Of a DNA stretch of 64,000 nucleotides, positions 1 to 64,000 are shown one piece after another. The number at the start of each line of letters is the position of its first letter. Position 1 is the stretch's first letter. The position numbers and the translations under genes are program-made. The notes under the pieces were generated by a model. It had not been told where the DNA came from, searched no databases, and saw only the letters and a program-made list of their open reading frames with translations. Source of the DNA: a virus. The DNA lies in IMG/VR virus record IMGVR_UViG_3300038379_000822, positions 1 to 64,000 of that record; one strand, 5' to 3'.

Positions 1-132
1 AAATGCTGCAGAACCCCAAGGTTCCCAGCTTCGCGAGCGGTCCCGGAACTGTGACCGGAACCCTCGCGCTCGCGCCATGGAGCTGGCGCACCATCCCCTC
101 TCGGGCCCCGCCTCGGAGGCGTCATGGTTCAT
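1..132. repeat. Left copy of a 132-bp perfect direct repeat (partner 2604..2735) bracketing the Cas12-like/CRISPR cassette; may continue left of the window
   Basis: Base-by-base comparison shows 1..132 is identical to 2604..2735. Identity ends at 133/2736. In minus sense each copy begins at the last base of the final sense codon plus the TGA stop of the gene upstream (stops at 129..131 and 2732..2734). Confidence 0.95.
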
Positions 133-1565
133 TCGGCTGCTTGCTCCCGAAGAGCAGCAGCCAGGTCCTCCTCTTGCTTGAGACGTTTGTTCCAGGTGTC
201 TGGGTTGAAGCCGCTTCGGCGCAGCATGTGCAGTGCTGCGACAAAGTCGGCTTCTCGGTGAAACGAGCATGCGCGGCAATGGAAAATGCCGGTACGCGTG
301 TTGTGTGCGGCCGTGTCCGTAACGTTGCAACGTGGACACGTGCAGGAGATGTACTCCTGTTCGATCTCGACGAGAGCAAGCTCACTCTTCTTGCATGCCC
401 AGTCAATCGCCGCTTTGAGTTGGTAGTACGGGAAGCGCGGAAGAAACCGTCGCACGTTACGATCTTCGTCCGGACCGATGCCGCCATACTGCTCGATCAC
501 GATGGACCCGCATCCTTGCAGTTTGGCGAGCTCGACCACGGCAGACGCTGCCTGCTGGCAGGCCGTCTTCACGACGCGGGCCTCGAGATCTTCGATACGA
601 CTGACCGCATCGAAGCGACGATCACGCCCATGACCTTTCGCGCCATCGCCGCGCTCATACGGCGAAACCATCCCCATGTCACGCCGGCGAGCAGCAAGGG
701 ATTGCTTCTGCGCGCGCAACTTGTTGCCGCGGATGAGCTTCCGGAAGTGGCCTTCGGTCGACATGCAAGTGATGAAGTTGTGCATCCCGCGATGCACAAC
801 CAGGGCCTTCTGCTGGTCGACGTCCTTCGCTGGCGTCTTCGGCGCGAAGACACTGAGCAGCACCATCCACTTCTTGCCGTCCTTCGTCAAGATCTTGGCT
901 CCACCCATCTCGAGCTCGCCGGCAGCGACTTGGCGAAGCAGGCTCCAGTGCGGCCCCTTCGTCGTCATCAGCGCGACCTTGATCTTGCCTTGCTTGCGAC
1001 CAGGGTCCAGCGTCATGGAGAGCACTGGCCGGTTGTCCTCGAGCGTGATGTCGAGCTCCGCGCGTCGGAGCGCGACGGGTGCCCCCTTTCCCATGGAGGG
1101 CAGCCGAGTGCTGCGACGTTCCTTCAGCCAGCGCTGCACCGACTGCTTGGCGATCTGATCCCATGCACTGACGGTACCGCCCGGAACGCCGCCCTCGATG
1201 AGGGCCGCGAACCGCTCCTTCACCTTCGCATCCTTGTGCGTGGTCACCCACTCGAGGAAGCTGTCGACCTCCATCTTGCCGGCCTCGTAACCATTGGGCT
1301 TGCGCCCGGACTGGAGTGCGTGAGCGTACTCGAGCGTCGACGCCTGGATACAGCGATGTGCCACAGCGGCGAGTCCGCGCAGCGTCGACCCGAGCTCATC
1401 CCAGGTGCGGTTGAGAGGCTTCGCGATCTCGCACGTCAGCGTGCGAGCGAGCACCTCTTTGCGCCGCTGCTCTTTCGCTTGCTTGTTGGCGAGACGGCGC
1501 TCCTTACGGATACGTGCCGCCGCCTGGTCTTCGGTCTCTGGCTGTTCCTGGGGTGCGTCGCTCAT
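129..1565 (-). CDS. Compact TnpB/Cas12-like (type V-like) RNA-guided effector candidate, 478 aa, with His258 where the RuvC-I Asp is expected
   Basis: ORF 129..1874 trimmed to ATG 1565 (GAGGAA 5-6 nt upstream); codons upstream of it are translated CRISPR repeats. TnpB/Cas12 layout: WED-like KILTKDGKKWMVLLSVF, then ALVVHRGMHNF at the xxGxDxG position, IVIEQY (Glu358), zinc ribbon CTCPRC...CRAC, READFVAALHML (Asp440). It lies directly downstream of the array on the same strand. Confidence 0.8.
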   Translation of the reverse strand: MSDAPQEQPETEDQAAARIRKERRLANKQAKEQRRKEVLARTLTCEIAKPLNRTWDELGSTLRGLAAVAHRCIQASTLEYAHALQSGRKPNGYEAGKMEVDSFLEWVTTHKDAKVKERFAALIEGGVPGGTVSAWDQIAKQSVQRWLKERRSTRLPSMGKGAPVALRRAELDITLEDNRPVLSMTLDPGRKQGKIKVALMTTKGPHWSLLRQVAAGELEMGGAKILTKDGKKWMVLLSVFAPKTPAKDVDQQKALVVHRGMHNFITCMSTEGHFRKLIRGNKLRAQKQSLAARRRDMGMVSPYERGDGAKGHGRDRRFDAVSRIEDLEARVVKTACQQAASAVVELAKLQGCGSIVIEQYGGIGPDEDRNVRRFLPRFPYYQLKAAIDWACKKSELALVEIEQEYISCTCPRCNVTDTAAHNTRTGIFHCRACSFHREADFVAALHMLRRSGFNPDTWNKRLKQEEDLAAALREQAAE

Positions 1566-1645
1566 TGTTTCCTCTTCGACGAGATCTTCATCGTGCTTCA
1601 CTGTCTCTCCGGCATCCATTGCGGCGAATGGCGCTTGCGCTTCCT

Positions 1646-2487
1646 GCTCCATCGGCTCTCCGTTGGAGCAGGCGTTGCGACGCTTGCGACCAAGCACGGC
1701 ATCGACGTAGCGAGCATGCTCCACCGGCTCTCCGTTGGAGTAGTCGTTGCGACTCCCCCCCCCCACGTACACGAAGGAGGGGCGTGCCACGACGCTCCAC
1801 CGGCTCTCCGTTGGAGTAGTCGTTGCGACCAATGAGCGCCCGACCGGAGGCTGAAGTCCCTTGCATTGCTCCACCGGCTCTCCGTTGGAGTAGTCGTTGC
1901 GACGCGCACCCGAGACTCCCGAGTCGATGGAGATGCTCGCTCCACCGGCTCTCCGTTGGAGTAGTCGTTGCGACTGCCAGGCCGCCTAGTACAGGCAGCG
2001 CCCGTGCTGCAGCTCCACCGGCTCTCCGTTGGAGTAGTCGTTGCGACCTTCCAAGAGCTGTGCCGAGAGCACGCGCTGCAGGTTGCTCCACCGGCTCTCC
2101 GTTGGAGTAGTCGTTGCGACGGGCCTGTCGATGAAGGACATCGACGTGGTGGAGCTGCTCCACCGGCTCTCCGTTGGAGTAGTCGTTGCGACTGCGCCCG
2201 CTGCTCGAGCCGGAGGACCTGTACGCGACGGCGCTCCACCGGCTCTCCGTTGGAGTAGTCGTTGCGACCCAAGAAGGGCTGACCGTGGTGATCGACGAGG
2301 GGGTCGCTCCACCGGCTCTCCGTTGGAGTAGTCGTTGCGACGCCAGCGCTCTGCTTCCGTGGGGTCCTGCGCAAAGAGGCTCCACCGGCTCTCCGTTGGA
2401 GTAGTCGTTGCGACGGTGGTTCGGCTCGCCGGCGAGCAGCGTCCCGTAGACGCTCCACCGGCTCTCCGTTGGAGTAGTCGTTGCGAC
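1646..2487 (-). CRISPR. CRISPR array: 11 identical 36-bp repeats plus one degenerate terminal repeat, 11 spacers of 35-40 bp
   Basis: Plus-strand repeat GCTCCACCGGCTCTCCGTTGGAGTAGTCGTTGCGAC starts at 1718, 1794, 1868, 1939, 2012, 2085, 2157, 2233, 2306, 2379 and 2452. A 3-mismatch copy lies at 1646..1681. All spacers are unique. The degenerate repeat is at the cas-proximal end, so the leader is inferred at 2488+ and transcription on the minus strand (repeat reads GTCGCAACGACTACTCCAACGGAGAGCCGGTGGAGC). Confidence 0.95.
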
Positions 2488-2603
2488 GGTCCTGCGAAGA
2501 CCCGTGCGGTTGCGCACGCTTGCGGACCGCTTGGCGAGCGGTCCGTGAAAACCCCCGAGGCGAGGCGCGAAAGGGCGGAGAGACGGCTTCCTGCCGAAGC
2601 AGG
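2488..2603 (-). promoter_or_regulatory. Leader-like, highly structured region upstream (minus sense) of the CRISPR array; a possible promoter/leader or small-RNA (tracr-like) locus
   Basis: Three perfect hairpins are seen: 2503..2518 (6-bp stem), 2523..2545 (8-bp stem) and 2588..2605 (7-bp stem with a 4-nt loop, UUCG in minus sense). The position is opposite the degenerate repeat. Confidence 0.4.
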
Positions 2604-2735
2604 AAATGCTGCAGAACCCCAAGGTTCCCAGCTTCGCGAGCGGTCCCGGAACTGTGACCGGAACCCTCGCGCTCGCGCCATGGAGCTGGCGCACCATCCC
2701 CTCTCGGGCCCCGCCTCGGAGGCGTCATGGTTCAT
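2604..2735. repeat. Right copy of the 132-bp perfect direct repeat (partner 1..132)
   Basis: Identical to 1..132. It overlaps the stop codon of the DUF1643 gene (2732..2734). Confidence 0.95.
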
Positions 2736-3364
2736 GAAACGGTCACCTCACTTTCACTCAAGCCGCGTTGTTGCTCGGCCTTTCCAGAGGTCTTCTTGCT
2801 CCGGGAGCGCGTCTCACGCTGCTCGAGTACACACGGCACCACCAGGGAGTCCTTGGGAAGGTACAAAGGATGCGGCGCACCGTAGTTTCCTGGCTTCGTG
2901 GGATGGCGTAGCGCCATCGGCGGTTCCAGCCCCGCCTGCTCACGTAGCTCGCGCAGCCTACGCCAGACCTGCTGGTCACGGTTCATGAATGAGCCATGCG
3001 TGCCCCCCCATGCGCACACCACGCGGTCCGCGGTGACGGCGATCACGCGCAGCCACTCGTCGTTGTCCGGGCCGACGGGATCTACCGCTGCATTCATCGC
3101 CTTGGGGTCGGTAGCGCGGAATGCGAACAGGTTGCCGCCGAGGAAGATGTCGTAACACCAGTCCCGGCAGAACCCGATGCATCGGCGAATCGTGGGATCG
3201 TTCCTCAGCTCGTCGGCCACCGAAGGGTTCAGCATAATGAAGGCGCAGACCTTCGGTGGAGTGGTCCGGAACATCTTCTGCTGCTTGATGGCGTAGCGGG
3301 AGACGGTGTACCGGTAGATCCGGTCCTCGGAGAAGCGAGTGCCGATTTCGTTGTAGGCGTTCAT
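2732..3364 (-). CDS. DUF1643-family protein
   Basis: 210-aa ORF with motifs FIMLNPSVAD, DPTIRRCIGF, NLFAFRAT, GPDND and VCAWGG, typical of DUF1643. ATGA overlap with the upstream gene at 3361..3364. Confidence 0.75.
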   Translation of the reverse strand: MNAYNEIGTRFSEDRIYRYTVSRYAIKQQKMFRTTPPKVCAFIMLNPSVADELRNDPTIRRCIGFCRDWCYDIFLGGNLFAFRATDPKAMNAAVDPVGPDNDEWLRVIAVTADRVVCAWGGTHGSFMNRDQQVWRRLRELREQAGLEPPMALRHPTKPGNYGAPHPLYLPKDSLVVPCVLEQRETRSRSKKTSGKAEQQRGLSESEVTVS

Positions 3365-3798
3365 GGCACGAGCCTTTCGTCTGCCGAGCGCCAGAGGTCC
3401 GCCCAGGTCAAGCCGTGACCGATGCGGAACCGACGCGAGCTGAACGTGACGTACTGATCTTCGGGATAGAACTGCCGCGAAGCCTCACAGTCGCACGTCG
3501 GCAAGATGTAGAAGTCGCGATCATCGGGCTCCACGACCAGTCGGCCGCAGAGCGGCCGCGGTTCATCGTTCACTTGCGGATGCATGAGCACGAAGTACGA
3601 CGGACAGGTAGCGCGGCCACCAGCCGCGACGCAGGTGCGTGGATCGTTGTGTCGCGAGCAGTCGAGCTCGGGCGCCGTGTAGCCCATGAAGCACGCATAC
3701 GAGTAGCCGGTGGCCGGCGCGTAGCGCGAGGTGCCGTTGCTCGGAGGCGCGCAGCTCACGAGCAGGAGCACGGCAAAGAGGAGCGCCATGCTCTTCAT
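3361..3798 (-). CDS. Predicted lipoprotein (145 aa)
   Basis: Internal ATG 3798 of ORF 3361..4131 overlaps the methyltransferase stop (ATGA). N-terminus MKSMALLFAVLLLVSCA is a signal peptide with an LVSC lipobox. The mature part is Cys-rich. Confidence 0.7.
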   Translation of the reverse strand: MKSMALLFAVLLLVSCAPPSNGTSRYAPATGYSYACFMGYTAPELDCSRHNDPRTCVAAGGRATCPSYFVLMHPQVNDEPRPLCGRLVVEPDDRDFYILPTCDCEASRQFYPEDQYVTFSSRRFRIGHGLTWADLWRSADERLVP

Positions 3799-5156
3799 GC
3801 TGCCTGCTCCAGGAGGTTGGCTCGTACGATGGCCGCCGCCACTTGTGGGCAAACGCTGTTGCCAGCCAGGCGCGTCTGCGCCGTCTTCGTGAACCGTTCT
3901 CCGGCTGCGTCGACATTGATCTCGTAGACCGATGGGAAGCCTTGCGCCGCGAAGAGCTCGCTCGGTTGCAGCATCCGCATGCCGATGTCGACGACCGGCA
4001 TGCCACGCACGAGTACCATGCGGGCGGCTGCTCCGGCCTGCCACGGCGAGTCGTGGCTCGAATCGCCAGCGCTCGGCACATAGTGGCCGCGCATGAAGTC
4101 GTACACCCGCTGCGCCTCGATGTCGGACCACTGGTCACGAAGAGTGGCAAGAGCGAGAGCGTGATGGTCGGTGGCCGTGATCGTACCCAGCGGTTGCCGC
4201 ACGTCGTGACCGACGACCCCGCCGTAGTGCTTCAGCACCACGGGCACCACGAGATGCTTATCGTTGGTGGCGCACACGGTCGCCAGCGGCATGTCGAGCG
4301 ACTGGCCGCGGAAGGTCCCAGCTCCGCAGCCGTCGCGGAGCCCCGCGCCGGTGATCGTCGAGTAGTGGCCATGGCGCACCAGGAACGGAGTCGGCGCATC
4401 GACCACGAAGCGATGGATGCCACGTGCTACGCGAGCGAGCGTCGCCTTGGCCAGCGAACGACGACGCCCGAAGATCGAAGGACAGGGAATCGACCAGTCG
4501 ATGATCTCCGCTGCGGAACGCCAGGACTGAGGGCGCGAGCGACCATGCGTCGCCGTTGGCCATGCCGGTCGGCGCCCATCCGCTCGCGCGACCAGGAAGA
4601 GGCGCTTGCGCGTCGTCGGTGCGCCATAGTCGGCGGCGACCAGGCTCTTCCACTCGAGGCTGTAACCGAGGCCCACCAGCGTTTGGGCCCACGCTTTGAA
4701 GTCTTCGCCTTCGCGCGTCTTGTCCGGGTGGCCATCCGCATCGAGGGGCCCCCACGTCATGAACTCCTCGACGTTCTCCACGATGATGACCCGTGGGCGC
4801 ACGTCGCGCGCCCAGTCGATGACCACGTTCGCGAGGCAGCGGAGCCCCTGGCTGCGCGGAGCCTTGCCTTTCGCGCGACTGAAGTGCGTGCAGTCCGGTG
4901 AGGCCCAGAGCAGCGCCGGCCGTTGCCGGCCGCAGACGTCCTTGGGTTGCACCTGCCAGACATCCTCGAGGAAGTGCTTCGTCTCGGGATGATTGCTGCG
5001 GTGCATGCGAATCGCATCTCGGTCGTGATTGACGGCGATGTTGACCGGGCGCCCGAGAGCCATCGCAATCCCGGTCGAGGCGCCGCCGCCGCCGGCGAAC
5101 AGGTCGATGATGAGGTCGCCGGTGGTCACCGCGTCTCTCCCTTGAGCGGCTCCCAC
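3795..5156 (-). CDS. DNA (cytosine-5)-methyltransferase
   Basis: Motifs DLFAGGGG (I), SPDCTHFS (IV), ENVEEF (VI), QGFP and GNSVCP (X). An alternative GTG start at 5129 overlaps the upstream stop (GTGA). Confidence 0.9.
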   Translation of the reverse strand: MGAAQGRDAVTTGDLIIDLFAGGGGASTGIAMALGRPVNIAVNHDRDAIRMHRSNHPETKHFLEDVWQVQPKDVCGRQRPALLWASPDCTHFSRAKGKAPRSQGLRCLANVVIDWARDVRPRVIIVENVEEFMTWGPLDADGHPDKTREGEDFKAWAQTLVGLGYSLEWKSLVAADYGAPTTRKRLFLVARADGRRPAWPTATHGRSRPQSWRSAAEIIDWSIPCPSIFGRRRSLAKATLARVARGIHRFVVDAPTPFLVRHGHYSTITGAGLRDGCGAGTFRGQSLDMPLATVCATNDKHLVVPVVLKHYGGVVGHDVRQPLGTITATDHHALALATLRDQWSDIEAQRVYDFMRGHYVPSAGDSSHDSPWQAGAAARMVLVRGMPVVDIGMRMLQPSELFAAQGFPSVYEINVDAAGERFTKTAQTRLAGNSVCPQVAAAIVRANLLEQAA

Positions 5157-5374
5157 GTCTCGGGCGCGCGCCCGAGGAACATGATGATGTCATCGTAGGC
5201 GAACCCGCCGCGCTGGGCGATGCGCTCGGCGTCCTGCCCCTTGCCGCAGCGCCGCGCGTACGCCTCCCGGATCAGCACGTGCTCGCTCCAGGCGATCGTG
5301 CCACCGGGACGGCTCTGCCCCCGCGGCCGCCAGTGGCCCTGCACGGGCGCGCGACGTTCGTCAGTGCTGGTCAT
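5126..5374 (-). CDS. Hypothetical protein (82 aa)
   Basis: ATG 5374 overlaps the stop of the upstream gene (ATGA); the stop overlaps the GTG of the methyltransferase. The N-terminal part of the longer track ORF is Arg-rich and was trimmed. Confidence 0.55.
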   Translation of the reverse strand: MTSTDERRAPVQGHWRPRGQSRPGGTIAWSEHVLIREAYARRCGKGQDAERIAQRGGFAYDDIIMFLGRAPETWEPLKGETR

Positions 5375-5652
5375 GGTGCGGCTCCAGGCGGCAGCGATCC
5401 CTCGGACGTGACGCCTTCGCGTTCGACGAAGGGGTCGCAGCGGATCAGCTCGAGGTCGGTCAGCGAGCACACGGTGTGAGCCTCGTCGGCCAGAAGCAAG
5501 GCAGCGCGAGCGCGTGCACCGAACCACGTCCGGTGGTTGGCGCGCACGTATAGGCTCGTCCCCGACCCTCGGTACTGGAACAGCCATTGCGTGCTCCCGG
5601 GCGGCGGGGGCAAGAACGCTGCCTTGCGCGACGGCTTCTGAGAATGCTTCAT
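5371..5652 (-). CDS. Hypothetical protein (93 aa)
   Basis: ATG 5652 (MKHSQKPSRK...) is the first start after the intergenic palindrome. The stop is coupled to the next gene. Confidence 0.55.
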   Translation of the reverse strand: MKHSQKPSRKAAFLPPPPGSTQWLFQYRGSGTSLYVRANHRTWFGARARAALLLADEAHTVCSLTDLELIRCDPFVEREGVTSEGSLPPGAAP

Positions 5653-5666
5653 ACGTCGAGTTGCCG

Positions 5667-5684
5667 GTGCTAGCATGCTAGCAC
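5667..5684. promoter_or_regulatory. Palindrome GTGCTAGCATGCTAGCAC (tandem TGCTAGCA), site 1 of a recurring intergenic motif
   Basis: Perfect 18-bp palindrome in the 68-nt gap between two minus-strand genes (5652/5721). The same core recurs at 9859..9888, 27689..27704, 38535..38544 and 54842..54881. Confidence 0.6.
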
Positions 5685-5720
5685 TCGTGAGTCCAGCGCT
5701 CGCCAGGGCGGCGGATGCGT

Positions 5721-6425
5721 TCATGGCGCGTCCATGTCGCTCACAGGCGCTTCATGGCTCGACGGCGTTCTCCAGTCGATCCATCCATGGTGACGCTGCT
5801 GCGCGCTGTCGTGGCGCCAGACGAAGACGCCGTACTCCGCATTGTCGGTGCCGCCTTCGGTGAAGCTCGGTCGTGGCCGCACCACGTACAGCCGATCGTA
5901 CGGGTGTGCATACCACCATGCCCGCCGCTTCGCTCCGCCGAGCACCGACAGCCGAAGAAGCATCGCGGTCGTGGTGCCACACCCCAGCGCCCGCGCAACG
6001 TGCTCGTGCCAGATGGGCTCCCCGTACTTCCGGCCAGGTACAGTTACAGCGAACGGCGGATTGCCCACGACCAGATTGAACTTGTCCGCGATCCGTTCGC
6101 AAGAGTCACCAAGCAGCTGGGTAGGCTCCGTCGTCAAAAAGTCACCGACCACGGATCGGTCGCACAGGGTAAGACCTGGCACCTGCGGGTTGATGTCGAC
6201 ACCGACGATGAACGATTGTTGGAAGACAGTGCGCAGCGCCTGCACGAACGAGCCACTGCCCACGCTGGGTTCCAGTACCCGCGATGGCGGGTCTGACGCG
6301 AAGAGATCGTCCTTCAGTCGACGCACAATGGCCAGCGTGAGTTCCGGCTGCGTGGTGTAGGCGTCATTGGCACGGCGCTTGTGAGCCGGCTTCTTGCGGC
6401 GTGGGGGCGTGGCTTCGGTGGTCAT
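5721..6425 (-). CDS. N6-adenine DNA methyltransferase (NPPF type)
   Basis: Motif I LEPSVGSGSF and motif IV GNPPF, with a basic N-terminus; 234 aa. Confidence 0.85.
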   Translation of the reverse strand: MTTEATPPRRKKPAHKRRANDAYTTQPELTLAIVRRLKDDLFASDPPSRVLEPSVGSGSFVQALRTVFQQSFIVGVDINPQVPGLTLCDRSVVGDFLTTEPTQLLGDSCERIADKFNLVVGNPPFAVTVPGRKYGEPIWHEHVARALGCGTTTAMLLRLSVLGGAKRRAWWYAHPYDRLYVVRPRPSFTEGGTDNAEYGVFVWRHDSAQQRHHGWIDWRTPSSHEAPVSDMDAP

Positions 6426-6511
6426 CGCTTGTGTCCTACTGCGTTCCAGAGCACCACCAGCACCACGAGCGATGCCAGGGTCAGATGAAAGAGGATGTCG
6501 GACGGTTCCAT
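6422..6511 (-). CDS. Small hydrophobic peptide (29 aa), tentative
   Basis: Hand translation gives MEPSDILFHLTLASLVVLVVLWNAVGHKR. The start shares a base with the upstream stop (TGATG) and the stop overlaps the downstream ATG (ATGA), filling an otherwise empty 85-nt gap. Confidence 0.35.
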   Translation of the reverse strand: MEPSDILFHLTLASLVVLVVLWNAVGHKR

Positions 6512-7020
6512 CAGTTCAGGTTCGTCTTGGACGCCGGCGCTTCGCCGGTCGGCGCCTCCTCGGTTTCCTCATCGGTGAACTTCTTCACGATGAGCACGCT
6601 CGCCTCCTGAAGCGCCGACAACAGGACGCCTTCCGGCTGGCCATTGCCCATGGCTTGCGCCAACCCCGTCATGCAGCGCTGGCCATCCGGCGTCTTGCCG
6701 TGCGGGATGTACACGCTGAACATCCATTGGCCATCCGGTAAGCGCTGCGTCTCCAGGGCGAGCATCGTCACGGCCCGCCTCGGCGTGTTCATGCGCTGCA
6801 CCCATGCGTCGCATGCGTTCGCGATGACGCCGATGTTCGCGAGCGACGCGATCGCGAGCGGCTCCGACTGCTCGGTATCGAGCAGCTCTGGGGCGTCCCG
6901 AACTACATTCCTCTTCTGGCGTCCTCGTGCGCGCCCTGCCTGATAGACCAGGGGGGCCACCAGGACGCAGACCACGAACATGACGATGATGGCGACCAAG
7001 GTCGCCTTGGCTTCCGTCAT
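6511..7020 (-). CDS. Hypothetical membrane-anchored protein (169 aa)
   Basis: N-terminal hydrophobic segment LVAIIVMFVVCVLVAPLVY. ATGA overlap with the upstream gene at 7017..7020. Confidence 0.6.
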   Translation of the reverse strand: MTEAKATLVAIIVMFVVCVLVAPLVYQAGRARGRQKRNVVRDAPELLDTEQSEPLAIASLANIGVIANACDAWVQRMNTPRRAVTMLALETQRLPDGQWMFSVYIPHGKTPDGQRCMTGLAQAMGNGQPEGVLLSALQEASVLIVKKFTDEETEEAPTGEAPASKTNLN

Positions 7021-7382
7021 GGCGCCCCATCGTCGGGTGCGTTCAGGTGGTGCTTCGCGGCGTCCGCGAACGATCCGCCGTAGATGCAGTCGAGCTTCTC
7101 GAAGAGGTAGGCGCGCTCGAAGTCTACCATCGGCAGACCGACTCCCGAATGCTTATGGCAGTTGCTGAAGTCGATCCCATCCAGGTGGGCGCGTCGCGCG
7201 ATCTTGATGTACTCGTTCATGAGTCCCGTGAACTCGATGAACGGATGACACCCGATGAGCATGGCGCGCCGGTAGAACTCATGCGATGCGGCGGCCATCT
7301 CGCGGAGCATCCGCTCACGCTGGTCGTGCGTTGCGCACTCTTCGGGTCGACGTGGCATGGCCGTGGTGACGGGATTGTTCAT
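7017..7382 (-). CDS. Hypothetical protein (121 aa)
   Basis: ATG 7382 (MNNPVTT...) overlaps the stop of the pentapeptide-repeat gene (ATGA). The upstream part of track ORF 7017..7829 is Arg/Pro-rich shadow. Confidence 0.6.
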   Translation of the reverse strand: MNNPVTTAMPRRPEECATHDQRERMLREMAAASHEFYRRAMLIGCHPFIEFTGLMNEYIKIARRAHLDGIDFSNCHKHSGVGLPMVDFERAYLFEKLDCIYGGSFADAAKHHLNAPDDGAP

Positions 7383-8044
7383 GGCTTTCCAATCGGGTAC
7401 TGGCCAGCTTCGGCGCTGGCGAGAAAAGTCGTCGCCCAGCTCAGCGTGATGGCGGCGATGGGGCAGTCTTCGGCGGTGGCGCTGGGCAGGATGCTGGCCA
7501 GCCAGCGGCGCGCCGCTCGGTGATGACGAGTGAAGTCGAGCGGCCCGACGGGCAACCCATTGTGGCTCTGCCGCCCACGGCGCAGATGCTCGATCAGCAT
7601 CAGCAGTGGCGCGAGGCCTTGCTGCCGGATGCGAGAGGCGATGAAGGCATCGAACGCTTCGCGGATGGCCTTGAGGTTGGCCATCTGCAGGCGCACGCCC
7701 GACAGATCGGCTGCGTAGAGCTGGGTCATGAACAGCGACGCGCCGTCGAGATCGACATCGCTCAGGTCGGCGAGGGTGAGATCGGCATAGTCGAGCCCCG
7801 CACCCGTGAAGTCTGCCCCGGCGAAGCACAGCTCGCTCAGGTGCGCGCCGGTGAAGTCGATGCCGGCGAGCCGCGCTCCCGCTAGTACGCCCTCGGTAGT
7901 GAAGTGCTCCGCGCCCGTCAGGTGCAAGCCCTTGCCATGGCCCGTGCGATCGCGTGCCACCGCCTCGAGCGCGTCCTTGGGAGAGCGCCCCGTCAGCACG
8001 ATCGTCTCGCGCTCGCTGCCACGGGTCAGGCGGTAGTGGTTCAC
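7379..8044 (-). CDS. Pentapeptide-repeat protein
   Basis: Consecutive A(D/N)LxG-type pentapeptides (GARLAGIDFTGAHLSELCFAGADFTGAGLDYADLTLADLSDVDLDGASLFMTQLYAADLSGVRLQMANL). Confidence 0.8.
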   Translation of the reverse strand: MNHYRLTRGSERETIVLTGRSPKDALEAVARDRTGHGKGLHLTGAEHFTTEGVLAGARLAGIDFTGAHLSELCFAGADFTGAGLDYADLTLADLSDVDLDGASLFMTQLYAADLSGVRLQMANLKAIREAFDAFIASRIRQQGLAPLLMLIEHLRRGRQSHNGLPVGPLDFTRHHRAARRWLASILPSATAEDCPIAAITLSWATTFLASAEAGQYPIGKP

Positions 8045-8250
8045 CGGCCGGGCTCCGGATGCTTCTCCAGGCTCGCGATGGCGACCGCGGCGATCATGCG
8101 TCCCTGATCGGCGCGGTACGTCACCGTTGCGGTGACGTTCACCTGCTGTGGATCCACGTTGCGGCTGCGTAACGCCCAGTGGATGACGGCCTGCTGGAGC
8201 TCTTCGTGCGTGACGATCACCAGCGGCGGGAACTCGATCGAATCAGCCAT
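8041..8250 (-). CDS. Hypothetical protein (69 aa)
   Basis: ORF whose stop overlaps the next start (8041..8044). Balanced amino-acid composition. Confidence 0.5.
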   Translation of the reverse strand: MADSIEFPPLVIVTHEELQQAVIHWALRSRNVDPQQVNVTATVTYRADQGRMIAAVAIASLEKHPEPGR

Positions 8251-8494
8251 TCTCGTCGTCCTTGCTGGTCAACCGCAGCGACAGCCGGAAGCCGAGCTGC
8301 CGTGCGAACTGCACCGCCTTGAGCCCCTGCGTACTCTTCAGCGCATCGACGGCCAGGTTGGCCACTTCGCCATCGGGGATGGCGATCTTGATGGAGCTGC
8401 CGGTGTCGTGGTCGAAGCCGATGTGCACGACATCGCGCTTCGGCTCGCGCACCCTCACCGGGGCCTTCTTGGCAGTCTTCTTGGCGCGCTTCAT
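8243..8494 (-). CDS. Hypothetical protein (83 aa), basic N-terminus
   Basis: ORF coupled at both ends (8491..8494 ATGA; 8-nt overlap at 8243..8250). Confidence 0.55.
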   Translation of the reverse strand: MKRAKKTAKKAPVRVREPKRDVVHIGFDHDTGSSIKIAIPDGEVANLAVDALKSTQGLKAVQFARQLGFRLSLRLTSKDDENG

Positions 8495-8853
8495 GACGAG
8501 GCTCCTTCGGCGTCGACTTCGCGCTCGCGCTGTGCCCGCGTCGGGGCGCGCTGGTAGAGAGCATCGAGCGGCATGAGACTCGCATGCAGCTCGATGAGCT
8601 CGTTCACAGAACCTTGCAGCGCCAGGGCACGCCGCGACGCCTTCGCCCAGTCCTCACTCGTGAACGGCGCCGTCGTCTGGTCTGCAATCTTGCAGACGAC
8701 GTCGTCGAGGTCCATCAGCTGGACGCTGAGCCGGGCAGCGATGCCCTGCATCGAGCGCGCCAGCTCGCGCGCTCGGACCATGCCGGGCGTGTCCAGGTCG
8801 GCGCTCCATCGAGCACGAACGGACCACGGTGGCGAGTTCTTCTTCATGCGCAT
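8491..8853 (-). CDS. Hypothetical protein (120 aa)
   Basis: ORF in the minus-strand operon. The stop overlaps the next ATG. Confidence 0.55.
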   Translation of the reverse strand: MRMKKNSPPWSVRARWSADLDTPGMVRARELARSMQGIAARLSVQLMDLDDVVCKIADQTTAPFTSEDWAKASRRALALQGSVNELIELHASLMPLDALYQRAPTRAQREREVDAEGASS

Positions 8854-8872
8854 GTTCTCTACCTAGTTTCCT

Positions 8873-9466
8873 TCAGATGAGCTTCGCGAGCGCGACCAGG
8901 CGCTCAGCGTTCCCCCGCGCGTCCTCGCTCCGTTGCGAGAGGCGCCCCTTGTGCTGCGCCTCGAGCGCCTTCGCGATGCGCTCGATGACGGACGCAACGT
9001 CCCACTTGCGAACCACGCGATCGAGCGTGAAGGGCACGAGCGTCGTCTCGTACTCGGCGCCGGCGCCCTGCCAGTTGGACCAGTGTCCATCGTACTTGAG
9101 GATGGCGAAGGTACCGTCCTGCAGGAGCAGACGGCCGCGGCCGTAGATGTTGCCAGCGTTCACGTGGCCATAGCCACCCCAGACCGCGCGATCGTCGCCT
9201 CCGACGCAGAGGCTGCGCTCCGTCTTCATGTAGATCGTCGACTCCGCATGCGAGGCGGTGCCGATGCCGGACAGCCTGTACTTGGCTACCATGCGGGAGC
9301 AGAGCGCCGGCAGTGCCGGCTTCACGAGTTCGAGTACGCGCTGGAGAAGCGCGGCCTCTGCCGCGCGTTCCTGCGTTTGCGCGTCCGTGAAGTCGGCGTG
9401 AGCCGCTGCGACGGCGGGGGCGAGTTGGGTGATGGTGTTGATGTGCTGTTGCTGTTCGATGTCCAT
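8873..9466 (-). CDS. Hypothetical protein (197 aa)
   Basis: Internal ATG 9466 (MDIEQQQH...) is preceded by GAGGAG. The upstream part of track ORF 8873..9874 is Arg-rich shadow. Confidence 0.65.
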   Translation of the reverse strand: MDIEQQQHINTITQLAPAVAAAHADFTDAQTQERAAEAALLQRVLELVKPALPALCSRMVAKYRLSGIGTASHAESTIYMKTERSLCVGGDDRAVWGGYGHVNAGNIYGRGRLLLQDGTFAILKYDGHWSNWQGAGAEYETTLVPFTLDRVVRKWDVASVIERIAKALEAQHKGRLSQRSEDARGNAERLVALAKLI

Positions 9467-9528
9467 GGTCACTCCTCGTGATCGCCCGGCTCCTCGCCGG
9501 GGTGGGCTTCCGGATGATGCGCGTTCGT

Positions 9529-9846
9529 TCAGGACGTCATTGCTTGCGCAATCGCATCGCTCACGATGCGCTCGTGGCTCGTGGGCTCGTACAGGCCGCG
9601 TGCAAGCACGCGGCCTTGCTCCGTGACGGACCCGGCGAAGACCGAATAGTGGGTCGTCGTGTGCCGCACGACCTTGACGCCGACCTGCGAGGCGCGATGC
9701 AGGTAGCTCTCGGTCCAGGTGCGGATCTGATTCGGCTGGCGGTCGCTGGTCATCTCGAAGCCAGCAGCGAGCAGCCGGGCATGAAGCTCGGCGAGGCGCG
9801 GCGGCCGCACGATGGCAACGGGTTTCGGGCGGGTCTTCTTCGGCAC
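9529..9846 (-). CDS. Hypothetical protein (105 aa)
   Basis: First ORF downstream (minus sense) of the 30-bp palindrome at 9859..9888. Confidence 0.55.
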   Translation of the reverse strand: MPKKTRPKPVAIVRPPRLAELHARLLAAGFEMTSDRQPNQIRTWTESYLHRASQVGVKVVRHTTTHYSVFAGSVTEQGRVLARGLYEPTSHERIVSDAIAQAMTS

Positions 9847-9858
9847 GATCCTCGTAGG

Positions 9859-9888
9859 CTGCTGGTGCTAGCATGCTAGCACCAGCAG
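9859..9888. promoter_or_regulatory. 30-bp perfect palindrome CTGCTGGTGCTAGCATGCTAGCACCAGCAG (site 2 of the TGCTAGCA motif)
   Basis: Verified base by base. It fills the 43-nt gap between the minus-strand stop at 9890 and the start at 9846. Confidence 0.7.
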
Positions 9889-9889
9889 G

Positions 9890-10510
9890 TCAACGCTTCT
9901 GGTGGATGGAGATCACGTTGGCGGGCTTGGTGTCGCGCACCTTCGCGTTTTGCTGTGCCGTCGCTGCAACATGTCGCAGGATGAGCACGTGGGCGATGAG
10001 CGCCGCGGACGGCCGCATGCCGTCGATCTCCGCGAGTAGGCCATGGCGCATCGCGGCGCGCACGCACGCCGCTTCGCTGTGCATGCAGGCCTCGTGCATC
10101 AGCGTAGCGGTCGGCTCCTCGAGCTGGTGGCACTGGAGCTGATGCAACGCGACCCGCGCGTCGTACACATGCGGTGACGGGAACTCGACCATCGAGCGAG
10201 GGAGGTGCTCCCACCCCAGCGCCGACAGGTCGAAGGCCGCCGCCGCGCACAGGTGCATCGGCATGCCGTGGTCGGGCCGGTCCGTGGGGACGGTGTACAC
10301 CGCTGGCACGAGAGCCGGAAACTCGCCGTGCACGACCATCCGGCCGTGCGAGAGCATCACCAGCTCCACGTAGTAGTCCGAACCCTTGACGGCCGACTCG
10401 AGCAGCAGCGAGACCCCGGACGTCGGGCGCGGGCGTAGCTTCCTCACGTCGGGCGCGAGGTGATCGATGATCTCCGTCGTGGCGGAGGCTGCGGATACCG
10501 ACTGGAGCAT
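9890..10510 (-). CDS. Hypothetical protein (206 aa)
   Basis: ATG 10510 (MLQSVSAAS...) shares a base with the methyltransferase stop (TGATG). The upstream part of the track ORF is Arg-rich shadow. Confidence 0.6.
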   Translation of the reverse strand: MLQSVSAASATTEIIDHLAPDVRKLRPRPTSGVSLLLESAVKGSDYYVELVMLSHGRMVVHGEFPALVPAVYTVPTDRPDHGMPMHLCAAAAFDLSALGWEHLPRSMVEFPSPHVYDARVALHQLQCHQLEEPTATLMHEACMHSEAACVRAAMRHGLLAEIDGMRPSAALIAHVLILRHVAATAQQNAKVRDTKPANVISIHQKR

Positions 10511-11286
10511 CAGCGCATGATCCTGACGAGGGTGGCGCCGACTTCCGTGCCGGAGCCACGGAACGTGCCCGGTTCGATGTCCCAGATGTCGACGAGGAAG
10601 CCGCGTGCGCGGGCGTCCTCGATGAAGTTCGTGAACGCCTTGCGTTGGCGGTTGGGCGCCATCAGCGCCACGAGCCTCACCGATGACACGACCGGCCCGC
10701 GCTCGAGCTGTCGCAAGAAGGCATGCTGGACGTGCTTCACGTCTTGGTTCCGCGTCCACGGCGGATTCATCACGATACGCGTGAAACCGTGACCTTCGGA
10801 CGCTTGCGGACAGCTCAGGAAGTCGCCGTGTTGCAAGAAGTGGCACCCCTTGTCGAGCAGGTGCTGACAGTTCGCAGGGTCGAGCTCGCAGACGAAGACC
10901 TTGCGGGCGCCCTCTTCACGGCACGCATCGACTAGCGCGCCACGCCCCGCGCTCGGTTCGAGCACGACGTGGCTATAGACATCCGCCAGCTTCGCCATCC
11001 TCCGTGCGAGCTCGGGCGGCGTGTAGAACTGCTGCAGCTCCTTCTTCACGTTCGTGCTCTTGCCCGTGGCAAGCGCCATCCCGAGGCGCTCTCGTGGGTC
11101 CGTCCCGAAGACATGCGCGGCTCGCGAGCGATTCCACTTGCCGCCGGCGTCGGTCAGCACCTTGTTCACCGCCACGTAGAGCGGCCTCGGTAGCTGCTCC
11201 GGAGGCAGCTTCACCTCGCGCTCGCCGATGATGCTTCGCTGAAGCACAGCCATCACCTCGGGAGCGATCGGCGTCTTGGACTTCAT
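10510..11286 (-). CDS. DNA methyltransferase (N6-adenine/N4-cytosine class, NPPW motif)
   Basis: QFYTPPELA, motif I LEPSAGRGAL and motif IV MNPPW. ATG 11286 overlaps the upstream stop (ATGA). Confidence 0.8.
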   Translation of the reverse strand: MKSKTPIAPEVMAVLQRSIIGEREVKLPPEQLPRPLYVAVNKVLTDAGGKWNRSRAAHVFGTDPRERLGMALATGKSTNVKKELQQFYTPPELARRMAKLADVYSHVVLEPSAGRGALVDACREEGARKVFVCELDPANCQHLLDKGCHFLQHGDFLSCPQASEGHGFTRIVMNPPWTRNQDVKHVQHAFLRQLERGPVVSSVRLVALMAPNRQRKAFTNFIEDARARGFLVDIWDIEPGTFRGSGTEVGATLVRIMR

Positions 11287-12044
11287 GCGTGCTGTTCCTT
11301 CTGCAACCTCGGTAGGAGGTCGACGTATGCCTCTGGCGCGTAGGCGAGTTGCTCGAAGCTCGTGCCGTGGGCGCTGGTCGCGTTGGTGTCGCGCGTCCTC
11401 CGGCAGCCGCACCGCATGCAGCACTCATCCACGACGATGCCGCCATACGTGGCCCGAACCCCCGGGTTCTCTGCGTTGCCACCGACGATCGCGAGCGGGC
11501 GCTGCCAGTCATGACCATCGTCCGCGGCGCAGGGTGGCTCGACCGGGTCGAGTACGACCGTGGTGCTCAGCTCCTCATCGGTCTCGCCGCAGTGGACGCT
11601 GACCTCGATTGCCCAAGACCGCAGCAGGTCGACCTCATCGTCTTCGGTCTCTGCCTCGTACTCGTAGTTGGCACGCGTGCCCCCCCGCGTCGCGAGCTCG
11701 AGCGCCTCTTCGGGCGAGCTGGCAGTGACGATCCAGCACCCGTCGGTATCGGTGGCGTCCCACGACCGCGGACAGTCGCTGCCGGCCAGGGCTCGCAGCG
11801 CGCGGTCCACTGCCGCATCGGCAACGTCCCATACGGCGAGGGCCGCATCTCTTCGGTTCAGGAACTCGACGTAGCGAGGGTGCTCCTCGGTGAGCTCGCC
11901 AGCTTCCTGCAGCATTTCCTCGACCGGATCCCACTCGTTCTCACAGCAGTCGATCGCATGTTGCGCCATCGCGCGCTCTGCTTCCGCCCGTACGACGGCG
12001 GCACGTAGCGGATGGATCACGGGCGTCGGGGTCTCTTCAGTCAT
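11283..12044 (-). CDS. Hypothetical protein, paralog of 22291..22986 (acidic, C-terminal Cys cluster)
   Basis: Shares SSxEEALExA...ANYE, LDPxxPPC, GHxW, GGxxxNPGV and CxxCGC with the plus-strand ORF 22291..22986. Confidence 0.7.
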   Translation of the reverse strand: MTEETPTPVIHPLRAAVVRAEAERAMAQHAIDCCENEWDPVEEMLQEAGELTEEHPRYVEFLNRRDAALAVWDVADAAVDRALRALAGSDCPRSWDATDTDGCWIVTASSPEEALELATRGGTRANYEYEAETEDDEVDLLRSWAIEVSVHCGETDEELSTTVVLDPVEPPCAADDGHDWQRPLAIVGGNAENPGVRATYGGIVVDECCMRCGCRRTRDTNATSAHGTSFEQLAYAPEAYVDLLPRLQKEQHA

Positions 12045-13282
12045 GATGATGGCTCTCCGGTAGCGATGGCGTCGACGACAGCTTGTGCCCCCGACGCCTG
12101 GGATAGATCGCCGTCGCTGACGTAAGTGTATCGCTCGGCATGGCGCCGCAGCGGATGGCCCTCCGACATGTAGGCACCGACACCTACCGAATAGAGACGG
12201 ATGCTGCGGAGCTTCAGCTCAGCCATGAAGTCGGCGAAGGGATGACCGTAGAGATCGTCGCTGTCGCCGTCCGTGATGCACACGATATCGGCGTTGTGCA
12301 CTCCCACATGCTCCCAGGCTCCGATCGCATCGGCCGCAACGCGCAGTGCCGATAGTGTCGCCGTGCCGCCATCCAGGAAGCACGCCTGCGCGTCGCGCAG
12401 AGCTTGTTGATCGCCGCGACGCAACTCGCGTTCCATGGCGAGCGTGCTGTAGTGGACGAGCTTGACCGGTCGCCGGTCGTCCCAAGCAATCTCGGTGAGC
12501 GCCGTCATGCACGCTTTCGCCCAAACATTGCGCGACCAGGTGCCGCCGCCCATCGAGCCCGACTCGTCGATCACGATGACGAGCGCCCCACGGCCACGGC
12601 GTTCGAAGCCCGCCACATCGTATTGCTCGGCGCGGCGATCCATGATGCGAGCTTGCAGTTCGGCTCGAGGCGCGCCGCCGAGAGCCCACAAAGCGAGTTC
12701 GTCCGCCGTCAGGCGCGGCACATCGCCTCCCTGGTGGATGCCCACGATCTCCTCGGGGATGTCGGGGGTGCGCGCACGCACGCGCCCCTTGAGCACCTCG
12801 CGCATGGCACCAGCGAGGTCGGCAATCGGCTTCATCTGTTCGCGAGCGGGTTGCGCCTTCGGATCGACGAGGTTGAACGATGCAGCCGTGCTGCAGCAGC
12901 CTCGCTGGTGCTGCTCCGCGCGCCACTCGTAGAACATGCGCCAGCCTGCGCTGGCGGCCTCCTCCCAGTGGTCGTTGTGCTGCGCCAGGTACGATGTGGC
13001 GGCAGTGGTCACCATCTCAGTGACGAGCGCCGCTAGCGCCTCGTTCATGGTGCACTTGACGGACAGATGGAACTCCATCTGCGCCAGGATGGCGGCGGCC
13101 AATGGATCATCCGCGAACGTCTCGCGACCGGAGATCACGTCCCACGTCTGCGCGTAGATGGCGGCGGCGCGCCGGGCGAGAAGAGCCTGGCGCGGCTGCA
13201 CTTCCGCGTACGCCCGCTGAGCGCGACGCTCCTTGGCCATGCGCTTGCGGCGCACGCCGTCGCGAGTCGGGGCCGCAGTCAT
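12041..13282 (-). CDS. von Willebrand factor A (vWA) domain protein
   Basis: MIDAS-type VIVIDESGSMGG and downstream ITDGDSDD. Coupled to the AAA+ gene (ATGA at 13279..13282). Confidence 0.85.
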   Translation of the reverse strand: MTAAPTRDGVRRKRMAKERRAQRAYAEVQPRQALLARRAAAIYAQTWDVISGRETFADDPLAAAILAQMEFHLSVKCTMNEALAALVTEMVTTAATSYLAQHNDHWEEAASAGWRMFYEWRAEQHQRGCCSTAASFNLVDPKAQPAREQMKPIADLAGAMREVLKGRVRARTPDIPEEIVGIHQGGDVPRLTADELALWALGGAPRAELQARIMDRRAEQYDVAGFERRGRGALVIVIDESGSMGGGTWSRNVWAKACMTALTEIAWDDRRPVKLVHYSTLAMERELRRGDQQALRDAQACFLDGGTATLSALRVAADAIGAWEHVGVHNADIVCITDGDSDDLYGHPFADFMAELKLRSIRLYSVGVGAYMSEGHPLRRHAERYTYVSDGDLSQASGAQAVVDAIATGEPSS

Positions 13283-14613
13283 TGATCCTTGGACCCCGAG
13301 GTGATCGACGCCGACGCCACGTAGGCAGACTTGTGCCCGTCACTGGTGAGCACCGAGTCTACGTTGAAGCGACTCACCGTCCACGCGTCGATGATCTCGT
13401 CGAGCAGTCTCGACGAGGAGCGCACCCGGCGCGCGAATCCGCGCATCCGCTCGAGGGTGCGCACAGGCAACTTCGCCTTGTCACCGAAGCGCTCGGTCAT
13501 CGTGACGCCGAAGATCTCGATGCGATTCAAGATCGCGAGCGCATCATCGTGCATACGAGTGAGGTCCAGATGGACCCGGTTCCGGTTGTTGCGGTACCGA
13601 TCATGCAGCTCTTCGACATCGCGCACCAGCTCGTCGGCCTGCACCTCGAACTCTGCAGCAATGGAGCGAGGCAGCAGCTTGAGCACAGCTTCGACGATGG
13701 CCTCCTCGTGCGGAGCGTTCCAGAGGACGTGCCGCAGCACGTCGAGATCGTCGACGTCAGCGTCGGTGAAACCAGCGTACCAGGCTGCGGCCTTCACCAT
13801 CTTGACCGCCTTCCCGATCGTGCGATCGGAGACGGGGCAGCCTCCCTTGCGGCACCCGTCCTGCACCGTGATGAGGTACTCGAGAACGGGATCCGAAACC
13901 CGGACGCGTTCGATCTCCGCGTGTGCAGCCGCGAGCTCATCCACGTGGATGGGTTCCAAGCGCGACCACACGTCGCCCCAGCCGGACTCGATGCCCTGCA
14001 GGAATGCGAGCCGTGGGCCTTTGCCCTCGATGTAGTCGACGGTGTGACCGATCAAGAAGCGATCGCGCAACGCGTTGAGCGAGTCGTCCTCCTGCCACTC
14101 GTTGGATGCGCCGAAGCACGTAATGAGCGGGCTCGTGATGCTGCCCTTCACCGTGCGCTCGTTCAGCCAGGCCAGCATGGCGTTGAGCGTCGAGCCCGAC
14201 GACTTGAACACCTCGTCGGCGAACGCCACGTGCGCCGCCGTAAGATGGTCATCCGTGATCCAGCGCTCCTTGCCGACCATGAGGTCGGGGATGGATCGCG
14301 TGGCGATGACGTCGCTCTCGGTCGTCTGCCGCGTCATCAGGTACTCGGCAAAGATGCCGCCCTTGATCTGCATGCAGATGACACGAGCCAGCGCGCTCTT
14401 GCCGGTGCCGGGCGGCCCGACCCACACGGCGTGCTCACGCGCCGCCAGCGCGAGCTGGCTCGTGTAGATGATGTCATCGCGCTCAACGAAGACGGAGCCG
14501 ATCAGCTCCGCGTTGTGCTGGAGTCGCTCGCGCACAGATCGCGGCTGTGGCGCGGGGGAGATGTCGGGATCGAAGTCGGTCATGGTTCTCTCGTGAGCGG
14601 CTGCGGAACGCAT
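13279..14613 (-). CDS. AAA+ ATPase (MoxR/RavA-like, AAA_5 type)
   Basis: Walker A GPPGTGKS, Walker B VAFADEVFK and sensor region FGASNEW; 444 aa. Confidence 0.9.
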   Translation of the reverse strand: MRSAAAHERTMTDFDPDISPAPQPRSVRERLQHNAELIGSVFVERDDIIYTSQLALAAREHAVWVGPPGTGKSALARVICMQIKGGIFAEYLMTRQTTESDVIATRSIPDLMVGKERWITDDHLTAAHVAFADEVFKSSGSTLNAMLAWLNERTVKGSITSPLITCFGASNEWQEDDSLNALRDRFLIGHTVDYIEGKGPRLAFLQGIESGWGDVWSRLEPIHVDELAAAHAEIERVRVSDPVLEYLITVQDGCRKGGCPVSDRTIGKAVKMVKAAAWYAGFTDADVDDLDVLRHVLWNAPHEEAIVEAVLKLLPRSIAAEFEVQADELVRDVEELHDRYRNNRNRVHLDLTRMHDDALAILNRIEIFGVTMTERFGDKAKLPVRTLERMRGFARRVRSSSRLLDEIIDAWTVSRFNVDSVLTSDGHKSAYVASASITSGSKDQ

Positions 14614-14620
14614 GGCCCCA

Positions 14621-15004
14621 TCAGCCCGTTGCGCGGCCCGGCGTAGGGCTGAGGCGGTCGACGTAGGCGTTCATCGCTAGGCTGAACGTCGATGCCGCTT
14701 TCGCCTTCTGTTCGTTGGATACGCTGCCGTCCGTCGCGAACGTCGAGCGGAACGCTTGCGCCGCCTCCCGCAGGTCGGGGCTGCCATCGCTATCGATGAG
14801 CGGCAGCAGTTCATCGATGATCTGTCGCTGGACCATGCGCTCCAGATGTTGGTACCTATCGCGCAGCTGATCGGTGACGTGCGTCGTGGTCGCAAAGTCG
14901 CAGGCAGCCCGTGCCAGTTGGCAGAATACCTCGCCACACTCGCCGCGCGTAGCGAGTCCCTCCTGCCAGATTGCCACGATGCGGCGCTCGGCGGTCTGGG
15001 TCAC
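14621..15004 (-). CDS. Hypothetical protein (127 aa)
   Basis: GTG 15004 overlaps the upstream stop (GTGA). Balanced composition from VTQTAERR... Confidence 0.55.
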   Translation of the reverse strand: MTQTAERRIVAIWQEGLATRGECGEVFCQLARAACDFATTTHVTDQLRDRYQHLERMVQRQIIDELLPLIDSDGSPDLREAAQAFRSTFATDGSVSNEQKAKAASTFSLAMNAYVDRLSPTPGRATG

Positions 15005-15153
15005 GACTCGGCCTCCTGGATGAGCCAGGCCATCGCGCAAGCGCGGCCCATCTTGGCGCAGGCCGACCACCAACGCGAACGGCGCCCGTTGAAGGACGCC
15101 GTCACGAGGTAGCCGCCCGAGCGCGCGGCGATAATGCTGTAGCTGGCCTTCAT
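15001..15153 (-). CDS. Small hypothetical protein (50 aa)
   Basis: ATG 15153 overlaps the stop of the 15150..15689 gene (ATGA), and its own stop overlaps the next GTG. Confidence 0.4.
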   Translation of the reverse strand: MKASYSIIAARSGGYLVTASFNGRRSRWWSACAKMGRACAMAWLIQEAES

Positions 15154-15689
15154 TCGTACTGCTCCGGATGCTTTACTCGGTGCTGCTTGAGGAGCTCGAG
15201 GCACTGGTCCTGAGCGGCGCCGAGCGAGCGCGTGCGGCCCGTGGCGTAGCGGTCGCCGCTCGGCGCGCAGACCTCGAAGTAGAACGGCAGTCCGCCCTGG
15301 GTCCAGGACCCTTGGTCGAGGATGGTCGCCGCGGGATGTGGATGCATCGTGTTGGTGTAGCGAAGCCCATGGCGGCGACCGCGGTCGGAGCCGCGCCAGA
15401 TCGAATCCAGAGTGATCTGGAGCCCATGTTCCTGGCGCAGCTGCCGGTACATCTGCTCCAGTGCCAGGTTGCACGCGGCCATGGCATCGTGGGACAGGGT
15501 CCCTTGGCCTTCCGTGAGGGTGTGGGGCGCGTTGGGAAACGCGGCCCACCACCTCCACATCGGGCCATCGTCGGTGCTGAACTGCAGCTTCGCCACCACA
15601 ATCTCCGTATCCCCGAGCGTGCGGCACTGCATGTCGGCCGAGTTCGCTTTCCAGGGCTTCACGATGGTGAGCATCGGCGTCATGCTCAT
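15150..15689 (-). CDS. Hypothetical protein (179 aa)
   Basis: ATG 15689 is preceded by AAGGAGG (reverse complement of 15691..15701). Confidence 0.65.
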   Translation of the reverse strand: MSMTPMLTIVKPWKANSADMQCRTLGDTEIVVAKLQFSTDDGPMWRWWAAFPNAPHTLTEGQGTLSHDAMAACNLALEQMYRQLRQEHGLQITLDSIWRGSDRGRRHGLRYTNTMHPHPAATILDQGSWTQGGLPFYFEVCAPSGDRYATGRTRSLGAAQDQCLELLKQHRVKHPEQYE

Positions 15690-15732
15690 GCCTCCTTGGC
15701 CTCGAGGGGAACTTGACCCGCCGCTTGGCGGA

Positions 15733-16029
15733 TCACGACTCCGTCTCGCGAGCGTAGGCCTCCACCCCGACGATGTAGTCGAGCCACGCGGCGATGAGCG
15801 CGGCCTCGGTATCATCCTCGGGATCGCGGGGGCCGCTCGGGACACAGTGCTCGCGTAGCGCGCTGATCGTGAGCTCGCCGGTGCGGAGCTTGCGCACGTC
15901 GCTGAGGGCCGCCTTCCAAGCGGTCTCCTCGGCTTCGCGCGTGGTGGCGGAGTGGCCGCCGAAAACCGTCATCATGACGCTGGCGGCGCGCACACTGAAG
16001 TAATTACGGGGGAACGGTTCGGTGCTCAT
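15733..16029 (-). CDS. Hypothetical protein (98 aa)
   Basis: Internal ATG 16029 (MSTEPFPRNYF...) with GGAG upstream. Confidence 0.55.
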   Translation of the reverse strand: MSTEPFPRNYFSVRAASVMMTVFGGHSATTREAEETAWKAALSDVRKLRTGELTISALREHCVPSGPRDPEDDTEAALIAAWLDYIVGVEAYARETES

Positions 16030-16040
16030 GCTCGATGCTC

Positions 16041-16259
16041 CTATCCTCGCGGTAGCCGCGAGTAGCGTTGCTCGCACCATGCCTTGCCCGCGGCGGGCGT
16101 CGACACGGTGCATGATTCGTAGGGCGGCGCCGCATGCTCGGCGTTCATGAGCGCCAGCCACTTGTCGGTCGGCGCCCCGAGCGGTTGCGAGACGACCATG
16201 ATGACGCCACGCGCGGGACGGGCGATGAAGTAGCGCGGGCCGTGTTCTTCCCAGTACAT
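16041..16259 (-). CDS. Hypothetical protein (72 aa)
   Basis: ATG 16259 (MYWEEHGPRYF...) with GAAGGA upstream. First gene after the 250-nt structured gap. Confidence 0.5.
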   Translation of the reverse strand: MYWEEHGPRYFIARPARGVIMVVSQPLGAPTDKWLALMNAEHAAPPYESCTVSTPAAGKAWCEQRYSRLPRG

Positions 16260-16274
16260 GGTCACGTCCTTCGT

Positions 16275-16368
16275 CCCCCACGCGAGGGAGCGCCGCGAGT
16301 CTGTTCCCGCTCGCAACAGCACCGGTAGCACCGTCGGTTGCGGCCCGCGACGCTCCCTCGCGTGGGGG
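16275..16368. repeat. Long inverted repeat (18-bp perfect arms, 58-nt spacer) in a 250-nt intergenic gap; candidate structured RNA or regulatory element
   Basis: CCCCCACGCGAGGGAGCG (16275..16292) is the exact reverse complement of 16351..16368. Confidence 0.65.
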
Positions 16369-16476
16369 AGCTTGGATGGTTCATCGCACGAAGGGGAGCA
16401 GCAGCAGACCAGACCACCGGCACCGCACGTACCATACGTGCGAGCACGGAGCCGCTGCGCCCCTGCGTGAGATGAA

Positions 16477-16500
16477 GGGCACCCGCTCTCGCGGGTGCCC
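16477..16500 (-). terminator. Hairpin downstream of the RyR-domain gene (candidate intrinsic terminator)
   Basis: 10-bp GC stem GGGCACCCGC/GCGGGTGCCC with a 4-nt loop. In minus sense it is followed by UUCAUCU. It starts 8 nt after the stop at 16508. Confidence 0.55.
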
Positions 16501-16507
16501 TCGTGGT

Positions 16508-16882
16508 TCAGGACCCGGAGCTCTCGAGCGACGCGATCGCGTCCACGAACGCCCGCACGGCGGTCACGTAGATCTGGTCCTTCGCCTTGTGGATCGGTGG
16601 CAGCTCCCCGTAGGGGACGAAGCACGGGTGCTCCTTGAGCACTTCGTCCTTCACCGGCCCGTACCGCCAGCCGGCGGCCTTCTTGAAGTCGAGCCACGAC
16701 TGGTGGCTCTGCTCCGGCGTGCAACCGTTGATCACACCGAGCACGCCCATCTGGGCGGACTCCCGGATCTCCGCGGTCGCCTCGTTCCACGGCTTCTGCG
16801 AATGGTCGCCATGAAGCTGGCACCAGGAGCGGTTCGCTTCGTGCGCGGCGCGAGCCGCCGCGATGATTTGTTCGTTGGTCAT
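16508..16882 (-). CDS. RyR (ryanodine-receptor-like) domain protein
   Basis: AARAAHEANRSWC...GWRYGPVKDEVLKEHPCFVPYGELP...KAKD matches the RyR-domain pattern. ATG 16882 is preceded by AGGAGG. Confidence 0.7.
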   Translation of the reverse strand: MTNEQIIAAARAAHEANRSWCQLHGDHSQKPWNEATAEIRESAQMGVLGVINGCTPEQSHQSWLDFKKAAGWRYGPVKDEVLKEHPCFVPYGELPPIHKAKDQIYVTAVRAFVDAIASLESSGS

Positions 16883-16966
16883 GTTCCTCCTGCCAATCCG
16901 GGCGCGCATGTCCCCGGAATCACGATGATGCGCGATCCACGTCGGGTCTTCAAATCGTCGAACCTA

Positions 16967-17005
16967 GGCCCTGGCGACGGAGCCCGAGGCTGCGTCGCCA
17001 GGGCC
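16967..17005 (-). terminator. 12-bp-stem hairpin downstream of 17162..18052 (candidate terminator)
   Basis: GGCCCTGGCGAC (16967..16978) pairs with GTCGCCAGGGCC (16994..17005). It lies in a 280-nt gap with no convincing ORF. Confidence 0.4.
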
Positions 17006-17161
17006 GCATGTCAGCGCGAACCGATAGCTACGAGTTACATGACATCCTCCTCTGAAACCCCAAGCAGCGGCACCGAGCGCAACATGCGCTGGGGGTATCG
17101 TGGCGCTCCGATGTTGGCGCCGGGATGCCGGCCACCACGACGACAGCGGTAGACCATGTGA

Positions 17162-18052
17162 CTAGCATGACGAGGTCGTCTTTCCGTCGTTGGCCAGCTC
17201 GGTGAGCAGCGCCGCGAACCTTTCGCGCATGCCGTCGGGACAGGTTGCGGCGTAGACGACGGAGGCGGCGGCGTTGGCGCCGGAGGCGGCGGAGGCGTCT
17301 GCGTAGGCGTCTGCGTTGGCGGCGTTGGCGGCGTCCGCGCGGGCGGCGGTGACGGCGGCGTTGGCGGCGGCGTTGGCGGCGGCATTGGCGGCGGCGTTGG
17401 CGGCGGCGTTGGCGGCGGCATTGGCGGCGGCGTTGGCGGCGTTGGCGGCGGCGTTGGCGGCGGCGTTGGCGGCGGCATTGGCGGCGGCGTTGGCGGCGGC
17501 GTTGGCGGCGGCGTTGGCGGCGTTGGCGGCGTTGGCGAGGGCGTTGGCGAACGCGTTGGTGGCGCTGGCGGCGCTGGCGGCGCTGGCGGCGCTGGCGGCG
17601 CTGGCGGCGGCAGCGGCGGCAGCGGCGGCAGCGGCGGCAGCGGCGTCGTCGGCGGTCTTACGGTCGACGACCGTGGGCAGCGCCCGCAGTCGCTTGGCAT
17701 CCTGCTCTCGCCCCGCAGCATCCAGCGCCATCGCAGCCGCCACGCGGACCGCGAAATCGACGAGTCGATAGGCGCGTTGCTGTTCAACGGCGCGATCGCG
17801 GCGCGATCCGACCAGTGCGACCGAGACCGGCCCCATGATCCGCGTCCGCGTGGCGTCATCGTGGATTCGATCGTTCAGAAACCGCGCTGCTGCGGCGAGC
17901 AGCGGGCATGCGCACTTTGGATGGTCGCTATGCGGTTCGCCGGCGAGCCACGCCGTTACCTCGAGGGCGCACATGCCCTCCTCATGGGTCTTGTGTGAGC
18001 CGGACGCGATCGTGATGCCCGCGACGCGGGCGAGTAGGTCTTCGCGATTCAT
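17162..18052 (-). CDS. Paralog family P member 1: conserved N-domain (EGMCAxE..AGExHSDxPxCxCP) plus a long Ala/Asn/Ser tandem-repeat region
   Basis: ATG 18052 (MNREDLL...) is preceded by GGAGAA. HEEGMCALEVTAWLAGEPHSDHPKCACPLLAAAARFLND aligns with the ORFs at 18072, 24078, 24985 and 25608. The centre is (AANA)n, (AAS)n and poly-Ala. Confidence 0.75.
   Translation of the reverse strand: MNREDLLARVAGITIASGSHKTHEEGMCALEVTAWLAGEPHSDHPKCACPLLAAAARFLNDRIHDDATRTRIMGPVSVALVGSRRDRAVEQQRAYRLVDFAVRVAAAMALDAAGREQDAKRLRALPTVVDRKTADDAAAAAAAAAAAAAASAASAASAASAASATNAFANALANAANAANAAANAAANAAANAAANAAANAAANAANAAANAAANAAANAAANAAANAAANAAVTAARADAANAANADAYADASAASGANAAASVVYAATCPDGMRERFAALLTELANDGKTTSSC
17355..17645. 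repeat. Coding tandem repeats (12-nt GCGGCGTTGGCG units, then 9-nt GCGCTGGCG x5, then 9-nt CAGCGGCGG x4)
   Basis: Read directly in 17341..17650. They encode ...AANAAANAA..., ASAASAAS and poly-Ala in the minus-frame gene. Confidence 0.9.
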
Positions 18053-18071
18053 AGTTCTCCGTTCGCGGCGA

Positions 18072-18695
18072 TCATGCCGCGTTGGCGAGGCCGATGAGAA
18101 GACCGGCGAGAGCTTCCTGTGCTCGGGGGTCGGCGGCGGCGTCGACCGCGACCGCGACCGAGTAGCCAGTGAGCGGCACGTAGTCGGCTTCGGCGGGCGC
18201 ATGGGCCGCTACCAGCGCAGCGTTTGCGGCGAGGGCGACGCAGGAACGCTCCGCATGCGTGGCAGAGTAGGCCGTCATGCATGCCTTCGCTGCCGACGCG
18301 CTCACCCGTGCCGACGCGGCGTCGACGATCGGCGGGAGTGCGCGCAGCCGGGCAGCTTGTTCGGTGAGGCCGACGGCCTCGAGATCGGCCGGCGCCAGAT
18401 AGCGCACGGCCCAATCGGCCATGATGAAGGCGCGGCGGAGCTCGGTGACATGACCGACACGCGACCCGACCAAGGCTTCGGAGACCGGCCGCATGATGCG
18501 CGTGCGGCGCATGTCGTCACGGATGTCGTCGTTCAGCGGCCGGGCCGCGGCCGCCAGCACCCGATCGGCGGTCTCCGGATGGTCGGAGTGGGGTTCGCCC
18601 GCGAGCACCGCGGCCAGCTCGGTGGCGCAGAGCCCTTGCGCCGGCGAGGCGTGCTTGCCTCGCGTGAGCACCAGGAAAGGTGGTGCGGCAGTCAT
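18072..18695 (-). CDS. Paralog family P member 2 (degenerate Cys motif)
   Basis: ATG 18695 overlaps the upstream stop (ATGA). GLCATELAAVLAGEPHSDHPE...LNDDIRDD..RTRIMRPVSEALVGSR aligns with the family. Ala-rich C-half. Confidence 0.7.
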   Translation of the reverse strand: MTAAPPFLVLTRGKHASPAQGLCATELAAVLAGEPHSDHPETADRVLAAAARPLNDDIRDDMRRTRIMRPVSEALVGSRVGHVTELRRAFIMADWAVRYLAPADLEAVGLTEQAARLRALPPIVDAASARVSASAAKACMTAYSATHAERSCVALAANAALVAAHAPAEADYVPLTGYSVAVAVDAAADPRAQEALAGLLIGLANAA

Positions 18696-19057
18696 GAGGC
18701 CGTCTCCGCGCGATCGTAGCCCGCGCCTGGTACCGTCGCGAGGATCCACCGGATCGTCGCGCCTTCGGGGAGCGAAGTGGCGCCTTCCGGGAGCCGCGCG
18801 CCGTTGTATTGAGCGACGAGCAGTTCGTCGCCGGCACAGAGCTCCGTTCCGACGCGGCGCATGGGCACGTCGGCGCCAAGCAGGGACGAAACGAGCAGCG
18901 CGGTGTCGGCGTGGCCGACGCAGGATAGCCACCCTTCTTCGGCCGCATAGGCCCGCGCCTCGTCCAGCGAGAGCGAGCGGAACCCTACTTTGACGCCGTC
19001 CGCCAAGGCCGTGGCGGACAGCATGCCGCACGAGAACGCGTTTCCAATATACTTCAT
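18692..19057 (-). CDS. DUF1874 (STIV B116/YddF)-like protein
   Basis: MKYIGNAFSCGML...SCVGHADTALLVSSLLG...RLPEGATSLPEGATI fits my recollection of the DUF1874 pattern. ATGA overlap at 19054..19057. Confidence 0.55.
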   Translation of the reverse strand: MKYIGNAFSCGMLSATALADGVKVGFRSLSLDEARAYAAEEGWLSCVGHADTALLVSSLLGADVPMRRVGTELCAGDELLVAQYNGARLPEGATSLPEGATIRWILATVPGAGYDRAETAS

Positions 19058-19713
19058 GGCTTCTCCGGGGGCGATGGGGTGAGCGCGAGCGCGAGAATGC
19101 GCACGACGCGTAGATCTTGTTCGGCGGGCCAGCATTCGTCTGGCGGCCATTCTGCGTTGAGAGCGAAGAGCGGCGTCGAGTCGCCGGTGGCGACGAGGAC
19201 GTTCACGGCGTCCTCGATCGCTGCTCGCGTGTCTTCCGACGGCGCGAACCCGATGCGCCGTCCACGAAGCCGCTCACGCAGGGCGGCGTGGCCACCGAGT
19301 GCGAGAAAGAACGTGTCGAGCGCGACAGCGAGGGAGCAGACGAAGCAATCCGTGTCCGCGCAGTCGCGGATCCAGCGCTCGCACGTCTCAACGCTCGCTC
19401 CACCGAAGTGTTCCGGTCGGCATCGTATCGCTCGGATGTCGGGCTGATCGCAGAGGGCGACGAACGCGCCGCTCTGCTGCGTGAGGCGGCGCTTCGCGAC
19501 GGATAGTTGGACCGGATGCGCGCCCCGCTCACCGCAGACGGCGTGCTGGATGAGCGCATCGAGGTAGTCGGTGGCCGACCATGCCAGGAGCGCGGGCCAG
19601 TCTTCTCCTGGCAGGTAGTGAGCCCGCACCCCATGAAGGGACGGGGTCGGCTGCCGCGGGGTAGGCGCCATGAACGGCACCGTCGCGGGTTGTTCGGGGG
19701 CCATGGGGTTCAC
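19054..19713 (-). CDS. Hypothetical protein (219 aa, GTG start)
   Basis: GTG 19713 overlaps the upstream stop (GTGA). Cys/Trp-containing, balanced composition. Confidence 0.6.
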   Translation of the reverse strand: MNPMAPEQPATVPFMAPTPRQPTPSLHGVRAHYLPGEDWPALLAWSATDYLDALIQHAVCGERGAHPVQLSVAKRRLTQQSGAFVALCDQPDIRAIRCRPEHFGGASVETCERWIRDCADTDCFVCSLAVALDTFFLALGGHAALRERLRGRRIGFAPSEDTRAAIEDAVNVLVATGDSTPLFALNAEWPPDECWPAEQDLRVVRILALALTPSPPEKP

Positions 19714-20042
19714 GCTGGGGAGCGGCCTTCGCGCCGCCGCGCTTGCTGGAGAGCGGCCGCGGAACGGTCGAGGAGGGCCCTAGCGAGATCGAGCTCTCGC
19801 CACTTCGCTTCCCGCTCGTACGGGCACTCGCACTCGGGATCGCTCCCGAAGTAGCGGACAGCGAGGCGGTAGCCGTCCTCGGCTTCCAGGTAGGCCTGCT
19901 CGGCCTCGATCAGATGGGAGGATGGCGGGGGCCCGAGGAGACTCAGGGGTCGGCGGCGGGGGCGGTGAGCCATGCCTCCCAGCCGGGGCGGAACGGCCCC
20001 CCCCGGGGGGGTGGGGGAACGCTCGAGCGCGTACGTTGCCAT
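19710..20042 (-). CDS. Hypothetical protein (110 aa), first gene of the leftward block
   Basis: ATG 20042 lies inside inverted repeat IR1. Internal starts are possible. Confidence 0.5.
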   Translation of the reverse strand: MATYALERSPTPPGGAVPPRLGGMAHRPRRRPLSLLGPPPSSHLIEAEQAYLEAEDGYRLAVRYFGSDPECECPYEREAKWRELDLARALLDRSAAALQQARRREGRSPA

Positions 20043-20062
20043 AATGACGATTATGGCAACGT
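20033..20062. promoter_or_regulatory. IR1: ACGTTGCCATAAT-GACG-ATTATGGCAACGT, operator-like inverted repeat containing the leftward start codon
   Basis: 13-bp perfect arms with a 4-bp spacer, in the AT-rich gap between the divergent blocks. The minus-strand ATG (20042..20040) sits in an arm. Confidence 0.65.
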
Positions 20063-20073
20063 GTACAGGCTAG

Positions 20074-20103
20074 ACGTTTCCATAAGCTTCATTATGGAAA
20101 CGT
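20074..20103. promoter_or_regulatory. IR2: ACGTTTCCATAA-GCTTCA-TTATGGAAACGT, operator-like inverted repeat containing the rightward start codon
   Basis: 12-bp perfect arms with a 6-bp spacer. The plus-strand ATG 20094 sits in the right arm. Near-identical to IR1 read on the other strand. Confidence 0.65.
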
Positions 20104-20966
20104 TGCGCCCGATCGCCTTGAGCCCAGCCGTTCCGCCCCGGCTGGCTGCCATGACCACGACCCCACGCCCCTACGCCGTCCAGGCCCGCCACGAGGCGGC
20201 GCCGCAACCCCTCACCTCATGGTGCGGCCCGATGCTCGAAGCGGGCGCCGCCCGCTTCTCGGGTCGCCTCATCCCCGAGGCCGACGACCTGCAAGACCGT
20301 GCGATCCGCGCCGCCTCACGGAAGGTGGAGCGCTACGAGAGCATTGAGGCCGCCCTCGCCGCGGCCTGCGGCCCCCGGCCGGCCCTGCCCGAGGGCGATC
20401 TCGCCCTCAAGCAGAGCTACGAGACCGCCCGGGACGCGGCGCGCGAGGCACGCCTGGCCTACGCCACGGCGCCCAGCGCTGAGCGCGAGACCGCGCGGAC
20501 CGCGATGCACGCCGCGGAGCGCGGCGAAGACGCCTCCCTGGCGGCGTGGATGAAGTCTCGCCGCGCCGAGGCGCGGGGCCAGATCGCCGCGATCGACGCC
20601 GAAGCCGTCGCGGCCGGGAAGGCGACGCGCGCCGCCGAGCGCGCCGAAGCCCGCGCCCAGCGGCGCCTCACGGCCAGCGAGGCTCGTCTCGCGGCCAAGC
20701 TCGCGAAGCAGCAAGCGGCCGCCGAAGCGCGCCGCGCTGCCGCGAAGGCCGAGCTCGACGCCGTGCGCGAACGCGCCGCGGCGCTCCCAACGGTATCGGA
20801 CGAGGCCCGCCGCGAGGCGTGCCTCATCATCCGCGAGATCCGCACCAGCGCGCATGCGGATGCCGCGGCCGAGCTCATTAACGGGCTCATGCCCGAGGGC
20901 TGGGATCCGAACGTCGAGAAGCTCTTCGATCAGAAGACGAAGCAGGTCGCGCACCGCGCGGCGTGA
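20094..20966 (+). CDS. Ala/Arg/Glu-rich coiled-coil protein (290 aa), first gene of the rightward block
   Basis: ATG 20094 (METLRPIAL...) is the first start after the AT-rich switch. An alternative ATG lies at 20151. Long AEARxxA heptad-like segment. Confidence 0.65.
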   Translation: METLRPIALSPAVPPRLAAMTTTPRPYAVQARHEAAPQPLTSWCGPMLEAGAARFSGRLIPEADDLQDRAIRAASRKVERYESIEAALAAACGPRPALPEGDLALKQSYETARDAAREARLAYATAPSAERETARTAMHAAERGEDASLAAWMKSRRAEARGQIAAIDAEAVAAGKATRAAERAEARAQRRLTASEARLAAKLAKQQAAAEARRAAAKAELDAVRERAAALPTVSDEARREACLIIREIRTSAHADAAAELINGLMPEGWDPNVEKLFDQKTKQVAHRAA

Positions 20967-20972
20967 TCCCTC

Positions 20973-21821
20973 ATGTCCATTCACGACCAGATCCGGAGAG
21001 TCGCTTACCCCGGCGACGAGGACAGTGGTTTTCAAGCCTGTCAGCTCGCCGCGGCTACCCTGCGAATGGCAGGGTCCACGGTGCTCGAGAAGTGGCACTT
21101 CTACACCGCCGCCCGAGCATGGGCAGAACATGGTGAGTGGATGGTGGGCGCGCCTTGCCGCGCACGGGACACGCTGCCCTGGTCGCGAGCCGTGAGCCGC
21201 GCGGTCGAAGAGATCGCGAAGCCGCATCGCTTTGCGATGGAGCGCGCGAGCCTCGCGCTCGCGGAGGCTCTCGGCACTGCGACCGACAAGCGCGCACACC
21301 GTCACGTGGAGCTGATGGCCTATGCGGCCATCTTCGCGGCGCAGCAGATGGTGCTGCATCCCGACGCCGCGCGGGCGTTCGCGAAGATCTACGCCTCCAG
21401 CATGGAGGCGGGCAAGAAGCCGCCCGGCACGGTGGTGCTCGCCGAATGGCTTCGGCCGTTCCATGCGATGGAAGAAATCGTCGACCCAGTGCTCGACCCA
21501 TATGAGCGAGGGCAGGCCGCGCTGCGGCTGGCGACTCTGGCGGGACGCCAAGAGGAGTTCGCCGAAGAACTCAACGCCATCTTGGGCGAGCAGTCCACGC
21601 TCCACGCCTCATGTTCTCGAGAGCATGAGGCGTTTCGAGCCTTGAGCCAGGCGCGCGTGCCCTGTGCGCCCCCGCCGAACCACGCCGGCCGTTCCGCGCG
21701 CCTTGCTCAAGGCTCGAAACAGCGGAAAGTTCAGCGAGCGGCACGGCACGTCGGGAGCATCCCGGCGCTTGCCGCGTCGTTCTGCAGAGGAGCAGCCATG
21801 AACAACACGGAGGCGCCATGA
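20973..21821 (+). CDS. Hypothetical protein (282 aa; C-terminal ~60 aa doubtful)
   Basis: The ORF starts 7 nt after the previous stop. The last part spans a 16-bp-arm inverted repeat and is Arg-rich. Confidence 0.6.
   Translation: MSIHDQIRRVAYPGDEDSGFQACQLAAATLRMAGSTVLEKWHFYTAARAWAEHGEWMVGAPCRARDTLPWSRAVSRAVEEIAKPHRFAMERASLALAEALGTATDKRAHRHVELMAYAAIFAAQQMVLHPDAARAFAKIYASSMEAGKKPPGTVVLAEWLRPFHAMEEIVDPVLDPYERGQAALRLATLAGRQEEFAEELNAILGEQSTLHASCSREHEAFRALSQARVPCAPPPNHAGRSARLAQGSKQRKVQRAARHVGSIPALAASFCRGAAMNNTEAP
21632..21720. repeat. Long inverted repeat (16-bp perfect arms, 57-nt spacer)
   Basis: GTTTCGAGCCTTGAGC (21632..21647) is the exact reverse complement of 21705..21720. Confidence 0.65.
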
Positions 21822-22294
21822 GTCGCGTCGCTCGTATCCTGGAGCGGATCACGCAGTCCGTGCCGGAGCCCCGCTACCGCAAGTGGTGGGAGGCGGATGA
21901 GATCCACGAGGCGCCATTCGGCGCTACGCGGCAAGAGCTCGTCGTCGACGAGCTGGGCCCCACGGCCGCGGCGCTGCGGCGCGAGATCCTCGAAGCTGCG
22001 CGCGAACGCCGTCGCGCGCGGCAAGAGGCATGCTCTCACGCGCATGCCTCTGTGATGCACGTAAAGGGCGTCACTGAGCTGTCGTGCCCAACCTGCGGGC
22101 GGCGCGAGGGGCGTGGGCAGAAGTATCTCGGGGCCGACGCCAGGCTTCGAAAATGGGCCTGCCGGCAGACGCTAGCGACGATCGCTGCGATGCTGCGCGC
22201 CGGTTCGCGTCCCGACATCCATGACCAGGTGGAGTGGGGCCATGACGCGCAGCGATGGCTCCATGACGTTCTCGTGCAGGAGGCACCCTCGTGA
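21818..22294 (+). CDS. Hypothetical protein (158 aa)
   Basis: ATGA overlap with the previous stop. Contains CPTCG. Confidence 0.6.
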   Translation: MSRVARILERITQSVPEPRYRKWWEADEIHEAPFGATRQELVVDELGPTAAALRREILEAARERRRARQEACSHAHASVMHVKGVTELSCPTCGRREGRGQKYLGADARLRKWACRQTLATIAAMLRAGSRPDIHDQVEWGHDAQRWLHDVLVQEAPS

Positions 22295-22986
22295 TCATGT
22301 ACCCCAGCGAACTCACCGTCTCAGCCATCGCCGCACTCGAGGCCGTCTACGGCCTCGGCGACCACACCGACGTCGTCGAGCACGACGTCGAAGCGCTGCG
22401 CGACGGCTCGCACACCCGCGAGTCGCTGCTCGCCCACTGCCTCGACGGCGCCAGCATGGCGGCCGATGAGGAGGAAGTAGTACGGGCCGCGTGGGAGTCG
22501 TACGTCGACGGCATCGTGGCGCTCGCGGCGAAGCCTCGGCGATGGGAGCTGGTCGAGGAGGGGCACAGTTACGACGTTGGCGAAGCGTCTTCCGCCGAGG
22601 AAGCGCTCGAGATCGCCAAGGCGCGGGTCGACCGCGCGAACTACGAGGTCGACCGCTCGATCTGGATTCACGTTGCGGTACGCCGCGAGGGGATCCCCGG
22701 CGTCGTCGCCGGCGCCAAGGTGCGGCTCGATCCCAAGCCGCCGCCGTGCGGACGCAACGGCGGCGAACACGCGTGGTCGGACGACCACGACATGGTCGGC
22801 GGTTGCAAGTCGAACCCCGGGGTCTGGGGCAGCGGAGGCGGCGTCCGCATGCACTGGGGCTGCAAGAAGTGCGGCTGCCAGAAAGCCGTCGACACGTGGG
22901 CGCAAGACCCGTACGACGGAGAGCAGGGGCTCACGTCGGTGGAGTACAACGAGCGCCACTACGACGTCGCTCGCGAGGAGCCATGA
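22291..22986 (+). CDS. Hypothetical protein, paralog of 11283..12044
   Basis: GTG 22291 overlaps the previous stop (GTGA). Shared motifs SSAEEALEIA..ANYE, LDPKPPPC, EHAW, GGCKSNPGV and CKKCGC. Confidence 0.7.
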   Translation: MIMYPSELTVSAIAALEAVYGLGDHTDVVEHDVEALRDGSHTRESLLAHCLDGASMAADEEEVVRAAWESYVDGIVALAAKPRRWELVEEGHSYDVGEASSAEEALEIAKARVDRANYEVDRSIWIHVAVRREGIPGVVAGAKVRLDPKPPPCGRNGGEHAWSDDHDMVGGCKSNPGVWGSGGGVRMHWGCKKCGCQKAVDTWAQDPYDGEQGLTSVEYNERHYDVAREEP

Positions 22987-23342
22987 GGCTCATCAGGACC
23001 ATCACGCCCGTCGGGATCACGCCGCAGCCCGATCTTTCTCCAGGCTGCTACGAAGTGCAGCTGGCTCTCGAGTTGAGGGTCGGTCGGCAGATCGAGAAGG
23101 CATCGACGAGCTTCTTCGTGGTGCCGACCAGATTCGGCAACCGCAGTTGCCGCTTCGAGCTTATCGCAAGCGACAAGGCAGATCCCAATGCAACGCCCAT
23201 CTACGCATGGCTCGTCGAGCACGCCGAGCTCCTGAAACTCTCCGGCGAAGTCGAGCGGTGCATGGTCGCGATGGCGGAAGCAGCGTGCGAACATGCACAC
23301 TGGATGGTGATCGAACGCAAGACGTGGGAGATCGATCAATGA
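22983..23342 (+). CDS. Hypothetical protein (119 aa)
   Basis: ATG 22983 overlaps the previous stop (ATGA). The upstream part of track ORF 22491..23342 is Arg-rich shadow. Confidence 0.65.
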   Translation: MRLIRTITPVGITPQPDLSPGCYEVQLALELRVGRQIEKASTSFFVVPTRFGNRSCRFELIASDKADPNATPIYAWLVEHAELLKLSGEVERCMVAMAEAACEHAHWMVIERKTWEIDQ

Positions 23343-24088
23343 CTGACTCAGCGAAGGAGACGGCAGCCGCTGCCGAGTGGGCAGCGTTCCAAGCCAGCGT
23401 GAGGCTGGACGACCTCGACGCCGAGCGCGAGCGCGTGGCGGCGATGATCGCGCGCGCCAAGGCGCTCCCTGGCAGCGCAGCCGCCGATTTGGTGGCCCGT
23501 CTGCGCTATCGTGATGCTCGCAACCGTAGCGACTGTAGTGACGCACGCTGGGCCACGTTGGAGGCCCAACGTGCGGCCGACGCGGCGGCCTGCGCTGTGC
23601 TGACGCGATGGCAGAAGGGCGCATTGCTGCGCCTCGCCGTGGAGTACGGCCACGGCTGGGCGGAGTACGTCCCCGCTGACGGCGACTGGGACTACCAGAC
23701 GATCTGCGACGCGATGAGCGCCGCGGAGAATGCCGAGGATTTCGGTCGCCCGACGGCTGGCATCAGGCCCGGCAGGCGGCACACCACCGGGACGGGGCGG
23801 CTCACCTGGTCCGCCGAGCTCGACGGCACCATTCGGGTGTCCGTCTCTCGACCGACCCCAAACGGTAGCCTCACGGTGCTCATCGCAGACGTGACCGAGG
23901 GCGGCAGCCCTGCGATCACGGTGCGCCCCTTCGACGGAGTCCCCATCGAGGCCCGCCATGCGGATGCGCTGTACCGGGCTCTCGACGCTATCGAGGGTTC
24001 GGAGCATCAGTCGTCATGGCCCGCGCCGCGCTTCACTCTCCAGATGGCCCTCGATGCCGCGAACACGGAGGTGACCCATGACGGATGA
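23339..24088 (+). CDS. Hypothetical protein (249 aa)
   Basis: ATG 23339 overlaps the previous stop. MTDSAKETAAAAEW... Confidence 0.65.
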   Translation: MTDSAKETAAAAEWAAFQASVRLDDLDAERERVAAMIARAKALPGSAAADLVARLRYRDARNRSDCSDARWATLEAQRAADAAACAVLTRWQKGALLRLAVEYGHGWAEYVPADGDWDYQTICDAMSAAENAEDFGRPTAGIRPGRRHTTGTGRLTWSAELDGTIRVSVSRPTPNGSLTVLIADVTEGGSPAITVRPFDGVPIEARHADALYRALDAIEGSEHQSSWPAPRFTLQMALDAANTEVTHDG

Positions 24089-24509
24089 AGAGCTTGAGCT
24101 GTTGGGGCCCGACCAGTCGGGTAGCGCGTGCCCCGTGTTGGCGGCGGCGTTTCGGTCGCTGAACGACGCACTCGAAGGCCCCGAGCGGGCCGCCCTCTTG
24201 GCGCCGGTGGCCGTGGCGCTCGTCGGCTCGCGCCGCGATCTCGAAACGGAGCTGCGGCGCGCGTGCCGCCTCATCGACTGGGCGGTCCGTGTGGCCACGC
24301 CGCGCGTGCTAGACTTCGCGGGGTTCATCGACGCGGCGGAGCGCTTGCGCGCGCTCCCCGAGATCGTCGACCGCGAGACGGCCTTAGCCGCCCGCGACGC
24401 CGCAGAGGTCGTCGCGTACGCCATTGAACAAGTCATCACCAAGGGTGACCCCGCGACCCAAGCAGAGCTGGCAGAGCTGATCGTTCGGCTCGCGAAGGAG
24501 AGCCAATGA
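24078..24509 (+). CDS. Paralog family P member 3 (short, N-motif truncated)
   Basis: SACPVLAAAFRSLND...VAVALVGSRRD...RLRALPEIVD...ELAELIVRLAKE aligns with the family. Confidence 0.65.
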   Translation: MTDEELELLGPDQSGSACPVLAAAFRSLNDALEGPERAALLAPVAVALVGSRRDLETELRRACRLIDWAVRVATPRVLDFAGFIDAAERLRALPEIVDRETALAARDAAEVVAYAIEQVITKGDPATQAELAELIVRLAKESQ

Positions 24510-24988
24510 CCACGGACGAACTGAAGGACGAGTTCGTCAAGCGGTTCGCCGCGTGGTTCAACACGCAGAATCTGTACGCGCAGGCCCTCGCAGAGCTGCG
24601 CGAGCAGAAATGGCGCGCGCTCGGTCATGCCCGATGGACGGAGCAGCAACGCTTGGCGATGGTTGCACCATTCGAGAAGCGAGCCGATGAGGCGTATGAC
24701 GCTGACCAGGAAGCCCTTCGGTGTTTCTGCCAGCTGGCCACCCAGATCACGCTGCTGGCGAGTTCCTGCAACATTGCATCGGAAGCGCGCGCGGCGCTGG
24801 TGCCGGCGGATAACTGGGCACTGCTCGCGACCGTCAATCGCGAGAGGTTGAACGAGTGCGCGCGAGAGCACCTTGAGCAGTGCTTCTATAGCGAGTCGCG
24901 CGCCGTGGCGCGAGCGTATGGTTACGTGGATCCGCCGTCAGAGGACGAGGACGATGCGCATGCTGAGCTGGCGAAGGAGGCAACCTGA
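24506..24988 (+). CDS. Hypothetical protein (160 aa)
   Basis: ATGA overlap with the previous stop. Confidence 0.65.
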   Translation: MTTDELKDEFVKRFAAWFNTQNLYAQALAELREQKWRALGHARWTEQQRLAMVAPFEKRADEAYDADQEALRCFCQLATQITLLASSCNIASEARAALVPADNWALLATVNRERLNECAREHLEQCFYSESRAVARAYGYVDPPSEDEDDAHAELAKEAT

Positions 24989-25611
24989 ACACCGACGACA
25001 TCATCATCCTGCACGGCAAGCACGCGACGCGTGAGGAGGGCATGTGCGCGATGGAGCTGGTGGCCTACCTCGCGGGCGAGGTGCACAGCGATCGTCCGCA
25101 TTGCGCATGCCCGGTGCTGGCTGAGGCGGCGCGCGTGCTGAACGATCTCATCGACAACGACGCTGACCGAACGCGGATCATGCGTCCCGTCGCCGAGGCG
25201 CTGGTGGGTTCGCGCCGCGACGCTGCAACGGCGCAGCGCCGTGCGTACCGGCTCGCCGACTTCGCCGTCCGCGTGGCGGCGCCTGCGGCGCTCGACGCCG
25301 CGGGGCGTGCGGAGAATGCGGCGCAACTGCGAGCAGTATCGCCGATCGTCGACCCGGATACCGCAAGAACTGCGTGTGACGCCGCCTACGCCTACGCCTA
25401 CGCCGCCACCGCCGCCACCGCCGCCACCGCCGCCACCGACGTCGCCGCCATCAACGCCGCCATCGCCGCCACCTACGCCACCAACGCCACCGACGTCGCC
25501 GCCATCAACGCCGCCATCGCCGCCATCAACGCCGCCATCGCCGCCAACGCCGCCGGCATGCGCAAAGAACTCGCTTCGCTCATCATCGAGCTGGCCAAGG
25601 AGGAAACGTGA
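24985..25611 (+). CDS. Paralog family P member 4; likely non-canonical CTG start (the track ORF starts at ATG 25042)
   Basis: The in-frame sequence upstream of ATG 25042 reads LNTDDIIILHGKHATREEG, homologous to the N-termini of members 1 and 5. The only plausible start is CTG 24985, 4 nt after AAGGAGG, overlapping the previous TGA (CTGA). Confidence 0.65.
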   Translation: MNTDDIIILHGKHATREEGMCAMELVAYLAGEVHSDRPHCACPVLAEAARVLNDLIDNDADRTRIMRPVAEALVGSRRDAATAQRRAYRLADFAVRVAAPAALDAAGRAENAAQLRAVSPIVDPDTARTACDAAYAYAYAATAATAATAATDVAAINAAIAATYATNATDVAAINAAIAAINAAIAANAAGMRKELASLIIELAKEET

Positions 25612-26168
25612 ACGACATCGTCATCCTGCGCGGCGAACACAAGACGCGCGAGGAAGGCATGTGCGCGATGGAGCTGGTGGCCTACCTCGCGGGCGAGGAG
25701 CACAGCGATCATCCGCGGTGCGCGTGCCCAGTGCTGGCCGGCGCCGCTCGCGGTCTGAACGACCGCATCCGCGACGACGCCAAGCGAACGCGGATCATGC
25801 TGCCGGTCGCTGAGGCGCTGGTCGGCTCGCGACGCGACGCTGCAACGGAGCAGCGCCGTGCGTACCGGCTCACCGACTTCGCCGTCCGCGTGGCGGCGCC
25901 TGCGGCGCTCGACGCCGTAGGTTACACGGAGGATGCAGCGCGGCTGCGGGCGCTGTCGCCGATCGTCGACCCGGATACCGCAAGGACTGCGAGTGACGCC
26001 GCCAACGCCCGCGCCTTCTCCAATGCCCTCGCCTATGCCGCCTATGCCGCCGCCGCCGCCGCCGCCGACGTCGCCCTCGCCTATGCCGCCGCCGCCGCCG
26101 CCTGCGCCGCCGGCATGCACGTAGCGCTTGCGGAGCTGATCGTCGCGCTCGCTAACGAGACGCCTTGA
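25608..26168 (+). CDS. Paralog family P member 5
   Basis: GTG 25608 follows AAGGAGGAAAC and overlaps the previous stop. REEGMCAMELVAYLAGEEHSDHPRCACPVLAGAARGLND. Ala/Tyr-rich repeat region. Confidence 0.75.
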   Translation: MNDIVILRGEHKTREEGMCAMELVAYLAGEEHSDHPRCACPVLAGAARGLNDRIRDDAKRTRIMLPVAEALVGSRRDAATEQRRAYRLTDFAVRVAAPAALDAVGYTEDAARLRALSPIVDPDTARTASDAANARAFSNALAYAAYAAAAAAADVALAYAAAAAACAAGMHVALAELIVALANETP

Positions 26169-26698
26169 TGAACCACAACAGCGCCCGTCGCGCTGCTGGA
26201 GCACAAGCCATGCATTCCGATCTTCGTGACCTGCTGCTTCGACTCGAAGACGCGCTAGAAACGATCGCGAGCATCAAACTCGCGTATAAGGCTGCCTTGG
26301 CGGTAGCGTGGCGGCATCCGGCATGGACCGAGATGTCGTTCCACTTCAACGACATCGCCGCACGGTGCCTCGATCTGATCGCCGAGACGGAGCGAGCGTT
26401 CAACGCCATCCTTCGCGTGCGCGATGTCGCGCGATGCGAGGCCGCGTTCGAAGCGGTTCGTGGGCTGTTCGAGGCGCAAGAGCGAGTGGTCCAAGCCCTG
26501 GATGATTGGCAGAGGCTCGCGCTGACCGACGCCAAGAGTCGCGACGTGGAGCTCGCACTCCTGGACCTCCAGGCAACGCTGCGCCACCGCGACGGCGTGC
26601 TTGTGGATCTCGCTCCACTCATCGCGGAAGCCAAAGCATGGCGGACCTCGAACGCGCCCTCGGTGAGCCGGCCACTCTCGCCGCTCCGCGAGAACTGA
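26165..26698 (+). CDS. Hypothetical helical protein (177 aa)
   Basis: ATGA overlap with the previous stop. Confidence 0.6.
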   Translation: MMNHNSARRAAGAQAMHSDLRDLLLRLEDALETIASIKLAYKAALAVAWRHPAWTEMSFHFNDIAARCLDLIAETERAFNAILRVRDVARCEAAFEAVRGLFEAQERVVQALDDWQRLALTDAKSRDVELALLDLQATLRHRDGVLVDLAPLIAEAKAWRTSNAPSVSRPLSPLREN

Positions 26699-26700
26699 CC

Positions 26701-27129
26701 ATGGTCATGCTTTCGCGATCAATGCGGAGCGCCATCGTGCTTCCAGGTGTCGAGCTGATTCGCGACCAACTTGAGATAATACTCGACCGGCTTCCGCGGG
26801 AAGCGTTCGCTGCGACGAACCTGCGCATCGCGTTCGAGCTGCCGTACGACGGCGTCAACACTCTGGCTGTGCTCGTCGTCGACCTGACGTCCGATGCGAC
26901 GGTGCGCGTGACCACCACGAATCGGGATGACTGTGATCTGCGCCTCTTCATCCCCCAGGAAGACTTCCTGGCGATCGCGACCGGCCGCTCGTCGCTGATG
27001 TCGCGCTTCGATCATGGCACCATCCTGGTTGCTGGCGACATCGCGCTGTTCGAGCGGCTGCTTCAGCTGCTGCCGCATCTCGAGCGGCTATGGAACGAGG
27101 AAGGAACTTCATCGCATGAAGCCGAGTAG
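26701..27129 (+). CDS. SCP2-like (sterol-carrier/alkylsulfatase C-terminal-like) domain protein, tentative
   Basis: ATG 26701 lies 2 nt after the previous stop (alternative ATG 26638). The pattern DLRLFIPQEDFLAIATGRSSLMSRFDHGTILVAGDIALFERLLQLL resembles SCP2. Confidence 0.5.
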   Translation: MVMLSRSMRSAIVLPGVELIRDQLEIILDRLPREAFAATNLRIAFELPYDGVNTLAVLVVDLTSDATVRVTTTNRDDCDLRLFIPQEDFLAIATGRSSLMSRFDHGTILVAGDIALFERLLQLLPHLERLWNEEGTSSHEAE

Positions 27130-27679
27130 CCATCGTCTCACCGTTGAGCTACCCGCGCGCCTTGCCGCGGGGCTGTTGCGCTTCACGTCGGACGCAGCGG
27201 ACCACGACATGGTCGTCGTGTCGCTCAAACGCAACAAGCTGCGCTTCGTGGTGCACGCGCACGACGGCTGGAGCGCCGAGATTTCGCAGTTCGTGCACGA
27301 TGACGACCGGCAGCTCTGGTGCGTTCAAGCGCGAACGTTGCGCGCGGCTGTGCGCGCCGTAGGGCTACGTGGCCTCATCGTGCTGAGCGAGGCCCTCAAG
27401 CCCGACCTGCTTCAGGTAGACGCCAGCACGAACAGCGTCGGCGTCGGCATGCTTAGCACCCCGTGGAAGACGATTTCCAAGCAACGCACACAGGAGCCAG
27501 TCACGCACGTCCGCGTCGCCGCGGCTCGCTTGGTGCATGCGGCGGCGCTGGCGAAAGCGATCGGCGCGGAGGCCACGATCGCTCCGGACTTCGCCGGCGC
27601 GGTCTTGATGATGAAGGGGCCCGCTAGTCGCGAAGGCGGCCAACTTTCGCTTCGCATCGAGATGCCGCGAGCCGCTTGA
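27116..27679 (+). CDS. Hypothetical protein (187 aa)
   Basis: ATG 27116 is preceded by GAGGAAGGAA. 14-nt overlap with the previous gene. Confidence 0.6.
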   Translation: MKPSSHRLTVELPARLAAGLLRFTSDAADHDMVVVSLKRNKLRFVVHAHDGWSAEISQFVHDDDRQLWCVQARTLRAAVRAVGLRGLIVLSEALKPDLLQVDASTNSVGVGMLSTPWKTISKQRTQEPVTHVRVAAARLVHAAALAKAIGAEATIAPDFAGAVLMMKGPASREGGQLSLRIEMPRAA

Positions 27680-27688
27680 CGCCCCATC

Positions 27689-27704
27689 TGCTAGCATGCT
27701 AGCA
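27689..27704. promoter_or_regulatory. TGCTAGCATGCTAGCA palindrome (site 3)
   Basis: Perfect 16-bp palindrome followed by CCAG, in the 48-nt gap between plus-strand genes (27679/27728). Confidence 0.6.
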
Positions 27705-27727
27705 CCAGTAACCGCCACGGAGACCCC

Positions 27728-28927
27728 ATGAACAACAAGACGGCGGAGGAGCTGCGCAACAAGCTCGCCGCGGAGATTCAGAAGAATGGCGGCGACCAGC
27801 AGCTGCTCGGGTACCAGTTCGGAGCGCGCTGGCCCGAGAACAAGGGCTCGCTCTACCCGCGCGAGCAGATCGCGAAGATCTGCGAGGAGCAGGGATTCAA
27901 GAACGCTGCCAAGGTGGCGCGCGAGTGCACGCCCGAACAGGCGCTCGTCGATGCCGTGCGCGCGCGCGGCGCCATCCTCGCTGCCGACGCGGCGAAGAAC
28001 CTCGAGAAGCACTCTTCGGGGAATCGGAAGTACATCTTCCACATCAATCCGCTCTACGCCGACAAGGACGACGGGCACTTGCGAGCCTTCGGTGTGTACC
28101 GTGAGCAGCGCAGCGAAAGTGAGCGCTCGTCGTCCTTCGAGCGACTCGGCGCGCGTATCTACGCGACCAGTGAGCAGGTCGTCGCGTCGGCCCCGCTCGA
28201 TGGTGCCCCAGACGCGTCCGCCGAGATCATCGCTGCCGAGATCACGAGACACGCCGGCGTGCTGCTCGAGTTCCTCGACAACACGCTGATGGGCAAGGTG
28301 TTGCTGGCCTGCTATGCGCAGGCTGGCGCCATCGTGCATCTATGTGAAGGGCTGCGCCTCTGCCTGGACCTCGACGCGGGCAGCCGCCTCGTCGATCTGA
28401 TCATCCGGTTGAAGTCGGAGGCCCAGGTGCCGGTGTCGTTCGAGCCGCGGTTCCGCGGCGGCCTATCCGAGGCGCATGCGTCGGAGAGCCTCACGCGAAG
28501 CATGGTGCAACGCATCGATCAACTCTGCCGCCAGCTGGCCGGAGAGTCCGGGCGTACCGTTCGCCCGCTGACGCTGATCCGTCGGCAGGACGAGCTCAAC
28601 GCGATGCTCGACGACGTGCAGCGCTATGCGAGCCTGCTCGACACCTTCAAGCAGAACATCGTCGTGAAGGTCGAGAGCCTCAAGGAGCAGTACCTGGCCG
28701 CACAACGCGGCCGAACGCTCCAGCTGCCGGACTGGGCACTCGAGGAGCCAAGCAGTGACGCCAACCTCTTCGCCAGCGTCACTGAGGACGCCGTGCCGGA
28801 GAGCGACCGTGCTGCGGTCATCCCGGATGGCGACGTCGACGCTACGGCGCCTCCGCCGCCCGCAACGCCACCACCCGTTGCGCCAACGACCGCACAAAGG
28901 CGCAGCGCGCTGGACGACTGGGCGTGA
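27728..28927 (+). CDS. Hypothetical protein (399 aa), Pro-rich C-terminus
   Basis: Long ORF with balanced composition. First gene after palindrome site 3. Confidence 0.75.
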   Translation: MNNKTAEELRNKLAAEIQKNGGDQQLLGYQFGARWPENKGSLYPREQIAKICEEQGFKNAAKVARECTPEQALVDAVRARGAILAADAAKNLEKHSSGNRKYIFHINPLYADKDDGHLRAFGVYREQRSESERSSSFERLGARIYATSEQVVASAPLDGAPDASAEIIAAEITRHAGVLLEFLDNTLMGKVLLACYAQAGAIVHLCEGLRLCLDLDAGSRLVDLIIRLKSEAQVPVSFEPRFRGGLSEAHASESLTRSMVQRIDQLCRQLAGESGRTVRPLTLIRRQDELNAMLDDVQRYASLLDTFKQNIVVKVESLKEQYLAAQRGRTLQLPDWALEEPSSDANLFASVTEDAVPESDRAAVIPDGDVDATAPPPPATPPPVAPTTAQRRSALDDWA

Positions 28928-28941
28928 TCAGGAGGACCACC

Positions 28942-29451
28942 ATGAACGACTCCGTCAAGCTGCTCATCGTCCGCCCAGGCCAGCCGCTCACGTTCGAGAC
29001 CAAGAGCGTCGAGCGCGCCGCGTTCCTCGCGGAAGCGCGGGAAGTGCTCGATGGCTATGTCGACGTCATCCGCGACCCCGGGGGCCTCGTCGGAGTCGAT
29101 GCTTGGATCTCCGATGACGGGCTCCTTCGCTGTAAGAGCGACCCCGACCCGTACGGCCCGTTCTCCCCGAGCATGAAGTTTCGCTCGTTCATGACGGATG
29201 AGCTGATCGTCTGCGGACCGATCGTGTTCACGGGGCGCGCCGATCTGGGTAGCGGCACGGATGTGGCGAGCCTCACCCCGACGCAGCGAGACCATCTCAT
29301 CCGCGCCGCGGAGGCCGTGCGGTCGCAGGGCGCCTACTGCGATCTGTTCGGTAACGGCTTCCACCCTGCGACGCGCGACCAGATCGACTTCAATCGGCCG
29401 ATGGTCAGCGTCTTCTCTTGGCCCGAGTCGGCCCCGAGCGAGGGAGGATGA
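28942..29451 (+). CDS. Hypothetical protein (169 aa; possibly DUF3846-like)
   Basis: ATG 28942 is preceded by AGGAGG. N-terminal VKLLIVRPGQPL...VLDGYVDVI...DAWISDDGLL resembles DUF3846 (weak, from memory). Confidence 0.6.
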   Translation: MNDSVKLLIVRPGQPLTFETKSVERAAFLAEAREVLDGYVDVIRDPGGLVGVDAWISDDGLLRCKSDPDPYGPFSPSMKFRSFMTDELIVCGPIVFTGRADLGSGTDVASLTPTQRDHLIRAAEAVRSQGAYCDLFGNGFHPATRDQIDFNRPMVSVFSWPESAPSEGG

Positions 29452-29756
29452 CGATGGCTACGGCGGGCACCATTCCTGTGCCGAACGCGCACTCGATCTC
29501 CGAGCAACCTGATCTACCGGATGGCAGCGTCATCGTACTGTTCGCCCGTGCTGGGTATCTGGAGCATGTCGGCGTATTCACCGTGCACCGCGTTGACGGT
29601 GAGCTCGGACTCCGGATGCTCGCTCCATGTCAGCAGTGGCCACGATACGTCGTCATGTGGTCGGACCTGACTGCCGGCATCTGGTGGCCGCATCACGCGT
29701 ACATGGAGCAGATGTACCTGAAGATGCATCTGATTCGCCCGTGGAGCACGCCATGA
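29448..29756 (+). CDS. Hypothetical Trp-rich protein (about 100 aa)
   Basis: ATG 29448 or 29454 follows GGGAGG and overlaps the previous stop. Shares the W.DL..G.WWP module with the next gene. Confidence 0.6.
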   Translation: MTMATAGTIPVPNAHSISEQPDLPDGSVIVLFARAGYLEHVGVFTVHRVDGELGLRMLAPCQQWPRYVVMWSDLTAGIWWPHHAYMEQMYLKMHLIRPWSTP

Positions 29757-30718
29757 CGACCCGTGCTGCCGCAGCGTTCAATGCTCCGGTGTCGGTGCAG
29801 TTTCCACCACAGCGGCATCATCACAAGAGCGTGATGCTCGCCGCGGTCGACCCGACGGGAGCAACCCTCATCGGCATGTACTCTATCCGCTGGGACACTA
29901 CCGGTAGGTGCATGTACCTCGACCGGAACTACCGGTGGCACGACTGGCGTGCATTGCGCAGCGGTGTCTGGTGGCCGGCTGCCGCATTCGAGGCCTTGCG
30001 GTCGCTTCCTCCGCCCGTGGTAGAAGCCGACGGTCGCCAGTGGCGCAGGCTTCCCGACGCACCCGACTCACCGCGCTGGGTGCTCGTGTTCAGCCCGAGG
30101 CTGGACCATACCTGGATCGCCCGCTTCTTCGACGGATCATGGCAGCCACACCCGAGCGACATGGACCAAGATGCGCGGTGGTGTGAACTCCCGAAGTGGG
30201 GCCTGGCGCTCCCGCCGCCCTACGCGGTCGCGTCCCTGCCACCAGTCCCTGTTTTGGGCGATCCGTGTTCCATCACGCACGTCCCTAATCTGCGGTGCGG
30301 TTCCGCGGTGGTGCTGGCGGCCACGGGTGCGCGCGGACTTGAAATGATTGGTCCGCATCCAGTCATGCTTGCCACGCATGGCGTGGCCTACCGCACCCAG
30401 AATGGCGGATATGTCGCATGGGACTCCTTGCGCAGCGGTGTGTGGTGGTACGAGAAGACGTTCGATGAACTGGCCATTACTCCACGGCCATGGCCCGGGA
30501 GTGACGATGTCGAGTGGCACACGATGGATGTGGTACCCGAGAGCGACGGATGGCTGCTCGTGAAGGAGCCTGACGGCAACGCCCTGATGGGGCGTTGGCG
30601 TGGCGGAGTATGGTTCCCATGGGGCACGATGCTCGGCCCTAATCCAGAAGCGCGATGGTGCTACCCGCCGTCTTCGTGGTACGAGGCGTGGCGCGAAGCC
30701 AGCAGGTCGGGATCGTGA
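29753..30718 (+). CDS. Trp-rich repeat protein (321 aa) with DUF551-like segments
   Basis: ATGA overlap. Internal duplication WRALRSGVWWPAAAF / WDSLRSGVWWYEKTF and RWVLVFSP...ARWCELP / GWLLVKEP...ARWCYPP. Confidence 0.7.
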   Translation: MTTRAAAAFNAPVSVQFPPQRHHHKSVMLAAVDPTGATLIGMYSIRWDTTGRCMYLDRNYRWHDWRALRSGVWWPAAAFEALRSLPPPVVEADGRQWRRLPDAPDSPRWVLVFSPRLDHTWIARFFDGSWQPHPSDMDQDARWCELPKWGLALPPPYAVASLPPVPVLGDPCSITHVPNLRCGSAVVLAATGARGLEMIGPHPVMLATHGVAYRTQNGGYVAWDSLRSGVWWYEKTFDELAITPRPWPGSDDVEWHTMDVVPESDGWLLVKEPDGNALMGRWRGGVWFPWGTMLGPNPEARWCYPPSSWYEAWREASRSGS

Positions 30719-31224
30719 CGCCGGTGGAGAGAGCGCTGCGCGTCGTACGTGGCCGTGCGCCCCATTTTGCGGAGCCGCTCCGGCTGTCCGGCCTGTTGCT
30801 GGACGCGTTGCATGACGCGCGCGTCGTCTGCTTTTGGCAGGAGCGAGGCTATCCCATCTCGCTGAACAACCAGTATCTGGTGGAGAGCTCTGAGGACGAT
30901 GGCGAATGCATGCTCAGCCTTGAAGCTGCGCTACTCTTGCGGCGCCACCCACGACTCGGCAGCGTCGCCTTTCCTCTCACGCCGGAGGGTCTATGTGATC
31001 TCGCTCTGCGAGCGTCGCCGACGTGGCAATACGCGCAGAACGCGCTCGCATGCTTGAGCGCCGGCGACATGGCAGAGGCTCTCGAGGCATACGGTGACAA
31101 CTATGCGCCCTATGCGGGCAAGATGATCCGGGCGTTCTCCGTGACGCCGGTATCGGACGATGTCGATGCGTGGCTGTCCGACATGGAGATGGTGCAGTCG
31201 GAACTTCAGCGTGTTGGGCTATAG
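30715..31224 (+). CDS. Hypothetical protein (169 aa, GTG start)
   Basis: GTG 30715 overlaps the previous stop (GTGA). Confidence 0.6.
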   Translation: MTPVERALRVVRGRAPHFAEPLRLSGLLLDALHDARVVCFWQERGYPISLNNQYLVESSEDDGECMLSLEAALLLRRHPRLGSVAFPLTPEGLCDLALRASPTWQYAQNALACLSAGDMAEALEAYGDNYAPYAGKMIRAFSVTPVSDDVDAWLSDMEMVQSELQRVGL

Positions 31225-31232
31225 TGATTCCA

Positions 31233-31424
31233 ATGGCACACTACGATCGGGCCGCGATGGAAGCACTCGTGGAAGAACTCAAAGACGAGATCGCCGACTT
31301 GCGGCGCGCGATCGTCTACCAACGTTACCTCTTGCGGCGCGCCCATCGCGTGCTGCTCGTCGCTGCCGTCGTGCTGCTCGTTCTGCTCTTCGGCTACGTC
31401 GCGCTGATCGCGCTGCTGCCATGA
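31233..31424 (+). CDS. Small C-terminally membrane-anchored protein (63 aa)
   Basis: ATG 31233 (MAHYDRAAMEAL...). C-terminal VLLVAAVVLLVLLFGYVALIALL. Confidence 0.5.
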   Translation: MAHYDRAAMEALVEELKDEIADLRRAIVYQRYLLRRAHRVLLVAAVVLLVLLFGYVALIALLP

Positions 31425-32107
31425 CCGACACGCATCATTCGCCGCCGCCGGCTCGACGGCTCACCGAGCTACCGCTCGTTGGACTGCTCGTCGGCACGAC
31501 GAGCAGTCGAGTCTTCTCGACGGCCACTCTCGTCGTTCCGTCGCCGGTCGCCGGGTACGCGGTGCAGCAGGTCGAAGGGTTCCGCGATGGGTGCGTCACT
31601 GGATCGCTCGTGGAGTCATACTGGTGGGAACGCTTTCTCAAGACGGGCGACGCGATCATGCTCGACGAACCGACGGCCTCTCCATGGAACGAGGTCGAGG
31701 TGTGGCGCATCTCGCTAGAGGTTCAGCTCCTCGCTGCGCCCCACGAGGAGCCAGAGCGCGTACCAAGCCAGCTTCTGGCGCGGCACCATGATGTTGACTG
31801 CTGGCTGGTGGAGGTTGGCAACGCCGCGAAAGCGCTGCGCCGCCGCTGGTCGCGCGCGTTCCTCACGGGAGCGCGCGACCGGAGCTTCCATGCGAAGCTT
31901 CGTGAGAAGCTGGCGTTCGATGCATTCGCGCTCACGCCGACGCACGACGCCGAGGTATGGGGCGTGCTGGTGCACATCCTACGGCTTCAGGGTCGCATCG
32001 TCGGTGCGGATGGCATGCTGACCTCGGCCGGCACCAGCATCGGCGCGGACTTCGGCGCAGAAGTCGCTCGCGTCGAGCAGGAGGAACGCATGAGGGAGGG
32101 CGCATGA
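31421..32107 (+). CDS. Hypothetical protein (228 aa)
   Basis: ATGA overlap at 31421..31424. Confidence 0.6.
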   Translation: MTDTHHSPPPARRLTELPLVGLLVGTTSSRVFSTATLVVPSPVAGYAVQQVEGFRDGCVTGSLVESYWWERFLKTGDAIMLDEPTASPWNEVEVWRISLEVQLLAAPHEEPERVPSQLLARHHDVDCWLVEVGNAAKALRRRWSRAFLTGARDRSFHAKLREKLAFDAFALTPTHDAEVWGVLVHILRLQGRIVGADGMLTSAGTSIGADFGAEVARVEQEERMREGA

Positions 32108-32397
32108 TTCGCATCGCCGCCGACCTCATGAACGAGCTCTTGTGCGTCACCACTCTCAGTGGCGGCTGCCTGTATACCTTCATCCTGGTCACGTGCGCCA
32201 TGGTGCGCGGTTCGTCGTTCGTAGCCGTTGTCATGGAGTTTGGTTGGCACATCGCAATTGTTCATTCAGTGATGATGGCGGCCACCATCACGCTGAACTG
32301 CGGCGCGCTCGCCGCGTCGATCGTTGATGACACTATCGCGGCTGACCAACCCAGTGTCGCCCGAACGCGCCGCGCCAGCGCGAAGGCGGCCGCATGA
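32104..32397 (+). CDS. Small membrane protein (97 aa)
   Basis: ATGA overlap. Two to three hydrophobic segments. Lies in a region of lower G+C. Confidence 0.55.
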   Translation: MIRIAADLMNELLCVTTLSGGCLYTFILVTCAMVRGSSFVAVVMEFGWHIAIVHSVMMAATITLNCGALAASIVDDTIAADQPSVARTRRASAKAAA

Positions 32398-32651
32398 GGC
32401 ACCGTTCCGACGACGTCGACTGGAAGAACAGTCCGGAGATGTTCGTGTTCATGACCAACTGCGTGCTCATTGGCCTCGAGCTGTTGGTGTTCTTTGAGCG
32501 CGGTTTCCAGCGCGGTTCGTTTTCGTCAGCAGCCGCGGACGTGGTACATGAACTGTGGGTGTATTGTGTGCTGGCGCATTCGCTCCTGGTAGCTGTGGCC
32601 CTCACGATCGCCGGTGGCTATATTGCCAGAGAGGTGGAGCGTGACCTCTGA
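32394..32651 (+). CDS. Small membrane protein (85 aa)
   Basis: ATGA overlap. Hydrophobic segments FVFMTNCVLIGLELLVFF and VYCVLAHSLLVAVALTIAGGYI. Confidence 0.55.
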   Translation: MRHRSDDVDWKNSPEMFVFMTNCVLIGLELLVFFERGFQRGSFSSAAADVVHELWVYCVLAHSLLVAVALTIAGGYIAREVERDL

Positions 32652-32847
32652 GGACAAGTTCGACCGCTACCGCGAAGATCGCGTCTTCGAGATGGCCTTG
32701 GTGCATGCCACTATCCTGGTGGTGCCGATTCTTGTGGTCATCATCGAGTCTCTCGACGGGGGGTCGGCGACTGCCGTCGCCCGTGATCTGTGGGCGCACT
32801 TCGTGCTGAACCACGCCGTCTCTGTAGCTTTGTTCATCACGGGTTAG
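32641..32847 (+). CDS. Small membrane protein (68 aa from GTG 32641; alternative ATG 32614)
   Basis: GTG is preceded by GAGGTGGAG. Hydrophobic segments ALVHATILVVPILVVII and HFVLNHAVSVALFI. Confidence 0.5.
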   Translation: MTSEDKFDRYREDRVFEMALVHATILVVPILVVIIESLDGGSATAVARDLWAHFVLNHAVSVALFITG

Positions 32848-32890
32848 CTGGTGTACGACGAGTGATGCTCGCCAGCCTATCTGAGGAACC

Positions 32891-33205
32891 ATGACTCATC
32901 CCTATCGTGAAGCGCCGCCCCCCGAACCCACTCCTCCGCCTCCGAATCGGTGCGGCGACTGCCACTGGCGGCGGAAGGGCCATGACGGCAGCGGCGGCAT
33001 CTGCGGTGCTCCGGAGCTGAAGACCGACGAATGCTACAAGATCCACCCTGGCATCGGCAAGGCTTGCCGCTACTGGGAACCTGGTGATGAGCGCCGCACG
33101 CGCTTGATCGCCGCGCACACGCTAGTGATGATCCGCGTGTGGCCATGGCTCGTGCTGATCGCGTCGCTCAGCACCGCACTGCTCGCTGCGAAGTACGTAC
33201 GATGA
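32891..33205 (+). CDS. Cys-rich protein with a C-terminal TM segment (104 aa)
   Basis: CGDCHW...CGAPE...C...C motif, then VWPWLVLIASLSTALLAA. Confidence 0.55.
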   Translation: MTHPYREAPPPEPTPPPPNRCGDCHWRRKGHDGSGGICGAPELKTDECYKIHPGIGKACRYWEPGDERRTRLIAAHTLVMIRVWPWLVLIASLSTALLAAKYVR

Positions 33206-33642
33206 CCGACGAGAGACAGTCGAAGTCCCCGGCGGACCTTCTCAGCGAGACCGAGGAGTGGTTGCTCTTCCTCGGTCGCACGTCGCGCGACCCGCAGGGA
33301 ATGGCAACCGCCAAGGCCTGCATCAGGCACATGCGCGAGCTGCATGATCGGGTCACGTCGCTGCTGGCCGCATCCCCCGCGGCGGGCGATGCCTCGCAGG
33401 TGGGCTCCCTGTTGCCATGGCACGACATGGGCGACTTGGCCGTGCGCCTGAACCCGATGGGTGATGCTGGCTATGAAGTACGTCTATCCGCGGCTGGTTG
33501 GCTGGCGTACAGCATTGCGTCGGACCTATCCGCGACGACGCAAGAGCGGTGCTCGGTGCAGACGCACGCTACGAAGGCTGACGCCATGGTCGAAGCGGAC
33601 GCTCATGCGCGATCCCGCGGATGGCGGCTCGAAGGAAGGTGA
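33202..33642 (+). CDS. Hypothetical protein (146 aa)
   Basis: ATGA overlap at 33202..33205. Confidence 0.6.
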   Translation: MTDERQSKSPADLLSETEEWLLFLGRTSRDPQGMATAKACIRHMRELHDRVTSLLAASPAAGDASQVGSLLPWHDMGDLAVRLNPMGDAGYEVRLSAAGWLAYSIASDLSATTQERCSVQTHATKADAMVEADAHARSRGWRLEGR

Positions 33643-33648
33643 GACGCC

Positions 33649-34125
33649 GTGATGGCAAGCATCCCCGATGAGCTCGTCACGTTCCGGGAAGCGCTCGAGC
33701 GCGCCGCGGCGAGTTTGTTAGGCAACGGCCAGCATCGCCGGCAGGGCTGGGTTTGCGATACCGGTTGCTGGGAAGACATGCTCGCGGTCGCCGAGGGGCT
33801 TCGTGGCGTCGAAGGTCGACTGCTGCTTGCCCACTACGAGAGCGCAGCCCTGGTCCGCGCGTTCTACCAGCTCGCGGCCTACCAACTCGCGGTGCTCGTT
33901 CGTCGGCCGATGAGCGCTGACTCACCCGATGCTACGGCTACCGAGCTTCTCAAGGACGTGCACGCGCGAGTCTGTAGCCTCGCGGAACAGCTTCGCTGCG
34001 TGAGCGCGCCACGCGTCTGCGTGATGTGCTCGAGCGACGCCCTGCCCGATGACATGGTCTGCGCTGAGTGTCGCGGGTCAGTGAACTTCCGGATGGCGCC
34101 ATGGTCCGCGCCGGATGGCTCCTGA
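33649..34125 (+). CDS. Hypothetical protein (158 aa), C-terminal CxxC..CxxC
   Basis: GTG/ATG start at 33649/33652. CVMCSSDALPDDMVCAEC. Confidence 0.6.
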   Translation: MMASIPDELVTFREALERAAASLLGNGQHRRQGWVCDTGCWEDMLAVAEGLRGVEGRLLLAHYESAALVRAFYQLAAYQLAVLVRRPMSADSPDATATELLKDVHARVCSLAEQLRCVSAPRVCVMCSSDALPDDMVCAECRGSVNFRMAPWSAPDGS

Positions 34126-34295
34126 TGAGGCAGGTTCTCTCGAAGTACTACCCTAACCCTCCGCCGCTCGTTGCGGAAACGCGGAGGTAGGCAGCCCGTG
34201 CGTGGTTCGGGTCATGCAGTAGTGAACGCCGGCGAAGCGTGCCGAACCAGCCGTGACGGCTCGGAGAGACGAGCTCTTACCTATCGGAGTGAACC

Positions 34296-34643
34296 ATGAA
34301 CGAACAGACGGACCACCGTACGGATATCCTCACGAGTCTGCTCGGCTTCGCAGGCCGCCATCGCACGAACGACGGCGTGGTTCTTGTGTGGCGCTCCTTC
34401 CGCTGTATCAGCGATGCCCTACGGCTCGAACACCTGGTCGTCGTGACGCCGGTTATTCCGCATCTGCTCGTGGATGCGCGTGCACGGCACCTTGGCGATG
34501 CGCCGGTACGTCACGCGTATGCCGCAACGCAGTTCAGTGCGCTGGATGACTTCTTCCGCGCGGCGCTCGGCACTGCGCTTCTGCTGCCGCCGGTACCTGG
34601 ACCGCGCCAGCGCGCCGATGCCGCGCTCCGGAGCTGGGCATGA
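34296..34643 (+). CDS. Hypothetical protein (115 aa)
   Basis: ATG follows GGAGTGAACC. First gene after the 170-nt gap at 34126..34295. Confidence 0.55.
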   Translation: MNEQTDHRTDILTSLLGFAGRHRTNDGVVLVWRSFRCISDALRLEHLVVVTPVIPHLLVDARARHLGDAPVRHAYAATQFSALDDFFRAALGTALLLPPVPGPRQRADAALRSWA

Positions 34644-35023
34644 GCGCCATGACCCCCGATCAAGAGCGCCTGCGGGCGATGAGCAGCGAAGACCTGCTCG
34701 GCGAATGTCTTGCTCACGTGGCGAACGCTGCGTTGGGCGGGCGCCTCGCGTCCTTGCTCGCCGAGCTCGCCGAGCTCGCCGAGCTACGTCGCCGCCTCTC
34801 CGCCTACGCGATGCCGCAGGCGCGCGTGGAGTGGAGCGGGGAGGCGAGCGTACCCCACCGCGGGCTGCCACCAGAGCACTGGGTGGTGATGCGTGTCATT
34901 GGGGCTTCGGATAGGCCCATGTGGACGGACACGGCGAGCGTTCACGATGCGCCTGAGGACGCGCGCGGCTCGCTCGCTGACTGCCTCAACGCCATCACCG
35001 ACTTCGTGCGGAGGGTCCGATGA
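34640..35023 (+). CDS. Hypothetical protein (127 aa)
   Basis: ATGA overlap. Confidence 0.6.
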   Translation: MSAMTPDQERLRAMSSEDLLGECLAHVANAALGGRLASLLAELAELAELRRRLSAYAMPQARVEWSGEASVPHRGLPPEHWVVMRVIGASDRPMWTDTASVHDAPEDARGSLADCLNAITDFVRRVR

Positions 35024-35349
35024 CGCCTGACGAACTGCGGGCGATGAGCGGTAAGGGACTGCGCCTGGAGCTTTGCTACTACGACGTTGGCGCCTGCGAT
35101 CCAGATGACACTGATGCTCTGTTCGACGAGCTCGAGCGCCGCCTTCTCCTGCTCGAAGAGCTGACGATGGCGCTTGAGCGAGCGCGGGCTGACGTCGATA
35201 GCGAGCGCGACAGTGTCGCCAGCGACATGCGGCGCCCTCGCATCCCGGAGCCGCGTCTTGTGCGGCTCGACGCGCGCGAAGACGCGCTAGGGGACATGCT
35301 CAACACTCTCGATCGTCTCCTCACTCTCGCCCGCGGAGGCACGCCATGA
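35020..35349 (+). CDS. Hypothetical protein (109 aa)
   Basis: ATGA overlap. Shares the N-terminal TPDxxRAMS motif with the previous gene. Confidence 0.6.
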   Translation: MTPDELRAMSGKGLRLELCYYDVGACDPDDTDALFDELERRLLLLEELTMALERARADVDSERDSVASDMRRPRIPEPRLVRLDAREDALGDMLNTLDRLLTLARGGTP

Positions 35350-35762
35350 CCGCGCGACAGTGGACCGATGAGGAGCGGCAGGCGCTGAGCGACGCGGACG
35401 ACGCGTTGGAGCATGTTACTCGCGCCGTCCTGGCCATGCCTCGCCTGTCTGGTGTAGCCCGGCACCTGAGATTTGCCGAGAATACCCGACCGGCGCTGCC
35501 GCACGTGACGAGCGCACAGTGTGACGCCCTCGCTCTCGCGTGGTCGCGTCGGTGGCGGACGTTTGGGGAGGAGGCGCCGAAGCCCCGGCAGGCAGTGACG
35601 ATGCTCGCCGGACGCGGAAGGGTGACGATCGAGCGCTACATCGGCGTCGATCCGTTCAGCGGCCTCCACACCACGAGCCCTCACAACCTCGACCAAAGGT
35701 TCACGGTCCACTGGCCCAGTACGTGTCTCTGGCGCCCCGCGCCCACGTGGGGGGAGCTGTGA
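35346..35762 (+). CDS. Hypothetical protein (138 aa)
   Basis: ATGA overlap. Confidence 0.6.
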   Translation: MTARQWTDEERQALSDADDALEHVTRAVLAMPRLSGVARHLRFAENTRPALPHVTSAQCDALALAWSRRWRTFGEEAPKPRQAVTMLAGRGRVTIERYIGVDPFSGLHTTSPHNLDQRFTVHWPSTCLWRPAPTWGEL

Positions 35763-36088
35763 CCCGCGCCACCCTCGCAGCCGCCATGCGCCGCGCGGCA
35801 GACCGGATCATGGTTCCGGGGCAGTGGTGTCGATTTGGCAAGGCGCTTGGCCTCGCCAACACTCGTACGTCTCCCACGGCACCAGACGCGCACGCGTGGT
35901 GCGCCATTGGCGCGCTCGGAGTCGAGATGGGGACCAACCTCCCTGAGGTGCTCATCACGCAGGCGTACCCGCTGGTCGGTGCACGAGTCTACGCGCTGGC
36001 CTTCGCCAACGACAAGGCAGAGACGCCCGACATCCCCGCCGCGCGCCTGCGCGCGATGGCGGATGAGCTGGAGGGGCGCGATGTGTGA
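35759..36088 (+). CDS. Hypothetical protein (109 aa, GTG start)
   Basis: GTG 35759 overlaps the previous stop (GTGA). Confidence 0.6.
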   Translation: MTRATLAAAMRRAADRIMVPGQWCRFGKALGLANTRTSPTAPDAHAWCAIGALGVEMGTNLPEVLITQAYPLVGARVYALAFANDKAETPDIPAARLRAMADELEGRDV

Positions 36089-36422
36089 ACTCGACACGGA
36101 TCACGCTGTCACCAGCTCAGAGCGGCGGCGTGCCCGCAAGCTGCACGTCTGCTGCGCGTGCGGCGAGACCATCCCCGTTGCAGCCCTACATGTCTACACG
36201 ACGCAGCTCTACGGCGGCGACTGGCAGCACTGGCGACACTGCGCGCGCTGCTGGCTGATGGTCGATGCCGTGATCTCGCGCGGCGAGTCGTGTTATTGGC
36301 AACTCGACTGCGGCGCGTCATGGGAGGCCGCGTTCGGCGCTGCGCCACCTGATGACGTGGCGGCGCTCGCGTTCTTGACGCCGCGCGAGGCGCAACAACG
36401 GCTGGAGACGACGCGTGTCTGA
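36081..36422 (+). CDS. Cys-rich hypothetical protein (113 aa)
   Basis: ATG 36081, with an 8-nt overlap. HVCCACGETI...HCARC. Confidence 0.6.
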   Translation: MCELDTDHAVTSSERRRARKLHVCCACGETIPVAALHVYTTQLYGGDWQHWRHCARCWLMVDAVISRGESCYWQLDCGASWEAAFGAAPPDDVAALAFLTPREAQQRLETTRV

Positions 36423-36609
36423 CCTCACGCCGAATGAGATCGCGAAGCTGGCGCGGCGGCTGGTGCTGCCGTGGTCGCCCATCGTGGGTGAGCCGAGCGA
36501 GGTACGCGTGATGCTCACGAGCGGAGCCTGCTTTCCTCGACAGAGCGCTGAAGCCATAGGCAGCGACAAAATCATCTGTCGCTGCCACGCGATGAAGGAA
36601 ACGCCGTGA
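36415..36609 (+). CDS. Small protein (64 aa), N-terminal SDLTxxEIAxLA..R...PW module
   Basis: GTG 36415. The N-terminus is homologous to 37126..37419 and to an internal segment of 37412..37837. Confidence 0.5.
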   Translation: MSDLTPNEIAKLARRLVLPWSPIVGEPSEVRVMLTSGACFPRQSAEAIGSDKIICRCHAMKETP

Positions 36610-37133
36610 ACACTACTGAAGCAGAATCCGAAGTGGCCGACGTACGGACGATGTCCATCACTGATCTTCTCGCCGCGCTGGGTCACCCGGCGCTGGGCGA
36701 ACGAGCTGACGCCGGCACGAGATCTCTCGTCGACGAAGTCGTGCGACGTGTGCGGCTACTGGAATACTTGATGGCGGAACTCGAGCGCGAGCATGCGGGC
36801 TACCACGTTGACATCAACACGCTTCGCGCCATCATCCACGCCGGCACGCGGAAGGACGCTGGACCGTGGTTCTCCGATGACGGCGACGGATGCTATCGCT
36901 CTTGGAGCAAGAGCGAAGGACGCTTGGCTGCTTGCGTCATGATCGGGGCTGACGGACTGTTGCTGGCTCGCATCTGGGACTATGCCGCGAGCTACACCCG
37001 CGATGCCGCGCCGCATAGCGAGCGCTCCTTCGACTCGATCACGGAGGCGCGCAACTGGTGCGATGCGAAGCTCACCGAACACGGGTACGGGCTCCGGATG
37101 GAGGAGGAGGATGACGATGACGACGATGAGTGA
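36606..37133 (+). CDS. Hypothetical protein (175 aa) with C-terminal FDSIxxARxWCDxxL module and poly-Asp tail
   Basis: GTGA overlap. C-terminus FDSITEARNWCDAKLTEHGYGL...DDDDDDE. Confidence 0.65.
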   Translation: MNTTEAESEVADVRTMSITDLLAALGHPALGERADAGTRSLVDEVVRRVRLLEYLMAELEREHAGYHVDINTLRAIIHAGTRKDAGPWFSDDGDGCYRSWSKSEGRLAACVMIGADGLLLARIWDYAASYTRDAAPHSERSFDSITEARNWCDAKLTEHGYGLRMEEEDDDDDDE

Positions 37134-37419
37134 CCTGACCGGCGACGACATCGCCATCCTGGCGCAACGCACTGCCCGTGCCTGGGTCAGCCGCAGCATT
37201 TCCAGCACCCGGCATGCGCTGTTGGGCTTTGATATCCCTATGGCGAACGTCCGGATCATGCACGAAGCGATCGTGGCGCGCGTCATGAGCACCCGTGCGC
37301 ATGGTGCTCCGTACATCGAGAAAGCGTTCGACTCCATCACGGCGGCACGCGACTGGTGCGACTCGCAGCTGATTGCTCGGGGCTGGTTTCTGATGACGAA
37401 GGACGACCGCAATGCATGA
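37126..37419 (+). CDS. Hypothetical protein (97 aa), paralogous modules shared with its neighbours
   Basis: ATG 37126 (MSDLTGDDIAILAQR..AW). C-terminus FDSITAARDWCDSQLIARGWFLMTKDD. Confidence 0.6.
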   Translation: MSDLTGDDIAILAQRTARAWVSRSISSTRHALLGFDIPMANVRIMHEAIVARVMSTRAHGAPYIEKAFDSITAARDWCDSQLIARGWFLMTKDDRNA

Positions 37420-37837
37420 TCGGCACGTCGTGGTGCGCGAACTTCGCAAGATGGCTGCTGTCCTCCGCGCTGGTCTGACCATGCCGGAGACGGTCAACAA
37501 CGCAGTGCTGAGCACGCTCGATGAAGCTGCCGATATGCTGGAGTCATCGGAGCCGAAGTCCGCCAACGATCTCGCAAAGCTGACGGAACGGGTGCTGTTG
37601 CCGTGGCGTCACAAGTACCACGACGGCTACCACGAACGCCGTGGGCTCGCTAACTCGGTTGGTACACGTGCAAAGGTGCATGAAGCTCCATATGGGTACA
37701 TGGCTAGCGTGTGGCGCGACGCGTCCACTGGCGGCATTCAGTCCAGCCATGGGCATCTAGCGGGCGCCCTGGCCTGGTGCGACGCCCAGCTCGCTGCCGC
37801 TGGCTGGCTCCTGATGACGGAGGACAACGATGAGTAA
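37412..37837 (+). CDS. Hypothetical protein (141 aa), same WCDxxLxxxGWxLM C-terminal module
   Basis: SANDLAKLTERVLLPW and ALAWCDAQLAAAGWLLMTEDNDE. Confidence 0.65.
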   Translation: MHDRHVVVRELRKMAAVLRAGLTMPETVNNAVLSTLDEAADMLESSEPKSANDLAKLTERVLLPWRHKYHDGYHERRGLANSVGTRAKVHEAPYGYMASVWRDASTGGIQSSHGHLAGALAWCDAQLAAAGWLLMTEDNDE

Positions 37838-38243
37838 CGTGAGTCGGATGAAGGGCGACGAACTCGCCCACGAGCTGCTCCGAACGGTCGGAGAGGACTG
37901 GGGCGCTGACGAAGGGCCGTCGGCGGAGACGCGCTCGCTATACGACGAGGTCGCCAGGCGCCTGCGGCAGCTCGATACCGGCGAACTGCAGATGAGTCCG
38001 CAGCGCGGCATCGTGGCGCATTTCGATGTCCTCTGGCACCCGCTCGCGGACGTGCCGAAAGATGAGGAGATGGTGCTCGTCGCCGAGTGCGGCCATGGGG
38101 AAGTTACGCTTGCCCGATACATGGACGAAGGATGGTCCTTCGTCATCAAGTTCGGTCGTGGTGAGGCGCCGACGGACAACCCGCTTCACTGGCGGTGGTG
38201 CCAACTCCCCTGGTGGCGCATCGGGCATGTCTCGAGCAAGTAG
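37830..38243 (+). CDS. DUF551-like protein (137 aa)
   Basis: WHPLADVPKDEEMVLVAECGHGEVTLARYMDEGW...HWRWCQLP fits the DUF551 pattern (from memory). Confidence 0.6.
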   Translation: MSNVSRMKGDELAHELLRTVGEDWGADEGPSAETRSLYDEVARRLRQLDTGELQMSPQRGIVAHFDVLWHPLADVPKDEEMVLVAECGHGEVTLARYMDEGWSFVIKFGRGEAPTDNPLHWRWCQLPWWRIGHVSSK

Positions 38244-38265
38244 TCCGAACGCAGCGCGGCCGCGG

Positions 38266-38532
38266 ATGTTGCCCGCGAGGGCAACTGACGGCACGACCGG
38301 CCCCAATCACGTCTCTCCGGGCGAGCTCGAGCTTCGGCGACGCGTCCAGCGTGAGCACGAGGCGCTCATGGAGCGCGTGCGGAACCATCCGCACCTCCGC
38401 TTCGGACGCGAGCTGATCTCGTCGCGGGAGTGGCACGAACGCATGGCTGCTGCTCGCGCCACCGGGAAGAGCATCAAGCCGTGCCCGGACTGCCGATGCG
38501 ATGCTTGCCTGGCGCTTTCACGAGCGCGCTGA
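38266..38532 (+). CDS. Hypothetical protein (88 aa), C-terminal CPDCRCDAC
   Basis: Internal ATG 38266 of track ORF 38026..38532. Weak SD. Confidence 0.45.
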   Translation: MLPARATDGTTGPNHVSPGELELRRRVQREHEALMERVRNHPHLRFGRELISSREWHERMAAARATGKSIKPCPDCRCDACLALSRAR

Positions 38533-38534
38533 TT

Positions 38535-38544
38535 GTGCTAGCAC
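38535..38544. promoter_or_regulatory. GTGCTAGCAC palindrome followed by CAGC (site 4, single unit)
   Basis: Lies in the 85-nt gap between plus-strand genes (38532/38618). Same core and CCAGC flank as sites 2 and 3. Confidence 0.45.
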
Positions 38545-38617
38545 CAGCAAGGCATCATGGTTGGGTGCGCGACATGGCGGCGCGCACGATCCGACGGTGA
38601 CGGAAAGGAACGCGAGG

Positions 38618-39400
38618 ATGGCGCGACGCAAAGATAACCGCCCGGTTCTGGCCTGGCACCTCTCGGAAGATGGATGGGAAGGCTCCGCCGAGATTGTCTT
38701 TGCGCGCAACGCGGCCCAAGCGCGCCGTAACTGCACCGTGATGAGCGACCCCGAGGGGTGCGAGATCGTTCGCGTTCCCAAGTACGACTGCTTCCTGGAC
38801 GATCCGGAAGGTCTGTTCTGGGCGCAGATGGCGGACGGCTGGTGGATTCGGTGCGCCGGATGCGAGACGCACATCGCGGAGAGCATGATCGACGACGCTG
38901 AGATCAATCCTTACGGTCGGTACTTGAGCGAGATCTCCAAGAACGAGCCAGCGCCCAGCTTCGAGGATGTCGTATGGCGCCACGGCGAAGCCTGGTGCTC
39001 CGAATGGTGCTGTGGCGCGCATGCTGTGGACCGCGTGAACTTGCGGATTCTGCGCTGGGAAGGGATCGCGTGGGCAGTGAAGCGGTTTCCTGGATGCGAA
39101 GTGACGGGGGTGCAGGACTGCCTCACGAATAATGCCAGGGCCTACGAGCGGCAGGTAGCCCTGAAGCTGTTGCTTCCACCGGGGCGCGATAGCTTTCATG
39201 TATATAGCGTCGACTTCGAGCGGGAACTCACGGATGGTACGATGAGACTCTCGCTGCATTCCGCCGCGATCTGGTGGCACTACCAGGAGTGGTGTCTGGC
39301 GCATGGCCATAAACCGCCCTGCACGATTGATGTTGCGGCTGTCAACGAGGAGTTCCGTCGATACCTCGACGGCATGAAAGTGAGCGAGGCACATCTATGA
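38618..39400 (+). CDS. Hypothetical Cys/Trp-rich protein (260 aa)
   Basis: ATG 38618 (MARRKDNRPV...) follows AGGAACGCGAGG. Confidence 0.7.
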   Translation: MARRKDNRPVLAWHLSEDGWEGSAEIVFARNAAQARRNCTVMSDPEGCEIVRVPKYDCFLDDPEGLFWAQMADGWWIRCAGCETHIAESMIDDAEINPYGRYLSEISKNEPAPSFEDVVWRHGEAWCSEWCCGAHAVDRVNLRILRWEGIAWAVKRFPGCEVTGVQDCLTNNARAYERQVALKLLLPPGRDSFHVYSVDFERELTDGTMRLSLHSAAIWWHYQEWCLAHGHKPPCTIDVAAVNEEFRRYLDGMKVSEAHL

Positions 39401-39819
39401 GTCTGGAACACGGGGCATGCGTGCAGGTCATGCGCGAGATTATTCCACTGCTGGAGCGCTTCGAGCCCGCGATCGATTCCAGGCACTTCAAGTTGGTCAT
39501 GGAGAGCGACAGTGATCTCTACGAGCTCGCGCATGCGATCGTGGCCATGATCGAGGTGCGCGGCATCGAGAACGAGTACGCTAAAGTCGTGCGAGACGCC
39601 TGGTGCAAGTGGGCTGCGTCCCATCCAGCGCCGAAGTCCTCGTGGCTGGTCCCCTGGGAGGACCTCGACGCCGAACAGCGTGACGCAGACCGCGCGATTG
39701 CACGCGCCCTGATCCGGCACTTCATGCTCAAGGAACGCATGGGAAGCGTGCAACCCGTGATGGATGCCGTCGCGCTCCTGGCGCCGTTCAGCCACAAGTA
39801 CAAGCGGCCACTGTGGTAA
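39397..39819 (+). CDS. Hypothetical protein (140 aa)
   Basis: ATGA overlap. Confidence 0.65.
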   Translation: MSLEHGACVQVMREIIPLLERFEPAIDSRHFKLVMESDSDLYELAHAIVAMIEVRGIENEYAKVVRDAWCKWAASHPAPKSSWLVPWEDLDAEQRDADRAIARALIRHFMLKERMGSVQPVMDAVALLAPFSHKYKRPLW

Positions 39820-39831
39820 GGTCGGGGACCG

Positions 39832-40191
39832 ATGTCGGTTCGTAAGCGGGAAGCGCATGCTGATGCCGCGCGGAGGCGCAAGGGTCAGCCGCCGGAGTTC
39901 GCGTGCATGTCGCGTAAGCGGCGGCGCTACAGCAGGAAGAATCAGCGTTGCCACGCGCGCGTATCACCCTTCTGGCGCGCCTATGACCATCTGGCGCTTC
40001 AGAAGCTGTGCCAGGGGCACCATCTACGATGGCAAGGTATCGCGGAGTTCGTGGAGGAGCATGGGCGTCATCCTGTGGCGGAGGACTGGTGGGCGCTCCC
40101 ACCATGGGAGATGCCCTGGTTGACGCGCGGTCCGTGGCGCAAAGGACCCTTCCACCCCCACCTGGTAGCCTGGGATGACATCCCGTTCTGA
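39832..40191 (+). CDS. Hypothetical basic, Trp-rich protein (119 aa)
   Basis: Fits the gap between neighbouring plus-strand genes. Competing ORFs on the other strand and frames look like shadows. Confidence 0.5.
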   Translation: MSVRKREAHADAARRRKGQPPEFACMSRKRRRYSRKNQRCHARVSPFWRAYDHLALQKLCQGHHLRWQGIAEFVEEHGRHPVAEDWWALPPWEMPWLTRGPWRKGPFHPHLVAWDDIPF

Positions 40192-40198
40192 GAGCCAC

Positions 40199-41122
40199 AT
40201 GAGCAACGACAAGATCACCGCCCGCATCGTCCTCGACTCGCTCAATAGCCGTCTTCCGGGTCGCGTGCATCGGCTCACGACCCTGGTCGTGACGTTCCCG
40301 CGTTTCATTCTCGCTGAGCTCAATACGCATCGTGCGTTCTCACGCAACTCGGCGAGTAGCCGCGCCATCCCGTTACGGCGGCAGCTCGAGCTCCTACTGC
40401 GCGAGTCCTTCGTCCCTTCGCCATGGACGCGCAACCAACCCGGCATGCAGGCATCGGAGGTGGAAACCGACCCGGGCGTCATCGTTCAGAACGACGCCGC
40501 GTGGCTGGACAGCATGCTCTGCGCCAGGGACGCAGTCAGCGCGCTCGAGCTCAGCGGGGTCCACAAGCAACACGCGGCCCGGCTGCTCGAGCCGTTCATG
40601 TTCCATGAGGTCGTGATCTCTTCGACGGACTGGGCGAACTTCTTCGCGCAGCGTCCGACGCCCATGGCGCAGCCCGAGATGCGTGAACTCGCGGAGAAGA
40701 TGCGTGACGCCTACCTGGCGAGTGAACCGACGGAGCGGAGCTTTCACGCACCGTTCGTGACGCCCGAGCTGGATCCGGCGCTGAGCGCAGCGGAGGCGTA
40801 CGGGCTCGTCGGGCGCGATGCGGTCGCGCGTGCGGCACGCGTCAGCTATGGCCGCACTGACACGGGGACGACGGAGGAGAACAACGCACTCACCGAACGC
40901 CTCGCGGCATCGCGCCACTGGAGCCCATTCGAGCACGTTGCGGCTGCGATGCCGCCGGAGGACGCGCACCTCTTCGAGCGTCCCGTGCTGCGCTGGCGAG
41001 GATGGAAGCCCGAGCCGGTGCCCGGCAAGTTCACGTACTACTGCGGCAACTTCAACGGATGGATCCAGGCGCGGAAGATCCATGACGGCGAAGACGGCGG
41101 CGAGCACATGGCAGACGCCTGA
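40199..41122 (+). CDS. thyX: ThyX-like FAD-dependent thymidylate synthase (divergent)
   Basis: FPRFILAELNTHRAFSRNSASSRAIP resembles the ThyX RHRxxSxxxxSxR signature, with Thr for the first Arg. ATG 40199 (MSNDKITARIV). Confidence 0.6.
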   Translation: MSNDKITARIVLDSLNSRLPGRVHRLTTLVVTFPRFILAELNTHRAFSRNSASSRAIPLRRQLELLLRESFVPSPWTRNQPGMQASEVETDPGVIVQNDAAWLDSMLCARDAVSALELSGVHKQHAARLLEPFMFHEVVISSTDWANFFAQRPTPMAQPEMRELAEKMRDAYLASEPTERSFHAPFVTPELDPALSAAEAYGLVGRDAVARAARVSYGRTDTGTTEENNALTERLAASRHWSPFEHVAAAMPPEDAHLFERPVLRWRGWKPEPVPGKFTYYCGNFNGWIQARKIHDGEDGGEHMADA

Positions 41123-41307
41123 GGTGCACACCTCGGCTCGACGACATCGGATGCGGGCTGCTGCCCGACGATCACAAGGCGCTCTACAGAGACTTCCTCG
41201 GTCAACGCATCGTCGGCGTCACTCATCGGCATCCAACTGAAAGTGGAGGCGATGGCTGGCACCTGGATCTTGCGAACGGCGGGCGTATTACCATCGCGGC
41301 GGTCATC

Positions 41308-41652
41308 ATGAGGCTTCTAGTCTGCGGCGGCCGGCGGTTCCGAGAGCGCTCATGGCTCCGCGATGTGCTAGCCGGCCTTCATCGGCAATCGCCGATCACG
41401 TTGCTCATCAACGGCAATGCGCCCGGTGCCGATGCCTTGGCGCTTGAGTGGGCCGCCGAGGAGGGCGTTCCGACCTCCATGCACGCGGCTGCATGGGACC
41501 GCTATGGCGCTGCGGCGGGGCCGCGGCGGAACGCACAGATGCTGCTAGCACGACCAGATATCGTGGTAGCCTTCCCTGGCGGTCGCGGGACCGCCGACAT
41601 GGTTCGCAGGGCGCGCGCGGCGGGCGTGCGTGTCATCGAGCCGATGCGGTGA
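41308..41652 (+). CDS. DUF2493 / SLOG-family (YspA/DprA-like) protein
   Basis: MRLLVCGGRRF...INGNAPGADALALEWA...AAWDRYGAAAGPRRNAQML...VVAFPGGRGTADMV. The frame is open upstream to 41119 (see findings). Confidence 0.75.
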   Translation: MRLLVCGGRRFRERSWLRDVLAGLHRQSPITLLINGNAPGADALALEWAAEEGVPTSMHAAAWDRYGAAAGPRRNAQMLLARPDIVVAFPGGRGTADMVRRARAAGVRVIEPMR

Positions 41653-41662
41653 GGAGTGAAAG

Positions 41663-42040
41663 ATGGACGATCAGCAAGTACCGACGCATCCGCTCTTCGA
41701 CGACAAGCTGCTGGTTCTCTTGTGCAAGTGCGAAGACGCATGGGGCGCGGACTCCCAGATTCGCGTAGCTCAGGAAGAGCTCTGCGAGCTCGCGGCGTGC
41801 ATCAACCAGTTCGCTAGCGGGTTCCGGGCGCTGCTCTCGGAAAACATCGAGGATTGCTTCGACTGGTTGCGCTCGAGCGAGCGCGATCTGGCAGTGCCGC
41901 GATGTGTCGTGTTGCGATGGATGGTGCAACGCCGTGGCGATCGATTCGAGGTCTGCCCAGGCGAGGCGAGCGCCCACCTTGTCGCGCTGGAAAACATGGC
42001 TCTTCGTGGGTTTCGGGGTCAGCGTGAGACGTGGGTCTGA
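41663..42040 (+). CDS. Hypothetical protein (125 aa; weak MazG-like NTP-pyrophosphohydrolase resemblance)
   Basis: AQEELCELAACINQF and ENIEDCFDWL resemble MazG EExxE/ExxD helices. Low certainty. Confidence 0.5.
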   Translation: MDDQQVPTHPLFDDKLLVLLCKCEDAWGADSQIRVAQEELCELAACINQFASGFRALLSENIEDCFDWLRSSERDLAVPRCVVLRWMVQRRGDRFEVCPGEASAHLVALENMALRGFRGQRETWV

Positions 42041-42079
42041 GGTCGGCGAGCCGAGCGTGCCGAGCCTCAATGCCTGAGC

Positions 42080-43685
42080 TCGGCGGGGCGGCTCGAGCAC
42101 TGAGTCTCGCCGCGCTCGGCTCGAAGCGGCGGTGGTGTTCATGCTGCTTTGCTCGGCACAGGCGCCGGGAGGTCGAGCCCGAGGAAACGGCGCACTCCGT
42201 CACGGGTGCCGAGCGGATTGGCGCAGAGGAAGCGGAGCTTGAGGAAGAGGTGGTCGTGGTCCCGGTACCCACGGCCGCGACGGACCAAGGCTTCCCAGTT
42301 GTTGTTGAGGGCTTCGAGGCGGCCGGTCTTCGGGCGGAGTCGCACGAGGGCGAGGATGCCGTCCCAGTGAGCCAAGAGGCTGTCATGCAGCTTGCGCATC
42401 GGCTGGTTGGCGCGCCTCGCAGTGGCGCGGAGGATGTGATGCATCGCCGTTCCGAGTTCGGCGGCGCGCCGCAGCTTGAGCGCGTCACGCAGAGCCTCCA
42501 CGGTCTGGTAGGCGCGAGCGAGCTTACCGTTGCTGGCGACGAAGAGGGCTCGCAGCTGCTTGCGCTCGGGCTCGGCGAGGCGCGCCCAAGGTCGCAGCAA
42601 CAACCATCGCGCACCACGACCGAGGCCGCGGAGCTCAGCGCCGCCGCGGAAGAAGAGTTCGCGACGCAGTTCGCTGAGCGCTTCACCCGCGCGTTTCATG
42701 ATGTGGAAGGGGTCGTGCACGTAGGCCGCATGGGCGAGGTCCGGCTCCTCACGAATCGCCTTCTTGAAGGGCGCGTACATGTCGGACGCAACGAGCCGCA
42801 CGCGCCGCTTCTGCTTCTTGGTGAGCGTCGCGAGCCACTGCTTCACCGTCTCGGCGTCGCGACCGCGTCCCATCCAGACGGGCTCGCCAGTCTCGAGATC
42901 ACTCACCAGCGTGACGAAGCGCTCCGCGAGGCGGTTGCGTCGGCCGAGCCACTTCTCGTCGAGGCCGACGTGGCGAAGCGGCGGTCGAGGCGTCGACCGG
43001 TCCCAGCGCTCGAGCGCTGCCCGCTCCGCGCGCCTCACCGCATGCCAGTCCACTTCGTGCGCTGCGGCCACGTGGGAGAGCGGTGCCGACGCCGCCTCGA
43101 AGGCAAGCTGCTGCTGAAAAGCTCGGGTCGTTCGCTGCTTCGCGTCCGCCCAAGGCAGCAGCTCCGTGCACGAGCTCCCGCACTGCTTGCACCGGTACCG
43201 CGCCGCCGCGTACTCGATGCTCGCTGGATGACCGCGCAGCGGCAGCTCCTGCCACTGTCGGGGAGGGCGCCGCTCGTGGCACCGCGACTCCGGGACCAGA
43301 GCCCTGCAGTGCCCGCAGCGGGCCGCCCACCGGCGCCGCAACGTGATGACCAGCCGCGCCGACCGCGGCGCCGGCAGCATCGGCCCTACCTCGAGCTCGC
43401 GCCCGTCCGAGCCGACCCACCGGCAGCCCACCACTTTCCACCCCACGTAACCCGCTACCTCGTTCAGAATCCGCAGGCGCTGTCCCATCTCGGCCCTCTC
43501 CTCGGTGCTCAAGAACAACGAGAAGAAGCCACCGCACTTCGGCGGTGTCGATGGGGCAGCGCGCTCACCCGCCGACGCCCACGAACTCAAGCCAACCGAG
43601 CGAGATCAGCCGAGTTCGCGCCGACCCCGATTCGCCCGAAGAGCGGAAAACATCTTCTCGGCGCTCAGTGGTCGCGGTCAGGTTG
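42080..43685 (-). mobile_element. ISL3-family insertion sequence (boundaries approximate)
   Basis: Contains the transposase gene. The candidate imperfect terminal inverted repeats are GCTCGAGCACTGAG (about 42091..42104) and CTCAGTGGTCGCGG (about 43664..43677). No clean target duplication was found by eye. Confidence 0.5.
42139..43488 (-). CDS. ISL3-family DDE transposase (449 aa)
   Basis: N-terminal zinc-finger CGHC...CKQCG, HVGLDEKWLGRRN..FVTLVSDLETGEPVW, VASDMYAPFKKAI, VHDPFHIMKR, and C-terminal TGRLEALNNNWEALVRRGRGYRD. ATG 43488. Confidence 0.85.
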   Translation of the reverse strand: MGQRLRILNEVAGYVGWKVVGCRWVGSDGRELEVGPMLPAPRSARLVITLRRRWAARCGHCRALVPESRCHERRPPRQWQELPLRGHPASIEYAAARYRCKQCGSSCTELLPWADAKQRTTRAFQQQLAFEAASAPLSHVAAAHEVDWHAVRRAERAALERWDRSTPRPPLRHVGLDEKWLGRRNRLAERFVTLVSDLETGEPVWMGRGRDAETVKQWLATLTKKQKRRVRLVASDMYAPFKKAIREEPDLAHAAYVHDPFHIMKRAGEALSELRRELFFRGGAELRGLGRGARWLLLRPWARLAEPERKQLRALFVASNGKLARAYQTVEALRDALKLRRAAELGTAMHHILRATARRANQPMRKLHDSLLAHWDGILALVRLRPKTGRLEALNNNWEALVRRGRGYRDHDHLFLKLRFLCANPLGTRDGVRRFLGLDLPAPVPSKAA

Positions 43686-43744
43686 TCGAATCCGGTCGCT
43701 CGGCGATTGAAGGTCTGCTACCGATGTCCCATGATGGGTGCGTC

Positions 43745-43879
43745 ATGACCGATTACTTCCACGCCAAGGCATACCGGAACGGCAACCTGCACTTACGGTT
43801 CCGTAGCCTGGAGCTACTCGAGCGTTTCAACATGATGGCAGGCGGCCGACGCCTGAGCGGTGCCCGGGAAGGCGATTAA
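43745..43879 (+). pseudogene. Possible C-terminal gene remnant next to the IS (44 codons)
   Basis: MTDYFHAKAYRNGNLHLRFRSLELLERFNMMAGG reads like the conserved C-terminal end of a larger protein, but only a short ORF follows the IS. Confidence 0.3.
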
Positions 43880-43881
43880 CG

Positions 43882-44835
43882 ATGACCGACAAGAAGGATG
43901 ACGAGCCCACCTCTGCGGAGGTGGCGAAGAACAACGACCAAGGGCTCGCCAGCCCCATCCCCGCGGACGGCGGTCCCTGGTCCCTGTTCGGGGCCCCGCG
44001 AGATCCGGCGCAGTTCCGAGAAGCACTCGATGCGCGCCAGCGGGACCAAGAAGAAGAGAAAGTGCGCCAAGGTGCGTCCGATGACATCGTCTCCCGGGCT
44101 GTGCGGGAGCACGCCGAAGCTCGCGCGAAGCGTCTGACGAACGTGAAGCTCGTGCGTGATCTCACCGTCAAGAACACGCACAGGCGCACCGTGAACTGGG
44201 CGCGCGACGAAGCGGACGCGCGCACGACCGATGTGCTGCAGATGAAGCAAGCCCTGGGTCTGCTCGACTATCGCGATCAGCCCGGAACCACTCTCCGTAT
44301 ACTGGAAGATCTGAGCAGCACGGAACTCAGTGATCTCATCCGCGTGCTCTACATGCAGATCTACGTGATGGATGCGCGTCTTCTCGATATGCGGGCGCAT
44401 CATGAAAACAACCAGCGGCCGCCTGTACTGGGCGGCGGCATCTTCCGCGACAGAACCGATGACGATGTGGATAGGCGTGTCGACGAAACTTTCTCGCCAT
44501 ACGAGCGTGTCGACGAAGCTTTCGCGGCATATCGCGCCAAGACCACCGAGCCAGATGCGCCAACCATGACGGCGGCGAATTCACGCCAGGCTGGCCATGA
44601 TGCGGCACATCAGGCTTCGCCTGGTCGCCCCGTGCCGGTTCCGCCGGCACCCGCTTCCATGACGGTGGGCGGTGCCGCATCCGCGTATCAGCGTCGCGCC
44701 GTCGGGGAGGAGCTCGCCGAGCTATTGAAGCGTCAGCAGCTCGCTGGACGACCGGTCGCTCTCGAGCTCGAGCTCATCGCACGGCTGCTCCTGGCTGGAG
44801 CGAGCCTCAACGCCGACCTCGGCGGTCCGCACTGA
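43882..44835 (+). CDS. Hypothetical protein (317 aa)
   Basis: ATG lies 2 nt after the previous stop. Balanced composition. Confidence 0.65.
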   Translation: MTDKKDDEPTSAEVAKNNDQGLASPIPADGGPWSLFGAPRDPAQFREALDARQRDQEEEKVRQGASDDIVSRAVREHAEARAKRLTNVKLVRDLTVKNTHRRTVNWARDEADARTTDVLQMKQALGLLDYRDQPGTTLRILEDLSSTELSDLIRVLYMQIYVMDARLLDMRAHHENNQRPPVLGGGIFRDRTDDDVDRRVDETFSPYERVDEAFAAYRAKTTEPDAPTMTAANSRQAGHDAAHQASPGRPVPVPPAPASMTVGGAASAYQRRAVGEELAELLKRQQLAGRPVALELELIARLLLAGASLNADLGGPH

Positions 44836-44841
44836 GCGAGC

Positions 44842-45126
44842 ATGGCGGCTTCTAGCGCGAAGACGAAGACTGGGTTGCCATCGGGGTTCATCTTCGACGG
44901 CAACCCGTGGCACCCCGACGAGGCGTACTCGGCCTGGAAGAAGACGACGAAGCGGAAGCCTGGGGAACCGCCGAGCATCGACGAGCACGACGCGGTTGCC
45001 GCGATGCGCGCGAGCCCGAAACAGGTCACCTGGCACGCGCTGCGCCGCTTCTGCTCGGGAGACAAGGACGAAGTGGTCGCCCTGCTCTATGCCGCGCTGA
45101 AGCCGGATCGTAAGAGGACCCAATGA
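44842..45126 (+). CDS. Hypothetical protein (94 aa)
   Basis: The ORF starts 7 nt after the previous stop. Confidence 0.55.
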   Translation: MAASSAKTKTGLPSGFIFDGNPWHPDEAYSAWKKTTKRKPGEPPSIDEHDAVAAMRASPKQVTWHALRRFCSGDKDEVVALLYAALKPDRKRTQ

Positions 45127-45572
45127 GCAGCACGTCGTGGTCATCGCTAGTGAAGCAGGTGAGTCAGCCAGATGACGCATTGCGCGTGAGCGTCTCGGGC
45201 GAGTTCCGGTTCCACGTCTTTCGCGAAGGTCTGATCGTTGAGGATCAGCACTTCGCCTGCGAAGTGCACTTCTACACGAGCTGCTTCGCGGGGCACAGCT
45301 GCTCCCAGCAGACTAGCATCAGCGAGTGGTTCTACTGTTCGCTCTGGCGCGAACTCTACCCGGAGCCGCTTGCTGTGGGGCGTCAGACGCTGCCTGGGTA
45401 CCGGCTTCGCGACAGCGACATGCTGTTGCAGCTTGCGCAAGGCATTGCCGCACGGCCGGAGGATGTGACGTTCCTGAACGTATGCCTCATCGGGGATCCG
45501 AGTTTCACGCGTGCATTCAAAGAACTCGTTTATGACTGCAGGCGCGAGAACCGGCACGCTCAGCGCACCTGA
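45123..45572 (+). CDS. Hypothetical protein (149 aa), last gene of the rightward block
   Basis: ATGA overlap. Its 3' end overlaps the convergent giant ORF by 13 nt. Confidence 0.6.
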   Translation: MSSTSWSSLVKQVSQPDDALRVSVSGEFRFHVFREGLIVEDQHFACEVHFYTSCFAGHSCSQQTSISEWFYCSLWRELYPEPLAVGRQTLPGYRLRDSDMLLQLAQGIAARPEDVTFLNVCLIGDPSFTRAFKELVYDCRRENRHAQRT

Positions 45573-48500
45573 AGCGCGGCCATCACACGGAACGGCGACG
45601 GCAGCGCGCTCGTCATCTTGACCGCTGCATCCTGCATCGCCGTGAGCGCCGACTCCGTGACGTAGACGTGCGTGTCGGACGGGTTCTTGGTGATGCGCCC
45701 ATCGAAGCCAATCCGGAACAGCTTCGTGCGCGCAGCGCTATCCGCACGATGCTTCAGGAGCACGCGGCGTCCCGGGTTCTCAACCATCTTCTTGCGACGC
45801 GACGCGCGCTCACCCCCTGCGCTGGCGATGACGATGTCCGTCTCTGCGGACCGGCGACGCTCCGCCCGCACGGCTTCGGCTGCCGACCTGCTGATGCGTA
45901 GCGACATGTTCCCGGTCTCCGGGTCGAGCAGCTCCATCACCGACGCTTCTTCCGCGGAGACGCGCGAGATCTCGGCGGCGAAGCTCAGACTGACGGCCAT
46001 CTGCTGAGCGGCGGCCTCGAGCTGAGCCGGAGTAGCTTCCTCGGTCGTGACCTCCTCGCCAGTGAGCAGCTTGCGCACGATGGCTGCCTGCGACGTGAGC
46101 CATAACCGGCGAGCGTTGGCGCCAGCGACGATGGTTCCTCCGATCTCGCGAGCTTGGCGCTCCATCTGCTCGGGCGCAGGGACGACCGTGGCCAGGTACT
46201 GGAGCATCACGCCCCACACGAGCTTGGTGTTGTCGCCCTTGTCCGCGCGGATGCCCTTGCTCTCGCGTCCGGTGGCGACGACGTACTCCCACATCGCTCG
46301 GCATGCGCGCCGCAGGACGAGTTGCGGGAACGGAACATCAAACCGCGCACGAAATCGCTGCTGGGCGCTCTCATCGAGCGTAATCGTGTGCTTCTTCTGA
46401 TCGATCGCGAAGAACGCGGCGTCGAAGAGCGGGCTGTCCGCGAAGATGTTCACCGGACCGGGGTCGCCCTCTGCGAGAGGCACGTAACGATTCAGGTAGG
46501 CGATCACGAGCGGTCGGATATCGCGCCCGGTCTCGCGGCCGCCGAGGTCGGCGTCTTCCGGAAGCGGCAACGCCTTGGCCTCAAAGCCTGCGCGCAGGAG
46601 AGCCACGTTCTCCTTGGTCGCTGCAAGCTGCTCGCGGTACTCGCGCTTCCCCGTGATCCCGTAGCGGCTGACGATGCGCTCGGTGACCTCGGCATCGCCC
46701 GCGAAGAACTGCTTGCTCAGCGCGTTGAGCTCCGCGAGCTTTCGTTGCTCCTCGAGGTAGAAGGTCAGCTCCTTCTCGAGCAGCTCTCGCCGCTTCTCAA
46801 CGCTCTGCTCGGCGAAGGCGACGTTCTTGCGGCGGGTCTCCTTGCGTTCGGAGCTGAGACGCTGCCCCGTGACGCTGGCCAGCCAGCTCGTGAACCGCTT
46901 CCATTCGTCGGCGCTGCGCTTGTAGATGCTGTGCACCGGATCGTCTTCCGCGAACCATACCGGCAGCTCTTCCGCAAACCCCACGCCCGAGCTCGCCGCA
47001 CCGATGAATGCTTCCGCGAAGGCCTCATCGTCCTTGCGATCTTCGACCCCGCGCCCGCGCTTCATCTCCGTCATGTAGCGAGCCGTCACCAAGAAGGTGT
47101 GGGCGTTGAGCTCGAACCACTTGGCGAGCCAGTCGTCGCTGTGTGCCCGCAGTGCCGCGCCGCGCTCGATGGCGGCCTCGTAGGGCATCCACGTGGGCGT
47201 CGGCCGCTTCCGCTTGCGGAAGTACTCGAGCAGCGTCCCGGTGATGTGCGAGAAGGCCCCGAACCATCGCATGAGCCCATACGTGCGACTCGGTTGAGCG
47301 CTGCCTGCCCAGTCGGCGTAGAGCCGATCGAGCGCGTTCAGCAGCGGCGTGTCCTCGGTATCGGGCCAGATCTGCGCTGGGGCAAGCACGGGGAGCGCCG
47401 GGATCTTGATCTTCTTCTTCTCGGTCGAGAAGACCGGATCAGCGAGCACGATGCCGTCATCGGAGACGTGGCTCGCTCGCGCAAAGAAGGGGAGCAGCGT
47501 ATCGACCCCGATGCCGTAGTTCCGGGGCCATGGATCGTAGAACTCGGCCAAGAACGAGTGCTTGTTGTTGTTCAGCTGGTAGAGCTTCTCGCCGCGCGAC
47601 TCGTCGATGACTTCAGCACCAGGGCGCGCGGTCTTGCTCGTCTTGGTCCATTCGATGCGCTCCGCATCATCGGTTCCGAACATGTCGTAAGCCCAGTCCG
47701 GCGACCCGGCACTCACGTCATCGACCGGGCTATGCGGGACCTCGGCCTGCCGGTGCTCGCCGGCATCGAGATCGACAGCCACGATGCGGTCATCGCGATC
47801 GACGATGGCCACACCGCCGGGTCCGGGCTCGACATCGACGGCGCGGAGGGGAACGTCCTCGCCGATCGTGGGCACCACAGGGACCTCCCAGGGGGGAGGG
47901 GCCTCGGCCACGGGCGCGGGCGGAGCGACTGGAGGAGGAGGCTCTGGACGGCGCGGAGCGGCCGCAGCAGGCGACTGCTGCACTTCGACCGCGTAGGTGT
48001 CGATCACCTGCGGCGAAGGCTTTCTGGGAGCGCTTGGCGGCGGCGAAGCCGGTTGCGCTGGAGCAGTCGAGATGCCGGCCCGGGCCGCAATCTTCTCGAT
48101 GTAGGACAGGATCTCGGTCTGACCGGTGAGGCGTTCGGCCGCGCCAATCTCCTCGAGGTAGCCCTCGGTGGTGGTCACCGACTCATGCCCCAAGATCGCC
48201 TGCACCTCCCGCAAGGGCTTGCCGGCCTCGATCATGGCCGTCGCGGCAAAGTGCCGAAGGGCGTGCGGATGCAGTAGCTTCAGCTCATCGTCCGTGAGCC
48301 CAGCATGCAGTCCGAGCCGTCGAAGCCACGCGCGACTCGCGGGGCGCGTCATGCTTCGCCGGTAGTTGAGCTCGGCGTTCGGCTTGAACTCCTGGTACTT
48401 GCCAGCAGCATTCGCTCCCCAGAGCCGCAGCGGAGGGAAGAGTGGAGCATCGGCGTTCACGACGAGTTCGCGTAGGCGTTCGTCCGCGCGAGGGCGGCGC

Positions 48501-49669
48501 GAATCCACTTCCAATGCCGCCTGAAACTGCAGGAGCGCTTGGTAGGCGACCGAGGGATACGGCAGGATCATGCGCTTCCCGCCCTTGCGCAGCAGCAGCA
48601 CACGCGGCTCCGTGCCCGTCGCATCGAGCCAACCAGGCCACTGAACCCCTTGCCGAGGCGGTGGCTCCGCTCGGCGCAGATTCAGCGTCTCGCTGATGCG
48701 CGAGCCGAGCAGGATCAGGAAGAGGAACATCGCCCGATCACGCAGGCCTTCGGTCGACTTCACGGTATCGAGGTAGGCCAAGATCTTCGGCACGATCTCG
48801 GGTGGCATGCGCTTCATGGCGCGTCGCGACTTCCGTTCACTGGAGAAGCCGCTCGAGAGCCGGCTCTTCAGTCCATCGAAGATGTCGTACTTCACGAGCG
48901 GCGTATCGGGTCCGGTGTTCTCTCCGCGCCCGAGCACCTTCCAGAAACTGGAGAGCGCCGACACCCGCTGCAGGATGGATGCGCGACTCAGGCCGCGCGG
49001 CTGCGGGATCATGTACGTGTAGATGTCGCGGATGGGCTTCCCATCGATGACCGAGGTGGAGAAGATCGCCATGCCGCGATGCTGAGCACGCAACTGCGCG
49101 ATGGTCGGAGTGCGGATGAGCAGACGATGCAGCACCATGCGCCCGAGTCGTGCGGCGAGCTGCTCACCGTTCAGCGCATCGTCGGCTTTGCGCTCCGCGT
49201 CCGTGAACATCCCCTCGATGTCCCGTTGCGTGGCGCGCCCTCCCAGCTTGGTAACGATCTCGAAGACGCGTCGGCGGATGGGATCGTCGCTGTCTTTCGC
49301 GCGCTCGGCGACCAGAGAGAAGGGTCGGTTCGCGAGCCAGTTGACGTACTCCTCGGCATCGGAGCGAAGCACCTGGTGTGGCGCCACCGGGCGTCCATAC
49401 TTGACCGCCAGCCACTCGAAGAACTCCGACAGCGCGCGCGAGTAGGCGATCTTGGTGTGGGGCGAGCGCTGACCGATGTAGCTCTGCCAGGTGTCGCCGC
49501 TGCTGCTCGAGGGCTGCCCGAAGAACGCGTCGAGAGCGGCAAGGCACCGCCGGGCTTCGTCCCGGTTGCCGAAGGCGTCGACCCAGGCCTTCACCGATGC
49601 CTCGTCGCGTTTCCCGCGGAAGATGGCGAGCTCGGGGCGGTTCTTGGTCAGCGCGGTCGATCGGGGCAT
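45560..49669 (-). CDS. Giant tyrosine recombinase/integrase fusion (1369 aa): N-terminal ~520-aa integrase, Pro/Ala linker, ~800-aa C-terminal region of unknown function
   Basis: Integrase signatures: SAM-like AYSRALSEFFEWL...AEEYVNWL, LLGSRISETLNLR, HPHALRHFAATAMIEAG and ILGHESVTTTEGYL. The single uninterrupted ORF has balanced composition throughout. Confidence 0.85.
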   Translation of the reverse strand: MPRSTALTKNRPELAIFRGKRDEASVKAWVDAFGNRDEARRCLAALDAFFGQPSSSSGDTWQSYIGQRSPHTKIAYSRALSEFFEWLAVKYGRPVAPHQVLRSDAEEYVNWLANRPFSLVAERAKDSDDPIRRRVFEIVTKLGGRATQRDIEGMFTDAERKADDALNGEQLAARLGRMVLHRLLIRTPTIAQLRAQHRGMAIFSTSVIDGKPIRDIYTYMIPQPRGLSRASILQRVSALSSFWKVLGRGENTGPDTPLVKYDIFDGLKSRLSSGFSSERKSRRAMKRMPPEIVPKILAYLDTVKSTEGLRDRAMFLFLILLGSRISETLNLRRAEPPPRQGVQWPGWLDATGTEPRVLLLRKGGKRMILPYPSVAYQALLQFQAALEVDSRRPRADERLRELVVNADAPLFPPLRLWGANAAGKYQEFKPNAELNYRRSMTRPASRAWLRRLGLHAGLTDDELKLLHPHALRHFAATAMIEAGKPLREVQAILGHESVTTTEGYLEEIGAAERLTGQTEILSYIEKIAARAGISTAPAQPASPPPSAPRKPSPQVIDTYAVEVQQSPAAAAPRRPEPPPPVAPPAPVAEAPPPWEVPVVPTIGEDVPLRAVDVEPGPGGVAIVDRDDRIVAVDLDAGEHRQAEVPHSPVDDVSAGSPDWAYDMFGTDDAERIEWTKTSKTARPGAEVIDESRGEKLYQLNNNKHSFLAEFYDPWPRNYGIGVDTLLPFFARASHVSDDGIVLADPVFSTEKKKIKIPALPVLAPAQIWPDTEDTPLLNALDRLYADWAGSAQPSRTYGLMRWFGAFSHITGTLLEYFRKRKRPTPTWMPYEAAIERGAALRAHSDDWLAKWFELNAHTFLVTARYMTEMKRGRGVEDRKDDEAFAEAFIGAASSGVGFAEELPVWFAEDDPVHSIYKRSADEWKRFTSWLASVTGQRLSSERKETRRKNVAFAEQSVEKRRELLEKELTFYLEEQRKLAELNALSKQFFAGDAEVTERIVSRYGITGKREYREQLAATKENVALLRAGFEAKALPLPEDADLGGRETGRDIRPLVIAYLNRYVPLAEGDPGPVNIFADSPLFDAAFFAIDQKKHTITLDESAQQRFRARFDVPFPQLVLRRACRAMWEYVVATGRESKGIRADKGDNTKLVWGVMLQYLATVVPAPEQMERQAREIGGTIVAGANARRLWLTSQAAIVRKLLTGEEVTTEEATPAQLEAAAQQMAVSLSFAAEISRVSAEEASVMELLDPETGNMSLRISRSAAEAVRAERRRSAETDIVIASAGGERASRRKKMVENPGRRVLLKHRADSAARTKLFRIGFDGRITKNPSDTHVYVTESALTAMQDAAVKMTSALPSPFRVMAALQVR

Positions 49670-49673
49670 CGTG

Positions 49674-49685
49674 TTATGGAAACGT
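49674..49685 (-). promoter_or_regulatory. Single copy of the IR2 arm (ACGTTTCCATAA in minus sense), 4 nt upstream of the recombinase ATG
   Basis: Plus-strand TTATGGAAACGT at 49674..49685 is identical to the right arm of IR2 (20092..20103). Confidence 0.5.
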
Positions 49686-49737
49686 ACGCGAGTCCGGCTC
49701 CATCCTCAACGGTCACCTGTCGTGATACCGTCAATGG

Positions 49738-50316
49738 ATGCGCCGTGAAGTGCCGATGACCGACGACCAGATCAACCTCTACCGACTCTTCGGCATCGAG
49801 GCGTCCACCATCCTCCCGAACCGCCTCTACATGGGCTCCATCCCGCCCAAGGGGCCTCTCGTCGAACGCGCTGGCTTCACGCATCTGGTGCTCTGCGCCG
49901 AGGAGTACCAACCCCGGAGCACCGAGTTCTCGCCAGGTCTCAAGGTTCTGCACGTTCCGATGCGTGACGACGGGCAGCCGCTTGCGGCCAACGCCGAACG
50001 GCAGATCGAACACGCTGCTGCCGCCGTCGCTGACTACATCGTGCGGGGAGCGCGCGTGCTCGTCACGTGCGCCGCCGGACGCAACCGCTCCGGCATCATC
50101 TGCGCCTTCACGCTCGCTCGAGCCACTCGGATCTCGCCCTGGCGTGCCGGGCTGCGCATCCGTGGCCTGCGTGTGACGCCTGATGGGGCACCCGCGATGA
50201 CGAATCCCGCCTTCAATGCCTTCGCGCTGCGACGCTCCACCCACGATGTCGACGCGGTGCGTTCGTCGCGACGTGCACGACGTGCTCATGACTTCGGCGC
50301 CATCCTACCTAGATAG
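49738..50316 (+). CDS. Cys-based dual-specificity/tyrosine protein phosphatase
   Basis: Active-site loop VLVTCAAGRNRSG (CX5R-S). Upstream VPMRDDG (candidate general-acid loop). Alternative ATG 49756. Confidence 0.8.
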   Translation: MRREVPMTDDQINLYRLFGIEASTILPNRLYMGSIPPKGPLVERAGFTHLVLCAEEYQPRSTEFSPGLKVLHVPMRDDGQPLAANAERQIEHAAAAVADYIVRGARVLVTCAAGRNRSGIICAFTLARATRISPWRAGLRIRGLRVTPDGAPAMTNPAFNAFALRRSTHDVDAVRSSRRARRAHDFGAILPR

Positions 50317-50960
50317 TACCGCGTCTCGTCGTCCCACATCTCGCGCGCAGCGATGAGCTTCATCGATCCTGACTTCGCGAACTTCTGCTCCATCGTTTCG
50401 ACGACCAGCCCGCGCAGAATCCCCGTCACAGCGATGTTGAGCGCCTGTGCTCGGCGCCGCAGCGCGCGATAGGCCCCCGCCGTGACCAGCGCGCGCTCCA
50501 CGTATGGGTACTTCGTCGTGCCGTCGACCCGGTGAACACCTGGATCAATCGCGGAGTACTCCCGCCCGCGATACACCCAGCCCTCCGTCATGTGGCGCGG
50601 CTCCCACGTGCCCATCAAGTACAGGTGCACGATGCTTCGCAGGAGCACACTGCCGTCAACACCGCGATGCATGGCGTACGCCTTCCACTCATCGAAGATC
50701 ACGCGTGGAAACCTGATCTCGACCTGCGGATGCTTGCTCCCAGCCTTCTTGTCACCCAACACTGGTTGCAGTCCCGCTTCCTGGGCTCGGCGTTTCCGGA
50801 GTTCGAATGCATCGCGCAGCGCATCGGGCGCCACGCCCAGACGTTGAGCCAACACCACGAGCTGTTGCTCTTCCAACACTCGCGCAGTGACGGCCGACAC
50901 GCTCAGCTTGTCGATCAACCAGGCTCGGAATCCGTCGAGTGCGTCGCGCCTACCGCCCAT
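50286..50960 (-). CDS. Hypothetical protein (224 aa)
   Basis: Minus-strand ORF whose 3' end overlaps the convergent phosphatase gene by 31 nt. Confidence 0.65.
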   Translation of the reverse strand: MGGRRDALDGFRAWLIDKLSVSAVTARVLEEQQLVVLAQRLGVAPDALRDAFELRKRRAQEAGLQPVLGDKKAGSKHPQVEIRFPRVIFDEWKAYAMHRGVDGSVLLRSIVHLYLMGTWEPRHMTEGWVYRGREYSAIDPGVHRVDGTTKYPYVERALVTAGAYRALRRRAQALNIAVTGILRGLVVETMEQKFAKSGSMKLIAAREMWDDETRYYLGRMAPKS

Positions 50961-51483
50961 ATGCGTGCACCATCGCCGACAACTTCGCCAGCACCATGAT
51001 CACGGCAAGCACCATGACCGCAACGACCACAACACTGAGCACCCAGCGGACTCCCTGGTGCCGTTCCGGCCGCGGTCTCGTCAGGATGCGCTCATGCTTC
51101 GCTGGCCTCATCTCCCGTTTCGCCGCCTGCAGCGCCTTGACCTTGGCCGCCTGCAGCAGCTTCGCCCTCAACTGCTCCCTCTCCGCGCGCATCGTCGGCA
51201 TGATCCGGTGGCGCATTGCATGCAGGAGCTGGAGTGGCCTGGCCCCATCAAGATGGTCCTCCTGGTTCAGCCCTTCGATGCGGCACATCAAGCACCAGCG
51301 CCAGCTTCCACTGGGCGCCTGGTGCCGCATGAGCGTCGCGACGAAGTCGCCGGAGCTGGTCACGAACCGCAGCCCTTCGCGGCATGACCAGACGCCATCG
51401 GTGAGCATCTCGAGCTCCTGCACCCTGTAGCCGCGCCACGCGAACGAGCGCAGCAGAATCTGTCCCTGGCGCATCGCGTTCAC
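50950..51483 (-). CDS. Hypothetical protein with a C-terminal TM anchor (177 aa)
   Basis: C-terminal WVLSVVVVAVMVLAVIMVLA. Confidence 0.6.
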   Translation of the reverse strand: MNAMRQGQILLRSFAWRGYRVQELEMLTDGVWSCREGLRFVTSSGDFVATLMRHQAPSGSWRWCLMCRIEGLNQEDHLDGARPLQLLHAMRHRIMPTMRAEREQLRAKLLQAAKVKALQAAKREMRPAKHERILTRPRPERHQGVRWVLSVVVVAVMVLAVIMVLAKLSAMVHAYGR

Positions 51484-51794
51484 GCCTGGAGCAGGATCTC
51501 CTGCTTCACACGACTGACGTACGACACCTGCGCGGAGCTGAGTAGCGTCTCGATGTAGTGGCCGTCGCCCTCATTGCGCTCTAGGCGCACGTGCAGCATC
51601 GTGAAGTTCGTGCCTACCGAGACATCGACCAGGATGCCGCGGATGAAGGTGCCGGCCACGGGCACGCTTTGGCCGTCGTGCCCGGCGAGCTGAAGCTCGA
51701 GCCTCTCGGTCGGCGCGACCATCGGCTCCCGTAGCTGAAGTAGCACTTCGTGACCCACGAACTCTTCCCACACGTTCTGCTTTTCCATGTTCAT
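51480..51794 (-). CDS. Hypothetical protein (104 aa)
   Basis: ATGA overlaps at both ends. Confidence 0.6.
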   Translation of the reverse strand: MNMEKQNVWEEFVGHEVLLQLREPMVAPTERLELQLAGHDGQSVPVAGTFIRGILVDVSVGTNFTMLHVRLERNEGDGHYIETLLSSAQVSYVSRVKQEILLQA

Positions 51795-52909
51795 CCTCCG
51801 TCGGTTGCTGCCAGGTGTTCGAGTGCATGCCGATCACGATCGGCAATGGCTCCCCATGACCAATGACTCCAGAGATCGCACGCGAACACGTGTTGCGCGT
51901 TCAGCGTCGCCGGATCCTCTGCCTCACGGAGCAGTCGCGGCAACGTCTCGGTGAGCGCGCTGTGGACGGCATCGACGCGGAGCATCGGTGCCTCGGCCCC
52001 CGGGAAGTCATCGATCGGCCCCGTCGCCTCGAGCGCGATGTTCGTGCACATCGACTCCATGGCACTGCCGAACGCGTACTCCCTATGCCCGGTCCGTCGC
52101 GTCAGAATGGCCGGCACGCCCATGCAGAGCCCCTGCAGCGGCACAAGCCCGAATCCCTCCGACCTCGAGGGCTGCACCACGACCAGGGCGCGTCGAATCC
52201 GACGTGCCATCTGACTCGTTGGACATCCATCGTGCAGCACCACCTCGATCGATGGCTCATCTTCGGCTTGGTACAGGTACTCGAGCTGGGCTTCCGGGTT
52301 GCAGATGATGCGCAAGCGTACCTGCCGGCGCAGTCTCGGCTCGAGACGTTTCCATGCGAGGATGAGCTCACGCGTACCCTTGCGTTGATGCGTCGAGCTC
52401 GTCACGTGCAGCGCGATGCGCTCAATCTCGCCGCTCTGGCGCGGTCCCCAGGCATACGGCGAGTACGCACGCGAGACACCATGCCGCACCTTGCGAATGT
52501 CGATATCGCGTCCCTGAGGCATCGCGTTCCAGAGCCCGTTGGCCACGACGTACAATGACGTATGGCTCGGCACGACGATGCCGTGCAGTTTCTCGTTCCG
52601 CAGCAGTCGCTCGAGGTACTCCCGAAGCCGCGGCGCCATCGTCAGCGAGTTCATTGCCAGCAGCAGCCAGATCTTCGTCGGCTGATCGAGCATGTGCACG
52701 ACCTCGACGGTCGCTGGATCGCCGACGACCAACGCGGTCGCGACTGGATCCTCGGACGGTCGCAGCTCTTCCAGGTTCAGCGTATCGACGGCCGTGAACC
52801 CACTGAGGAGGCTCGCCGCATGCAGCGCTTCGCACATGCCGAGCGCCACCTGCCGAAAGGACCCCTGCCCCGCACGCGGTCCATACACCCGCACGCCCGG
52901 TCGCGTCAT
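51791..52909 (-). CDS. Glycosyltransferase (GT-B, GT1/GT4-like)
   Basis: VVQPSRSEGFGLVPLQGLCMGVPAILTRRTGHREY matches the GT1 E..G...E...G.P signature. Confidence 0.8.
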   Translation of the reverse strand: MTRPGVRVYGPRAGQGSFRQVALGMCEALHAASLLSGFTAVDTLNLEELRPSEDPVATALVVGDPATVEVVHMLDQPTKIWLLLAMNSLTMAPRLREYLERLLRNEKLHGIVVPSHTSLYVVANGLWNAMPQGRDIDIRKVRHGVSRAYSPYAWGPRQSGEIERIALHVTSSTHQRKGTRELILAWKRLEPRLRRQVRLRIICNPEAQLEYLYQAEDEPSIEVVLHDGCPTSQMARRIRRALVVVQPSRSEGFGLVPLQGLCMGVPAILTRRTGHREYAFGSAMESMCTNIALEATGPIDDFPGAEAPMLRVDAVHSALTETLPRLLREAEDPATLNAQHVFACDLWSHWSWGAIADRDRHALEHLAATDGG

Positions 52910-54258
52910 GGGCCAAATCCCACGAGTTCATCGGGGATGCACCCGATCTGCTTCAGGCAAGCCAGCGCCGTCGCGCCCACCGTCGGCATGCCGAAGCGCT
53001 GGTAGAGCCCCATCGGGTGGATGCGCTCGACCGGTGGCTCCACACGCCGCATGGCGGCTTGAAGCATCTGCACATCGCCATCTTCCTGGCCGCCGGCGCA
53101 GTCCATCCAGGTCGCTTCGCCCCAGCCGTATCCAGGATGCACGGGCTCCGGCGTCGCCATGTCGATGTCGTAGGTACCGCTCCGCAGTCGTCCATGCCGC
53201 AGCGCCTCGGGCACGTAATCATCGTACGCCTGATCGGGAGGGTAGATGAGCATGTTGCCCGCGCAGACCGCGTCGAACGCCGGGACATCCCACGCCTCAC
53301 CATGCGAAGCGCTGACGTAGATGTTGTTTTGTTCGTGCAGCTGCACGATCTCGTCCGCCGTCATCACACCGACGATGAGCCGCACTCGCGCATCGAAGTT
53401 CTTCGGCGTCCATCCATTCGCCTTGATCGCAGCATCGTGCTCGAGCATGGTCGGGATCGCCGTCTGGAACTTGTAGCCATCCCACTCGCCCCACTCGTGA
53501 GTCTTCACGATGAGCGATGCCCGCTCGGACGGCCTGAACGCGCGCAAGAACCCCCTGATGATGGCCAGTTGGTTCTTGCGCGGCTCCCACTTGCCGATGT
53601 GGTAGAAGCGCTTGCCGTCGGGCACCGGCTTGAAGCCTCGCGGTTGCGCTACCGCACTCGCCCCGCGCGATGGCGAGTACGGCATCGGCACGATGTGCAC
53701 GCGCTGCACGCCAGCGCGGCGAAACACGTCCGCGTTGAAGCGACATGGCACCCAGGTCTGACCGAGACGATTCAAGGTCTCGACCATCTCGTCGGGCATG
53801 TCCAGCCGCTCCCACGAGGTATACACGATGGTGTGCGCCAGCACATGCTTGACCGCTTGCAGCGGCATCTGGCGTAGGTTCGGGTGCATCACCGCTTGCC
53901 GCAGCGATTCGGCGCTATGCAACACCACGTGGTGAATGGCGCAGAGCGTCTTGGCCGCCGACACGCGGGCCAGATGCAGCATGTCGTGCGCCACCTGTGG
54001 GTCCAAGTCATCATCGAGCACGAGATGCCCGGCCGTGCTCGACTTGAGGCGAACCGGCATCCCAACCGTCGCCAGAGCCTGGGCGATCGCACGCGAGTGC
54101 GCTGCCATGCCGTCGTTCGAAGGTCGCCAGTGTGCCGAGAGCTCGATGCACCACGGCAAGTGCGCCTCCGCCCCCACCGCAGCCTTCTCGGTGGAGAAGT
54201 CCGTGCGATCGGCTTCTGCGTTACCCTGAAACTGCGCCAGCTGGTCGGCCAGCGTCAT
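52906..54258 (-). CDS. Glycosyltransferase-like protein (GT-B-like, 450 aa)
   Basis: YHIGKWEPRKNQ and YVSASHGEAWDVPAFDAVCAGNMLIY. ATG 54258 overlaps the upstream stop (ATGA); the track start at 54291 is also possible. Confidence 0.7.
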   Translation of the reverse strand: MTLADQLAQFQGNAEADRTDFSTEKAAVGAEAHLPWCIELSAHWRPSNDGMAAHSRAIAQALATVGMPVRLKSSTAGHLVLDDDLDPQVAHDMLHLARVSAAKTLCAIHHVVLHSAESLRQAVMHPNLRQMPLQAVKHVLAHTIVYTSWERLDMPDEMVETLNRLGQTWVPCRFNADVFRRAGVQRVHIVPMPYSPSRGASAVAQPRGFKPVPDGKRFYHIGKWEPRKNQLAIIRGFLRAFRPSERASLIVKTHEWGEWDGYKFQTAIPTMLEHDAAIKANGWTPKNFDARVRLIVGVMTADEIVQLHEQNNIYVSASHGEAWDVPAFDAVCAGNMLIYPPDQAYDDYVPEALRHGRLRSGTYDIDMATPEPVHPGYGWGEATWMDCAGGQEDGDVQMLQAAMRRVEPPVERIHPMGLYQRFGMPTVGATALACLKQIGCIPDELVGFGP

Positions 54259-54833
54259 CGCTCCATCACCCGGCTCTCGGCGATCTGGCACGCCCAGCCG
54301 CAGCCCTCGGCATCGCAGCGCAGGATGGAGTCGACGGTCACCTCGCCCGCGACGAGCACCACCGTGCTCACGCCCATCGCGGTGACTCGCTTCGGGCCAG
54401 CTTTGCGCTGATCGATGTGGAACTTCCGATGCGACTCGCGCACCAAGATCTGCGAGCTATCCTGCGGGCGCCCCATCGCGATGCATCGCGGGCATACGAA
54501 GACGAAGAACATGTCGAGCTTCGTTGGATCGCTCGGATGCGGTAGATGCGAGATCTCGCAGATGCAGTCCTGATCCGTCTTGACGTAGTAGAGAACCAAC
54601 TTCGGCGACATCGGCGACAGCTGGCGCGTCTGCATGCCGTTGACCTCGACGCCCTTCGGTCCGGCCGTGAGCCCTGCCTTCGCCTTCGCCGCTGCGATCA
54701 TCTGGTCGTCGTACGCTCGACGCGCTTCGGCATCCGCGCGACTCTTCGCCCAGTTACGGTCCTGCGACGACGACGTCGTGCCTCCGCGCACGAGGATCGT
54801 AGGCAGGGGAGCACGCTTCGGTTGTTCCGCCAT
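54255..54833 (-). CDS. Hypothetical Cys-containing protein (192 aa)
   Basis: First gene after the motif cluster at 54842..54881. FVCPRC and CDAEGCGWAC. Confidence 0.65.
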   Translation of the reverse strand: MAEQPKRAPLPTILVRGGTTSSSQDRNWAKSRADAEARRAYDDQMIAAAKAKAGLTAGPKGVEVNGMQTRQLSPMSPKLVLYYVKTDQDCICEISHLPHPSDPTKLDMFFVFVCPRCIAMGRPQDSSQILVRESHRKFHIDQRKAGPKRVTAMGVSTVVLVAGEVTVDSILRCDAEGCGWACQIAESRVMER

Positions 54834-54841
54834 GAAGCATC

Positions 54842-54881
54842 GTGCTACCCGAAAGTGCTAGCACCGTCAAGGTGCTAGCAC
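54842..54881. promoter_or_regulatory. Cluster of GTGCTAGCAC palindromes (site 5): two perfect units plus one degenerate
   Basis: GTGCTAGCAC occurs at 54855..54864 and 54872..54881, with GTGCTAC at 54842..54848. The cluster fills the 49-nt gap between minus-strand genes. Confidence 0.55.
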
Positions 54882-54882
54882 G

Positions 54883-55236
54883 CTAGCTGTATTGCTTTTC
54901 GATCGCGCGCTCGACGCGCCGCGCGACGATGCTGGAGATCACGCCCACCGCCGTCGCCGTCACGATGCCGATGAACAGCGGATGCCGGTACCAAGGGTCG
55001 GCCTTCGGCTTGCCCCCCTCGCACCGCGAGCACCCCGGGTGCGGATTGCCCGGCTCGCACACGACGCAACTCCCGTCGCGCAGGTAGCTGCACTGCGGGC
55101 ACGTTTGAAACACCGGCACCTCGCCGGCGAGCGGGAAGCCGCTGAGGGCGTACATCCCTGGTAGGGTAGCCTGCGGCTCCAAGCGCAACGACGCCCACGC
55201 AGCAGGAGCTGGTGGGCGTCGCGCGTGGAACGTCAT
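54883..55236 (-). CDS. Cys-rich, C-terminally membrane-anchored small protein (117 aa)
   Basis: ATG 55236 lies 8 nt after the upstream stop. CPQC...CVVC...C.RC, then LFIGIVTATAVGVISSIVA. Confidence 0.5.
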   Translation of the reverse strand: MTFHARRPPAPAAWASLRLEPQATLPGMYALSGFPLAGEVPVFQTCPQCSYLRDGSCVVCEPGNPHPGCSRCEGGKPKADPWYRHPLFIGIVTATAVGVISSIVARRVERAIEKQYS

Positions 55237-55243
55237 CGGCCGA

Positions 55244-55663
55244 TCAGGTGAACGTCGTGATGCGCGCCGCGACGACACCCACGTGGCGCAGACCCTTGCT
55301 CGACCCTGCCTGACCACAGCCGAGGTAGACGATTCGTCCATCGGCGATCGCTCGCTGCTTGGCAGCGAGGTTGCCGGCGACCAGGGATTCCTCGGACGTG
55401 CCCTCATAGCAGAAGATGCGAGGCACGAGGCCAGCCGCAGGGTTGGTGATCAGGCTGTTGTAGTCCACGCGGCAGATGATGCTGTTGCCGTCTCCGGACA
55501 CCGACACGTCGATGCCTTGAACGAGGCGAGGCGTTGCCGTGAGCGATGCGTTGACCTGGTCCTCCAGATCGTCGGCGGTGCTGGCCGAGAAGAAGAGGGA
55601 CGCGGCAATCGCCGTACCGAGCGCGTTCGCGGCGTCGAGTGGAAGTGCGTAGACGTTGGCCAT
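55244..55663 (-). CDS. Paralog family A member (139 aa; GDGN...EGTSE...GSSKG)
   Basis: ATG 55663. Shares SGDGN, EGTSEE and AGSSKG.R blocks with 59290..59715 and 59723..60148. Confidence 0.7.
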   Translation of the reverse strand: MANVYALPLDAANALGTAIAASLFFSASTADDLEDQVNASLTATPRLVQGIDVSVSGDGNSIICRVDYNSLITNPAAGLVPRIFCYEGTSEESLVAGNLAAKQRAIADGRIVYLGCGQAGSSKGLRHVGVVAARITTFT

Positions 55664-55665
55664 GG

Positions 55666-55962
55666 TTACCTCTTGTGCATGAACAGGTAGTAGAACGCCG
55701 CGCCGGCGACGACGCCGACGATCCAGGGGGTTGCCGACTTCATGTCGATCTCGCCGATCGCAGCGTAGCGAGGTAGCACCGCGCTCTCCAGCGGGATGTT
55801 GTCGCTGTACGTGCCGACGCCGATGCGGGCATAGCCCGGCCCCGAGCTGAGCGGGTTGATGCCCCACCCCGGTACCGGCGCTTCGCCGGGACCCATGTAG
55901 GGGTCGACCGTCTGGTAGAAGTAGGGCGCCATGCCGGCGTTCGGGAGTGCGACGTAACTCAT
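55666..55962 (-). CDS. Small C-terminally membrane-anchored protein (98 aa)
   Basis: ATG 55962 overlaps the upstream stop (ATGA). C-terminal PWIVGVVAGAAFYYLF. Confidence 0.55.
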   Translation of the reverse strand: MSYVALPNAGMAPYFYQTVDPYMGPGEAPVPGWGINPLSSGPGYARIGVGTYSDNIPLESAVLPRYAAIGEIDMKSATPWIVGVVAGAAFYYLFMHKR

Positions 55963-56753
55963 CGGCGACCTCGGTGAAGGTAGCGCAAGCCTACCACCGT
56001 TGCGACGGTAACGGCAGCCGTCATGCCCCAGCTCATCGGCGAGTAGTCGATGACGTTTCCGCCGGGAACACCCGGACCACGCGGCTGGAACCCGCTCAGC
56101 GGACGAAGCCCGTAGATGATCTGCGGCTGCGCCATCACCGCCCAGCGGTCGAGCACGAACGTCTGGAACAGCGACGTCCAGAGACGCTGCCCGGGCTTGC
56201 TGCGCATCCAGATCCACAGGTTACCCACGGTCCCGATGAGCGTTCCGAACCGCTCCGGCGACTGCTCTTGATCGAGGCTGATCGCGTTGACCAGCCAGGA
56301 CTTCCCGTCAGGGTAAGCTTTCACGTACTCGCGGTGAGCGCGGTCGAGGAACGCCCTGGCTTCAGCCTCTTGGTTCGGCTCCACCATGATTACGAGCATC
56401 GGTCCCAGAAACGGCAGCTCGGTGTCGGCGTACTTGTCGCCCTTGGTGTTCGGGGCTGCGATCGCCTTCACTGCGAACGGGATTGCTTCCTCCATCGGGG
56501 CGCCGGCGATGAGCGCGACATCGAGGTCTTTCGCGTTCTCGGCGATGAGCATCGACGCTTCACTCGTCATCCCTGGAGACGAGCTTTCGAGTCCCATCCG
56601 CCGAACGCGCGTAAAACCAAAATGGTTGGCTGCGTTGTAGGCGCTCTCGCGCAGCCGGCGACGCCCCATCCGCGAGTCGGCGTAGAGGAACCCGCGCGGG
56701 TCTTCCGTCGGCACAGCCGACATGGGATCGATGACGACGTCGATGGCGGTCAT
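55959..56753 (-). CDS. Paralog family B member (264 aa), C-terminal LSGFQ..PGGN motif plus TM anchor
   Basis: ATG 56753 shares a base with the upstream stop. GPMLVIMVEPNQEA and LSGFQPRGPGVPGGNVIDY align with 57903..58730. Confidence 0.65.
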   Translation of the reverse strand: MTAIDVVIDPMSAVPTEDPRGFLYADSRMGRRRLRESAYNAANHFGFTRVRRMGLESSSPGMTSEASMLIAENAKDLDVALIAGAPMEEAIPFAVKAIAAPNTKGDKYADTELPFLGPMLVIMVEPNQEAEARAFLDRAHREYVKAYPDGKSWLVNAISLDQEQSPERFGTLIGTVGNLWIWMRSKPGQRLWTSLFQTFVLDRWAVMAQPQIIYGLRPLSGFQPRGPGVPGGNVIDYSPMSWGMTAAVTVATVVGLRYLHRGRR

Positions 56754-57256
56754 CAGTCGTCTTCGCCTACATGGATCGACACACCACACACGGCCAAAAC
56801 CCAGAACCGCCAATAGAGAACCTGGCTCGGTGAACGCATCAGCTTCATCCCCTTTCGGAGCAGCGCTTCGTCATCGAAGGCGTTGCCGTTGAACTGATTC
56901 GCAGTGTTCAGCAGCCACCTTTCAATGTCGTTCACTTCTTCTTCGCTCTTGGCGATCGTATCTTCCGACGTGCCAACGAAAAAGGTCTCCGGGACTGCTG
57001 CGACACTGTCGCGAATCACCAGGTAGGTGTTCTGAAGCGGCACCAGATACCCCTGGTGGCCAGGCATTGTACCGTACTCCGCAGAGAAATAGACAGGCTG
57101 TCCGCGCTCCGCGCGCAAGGCGATCATCGCCAGATACGCCTCGAACATGAAAGCGACACCTGGAAACTCCTGGCTCAGTCGCGCCGATTCCTTGCTGGCT
57201 GGAATACCCTGGTTCAGGGTGGCCACGAGCCTGCTGTACAACGACTCACTGCTCAT
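56753..57256 (-). CDS. Hypothetical protein with a C-terminal hydrophobic segment (167 aa)
   Basis: ATGA overlap at 57253..57256. C-terminal VLYWRFWVLAVCGVSI. Confidence 0.6.
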   Translation of the reverse strand: MSSESLYSRLVATLNQGIPASKESARLSQEFPGVAFMFEAYLAMIALRAERGQPVYFSAEYGTMPGHQGYLVPLQNTYLVIRDSVAAVPETFFVGTSEDTIAKSEEEVNDIERWLLNTANQFNGNAFDDEALLRKGMKLMRSPSQVLYWRFWVLAVCGVSIHVGEDD

Positions 57257-57876
57257 GCCGCCCTCTTCTCTTCGTGCTCTCGCAGTAGTGCGTATGCCTC
57301 GTTGATCTTCTTCATGCGTTCGGCGTCGCCACCTTTGCGATCGGGATGCCAGCGAGCGGCGAGCTCGCGGTAGGCGTCATGCACAGCCGACCATGGCGCG
57401 GATGCCGTGACGCCGAGAGTCTTGCGGGCGGCAACGAGGCGGCGCTTCTGCTCAAGCGGGTCGTTCTTCGGGCTACCGTGAGCACTCGTCTGCTGCTGGC
57501 GCTTCCAGGCCACGAACTCCACCAGGCAGCGCTCGCAGAAGGCCTCGGCGTGATGGCTGACCATGCAGTGCGCGAGGCAAGTCCTCATCTGGCACACGGA
57601 GCACCGCATCATCCACGGCTCGTCGCAACCATGATGCTCGCAGGCCGACGTGCCGACCTGGGGATCGCTCCACTGCGTGCGGCGCGCGTTGGCGCTGAAG
57701 GCCGCAATCCAGCGCGCGAACGGATGATCGGGAGCCTCCTGCGGGCGCACCATCGCAGCCAGTTCCTCAGCCCCCTCCATCAGCGAGGTCGCCTTCGAGA
57801 AGAAGCCTTGCAACGACCCCGCGAACTCGCGGAAGTCGAACGCGCTGCGTTCCTCTCGAGGCTTGCGCTTGGCCAT
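57253..57876 (-). CDS. J-domain (DnaJ-like) protein with a Cys/His-rich N-terminal half
   Basis: C-terminal VHDAYRELAARWHPDRKGGDAERMKKINEAYALL (HPD motif). N-terminal CEHHGCDEPWMMRCSVCQMRTCLAHCMVSHHAEAFCERC. Confidence 0.8.
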   Translation of the reverse strand: MAKRKPREERSAFDFREFAGSLQGFFSKATSLMEGAEELAAMVRPQEAPDHPFARWIAAFSANARRTQWSDPQVGTSACEHHGCDEPWMMRCSVCQMRTCLAHCMVSHHAEAFCERCLVEFVAWKRQQQTSAHGSPKNDPLEQKRRLVAARKTLGVTASAPWSAVHDAYRELAARWHPDRKGGDAERMKKINEAYALLREHEEKRAA

Positions 57877-57902
57877 GATGCGCCCTTGAGCCTGAGGCTA
57901 GG

Positions 57903-58730
57903 TCATTTCCTGGCCAAGAACCAGCGAGCGGCGAGCACCGTGGCAGCGGCAGCCGCGAGCGACTTCGCCACATCGGCGAGCCCCCAACCCCAGTTCAGGA
58001 TGTTGCCTCCAGGAGACGTCGCGCTCGGCAACTGGAAGCCGCTGAGCGAGTCCGTTCGCGGAACCAGGCGCTGATCCCAGCGGGCCTCGATGATCTTCGT
58101 CCAGTCGATGGCATCCTGCACCGCGCCGGTGCGCCTAGGGGCAACCGCGATGAGTAGGTTGCCGGCCGCGAAGGCGAGCTGCACACGGGGAGGAAGCTTG
58201 AGATCAGGGATGGTCACGGCCGGCGAGAACTCGCGACCTTGGTTGAATGCTTCGCGGGCGACCGTATCGGTCATGTGTCGCGCGGCCTCGAGGTACATCG
58301 AGGCCTGCGGCTCGGTCACCGCGAGGAGCATCATGGGACCGAGGTACAGCCGGTCGGTTCCTGCCTCGAGCTGCGCGCCCACCTCGATCGCTTCGCGCAT
58401 GTAGGGCAAGAGCGTCGTGAGGCGCGTTACCTCTGGGCGCTGCCGTTCTGCCGCCGTCCGCAGCAGGGGGTTCATATGGCTGAAGTCATAGCTTCGCAGG
58501 TCGGTGACGATGACGTCTGCCTTGTCGTAGAGGCTCGGCGGGACTTCGTCTTGTGCGATCGTGACGATCAGTCCGATGCGGCGTGGTTTCTCCGCATAGA
58601 CCGCGTCGATGCCCGTCGACCACGGCTCTCCGATCGACCACTCGCTCGTAGGAAGGCTCGGCGTCGCACGGATGCCGAGCTCGTCCTTCTGCAGCGTGAC
58701 GATGTGGTCGATGCCCGAGTTGTCGGCCAC
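57903..58730 (-). CDS. Paralog family B member (275 aa), TM-anchored
   Basis: GPMMLLAVTEPQAS, LSGFQLPSATSPGGNILNW, and C-terminal LAAAAATVLAARWFLA. Confidence 0.65.
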   Translation of the reverse strand: MADNSGIDHIVTLQKDELGIRATPSLPTSEWSIGEPWSTGIDAVYAEKPRRIGLIVTIAQDEVPPSLYDKADVIVTDLRSYDFSHMNPLLRTAAERQRPEVTRLTTLLPYMREAIEVGAQLEAGTDRLYLGPMMLLAVTEPQASMYLEAARHMTDTVAREAFNQGREFSPAVTIPDLKLPPRVQLAFAAGNLLIAVAPRRTGAVQDAIDWTKIIEARWDQRLVPRTDSLSGFQLPSATSPGGNILNWGWGLADVAKSLAAAAATVLAARWFLARK

Positions 58731-58733
58731 GCG

Positions 58734-59192
58734 CTACTTCTTCGCGATGAAGTAGCCGCCGATGGCGAGCACGAGAGCAGCTGCGCCGCCGATGAGCAGC
58801 TGCTGCTTCGTGAACCCGAATGCAACCGGTTCATCGTCGCCCAGCGACCCGTCACGGTAGGCCCTCAGCGAGCCGAGCGAGCCGTCGCGGTACGCACTCA
58901 GGGTCCCGAGCGACCCGTTGCGGTACGGGCTGAGGGTCCCCAGCGAGCCATCACGGAAGGCTCGAGTCGCACGTCCTGGGATGCGGTGCTCGATGGTGAT
59001 CGGGCCTCGGATGAGACGGCCGTTCAGGTGCACCGGGTGACCAGGTTCGTTCGGGTCGTGACTGAGCTGCAGCGGCTTGTCGTACGCTTCGCCGTCGACG
59101 TAGAGCGGTAGTCCGAGCGAGGAGACCGCGCCGAGGCCGGAGGCTCCCTGATGGATCGTGTCGCCCTGGGGGCTGAAATAGGCTCCGAGCAT
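58734..59192 (-). CDS. Membrane-anchored protein with 11-aa tandem repeats (RDGSLGTLxxY x about 3.5)
   Basis: AFRDGSLGTLSPYRNGSLGTLSAYRDGSLGSLRAYRDGSLG (about 58839..58961). C-terminal LLIGGAAALVLAIGGYFIA. Confidence 0.65.
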   Translation of the reverse strand: MLGAYFSPQGDTIHQGASGLGAVSSLGLPLYVDGEAYDKPLQLSHDPNEPGHPVHLNGRLIRGPITIEHRIPGRATRAFRDGSLGTLSPYRNGSLGTLSAYRDGSLGSLRAYRDGSLGDDEPVAFGFTKQQLLIGGAAALVLAIGGYFIAKK

Positions 59193-59227
59193 GGTGTCCT
59201 CGCTTGAACGCAGTGGTTACGAAAGTG

Positions 59228-59279
59228 GGAGCGCGGCGGTCAGGTGGCGGGGGAGGATGGATCCCAACCGCCGCGCTCC
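59228..59279 (-). terminator. 12-bp-stem hairpin after the family A gene pair (candidate terminator)
   Basis: GGAGCGCGGCGG (59228..59239) pairs with CCGCCGCGCTCC (59268..59279), with a 28-nt loop. It lies in the 97-nt gap after the stop at 59290. Confidence 0.4.
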
Positions 59280-59289
59280 GAGTCGGTGA

Positions 59290-59715
59290 TCAGCTGTCGA
59301 CCTCGAAGATCAACACCCGCATGAAGCGGGTGCCCTTCGACGACCCCGCGGTAGCCGTGCTCGTGAGTACGCGATTGCCGAGCGCAACCACCTGAGCCAC
59401 GACGGCGGCATACTTGGCAGCGAGCTCGCTCTCGGACGTTCCTTCGATCACGCGAACCAGGATCGGACCGACGAGCGGCTCCGGCGGCGTCGCGATGAAG
59501 GTGTCGAGCGTCACCATGAAGGTGTTGCCGTCTCCGGCTGCGGAGAGTTCCGCATCGAATACCGATCGTTGGGCACCGGCAACGATCGCATCGAATGCAG
59601 CCTGCAGCCGAGTCTGGATGGTGGCGGCATCCGTGCCCTGGATGAACGTGCCGGTGAGCGATGCCGGCAACGCGCCCTGTTCGGGCCCCGTGTAGAGTCT
59701 GCTGAAGTTTCCCAC
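59290..59715 (-). CDS. Paralog family A member (141 aa)
   Basis: MGNFSRLYTGPE...AGDGNTFMV...VIEGTSESELAAKY...AGSSKGTRFM. Confidence 0.7.
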   Translation of the reverse strand: MGNFSRLYTGPEQGALPASLTGTFIQGTDAATIQTRLQAAFDAIVAGAQRSVFDAELSAAGDGNTFMVTLDTFIATPPEPLVGPILVRVIEGTSESELAAKYAAVVAQVVALGNRVLTSTATAGSSKGTRFMRVLIFEVDS

Positions 59716-59722
59716 GTGAACC

Positions 59723-60148
59723 TCAGGGCAGGATGAAGACCAGCGCCTGCATGAAGCGCTGACCCTTGGAGCTACCGGCGACGCCGCTACGCCTCAGCGC
59801 GGCCGTCGGGGCGCCAGCGACGAAAGCGGCTACGACCGCGCTGTACTTGGCCGAGAGCTCTTCCACCGAAGTGCCCTCGATGACTCGAACGAAGAGCGGT
59901 CCAGCCTGCGGTTCGACCGGGTTCGCGACGAAGGTCTCGAGCACCGCCATGAAGACATTGCCGTCGCCCGCGCCCACGAGATTCAGGTCGAAGATGCTTC
60001 GCTGCGCCCCCGCGATGATCGTATCGAGAGCAAGCTGAAGCTGTGCCTCGATCTCGGCCGCCGTGGAGCCTTGAAAGTACTGAGCCGTGAGGCTCGTGAC
60101 GAAGGCTCCGATCTCGGGACCAGTGTACAGGCTTCCGAAGTTTCCCAT
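59723..60148 (-). CDS. Paralog family A member (141 aa)
   Basis: MGNFGSLYTGPE...AGDGNVFMA...VIEGTSVEELSAKY...AGSSKGQRFM. Tandem with 59290..59715. Confidence 0.7.
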   Translation of the reverse strand: MGNFGSLYTGPEIGAFVTSLTAQYFQGSTAAEIEAQLQLALDTIIAGAQRSIFDLNLVGAGDGNVFMAVLETFVANPVEPQAGPLFVRVIEGTSVEELSAKYSAVVAAFVAGAPTAALRRSGVAGSSKGQRFMQALVFILP

Positions 60149-60204
60149 GGTCGTCTCCTGATTGAGGGGGCGCCCAACTTAGGCCCCGTGATCTGCTTCC
60201 GATT

Positions 60205-60435
60205 CTACTCACCAAAGCGGTCGTGGGCGAACCATCCGCCTAGCGCACCGGCTCCGACACCGATGACGAACCAGGCCCACCCCGGCACGCCGGCCTCTTG
60301 CTCGAGTTCGCCTAGCCCGATGAAGGTTTTGGCGATGCCGACTGGACCGCCCATGTGCGAGATGATCCCATCCGCTTGGGTGAACGCTTGCGACGCGTTG
60401 CCGAGACCGCTCACCGCCATGATGTTCGGGTTCAT
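60205..60435 (-). CDS. Small membrane protein (76 aa)
   Basis: ATGA overlap at 60432..60435. GVPGWAWFVIGVGAGALGGWFA. Confidence 0.5.
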   Translation of the reverse strand: MNPNIMAVSGLGNASQAFTQADGIISHMGGPVGIAKTFIGLGELEQEAGVPGWAWFVIGVGAGALGGWFAHDRFGE

Positions 60436-61211
60436 CGCGCCCCCTTGAGGTAGGAACGGACGCCGATGAAGCCGCCGGCCAGAAACGCCGCCCCGATGAT
60501 GAATGGCATGAAGCCGACCGATGCCTTCGTAGTCGAGCCTCCAGATCCGGGAGGAACCTGCGGAGGCGTGTACACCTGCGGTGGAGCGGTAGGCGTTCCA
60601 CCACCCGGCGGAGTCGGCGTGACCGGATCTCCCGTCACACGCGACCCCAGCAAGGCCGTGGCGAACGGCGTGACCGGTTTTCCACGCTTGGCCGTCGCGG
60701 CGTAGGGTAGCTGCAGCCCGGTCGCCGCGGCCCCGGAGAGGCGCGAAGCGATGCTGTCGACACTGCCTCCGCCGCGCGCCTCATCGTTCGGACTGCGCAG
60801 CGCGTACCAGACGAGGTAGACGATGCCGGGCGGCTCGAGCCGATCATCCTGGGCATAGGCCGCCTGCACCTCGTAGAAGCCATAGGGCGTGCCACGCCCC
60901 GCCATCTCGGCTTCGACCTGCGTCGGTTCCCGACGTGAGAGCACGACAAAGTAGGGCGGCATCGCGCCCATCATCGCCTGAGTCAGCTGGTTCAGTCGCA
61001 CCTGAGGCAACTGGAAGAGCTGCACGTTGAACTCGGGGCTCTTGACCTCGGTCCATTTGAAGTCGCTGTGGCGCGTTGCCCACGGCGTGACGATACCGAG
61101 CTCCGTCATCGCCAGCCGCTCGAGCGCCATGCGCAGCAGATCGTTCTCGGGAAGCAGGGCTTCACCGACCGGCGATGCCGGTACGCATCCGAAGGAGCGG
61201 AGGTACATCAT
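60432..61211 (-). CDS. Pro-rich, C-terminally membrane-anchored protein (259 aa)
   Basis: ATG 61211/61208 follows GAGGCAGGGG. PVTPTPPGGGTPTAPPQVYTPPQVPPGSGG, then FMPFIIGAAFLAGGFIGV. Confidence 0.6.
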   Translation of the reverse strand: MMYLRSFGCVPASPVGEALLPENDLLRMALERLAMTELGIVTPWATRHSDFKWTEVKSPEFNVQLFQLPQVRLNQLTQAMMGAMPPYFVVLSRREPTQVEAEMAGRGTPYGFYEVQAAYAQDDRLEPPGIVYLVWYALRSPNDEARGGGSVDSIASRLSGAAATGLQLPYAATAKRGKPVTPFATALLGSRVTGDPVTPTPPGGGTPTAPPQVYTPPQVPPGSGGSTTKASVGFMPFIIGAAFLAGGFIGVRSYLKGAR

Positions 61212-61229
61212 CGTACCCCTGCCTCTACA

Positions 61230-61335
61230 TCCTTCATGGAACGGATGAGCAACGCCCCTGGATGCGTCGCGCCGCGCCGCTTTTTGGGTGCGATGAGGGT
61301 TGAGCACATGCGGTGCTCACCCGTTCCATGAAGGA
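61230..61335. repeat. Long inverted repeat (21-bp arms with 1 mismatch, 64-nt spacer) filling the intergenic gap
   Basis: TCCTTCATGGAACGGATGAGC (61230..61250) against the reverse complement of 61315..61335. The spacer holds the 7-bp hairpin TGAGCAC-ATGCG-GTGCTCA and a T5 run. Confidence 0.6.
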
Positions 61336-61341
61336 GATGCA

Positions 61342-62169
61342 TCATGGCGCCGGCCTCGCGATCGGCGTAGCGCAGGCCTGGATCTGCTTCACCCAGGTGT
61401 TCGGGATCAGTAGCCCGGTGACCGAGTACTCGATGAACGCGATCGGCGTCGGAAAACGCCGCCAGGCGATGAACTTCGCCGTCCAGGTCTGCCCGGACTC
61501 GATGGTCACCGTGAACGGTACGTCGAGTGCACCATACCGCGTCGTGCGCTGCGGTTGGGTGGCAAGGCCCACGCCCGATGCTGCGGCAAACTCCGAGGCG
61601 CGCTGCTTCTCAAAGAACGCCGGCGGCGGCGTATTCTCTCCCGGCAACAGCTGCATGCTGCCCTCGCCATTGAAGCTGGGCATGCTGGCGCCGAACGACG
61701 AATAGATCTGCGGCTGGAAAGCGAACTGAACCGACTGGTTGCCGGGTGCCGGCTCGAGCTGATATTCGATGTTTGCCGGCGTCCGATCGTTGATCAGGAA
61801 CTGAAACCCGCAGATCGAGCTGAACCTCCGCTCTTCGACAGGGATCGTGTCGCCAACGTCCACGCCAACGTTACGGTAGATGTCTGCCCGAAGCCCGAGC
61901 ACCAGCAGAGCAAACGTCTGCGGCACCCGATCCGCGACGATCTCCATGACTACCGGGAGCTGAGGATTCAATGCGGGGCTGTAGAGCCGGCTCACCGGAA
62001 TACGACGCCCAACCCTCTCGTACGGCGTGACGTTCGGGTGCACCAACAGGCTGTTGAGCAGGCCGCCAGCAAGTTGTACTCGCGACTCATTACAGGCCGT
62101 GCTCTGCCCCGGGGCCGGACTGCGTTCTTGATGCCGCGGCCAGCCAGTCGTGAAGCCCGATTGAGTCAT
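61342..62169 (-). CDS. Beta-rich putative virion structural protein (275 aa)
   Basis: Composition and alternating-residue pattern suggest beta-sheet. Sits next to two similar genes. No motif recognised. Confidence 0.6.
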   Translation of the reverse strand: MTQSGFTTGWPRHQERSPAPGQSTACNESRVQLAGGLLNSLLVHPNVTPYERVGRRIPVSRLYSPALNPQLPVVMEIVADRVPQTFALLVLGLRADIYRNVGVDVGDTIPVEERRFSSICGFQFLINDRTPANIEYQLEPAPGNQSVQFAFQPQIYSSFGASMPSFNGEGSMQLLPGENTPPPAFFEKQRASEFAAASGVGLATQPQRTTRYGALDVPFTVTIESGQTWTAKFIAWRRFPTPIAFIEYSVTGLLIPNTWVKQIQACATPIARPAP

Positions 62170-62184
62170 CGTGATGCGATCCTA

Positions 62185-63153
62185 TCAGAGCGCCACGGGC
62201 CCCGGCGGCTGGATGATCCTGTACCCATGGTACACGACCAGCAGGATACCATCGGCCGAACGCGTGACCGGGTCTTCGGTCACTCCGACTTGACTCACGT
62301 CACGGATCCCCTCCTGAACGTCATACTGCGCCGAGGAGAATGGAAATGAACCGGCAATCCCGAACGCGTTGCCGAACGGCGGATTGTTCACGTGGCTCGG
62401 TTGAACTTTCAACTGGAGCGTCTCGCCACGCTCGAAGAAGTCCAGTGCCGCCAGATCGAACGGTTCGTTGATCGACTCGGTGAAGAACGACGTCGGCACC
62501 GGTACGTTCTGGCGCGGGTAGGACGTGCCTTGGTTGACGAACTCGAGAAACCCATCGAACTGCATCGTGCGGAAGGGCGACTGCGTCGACGGCGATGCAT
62601 AGATGGCTTCACCGGTACCCGTCGGTACACCGATGGGTACACCTGCCGCAGCATCGTTGAGATCCCACGCGGAGTGCGCCGGCCGGAAGCGCCCGAAGCT
62701 TCGTCCCTGGAAGGTGCCGCTCTCGCCCTCTTCCTGTGACGTCACCCGGAACGTGTGCTGCGAGAGGAACGTCACCGACCTCCGGACCGCGATGAACGGG
62801 CCTTCCTGCGGGATGGTGTACGTGGCCTGTACCGTCTGCGTCGAGTTGTTCGGGATGGGAAGAGTGAAGATCAGGTCGAACGGTACGCGGCGTCCCGGGA
62901 TCGTCTCGATGTAGCGGACGTTCTCCTTGGACATCACGCCACCTGCGGGATCGCCCGCTCCGCGCAGAGCATCCGCTTTCTGCAGCGCCGCCAGAACACG
63001 ATCCTGCTTGTTGGCGGCCTCGCGGTTCGCGATCTCGAGCAACGCGATTTGCGACTTGAGCGCCTGGATCTGCTCGTCGGAACGCTTCACGCCCGCGACG
63101 GCAAACCCTGCCTGGCGCGCTACTCCTTGAATGTACTCCTGCAGCGTCGACAT
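62185..63153 (-). CDS. Putative virion structural protein (322 aa): N-terminal coiled coil plus a beta-rich body
   Basis: N-terminal QIQALKSQIALLEIANREAANKQDRVLAALQKA, then a Pro/Gly/Phe/Thr-rich beta-like sequence. Confidence 0.65.
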   Translation of the reverse strand: MSTLQEYIQGVARQAGFAVAGVKRSDEQIQALKSQIALLEIANREAANKQDRVLAALQKADALRGAGDPAGGVMSKENVRYIETIPGRRVPFDLIFTLPIPNNSTQTVQATYTIPQEGPFIAVRRSVTFLSQHTFRVTSQEEGESGTFQGRSFGRFRPAHSAWDLNDAAAGVPIGVPTGTGEAIYASPSTQSPFRTMQFDGFLEFVNQGTSYPRQNVPVPTSFFTESINEPFDLAALDFFERGETLQLKVQPSHVNNPPFGNAFGIAGSFPFSSAQYDVQEGIRDVSQVGVTEDPVTRSADGILLVVYHGYRIIQPPGPVAL

Positions 63154-63216
63154 ATTGTGCCTCCCGATGGGAGTTCCGAACTCGCGAGAGTTCGTTCCGT
63201 TCAGTCTGAAGAAGAC

Positions 63217-63248
63217 CCCCGGGTCGCAGCTCTGGCTGCGACCCGGGG
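63217..63248 (-). terminator. Strong hairpin after the capsid-like gene (candidate intrinsic terminator)
   Basis: 14-bp GC stem CCCCGGGTCGCAGC/GCTGCGACCCGGGG with a 4-nt loop. In minus sense it is followed by GUCUUCUUCAG. It starts 8 nt after the stop at 63256. Confidence 0.6.
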
Positions 63249-63255
63249 CTGGAGA

Positions 63256-64000
63256 TCACTGCACGTCGCGGGCGAAGAGCCCGTCGAACGTGAACTGGAT
63301 CACCTTCTGGATGCCGTCCGCCGCGTTCAGGTTGTCGCGGAGCGACAACATGTTGCGACCACCCGGCGCCGTCGTCCCCAGCAGCGTGCCGTTGCCACCG
63401 TCCGGCAGCGCGCTGATCGTCGCCGTGCAGAGCACGTTCTGACGAGGCGGCAGCAGGATGGCGCGCGCGAGCCGGAGGATCGCCTCGTGGGTCGGCATGC
63501 CGTTCACGAGGTTGATCAGATCCGACGCCCCACCGAGATCACCGAAGAGACCGCCGCCATCGGGGAAGTACTTCGTCGGCATGTTCGAGAGCGAGGGCTT
63601 CTCGCCGGTGCCGAACGTCCAGTGGAGTTGTTCCATCGCCTGGACGTAGATCCGGTACACGTCCTCGGTCGAGCCGATCGAGTTGTTCTGCGCCGCGCCC
63701 GTGCCGAAGAAACCGGCCGCCCCGCCCGGCGAGAAGTCGCCGTTGCGGTTGGAGATCACGTCGGCACCGGGGGTGGCCGATCGGATCTGCGAGTTGCGCG
63801 CCGACACGAACACGCGGAGCGCGAGCGTGACGTGGCTCTGATCGGACGGCAGCGTGCTGCCGTTCGGGAGGTTGGTCACGGCGTCGAGGTTTCCCTGGCG
63901 CGCGCGGTTCGTGAACAGCGCCTCACGGTCGCTGATCTGCGGACTCGTTCCGCCCATACCGGCGGTACGGATGAGGGTGTCGTAGAAGGGCTGGTGAACG
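63256..64000 (-). CDS. Putative major structural (capsid-like) protein, 5'-partial (frame open to the window edge)
   Basis: Hand translation upstream of ATG 63957 (..VHQPFYDTLIRTAG-MGG..) has no stop up to 63999. Beta-rich, Gly/Asn/Thr-rich, and followed by a strong terminator hairpin. Confidence 0.65.
   Translation of the reverse strand, partial: VHQPFYDTLIRTAGMGGTSPQISDREALFTNRARQGNLDAVTNLPNGSTLPSDQSHVTLALRVFVSARNSQIRSATPGADVISNRNGDFSPGGAAGFFGTGAAQNNSIGSTEDVYRIYVQAMEQLHWTFGTGEKPSLSNMPTKYFPDGGGLFGDLGGASDLINLVNGMPTHEAILRLARAILLPPRQNVLCTATISALPDGGNGTLLGTTAPGGRNMLSLRDNLNAADGIQKVIQFTFDGLFARDVQ

Follow-up and report, generated by a model that had tools for sequence, protein, structure and literature searches.

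Recurring TGCTAGCA boxes most likely form the core of a co-regulated phage promoter set with a probable built-in repressor site

The TGCTAGCA boxes that recur in this phage genome are most likely the core of a co-regulated set of promoters into which a probable repressor site is built. The phage is uncultivated and of high G+C content, with a genome of roughly 110-140 kb, of which about 88 kb are covered here; the window referred to below is the whole 64-kb stretch of DNA that was analysed. We favour a reading in which the boxes define a promoter class for non-structural operons, with their dyad symmetry probably doubling as the operator of a dimeric regulator. The element is of a type familiar from phages, and the mechanism is not new.

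The palindrome is a genuine repeated element. The window contains ten copies of TGCTAGCA against the 0.55 expected from dinucleotide-preserving shuffles, and none of 100 such shuffles contained ten. CTAG is depleted about five-fold in the window (42 seen, about 207 by composition), with the motif sites accounting for 12 of the 42. When rechecked, the coordinates and sequences given in the initial annotation for all palindromes, single units and the degenerate unit were as described, and the last of these, at 54842-54848, reads GTGCTAC. The intergenic enrichment was also confirmed: nine of the ten exact copies, and five of the six loci, are non-coding in a window that is only 8.7% non-coding (coding fraction 91.35%, on a gene map built here from codon usage), with the intergenic status of 5667-5684 and 38535-38544 hinging on later start codons. 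We place the start later at 5667-5684 because the GC3 of the disputed N-terminal extension is low (0.54 versus 0.80) and because both the JGI gene call and a Shine-Dalgarno-like sequence ahead favour it. At 38535-38544 the GC3 gap is less marked (0.67 versus 0.74); here the later start has a Shine-Dalgarno-like sequence ahead of it, and a PHROG match runs from residue 8 of the shorter product.

Some details of the earlier description needed revision. The gaps between genes are not few, as about 30 of at least 15 bp exist in the window and the motif occupies five. A CCAGC flank was said to be shared by three sites, but only two have it exactly, 9859-9888 (on both arms) and 38535-38544; 27689-27704 has CCAGT and 5667-5684 has CCGGC. 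The two intragenic near-matches do lie in coding sequence, but in a single YspA/SLOG-family gene, and only 41365 is a near-match (7/8); 41543 is an exact copy, which is probably incidental. The features in the window are as follows.

S1, 5667..5684, minus strand: two abutting TGCTAGCA boxes, giving the 18-bp palindrome GTGCTAGCATGCTAGCAC
S1, 5672-5667, minus strand: proposed -10, the last TAGCAC
S1, 5690..5695, minus strand: -35-like hexamer TGGACT, 17 bp 5' of TAGCAC
S1, ATG 5652, minus strand: start of the downstream 93-aa gene, 14 nt past the box (JGI gene call)
S2, 9859..9888, minus strand: 30-bp perfect palindrome enclosing two abutting boxes
S2, 9870-9865, minus strand: proposed -10, TAGCAC
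S2, 9888..9893, minus strand: -35 TTGACC, 17-bp spacer, overlapping the stop codon (TGA) of the preceding gene
S2, GTG 9846, minus strand: downstream start, 18 nt past the box, with GAGGA ahead of the GTG
S3, 27676..27705, plus strand: site with a 16-bp palindrome at 27689-27704
S3, 27676-27681, plus strand: -35 TTGACG, 18-bp spacer containing the first box
S3, 27697-27705, plus strand: TGC-TAGCAC, proposed extended -10
S3, ATG 27728, plus strand: downstream start, 22 nt on, with GGAG ahead; ortholog in L067
S4, 38517..38544, plus strand: site with one GTGCTAGCAC unit, 38535-38544
S4, 38517-38522, plus strand: -35-like TTCACG, 16-bp spacer
S4, 38618, plus strand: probable start of the downstream gene; the PHROG match favours the shorter gene
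S5, 54842..54887, minus strand: multi-unit site, with orthologous promoters in relatives (named below)
S5, 54887-54882, minus strand: GCTAGC, the first element in the gene direction
S5, 54881-54872, minus strand: unit a, GTGCTAGCAC, ahead of the -35
S5, 54870-54865, minus strand: -35 TTGACG, 17 bp to TAGCAC
S5, 54864-54855, minus strand: unit b, GTGCTAGCAC, inside the 17-bp spacer
S5, 54847-54842, minus strand: TAGCAC of the half unit GGGTAGCAC, at the -10 position
S5, ATG 54833, minus strand: downstream start, 8 nt past TAGCAC
41543..41550, no strand assigned: single TGCTAGCA within the YspA/SLOG-family ORF 41308-41652, which also holds 41365; no -35 partner

We assessed promoter geometry at seven loci, the five in the window and two on a companion contig, L009, from the same metagenome. 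L009 appears to belong to the genome of this phage, judging from its origin, its close G+C content and a common 127-nt end. At six of the seven loci a match to TTGAC in at least four of five positions lies 16-18 bp 5' of the last TAGCAC, and at three the match is exact; against empirical backgrounds of 0.035 and 0.001, respectively, these associations have p = 1.2e-8 and 3.8e-8. When six antisense orientations in the window were tested, no TTGAC match lay at 16-18 bp in any of them, and a search of both strands of the 64 kb for TTGACN-N16-18-TANNN[TC] gave just three hits, each at a motif locus and pointing in the gene direction. The last box is followed by a start codon after 1, 7, 8, 14, 18, 22 or 73 nt, and the start codons 1-14 nt away have no ribosome-binding sequences ahead of them. 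Locus A of L009, with TTGACA at 22 bp, has its annotated GTG 1 nt past the box.

Every full box has TGC directly before TAGCA, which is the extended -10 form (TGn-TAGCA). The S5 half unit has GGG in place of TGC, and what survives of this degenerate third unit is precisely TAGCAC, 17 bp from TTGACG. Sigma-70 extended -10 promoters (TGnTATAAT) and leaderless mRNAs are known from high-G+C bacteria. The loci described here resemble these in having TG at -15/-14, TA at -12/-11, a TTGACN -35 at 17 bp and the start codon 7-9 nt past the hexamer. They differ in that the proximal hexamer ends in C rather than T and in that the palindrome is perfect and duplicated. Sigma-70 promoters normally require T at -7, the position at which the proximal hexamer TAGCAC has C; the upstream copy in tandem sites reads TAGCAT.

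The arrangement is conserved in relatives that share 24-41% identity with this phage in their orthologous proteins. Upstream of the orthologous genes these relatives have TTGACN, 17-18 bp, TGC-TA(G/T)C, about 7-9 nt and an ATG, often with GCTAGC-like boxes spaced at 8-11 bp, and TGC-TA(G/T)C is kept at the orthologous promoter in most of the relatives examined. Their hexamers (TAGCCG, TAGCCA, TAGCGC and TATCAC) likewise lack a final T. Promoters orthologous to S5 were found in L046, L048, L052, L055, L058/59, L061 and L066. Ahead of the homolog of the 192-aa protein gene that follows S5, L046 has TTGACC-N17-TGC-TAGCCG with an ATG after 7 nt; L055 has TTGACA-N18-TAGCCA and two GCTAGC boxes at 11-bp spacing; L061 has GCTAGC, GCTATC and GATAGC phased at 9 bp; L058/59 has GTGCTGTCAC and then TGCTATCAG; and L048 has GCGTGCTATCACGC. 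In L066, GCTAGC occurs in runs of three and two with 9-bp phasing. For the S3 gene, the ortholog in L067 is preceded by TTGACC-N20-TAGCGC with an ATG after 6 nt. In L066 and L062 the annotated ATG directly abuts a TAGCGC. The box is single and non-palindromic in L046, L052 and L067, with the -35/spacer/TGC-TA arrangement intact. The dedicated operator or promoter element proposed in the initial annotation is partly supported by the fixed geometry, the -35 in the gene direction and conservation in distant relatives, although that proposal was not specific enough.

TGCTA[GT]C is scarce in the 20-kb structural segments of the relatives, and in those of L048 and L058/59 the sole copy is the orthologous promoter. 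Nearly all relatives have one TTGAC(C/G)-N16/17-TA(G/A)nnT about 3.5 kb 5' of the major-capsid-like gene, as does this genome (L063 position 6429), so promoters of this type are in use in the lineage. The virion operon promoter is an ordinary TTGACN-N16/17-TAnnnT without boxes.

A second group of observations concerns the symmetry of the boxes. Five loci are identical over 16-18 bp and unrelated in their flanks, and five have an immediate tandem of 8-bp palindromic units, TGCTAGCATGCTAGCA. All seven contain perfect palindromes (10-30 bp) with invariant spacer bases. The downstream unit invariably ends in C, which preserves the 10-bp dyad GTGCTAGCAC, where T would improve the -10. Two loci have a longer dyad, and the added arms differ: CTGCTGG/CCAGCAG at the window locus, GCGCGG/CCGCGC at the L009 locus. 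S5 has additional units at about -25 and -42. Because polymerase needs no dyad, invariant spacer bases or extra copies, the boxes probably double as an operator, and the symmetry, the constancy of the spacer and the additional copies in phase lead us to infer that a dimeric regulator binds them.

We propose that sigma-70-type promoters with a TGCTAGCA core drive the non-structural operons. Each locus would comprise a TTGACN -35, a 16-18 bp spacer and a TGC-TAGCA(C) box acting as extended -10, and transcription would begin a few bases past the box to give leaderless or very short-leader mRNAs. A phage-encoded dimeric regulator would place one dimer on each 8-10 bp palindromic box, with neighbours 8-11 bp apart. 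It is most likely a repressor, because its site overlaps the -10. Where transcription starts, that a protein binds and which way it regulates are here all predictions from sequence.

The same geometry could arise if the loci were promoters only, with no dedicated regulator and the boxes being extended -10s read by host RNA polymerase. Tandem copies would then be duplicated -10s, giving two starts, or two-way firing at the L009 tandem site (12883-12910), which lies within a divergent gap; the identity between loci would reflect a short promoter cassette spread by recombination, as has been proposed for a promoter/stem-loop cassette in T4-type phages. The -35/extended -10 geometry, the short distances to start codons, the divergent-gap site, the upstream copy TGC-TAGCAT (a good extended -10) and the fact that no regulator was found among the proteins scanned are all consistent with this. 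We nevertheless consider it unlikely. The identity ends exactly where the dyad ends, unlike that of a decaying duplicated cassette, the dyad-completing C is retained at the expense of a better -10, and at two loci the dyad is lengthened, each time by another sequence. Furthermore, the phased extra boxes upstream of and around the -35 in S5, L066 and L061 play no part in polymerase recognition.

Conversely, the palindromes could be operators only, on which a repressor blocks elongation or initiation, with no promoter function; the mycobacteriophage L5 stoperators and the conserved inverted repeats of phiC31 are precedents for such roadblock sites. Dyad symmetry, many dispersed copies and a position in short gaps between co-directional genes would all fit. 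However, this leaves unexplained why TTGAC stands at 16-18 bp in one orientation only (p ~1e-8) and why ribosome-binding sequences are missing at start codons 1-14 nt away, and the -35/spacer/TGC-TA arrangement persists even in the relatives with a single non-palindromic box. We regard it as less probable again.

The initial annotation also offered RNA hairpins that process or attenuate transcripts as an alternative, and we extended this to termination and mRNA stabilization at the boundaries of transcription units. Folding is strong at three loci (S2, -26.9; S5, -25.6; L009 locus B, -25.2 kcal/mol; z-scores -3.5 to -4.7), and the stem is lengthened by differing sequences at two. However, S3 folds at -6.7 kcal/mol, on a par with shuffled sequence, S1 folds weakly, and the single-unit box of S4 forms no stable hairpin, its 34-nt stretch being at the shuffled level. 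The base sequence itself is invariant, beyond mere pairing, and read-through transcripts could not be translated past a stable hairpin placed 1-8 nt ahead of the start codon. An intrinsic terminator was rejected, as no U-tract follows any palindrome stem and predicted stabilities run from nil to -27 kcal/mol, and ordinary G+C-rich hairpin terminators are present in the structural region (gaps 59193-59289 and 63154-63255). A terminator scan gave one match overlapping a motif locus, at S5 (54874-54887, on the strand opposite the genes), against a background in that region of 14 matches versus 8.2 expected, and none at the other motif loci. An Rfam search gave no match. RNase III processing hairpins of the T7 type have an RNA duplex of about two helical turns, whereas the stems here are just 6-13 bp, with none at S4. 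An RNA-level function is thus very unlikely, and the earlier alternative is not supported.

There is a slimmer chance that the boxes are dispersed centromere-like sites (parS or KorB OB) for a ParB-family protein that may silence nearby promoters, as do KorB on RK2 and SopB on N15. The 16-bp perfect palindromes are scattered over the genome, and in two unrelated IMG/VR phages a TGCTAGCA array adjoins a parA gene (L013) or lies beside a gene for a ParB N-terminal domain-methylase fusion (L012), but these phages were retrieved via the motif itself and so are an ascertainment-biased sample. Moreover, the ~88 kb of genome gave no ParA, ParB or ParB_N family match, and the sites are coupled to -35 hexamers and start codons. 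Methyltransferase or host restriction targets (GCTAGC or CTAG) kept for epigenetic reasons have next to no likelihood: S1 and S2 do have several methyltransferase genes in their vicinity (3795-5156, 5721-6425 and 10510-11286) and CTAG is avoided elsewhere in the window, but promoter geometry, tandem phasing and intergenic restriction would be left unexplained.

Three other element classes were rejected. REP elements combine an imperfect palindrome, headed by GTAG, with a RAYT transposase of the IS200-like kind; the palindromes here are perfect and lack that head, no Y1 transposase was found, and the sole TnpB-like ORF adjoins a CRISPR array. Mycobacteriophage stoperators are 13-14 bp long, asymmetric and aligned with the direction of transcription, whereas the core here is a perfect palindrome with asymmetry confined to its flanks. 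The N4 promoter is a short hairpin that a giant RNA polymerase carried in the virion recognizes; the proteins scanned here included no member of an RNA polymerase family, and the -35 is of host type.

Returning to the promoter-operator reading, the dimeric phage regulator invoked in the initial annotation is in keeping with the dyad symmetry, invariant spacers and phased copies, but no DNA-binding protein was identified: no HTH, RHH or other DNA-binding family was recognized among 94 proteins of the window and 30 of L009 and the L063 extension. Two genes encode candidates.

54255..54833, minus strand: 192-aa protein, first gene after S5, with CxxC...C...GC motifs
50286..50960, minus strand: 224-aa protein with two strand-helix-helix segments reminiscent of RHH (model pLDDT 43)

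In relatives with the orthologous promoter, a homolog of the 192-aa protein is likewise the first gene past it; speculatively, this protein could be an autoregulator, and no family or structural assignment was obtained for it. The 224-aa protein has its sole detectable full-length homolog in L066, a carrier of GCTAGC repeats, and might tentatively be considered as the regulator; it had no Pfam or PDB match. The two AlphaFold models (pLDDT 43, for the 224-aa protein, and 37) are too low in confidence to rely on.

The proposed element has parallels in several known systems. Lambda-type modules have dyad-symmetric operators overlapping early promoters, and the phiC31 repressor recognizes a conserved inverted repeat of ~17 bp at many intergenic sites genome-wide. 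The boxes likewise form a dyad-symmetric putative operator that overlaps promoters and recurs in intergenic sites, but differ in sequence, site number and regulator family. KorA, a small dimeric repressor, exerts global coordinated control of several operons through a 12-bp symmetric operator, GTTTAGCTAAAC, at seven RP4 promoters (PMC2665229). In both cases a short perfect palindrome is repeated at the promoters of one mobile element (for KorA OA, IncP-1 RK2/RP4). However, the KorA element is a plasmid, its regulator is a known HTH protein and it has no abutting tandem boxes, whereas here the box itself would provide the -10 and the cognate protein is only inferred. The met-boxes of MetJ are 8-bp palindromes in direct succession, each occupied by one dimer, so that adjacent dimers sit 8 bp from each other (PMC3413123), an arrangement like the immediate TGCTAGCA-TGCTAGCA tandem at five loci; MetJ differs in being a host metabolic repressor (ribbon-helix-helix) with another box sequence, and the boxes of the relatives are 9-11 bp apart. 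Cluster O mycobacteriophages have more than 30 copies of a 17-bp palindrome with invariant arms, TGTTCGGNNNCCGAACA, largely in or near intergenic gaps, and their genomes also contain SigA-like promoters from which leaderless mRNAs arise (PMC4351075). That palindrome is also phage-specific, scattered, mostly intergenic and without an assigned binding protein, but its copies are free of -35/-10 geometry, whereas here all of the approximately seven loci are promoter-embedded.

If the proposed reading is correct, about seven operons of this phage would be on one switch, with the virion operon on a separate, ordinary promoter.

The window holds 10 copies of the box, the 8-bp palindromic unit TGCTAGCA; dinucleotide-preserving shuffles predict 0.55, and none of 100 shuffles reached 10. 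The positions in the initial annotation were confirmed, and its perfect palindromes of 18 bp (5667-5684), 30 bp (9859-9888) and 16 bp (27689-27704) were reproduced. Three exact copies of GTGCTAGCAC are present in the window, and six of its eight one-mismatch matches are overlapping units of the three tandem sites. The G+C content of the window is 65.7% and CTAG is about five-fold under-represented there; 12 of the 42 CTAG copies fall in motif sites.

We built the gene map from codon usage and corrected the start codons of two genes. Both corrections are supported by Shine-Dalgarno-like sequences and by GC3, for which the contrast is clear at the first gene (0.54 versus 0.80) and slight at the second (0.67 versus 0.74), and further by the JGI gene call for the first gene and a PHROG match for the second. 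On this map the coding fraction of the window is 91.35%, yet nine of the ten TGCTAGCA copies are non-coding; the tenth (41543), together with a near-match at 41365, lies within one YspA/SLOG-family gene. The annotation had placed the sites in the 'few' gaps between same-strand genes, an overstatement given about 30 gaps of at least 15 bp in the window, and the CCAGC flank that it assigned to three sites is exact at only two loci.

The contig from which the window derives is 111.6 kb long, and its sequence is also found in JGI metagenome 3300043259 and Logan run SRR12687280. When viral, genome and metagenome collections were scanned for exact 16-mers and 18-mers, the matches were unrelated and at chance level, with the exception of L009, a 24.7-kb IMG/VR contig from metagenome 3300043259. 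Its first 127 nt are identical to the start of the window, its G+C content is similar, and it carries two further copies of the 18-mer, one in a co-directional gap and the other, within a perfect palindrome of 28 bp, in a divergent gap adjoining YqaJ and RecT genes. We treated L009 as belonging either to this genome or to one that occurs together with it. A literature search with the motif string found only cloning primers.

When the loci are aligned with all downstream genes pointing the same way, an asymmetry that the palindrome hides becomes visible. Of the seven loci (five in the window and two in L009), six have a TTGAC-like hexamer upstream of the last TAGCAC, the proposed -10 element, at a spacing of 16-18 bp.

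Box loci with their -35 hexamers and spacers
5667-5684 (-), S1: tandem or extended palindrome; TGGACT, 17 bp
9859-9888 (-), S2: tandem or extended palindrome; TTGACC, 17 bp
27676-27705 (+), S3: tandem or extended palindrome; TTGACG, 18 bp
38517-38544 (+), S4: single unit; TTCACG, 16 bp
54842-54887 (-), S5: two single units and a degenerate one; TTGACG, 17 bp
L009 locus A: TTGACA at 22 bp, the sole locus out of register
L009 locus B: TTGATT, 17 bp

The window's own background rates for TTGAC are 0.035 (4/5 match) and 0.001 (exact match), and with these the association has p = 1.2e-8 for six of seven loci and p = 3.8e-8 for the three exact matches; none of the six antisense orientations tested in the window has the hexamer at that spacing. 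The pattern TTGACN-N16-18-TANNN[TC] has three matches on the two strands of the window, all of them at motif loci and in gene direction. Extended -10 elements consist of TGn followed by TA..., and TGC-TAGCA in the box has the same form. In the third, degenerate unit of S5 it is precisely TAGCAC that is preserved, 17 bp from TTGACG. The last box lies 1, 7, 8, 14, 18, 22 or 73 nt from the start codon at the seven loci and, where this distance is shortest, a ribosome-binding sequence is absent, an arrangement that looks like that of leaderless or short-leader mRNAs. A promoter and terminator scan with E. coli consensus sequences demands T at -7 and so gave next to no matches at the motif loci, apart from one antisense terminator-like match at S5. 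We consider it likely that the motif loci are promoters.

The window belongs to a large, widespread, uncultivated and uncharacterised high-G+C phage lineage. A capsid-like 322-aa protein without a Pfam family (62185-63153 in the window; L042-L062 among the relatives) has about 600 homologs at about 50% identity on contigs of 95-180 kb classed as viral by IMG/VR; its gene is surrounded by many small proteins with C-terminal transmembrane helices (55-61 kb). A megablast search of GenBank phages with 7 kb of the window gave no match, nor did single-protein locus searches with the 399-aa and capsid-like proteins, and none of the 68 loci returned by a ThyX-based search came from this lineage.

In nearly every relative, and in the phage's own genome, the capsid-like gene is preceded at a distance of about 3.5 kb by a single TTGAC(C/G)-N16/17-TA(G/A)nnT site. 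This site appears to be a conserved virion-operon promoter, distinct from the box-bearing class, and the lineage clearly uses this promoter type. The S5 promoter is itself kept at the orthologous junction, ahead of homologs of a 192-aa protein. In L066, the closest syntenic relative (most genes in common with the window encode proteins of 34-49% identity), boxes recur in two orthologous gaps.

Promoter-like sites in relatives and in the extension beyond the window
L063 (the extension), 6429-6456, about window-equivalent 66.7 kb, and about 6000-6900 in L042-L061: virion-operon site, TTGAC(C/G)-N16/17-TA(G/A)nnT
L046: S5-orthologous promoter, TTGACC-N17-TGC-TAGCCG, 7 nt, ATG
L055: S5-orthologous promoter, TTGACA-N18-TAGCCA, with two GCTAGC boxes 11 bp apart
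L061: S5-orthologous promoter, GCTAGC, GCTATC and GATAGC with 9-bp phasing
L058/59: S5-orthologous promoter, GTGCTGTCAC then TGCTATCAG
L048: S5-orthologous promoter, near-palindrome GCGTGCTATCACGC
L066: two orthologous gaps, three and two GCTAGC boxes with 9-bp phasing, TTGACG before the first

The sole ortholog compared for the gene downstream of S3 is preceded by TTGACC-N20-TAGCGC, 6 nt and ATG. TGCTA[GT]C is rare elsewhere in the structural segments of the relatives, and in L048 and L058/59 its sole copy is the S5-orthologous promoter; no recurring palindrome of this kind emerged from a survey of perfect palindromes and 8-mers in the structural segments of 21 relatives. The nine kilobases of structural genes past the end of the window likewise contain no box copies, and the motif therefore belongs to non-structural operons. 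The box-bearing operons encode DNA methyltransferases, ThyX, glycosyltransferases, recombination functions and many ORFans.

RNA polymerase needs no symmetry, fixed spacer bases or extra box copies. At five loci, however, 16-18 bp are identical between unrelated flanks; the downstream unit invariably has a terminal C, completing a 10-bp dyad, at a position where T would make a better -10 element; the dyad is extended at two loci with differing sequences; and S5, L066 and L061 have extra phased boxes within and upstream of the spacer. These features suggest another reader of the boxes besides RNA polymerase, and symmetric, repeated boxes are, by analogy, how operators look. Read as promoters only, or as operators only, the loci leave part of the evidence unexplained. 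The balance tips slightly towards a dedicated regulator that binds the motif loci, with repression as the simplest expectation because the boxes overlap the -10 element. The operator or promoter reading of the initial annotation is partly supported and gains a specific -35/-10 geometry.

No helix-turn-helix or ribbon-helix-helix family was found with Pfam and PHROGs among 124 proteins of the window, L009 and the L063 extension, and relaxed Pfam searches on 10 small proteins and PDB profile searches were also empty. AlphaFold models of two candidate proteins had pLDDT values of 43 and 37; the former, for the 224-aa product of 50286-50960, is too low to rely on the two strand-helix-helix segments in the model, and this protein has its sole full-length homolog in L066. 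The putative zinc-ribbon protein of 192 aa behind S5 is conserved with the promoter and received no family, PDB or structural assignment. It is improbable, in our estimate, that the boxes are read by a previously undescribed, lineage-conserved transcription factor on which the promoters depend, rather than being simply repressed. Its binding sites would be boxes with 8-11 bp phasing, overlapping an extended -10 element without T at -7, and it would act as an activator or sigma appropriator; the 192-aa protein, always encoded by the first gene behind the orthologous promoter, would be one possibility.

Box arrays also occur in unrelated IMG/VR phages of 38-54% G+C. Because TGCTAGCA arrays there adjoin a parA gene and a ParB_N-methylase gene, parS or KorB-like sites are suggested; however, these phages were found by searching with the motif itself, and about 88 kb of the present genome gave no ParA or ParB match.

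Box arrays in unrelated phages
L012, 5483-5594: triple tandem TGCTAGCA adjoining a ParB_N-methylase fusion gene
L013, 3530-3914: repeats directly after a parA gene
L011, 10300-10660, and L003: half sites GTGCTAC and GTGCTAA, in runs that separate HTH-like genes

Terminase-small-like genes near these arrays were read from ORF sequences alone, with no Pfam match. BLASTP found no small proteins common to this phage and L003/L011, L012 or L013 and, with their differing neighbours, these arrays probably have other functions. This short palindrome seems to have been recruited more than once, probably into different roles. In the Pirellulaceae MAG JALSIV01, three contigs (L024, L025 and L027) carry the 26-bp palindrome GAGAGTGCTAGCATGCTAGCACTCTC at about 45-65 nt from their ends; the 18-mer there is within a dispersed, assembly-breaking repeat unrelated to this phage.

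The annotation's alternative of RNA hairpins is not supported, as predicted stability ranges from none (S4) through -6.7 kcal/mol (S3, not exceeding that of shuffles) to about -27 kcal/mol (S2), the palindromes are not followed by U-tracts, Rfam gave no match, and the structural region has ordinary G+C-rich hairpin terminators. G+C-rich hairpins with T-rich tails follow highly conserved structural genes at 63154-63255 and 59193-59289 and are probably intrinsic terminators.

Several other features of the window were recorded.

~1646-2490 (+): CRISPR array, 12 repeats of 36 nt (GCTCCACCGGCTCTCCGTTGGAGTAGTCGTTGCGAC), spacers of about 36-40 nt
129 to ~1640 (-): TnpB/Cas12f-like ORF (Pfam Cas12f1-like_TNB) adjoining the array
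12041-14613 (-): MoxR-like AAA+ ATPase (Pfam bpMoxR) and VWA-domain protein pair in a phage operon
17162-18749 and 24078-26168: five paralogs with the common motif EGMCA..E..A.LAGE.HSD.P.C.CPVLA, three with alanine/asparagine-rich repeat tails (ANAAANAA...)
19171-19253 (+): tRNA-Val (CAC) where the leftward gene block switches to rightward
42139-43590 (-): ISL3-family transposase inserted between phage genes, with a Logan assembly break
45560-49669 (-): 1369-aa protein with a tyrosine-recombinase (Phage_integrase) domain at residues ~439-505 only

The array and adjoining ORF resemble a compact type V CRISPR-Cas locus carried by the phage. Flanking this cassette are the two copies of a perfect 132-bp direct repeat (1-132 and 2604-2735), and the same sequence starts L009. 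The ORF called at 19054-19713 is doubtful because the tRNA overlaps it. The 1369-aa protein is unusually large for an integrase and has 37-43% identity in L066.

The element is best read as a new member of a kind already known, the phage promoter/operator regulon. The repressor sites of phiC31 are one related case. Close parallels in symmetry, recurrence or tandem units are KorA, with a 12-bp symmetric operator at seven RP4 promoters (PMC2665229), and MetJ, whose met-boxes are 8-bp palindromes in tandem (PMC3413123); Cluster O mycobacteriophages, with their dispersed palindromes, are a further related case (PMC4351075). The result changes no general principle. The boxes would be a compact case of 8 bp that encode both a -10 element and an operator, and they offer a concrete bait sequence for a regulator search, for example GTGCTAGCATGCTAGCAC. 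An undescribed factor, if real, would mean a new promoter class and regulator family in widespread uncultivated phages with contigs of 95-180 kb. For this lineage the analysis provides a first transcription-unit map, in which one box-bearing promoter class appears to serve the DNA-modification, nucleotide-metabolism, recombination and glycosyltransferase operons, and the virion genes a separate, ordinary promoter.

What the first reader, a model, noticed from the sequence alone, without database searches (positions are those of the whole stretch)
17162..26168. Five-member paralog family with a conserved Cys/His N-domain, a hypervariable Ala-rich repeat core and a conserved C-terminal helix
The ORFs at 17162..18052 and 18072..18695 (minus strand) and at 24078..24509, 24985..25611 and 25608..26168 (plus strand) share several blocks. 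These are (G)xHKTxEEGMCAxELVAYLAGExHSDxPxCACPVLAxAARxLND...RTRIMxPVAxALVGSRRD...YRLxDFAVRVAAPAALDA...RLRALxPIVD and a C-terminal ELxxLIxxLAxE. Between these blocks lie non-homologous low-complexity repeats: (AANA)n, (AAS)n and poly-Ala in one member; ATAATAAT and TDVAAINAAIAA x2 in another; AYAAAAAA in a third. Two members have decayed Cys motifs. Copies flank the central switch on both sides. Multi-copy, rapidly diversifying families in phage early regions are often anti-defense or host-takeover factors, but I cannot assign this family to any known domain.
Basis: seen in the sequence. Interest (0 to 1): 0.66.

Follow-up and report, generated by a model that had tools for sequence, protein, structure and literature searches.

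The report
Unannotated phage protein family, repeat arm
Five real paralogous genes belong to a very large protein family that no database annotates, built from a conserved Cys/His "head" and an alanine-rich helical "arm" that changes by DNA repeat slippage; its function is still unknown.

Summary
Five ORFs (A 17162-18052-, B 18072-18695-, C 24078-24509+, D 24985-25611+, E 25608-26168+) share an N-domain of about 125 aa and a C-terminal helix, separated by non-homologous Ala-rich repeats. They form one clade, so they duplicated within this element.

They belong to a huge unannotated family: 9,159 clusters at 50% identity, with no Pfam, NCBIfam, PADLOC or PDB match. The only library matches are PHROGs of unknown function.

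AlphaFold2 gives a confident all-alpha head (pLDDT 88, pTM 0.83) with no fold match in the PDB. H11, C19, E22, E30, D34, C38, N51, D52 and R60 are conserved in at least 95% of members, which suggests a zinc staple plus a binding site.

The arm evolves far faster than the head. Close relatives have heads 93-98% identical but arms only 50-70% identical, with many indels. Arm Ala codons in A, D and E are 81-92% GCC, against 33% in background genes. Eleven of 53 viral contigs end inside the arm.

Phage copies are normally single and have no conserved neighbour. Chromosomal relatives in Planctomycetota, Acidimicrobiia and Propionibacteriales have non-repetitive tails. B and C have lost Cys ligands.

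An anti-defence or host-takeover role remains plausible but untested.

The parts
17162..18052 (-). Paralog A (296 aa). Intact head with the longest arm. Head = aa 1-131 (17660-18052), Ala-rich arm = aa 132-271 (17240-17659), C-terminal helix = aa 272-288 (17189-17239).
   Evidence: Translation. HMM E = 4e-47. All conserved head residues present. AF2: head pLDDT 86-97, arm helical but low confidence, C-helix pLDDT 73-82.
17264..17655 (-). In-frame DNA tandem array inside A. A 12/24-nt unit GGCGGCGGCGTT (= AANA on the coding strand) of ~21 copies, plus a 9-nt unit x4.7 (AAS) at 17604-17645.
   Evidence: TRF. 83 of 94 Ala codons in the region after the head are GCC. An independent public contig (L005) ends at window 17421, inside this array.
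18072..18695 (-). Paralog B (207 aa). The head keeps H11 and C19 but has C38T and C40D. The tail is Ala/Val-rich but not repetitive.
   Evidence: HMM E = 2e-42. Mixed Ala codons in the tail (GCC 12/30). dN/dS against the others 0.34-0.54.
24078..24509 (+). Paralog C (143 aa). N-terminally truncated head (lacks H11, C19, E22, E30; C38S) and almost no arm. The C-helix is kept.
   Evidence: HMM E = 5e-23, matching profile positions 40-126. dN/dS 0.36-0.54.
24985..25611 (+). Paralog D (208 aa, TTG start overlapping the upstream stop). Intact head (24985-25359). The arm carries TAA / TDVAAINAAIAA repeats (DNA array 25379-25559). C-helix ~25555-25608.
   Evidence: HMM E = 4e-49. 33 of 36 arm Ala codons are GCC.
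25608..26168 (+). Paralog E (186 aa, GTG start overlapping D's stop). Intact head (25608-25973), AYAAAAAA-type arm (25974-26111, DNA repeats 26030-26112), C-helix 26112-26165.
   Evidence: HMM E = 1e-50. AF2 model pLDDT 88.1, pTM 0.83. 25 of 31 arm Ala codons are GCC.

Best explanation
**What it is.** The five ORFs are a within-element expansion of a very large, unannotated, single-gene protein family. The family is carried mainly by environmental tailed-phage and mobile-element genomes, and it has cellular relatives.

**Predicted architecture.** Each protein has a compact all-alpha head of ~125 N-terminal residues. The conserved C-terminal amphipathic helix probably folds back onto this head (inferred; no model coordinates were available). 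Between the two lies a protruding helical arm.

**The head.** It carries a near-invariant set of residues: H11, C19 and C38 (plus C/H/S at position 40), and the polar cluster E22, E30, D34, N51, D52, R60, R84, D90, R94. I infer a structural Zn staple (His-Cys-Cys-Cys/His) joining the N-terminal hairpin to the starts of helices 1 and 2. I infer that the polar cluster is a binding site for a partner or ligand common to many bacterial phyla.

**The arm.** In mobile copies it is made of 2-4-residue Ala-rich repeats encoded by short in-frame DNA tandem repeats, mostly built on one Ala codon. It grows, shrinks and is replaced by replication slippage or unequal recombination far faster than the head changes. 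This gives a length- and surface-variable arm on a constant head.

**Most likely biological role (inferred, not shown).** A non-structural accessory protein expressed from the early/accessory operons. It engages a conserved cellular component through the head (host takeover or anti-defence). The arm would act as a variable spacer, oligomerisation surface or exposed surface.

**Paralogs B and C.** They have lost metal ligands and arm repetitiveness but are still under purifying selection. They are older, diverged or sub-functionalised copies.
For: **Shown**
- Family membership of all five: E = 1e-50 to 5e-23.
- The five form one clade in a 250-sequence NJ tree.
- Family size: 9,159 representatives at E <= 1e-3 and 1,318 at E <= 1e-30. 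In the 150 best-scoring representatives the head lies at or near the N-terminus.
- AF2 model of E: pLDDT 88.1, pTM 0.83, all-alpha, with the arm as a helix pair 122-149 / 153-182 and a high-confidence C-terminal stretch. In A the arm is helical at low confidence.
- Conservation over 252 sequences: H11 100%, C19 98%, E22 99%, E30 96%, D34 96%, C38 95%, N51 and D52 100%, R60 99%. Position 40 is C 58% / S 33% / H 4%.
- Purifying selection on the heads: dN/dS 0.29-0.54.
- The arm evolves faster than the head. Pairs with heads 93-98% identical have arms 50-70% identical with 15-31 gap columns. In three of these pairs the C-helix is 86-95% identical. D and E have heads 80% identical but non-homologous arms.
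- The arm is a DNA-level repeat. TRF finds arrays. Ala codons in the arms of A, D and E are 88%, 92% and 81% GCC. This compares with 19-33% in their own heads and 33% in nine other window genes (all five arms pooled vs those genes: Fisher p = 9e-30). Family-wide, 39 of 50 Ala-rich arms have a higher GCC share than their heads, against 18 of 39 non-repetitive tails.
- Ala-richness persists in low-GC contigs: L044 (42% GC, 55% Ala) and L038 (46% GC, 49% Ala).
- Eleven of 53 viral contigs, plus L005, end inside the arm. Four GTDB contigs carrying Ala-rich arms also end there, against 1 of ~40 with non-repetitive tails.
- Accessory, single-gene nature: there is no conserved neighbour across the 53 viral loci. 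Homologue contexts are small-ORF, replication or recombination modules.

**Inferred**
- The Zn site, the binding role of the polar cluster, docking of the C-helix on the head, and the host-directed function.
Against: - No metal is modelled, and I could not inspect model coordinates. One third of members have Ser at position 40, so a four-ligand Zn site is not universal.
- There is no functional, expression or interaction evidence of any kind.
- No anti-defence library was available. PADLOC, which covers defence systems, gave nothing.
- Arm confidence is low (pLDDT 41-76), and arm repeat periods differ between members (2, 3 and 4 residues). A defined arm structure or function is therefore doubtful.
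- Stable chromosomal branches in housekeeping neighbourhoods show the head is not intrinsically a phage weapon.
- The arm-versus-head comparison uses proteins pre-clustered at 90% identity. That enriches for pairs whose arms differ.
- The only second assembly of this exact locus is 99.99% identical and stops inside array A. Variation within this lineage is therefore not shown.
Confidence: 0.5

Rival explanations
1. **Neutral runaway low-complexity.** The head plus C-helix is the whole functional unit. The arm would be a permissive surface hairpin in which slippery GCC-type triplet repeats expand and contract with no adaptive value. The five copies would be ordinary duplicates, two of them decaying.
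For: - Arm repeat periods and side chains are very heterogeneous: AANA, AAS, AAY, AS/AY, AAWD, ADAV.
- Arm pLDDT is low.
- Cellular branches do without repeats. Some members have almost no arm, such as paralog C and P0067.
- Codon homogeneity points to mutation-driven expansion.
Against: - Ala-rich arms are retained in nearly all mobile copies, across hosts from 42 to 71% GC, including low-GC contigs.
- The reading frame is always kept open.
- The association of repeats with mobile copies, but not with chromosomal copies, is systematic.
Confidence: 0.3
2. **The head is an enzyme.** It would be a Cys/His-dependent hydrolase or transferase with C19 as nucleophile and H11 as base, rather than a Zn-stapled binding module.
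For: - H11, C19 and E22 are near-invariant. Many other conserved polar residues (E30, D34, N51, D52, R60) are more than a structural Zn site needs.
- Position 40 is often Ser, so a full Cys/His tetrad is not universal.
Against: - The predicted all-alpha fold has no similarity to any solved structure, thiol enzymes included (best Foldseek E = 2.1).
- No Pfam hit recurs even at E <= 10 over 44 heads.
- C38 is as conserved as C19, and position 40 alternates between Cys and His, which is typical of metal ligands.
- Paralogs B and C lose C38, or the whole N-terminal motif, yet stay under purifying selection.
Confidence: 0.12
3. **Zinc-binding anti-sigma-like (ZAS-like) regulator.** It would sequester a host or phage sigma factor or another transcription component.
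For: - It is a small helical domain with His/Cys ligands.
- Sigma-70-family genes occur within ~9 kb of two homologues.
- The genes sit in early, regulatory-type regions.
Against: - The defining HxxxCxxC motif is absent. The family has H35-x2-C38-x-C40, and H35 is only 48% conserved.
- There is no Pfam zf-HC2/RskA-type hit and no Foldseek match in the PDB.
- No conserved sigma-factor neighbour exists in the 53 viral loci.
- None of the 10 nearest window neighbours has a sigma-factor domain.
Confidence: 0.05
4. **Programmed diversification by a diversity-generating retroelement, or a virion fibre protein with a variable coiled coil.**
For: Localised hypervariability lies next to a conserved scaffold in phage genomes. 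The Ala-rich helical segments could form fibres.
Against: - No reverse transcriptase appears in any annotated neighbourhood or among the scanned window ORFs.
- Differences between relatives are repeat indels, not adenine-specific substitutions.
- The genes lie in early, replication or accessory modules, not in structural modules.
- There are no conserved structural neighbours.
Confidence: 0.03

Closest known systems
PHROG families phrog_3416, phrog_13065 (head) and phrog_8332, phrog_18326 (W/D/R-type arm plus C-helix), all 'unknown function'
   Same: These are the only library entries that match. The window heads hit phrog_13065 and phrog_3416 at E = 0.005-0.13. More typical family members hit at 1e-4 to 1e-11. 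So a few deposited phage genomes already contain members.
   Different: The matches to the window proteins are below any confident threshold. Only 2 of 50,697 deposited phage records have a tblastn-detectable copy.
Coding tandem-repeat (contingency-type) stalk regions, e.g. the Ser-Asp repeat stalks of staphylococcal MSCRAMM adhesins (comparison from general knowledge)
   Same: In-frame short DNA repeats give a length-variable, low-complexity segment between conserved parts and change by slippage. One family member's arm even gives a low-complexity hit to the SdrC/SdrD repeat models.
   Different: Those are secreted cell-wall adhesins with disordered SD stalks. Here the protein is small with no recognisable domain of any kind. 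The arm is Ala-rich and predicted helical, and both ends return to one globular head. There is no homology.
Zinc-binding anti-sigma (ZAS) domains
   Same: Small helical domain with conserved His/Cys, found in regulatory contexts.
   Different: The HxxxCxxC motif is absent, there is no fold or profile match, and there is no partner sigma gene.
Diversity-generating retroelement target proteins
   Same: A phage-borne protein whose variability is confined to one segment on a constant scaffold.
   Different: There is no reverse transcriptase or template repeat. Variation comes from repeat indels, and the predicted fold is all-helical rather than the lectin-type fold I recall for DGR targets (general knowledge).
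Alanine-rich helical hairpins/bundles (Alacoil-type packing; type I antifreeze proteins). Comparison from general knowledge only.
   Same: Very high Ala content with regularly spaced larger residues, and a predicted antiparallel helix pair.
   Different: There is no sequence or fold match. Repeat periods here are 2-4 residues and inconsistent between members. The context is phage and mobile-element genomes.

Membership tests
Unnamed 'Cys/His head + Ala-rich arm' family (defined here; includes phrog_3416/13065) | N-terminal head of ~125 aa matching the family profile | tested here: met
   hmmsearch E = 4e-47 (A), 2e-42 (B), 5e-23 (C, partial, positions 40-126), 4e-49 (D), 1e-50 (E).
Unnamed 'Cys/His head + Ala-rich arm' family (defined here; includes phrog_3416/13065) | Near-invariant H11, C19, C38 (with C/H/S at 40) and N51-D52, R60 | tested here: met
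   A, D and E have all of them. B has C38T and C40D. C lacks H11 and C19 and has C38S. N51, D52 and R60 are present in all five. The feature is therefore met for three members and partly met for two.
Unnamed 'Cys/His head + Ala-rich arm' family (defined here; includes phrog_3416/13065) | Variable segment followed by a conserved C-terminal amphipathic helix | tested here: met
   Alignment A1. AF2 places a confident C-terminal helix in E (pLDDT 92-97) and in A (73-82).
Zinc-binding protein (structural Zn site) | Four Cys/His ligands in suitable geometry, and bound metal | not testable with these tools
   Only the conservation pattern is available. Model coordinates could not be inspected and no metal is modelled.
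ZAS anti-sigma factors | HxxxCxxC motif, anti-sigma-domain fold, adjacent sigma factor gene | tested here: not met
   The motif here is H-x2-C-x-C, and that His is only 48% conserved. There is no Pfam or PDB fold match. There is no conserved sigma neighbour.
DGR variable proteins | Nearby reverse transcriptase, a template/variable repeat pair, adenine-specific substitutions | tested here: not met
   No RT domain appears in the annotated neighbourhoods or in the scanned window ORFs. Variation is by repeat indels. The whole window was not exhaustively scanned for RT.
Papain-like / NlpC-P60 Cys-His hydrolases | Alpha+beta fold with the catalytic Cys at a helix N-terminus and His on a beta-strand | tested here: not met
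   The AF2 model is all-alpha apart from two bridge residues. Foldseek best E = 2.1 against the PDB.
Known anti-phage defence system components (PADLOC) | Profile match to a PADLOC model | tested here: not met
   No hit better than E = 0.42. No anti-defence (Acr-type) library was available, so that side is untested.
Slippage-driven coding tandem-repeat (contingency-type) locus | In-frame DNA tandem repeats, codon homogeneity, and length differences between close relatives | tested here: met
   TRF arrays. GCC is 81-92% of arm Ala codons in A, D and E, against 33% in background genes. Close pairs differ by 15-31 gap columns in the arm. Variation within this exact lineage could not be tested, because the only other contig stops inside the array.

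The most novel reading that the evidence does not exclude
The family would be a previously unrecognised protein module found across many phyla. Its head would be a new Zn-binding fold that recognises a conserved bacterial component. In phage and mobile copies, the arm would be a self-diversifying element: a retroelement-independent, slippage-based diversification device that tunes or disguises the protein in phage-host conflict. The five-copy expansion in this element would then be a small repertoire of arm variants.
Probability: 0.15. Interest if true: 0.8.

Novelty: categorically new. Interest (0 to 1): 0.55.

Why it matters
**Why the family stands out**
- It has thousands of 50%-identity clusters, yet it has no Pfam, NCBIfam or PDB counterpart.
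- Its head domain is confidently predicted but matches no solved structure.
- It links phage and mobile-element genes to conserved chromosomal genes of Planctomycetota and Actinomycetota.

**What it would mean if the head binds a universal bacterial component**
- It would be a new handle on phage-host interaction.
- The arm would be a natural example of repeat-slippage diversification in phage proteins.

**Practical points**
- These arms break short-read assemblies. About 20% of the viral contigs carrying the gene end inside it. This matters for metagenomic phage genome completeness and for gene calling.
- The public call for paralog D starts at ATG 25042, which cuts off the conserved N-terminus (including H11) compared with the homology-supported TTG start at 24985.
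- A cultured carrier exists (Ralstonia phage RS-CA1), so the function is directly testable.

Tried and rejected
- **Profile libraries.** Pfam, NCBIfam and PADLOC on the five proteins gave nothing meaningful. Pfam at E <= 10 on 44 head sequences showed no recurrent family. NCBIfam on ten diverse members gave only low-complexity noise.
- **Solved structures.** A profile search of PDB sequences returned only poly-Ala artefacts. Foldseek against the PDB gave nothing (best E = 2.1). BFVD returned only uncharacterised phage proteins.
- **Deposited phages and plasmids.** Megablast of 15 kb against phages found no match. tblastn found only RS-CA1 and one unannotated faecal phage. Plasmid hits were short chromosomal or megaplasmid matches in Nonomuraea and Pseudonocardia.
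- **Conserved partner genes.** A search across 53 viral loci found none; the only shared clusters were the gene itself and its antisense ORFs. Conserved synteny in the cellular branches involves housekeeping genes (Phosphodiest, DPPIV/S9, MazG + TP_methylase, hemE/hemY) with no evident link.
- **DGR, ZAS, thiol-hydrolase and virion-fibre ideas.** All were rejected; see the rival explanations.
- **Strain-level variation of the window's own arms.** This could not be assessed. The only other contig is 99.99% identical and ends inside array A.
- **Host or element identity.** The 1369-aa recombinase-domain protein has no phage match, and the ISL3 region has no plasmid match.
- **Literature.** Searches for the repeat motif and for Ala-rich phage repeats found nothing relevant.
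- **IMG/VR scans.** Two attempts failed before a usable query (A5) was found.

Full report
**1.

The five ORFs exist as described:
- A: 17162-18052 (-), 296 aa
- B: 18072-18695 (-), 207 aa
- C: 24078-24509 (+), 143 aa
- D: 24985-25611 (+), 208 aa, starting from a TTG that overlaps the upstream stop
- E: 25608-26168 (+), 186 aa

MAFFT aligns an N-terminal block of ~125 residues with 33 invariant columns and 55-81% identity to E. It also aligns a C-terminal helix. Between these lie segments that cannot be aligned. The segments are low-complexity and Ala-rich in A, D and E, Ala/Val-rich but non-repetitive in B, and almost absent in C.

Tandem Repeats Finder shows that the repetitive segments are in-frame DNA arrays:
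- a 12/24-nt unit of ~21 copies, plus a perfect 9-nt unit x4.7, in A
- 9-54-nt units in D
- GCC-rich repeats in E

A profile built from the heads of 44 family members (40 of them unrelated homologues) scores the five at E = 1e-50 to 5e-23. The third-codon-position GC pattern supports C and E as coding, and D from its ATG. A and B did not pass that filter and rest on the profile matches and the independent public gene calls. B has C38T and C40D. C lacks the first ~40 residues and has C38S.

**2. What the family is**

There is no hit in Pfam, NCBIfam or PADLOC. Pfam scanned at E <= 10 over 44 heads shows no recurrent family. PHROGs give only weak matches to four families of unknown function.

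A word-indexed search with the five heads found 116 proteins. All are hypothetical, 88-237 aa long, and have no precomputed Pfam domain. An exhaustive HMMER search of 1.84 billion 50%-identity representatives with a 44-sequence head profile found 9,159 proteins at E <= 1e-3, 6,402 at E <= 1e-10 and 1,318 at E <= 1e-30. In the 150 best hits the head is at or near the N-terminus and lengths run from 116 to 355 aa.

The tails of most members are Ala-rich (median 40% Ala). A small set of secondary residues (D, R, Y, V, S, T, G, W, N) is arranged in 2-4-residue repeats such as AAWDAARA, AAYAA, ASAY, ADAV and AANA. The tails end in a conserved amphipathic helix.

**3. Structure**

AlphaFold2 on E with a 104-sequence alignment gives mean pLDDT 88.1 and pTM 0.83. 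The model contains:
- a tiny N-terminal hairpin
- helices 20-27, 41-53, 57-71, 78-103 and 107-114
- an Ala-rich helix pair, 122-149 and 153-182, whose last third is the conserved C-helix (pLDDT 92-97)

The arm itself dips to pLDDT 56-76. For A the head is again confident (86-97). The long arm is predicted helical but at pLDDT 41-69, and the C-helix scores 73-82.

Foldseek finds nothing in the PDB (best E = 2.1, TM ~0.2) and only uncharacterised phage proteins in BFVD. A profile search of PDB sequences finds only poly-Ala artefacts.

Across 252 sequences the conservation is:
- H11 100%, C19 98%, E22 99%, E30 96%, D34 96%, P36 99%, C38 95%
- N51 and D52 100%, R60 99%, R84 92%, D90 89%, R94 87%
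- position 40: C 58%, S 33%, H 4%, D 4%

C19 sits at the start of helix 1, C38 and C40 sit just before helix 2, and H11 is in the hairpin. I read this as a probable His-Cys-Cys-(Cys/His) zinc staple plus a conserved polar site. This is an inference. No coordinates or metal could be examined.

**4. The arm changes by DNA slippage and much faster than the head**

(a) Pairs of family members whose heads are 93-98% identical have arms only 50-70% identical, with 15-31 gap columns. The C-helix is 86-95% identical in P0070/72, P0096/97 and P0050/66. One caveat applies: the database is pre-clustered at 90% identity, which favours such pairs.

(b) D and E are tandem duplicates (head dS 0.34, ~80% aa identity), yet their arms are non-homologous.

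(c) Ala codons in the arms of A, D and E are 88%, 92% and 81% GCC. In their own heads the figure is 19-33%, and in nine other window genes it is 33% (all five arms pooled vs those genes: Fisher p = 9e-30). The non-repetitive tails of B and C have ordinary mixed usage. Family-wide, 39 of 50 Ala-rich arms are enriched in GCC relative to their heads, against 18 of 39 non-repetitive tails. Some arms are homogenised on GCG instead.

(d) Ala-rich arms persist in contigs of 42-52% GC (L044, L038, L026). In L038, 84 of 87 Ala codons are GCC. Ala-richness is therefore not just a side effect of genome GC content.

(e) The arm is an assembly breakpoint. Eleven of 53 IMG/VR contigs end inside it, where about one would be expected by chance. 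The independent JGI contig L005 (99.99% identical to window 17421-28898) also ends there, as do four GTDB contigs with Ala-rich arms. Only 1 of ~40 contigs with non-repetitive tails ends in the tail.

**5. Evolution of the five copies**

In a neighbour-joining tree of 250 heads the five form one clade. They therefore arose by duplication in this lineage. Head dN/dS is 0.29-0.54 for every pair, including B and C, so none looks like a free-running pseudogene. dS is ~0.9-1.3 except for D/E.

Five copies is unusual. In 52 of 53 viral loci only one copy lies within +-6 kb, and one locus (L027) has a tandem pair.

**6. Context and distribution**

The window is 63-70% GC. Genes are leftward up to ~20 kb, rightward from ~20 to 45 kb, and leftward again beyond that. 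Recognisable genes are:
- two DNA methyltransferases
- a MoxR AAA+/VWA pair
- ThyX
- an ISL3 transposase
- a 1369-aa protein with a tyrosine-recombinase domain
- glycosyltransferases
- a STIV-B116-like gene immediately upstream of B

The other ORFs that were scanned have no match, and no virion gene was identified among the ORFs scanned.

Homologues in viral contigs lie among small ORFs or among replication and recombination genes (YqaJ, RusA, RecT, primase/helicase, methylases). They have no conserved neighbour. In the cultured Ralstonia phage RS-CA1 the homologue (219 aa, W/D/R-type arm) sits between the annotated endolysin and holin. Only two of 50,697 deposited phage records carry a detectable copy.

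A GTDB scan shows chromosomal branches:
- Many Planctomycetota have a conserved, non-repetitive ~80-aa tail.
- Acidimicrobiia have a ~305-aa non-repeat segment following the head in place of the arm.
- Propionibacteriales have a different helical tail.

All three sit in stable housekeeping neighbourhoods. Ala-rich-arm copies occur in contigs binned to Gordonia, Mycobacterium, Microbispora, Myxococcales, Dehalococcoidia, Gemmatimonadaceae and others.

**7. Interpretation**

The best-supported model is a constant, probably Zn-stapled head closed by the C-terminal helix. The head carries a conserved polar site. From it protrudes a helical arm that, in mobile copies, is made and remade by slippage of short in-frame repeats.

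The facts that point to a non-structural accessory protein are the head's conservation across hosts from several phyla, the absence of a partner gene, and the placement in accessory or early modules. Such a protein would bind something common to many bacteria. Host takeover or anti-defence is the most likely class of function, but nothing here tests it.

The main rival is that the arm is neutral, runaway low-complexity in a permissive hairpin. The heterogeneity of repeat periods and the repeat-free cellular branches favour that view. The systematic retention of Ala-rich arms in mobile copies across GC backgrounds argues against it. The enzyme, ZAS-like, DGR and fibre readings were tested as far as possible and are unlikely.

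**8. Novelty and verdict**

The sequences are 'known unknowns': a few sit in unnamed PHROGs. No library describes the domain, no solved structure resembles it, and no paper was found. The family's size, its phage-cell distribution, the head's conservation pattern and the slippage-driven, assembly-breaking arm are, as far as these tools show, undescribed.

I rate it a real, moderately interesting finding whose function remains open.

Noticed in passing
window 20033-20103: There are two 30-bp AT-rich palindromes 41 bp apart in the divergent intergenic region. They are ACGTTGCCATAAT-GACG-ATTATGGCAACGT (perfect 13+4+13) and ACGTTTCCATAAGCTTCATTATGGAAACGT. They look like paired operator sites of the 'central switch'. 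A 27-nt inverted repeat (19971-19997 / 20127-20153) brackets them. The simple scan found no sigma-70-type promoter.
   Followed up: partly
window 24985-25042: The public gene call for paralog D starts at ATG 25042, which cuts off the conserved GxH motif (H11). Homology to the family supports the TTG at 24985, which overlaps the upstream stop (TTGA).
   Followed up: yes
L017, L020, L022, L024, L030, L031, L035, L037, L045, L050, L051 (3' ends); L005 start = window 17421: About 20% of the IMG/VR contigs that carry the gene terminate inside its Ala-rich repeat. The arrays are therefore a systematic short-read assembly breakpoint in ~25-50-kb phage contigs.
   Followed up: partly
window 18692-19057 (-): A 121-aa STIV B116-like protein (PF08960, E = 1e-7) is encoded immediately upstream of paralog B, and its stop overlaps B's start codon.
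   Followed up: no
window 45560-49669 (-): A 1369-aa ORF carries a tyrosine-recombinase (Phage_integrase) domain at residues ~439-505 only. The rest is unassigned, and tblastn finds no match in 50,697 phage records.
   Followed up: partly
window 42139-43590 (-): A complete ISL3-family transposase (Zn ribbon + HTH + DDE) lies on the strand opposite to the surrounding rightward genes. It is probably an IS insertion into the element. No near-identical copy was found in the plasmid collection.
   Followed up: partly
window 12041-14613 (-): A MoxR-type AAA+ ATPase (bpMoxR domain, E = 2e-36) is followed by a VWA-domain protein. The MoxR gene's stop overlaps the VWA gene's start codon. Two DNA methyltransferases lie nearby (3795-5156, 10510-11424).
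   Followed up: no
window 17035-17859 (-) and 17316-17771 (+): The GCC-based array of paralog A keeps long ORFs open in another sense frame (Pro/Thr-rich, PPTPPP...) and on the antisense strand ((LAAA)n). These are most likely by-products of the repeat, not genes. They did not pass the codon-position GC filter.
   Followed up: partly
L062 and L063 (Tessaracoccus, Kribbella chromosomes): The Propionibacteriales branch of the family lies within ~5-6 kb of haem-biosynthesis genes (URO-D, and an Amino_oxidase-family flavoprotein that may be the haem oxidase) in both genomes. This is probably conserved synteny rather than a functional link.
   Followed up: no
L006 5974-6630 (Ralstonia phage RS-CA1, XDQ96087.1): This is the one cultured-phage homologue with annotated neighbours. 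It sits between the annotated endolysin and holin genes, so a link to lysis timing cannot be excluded.
   Followed up: no
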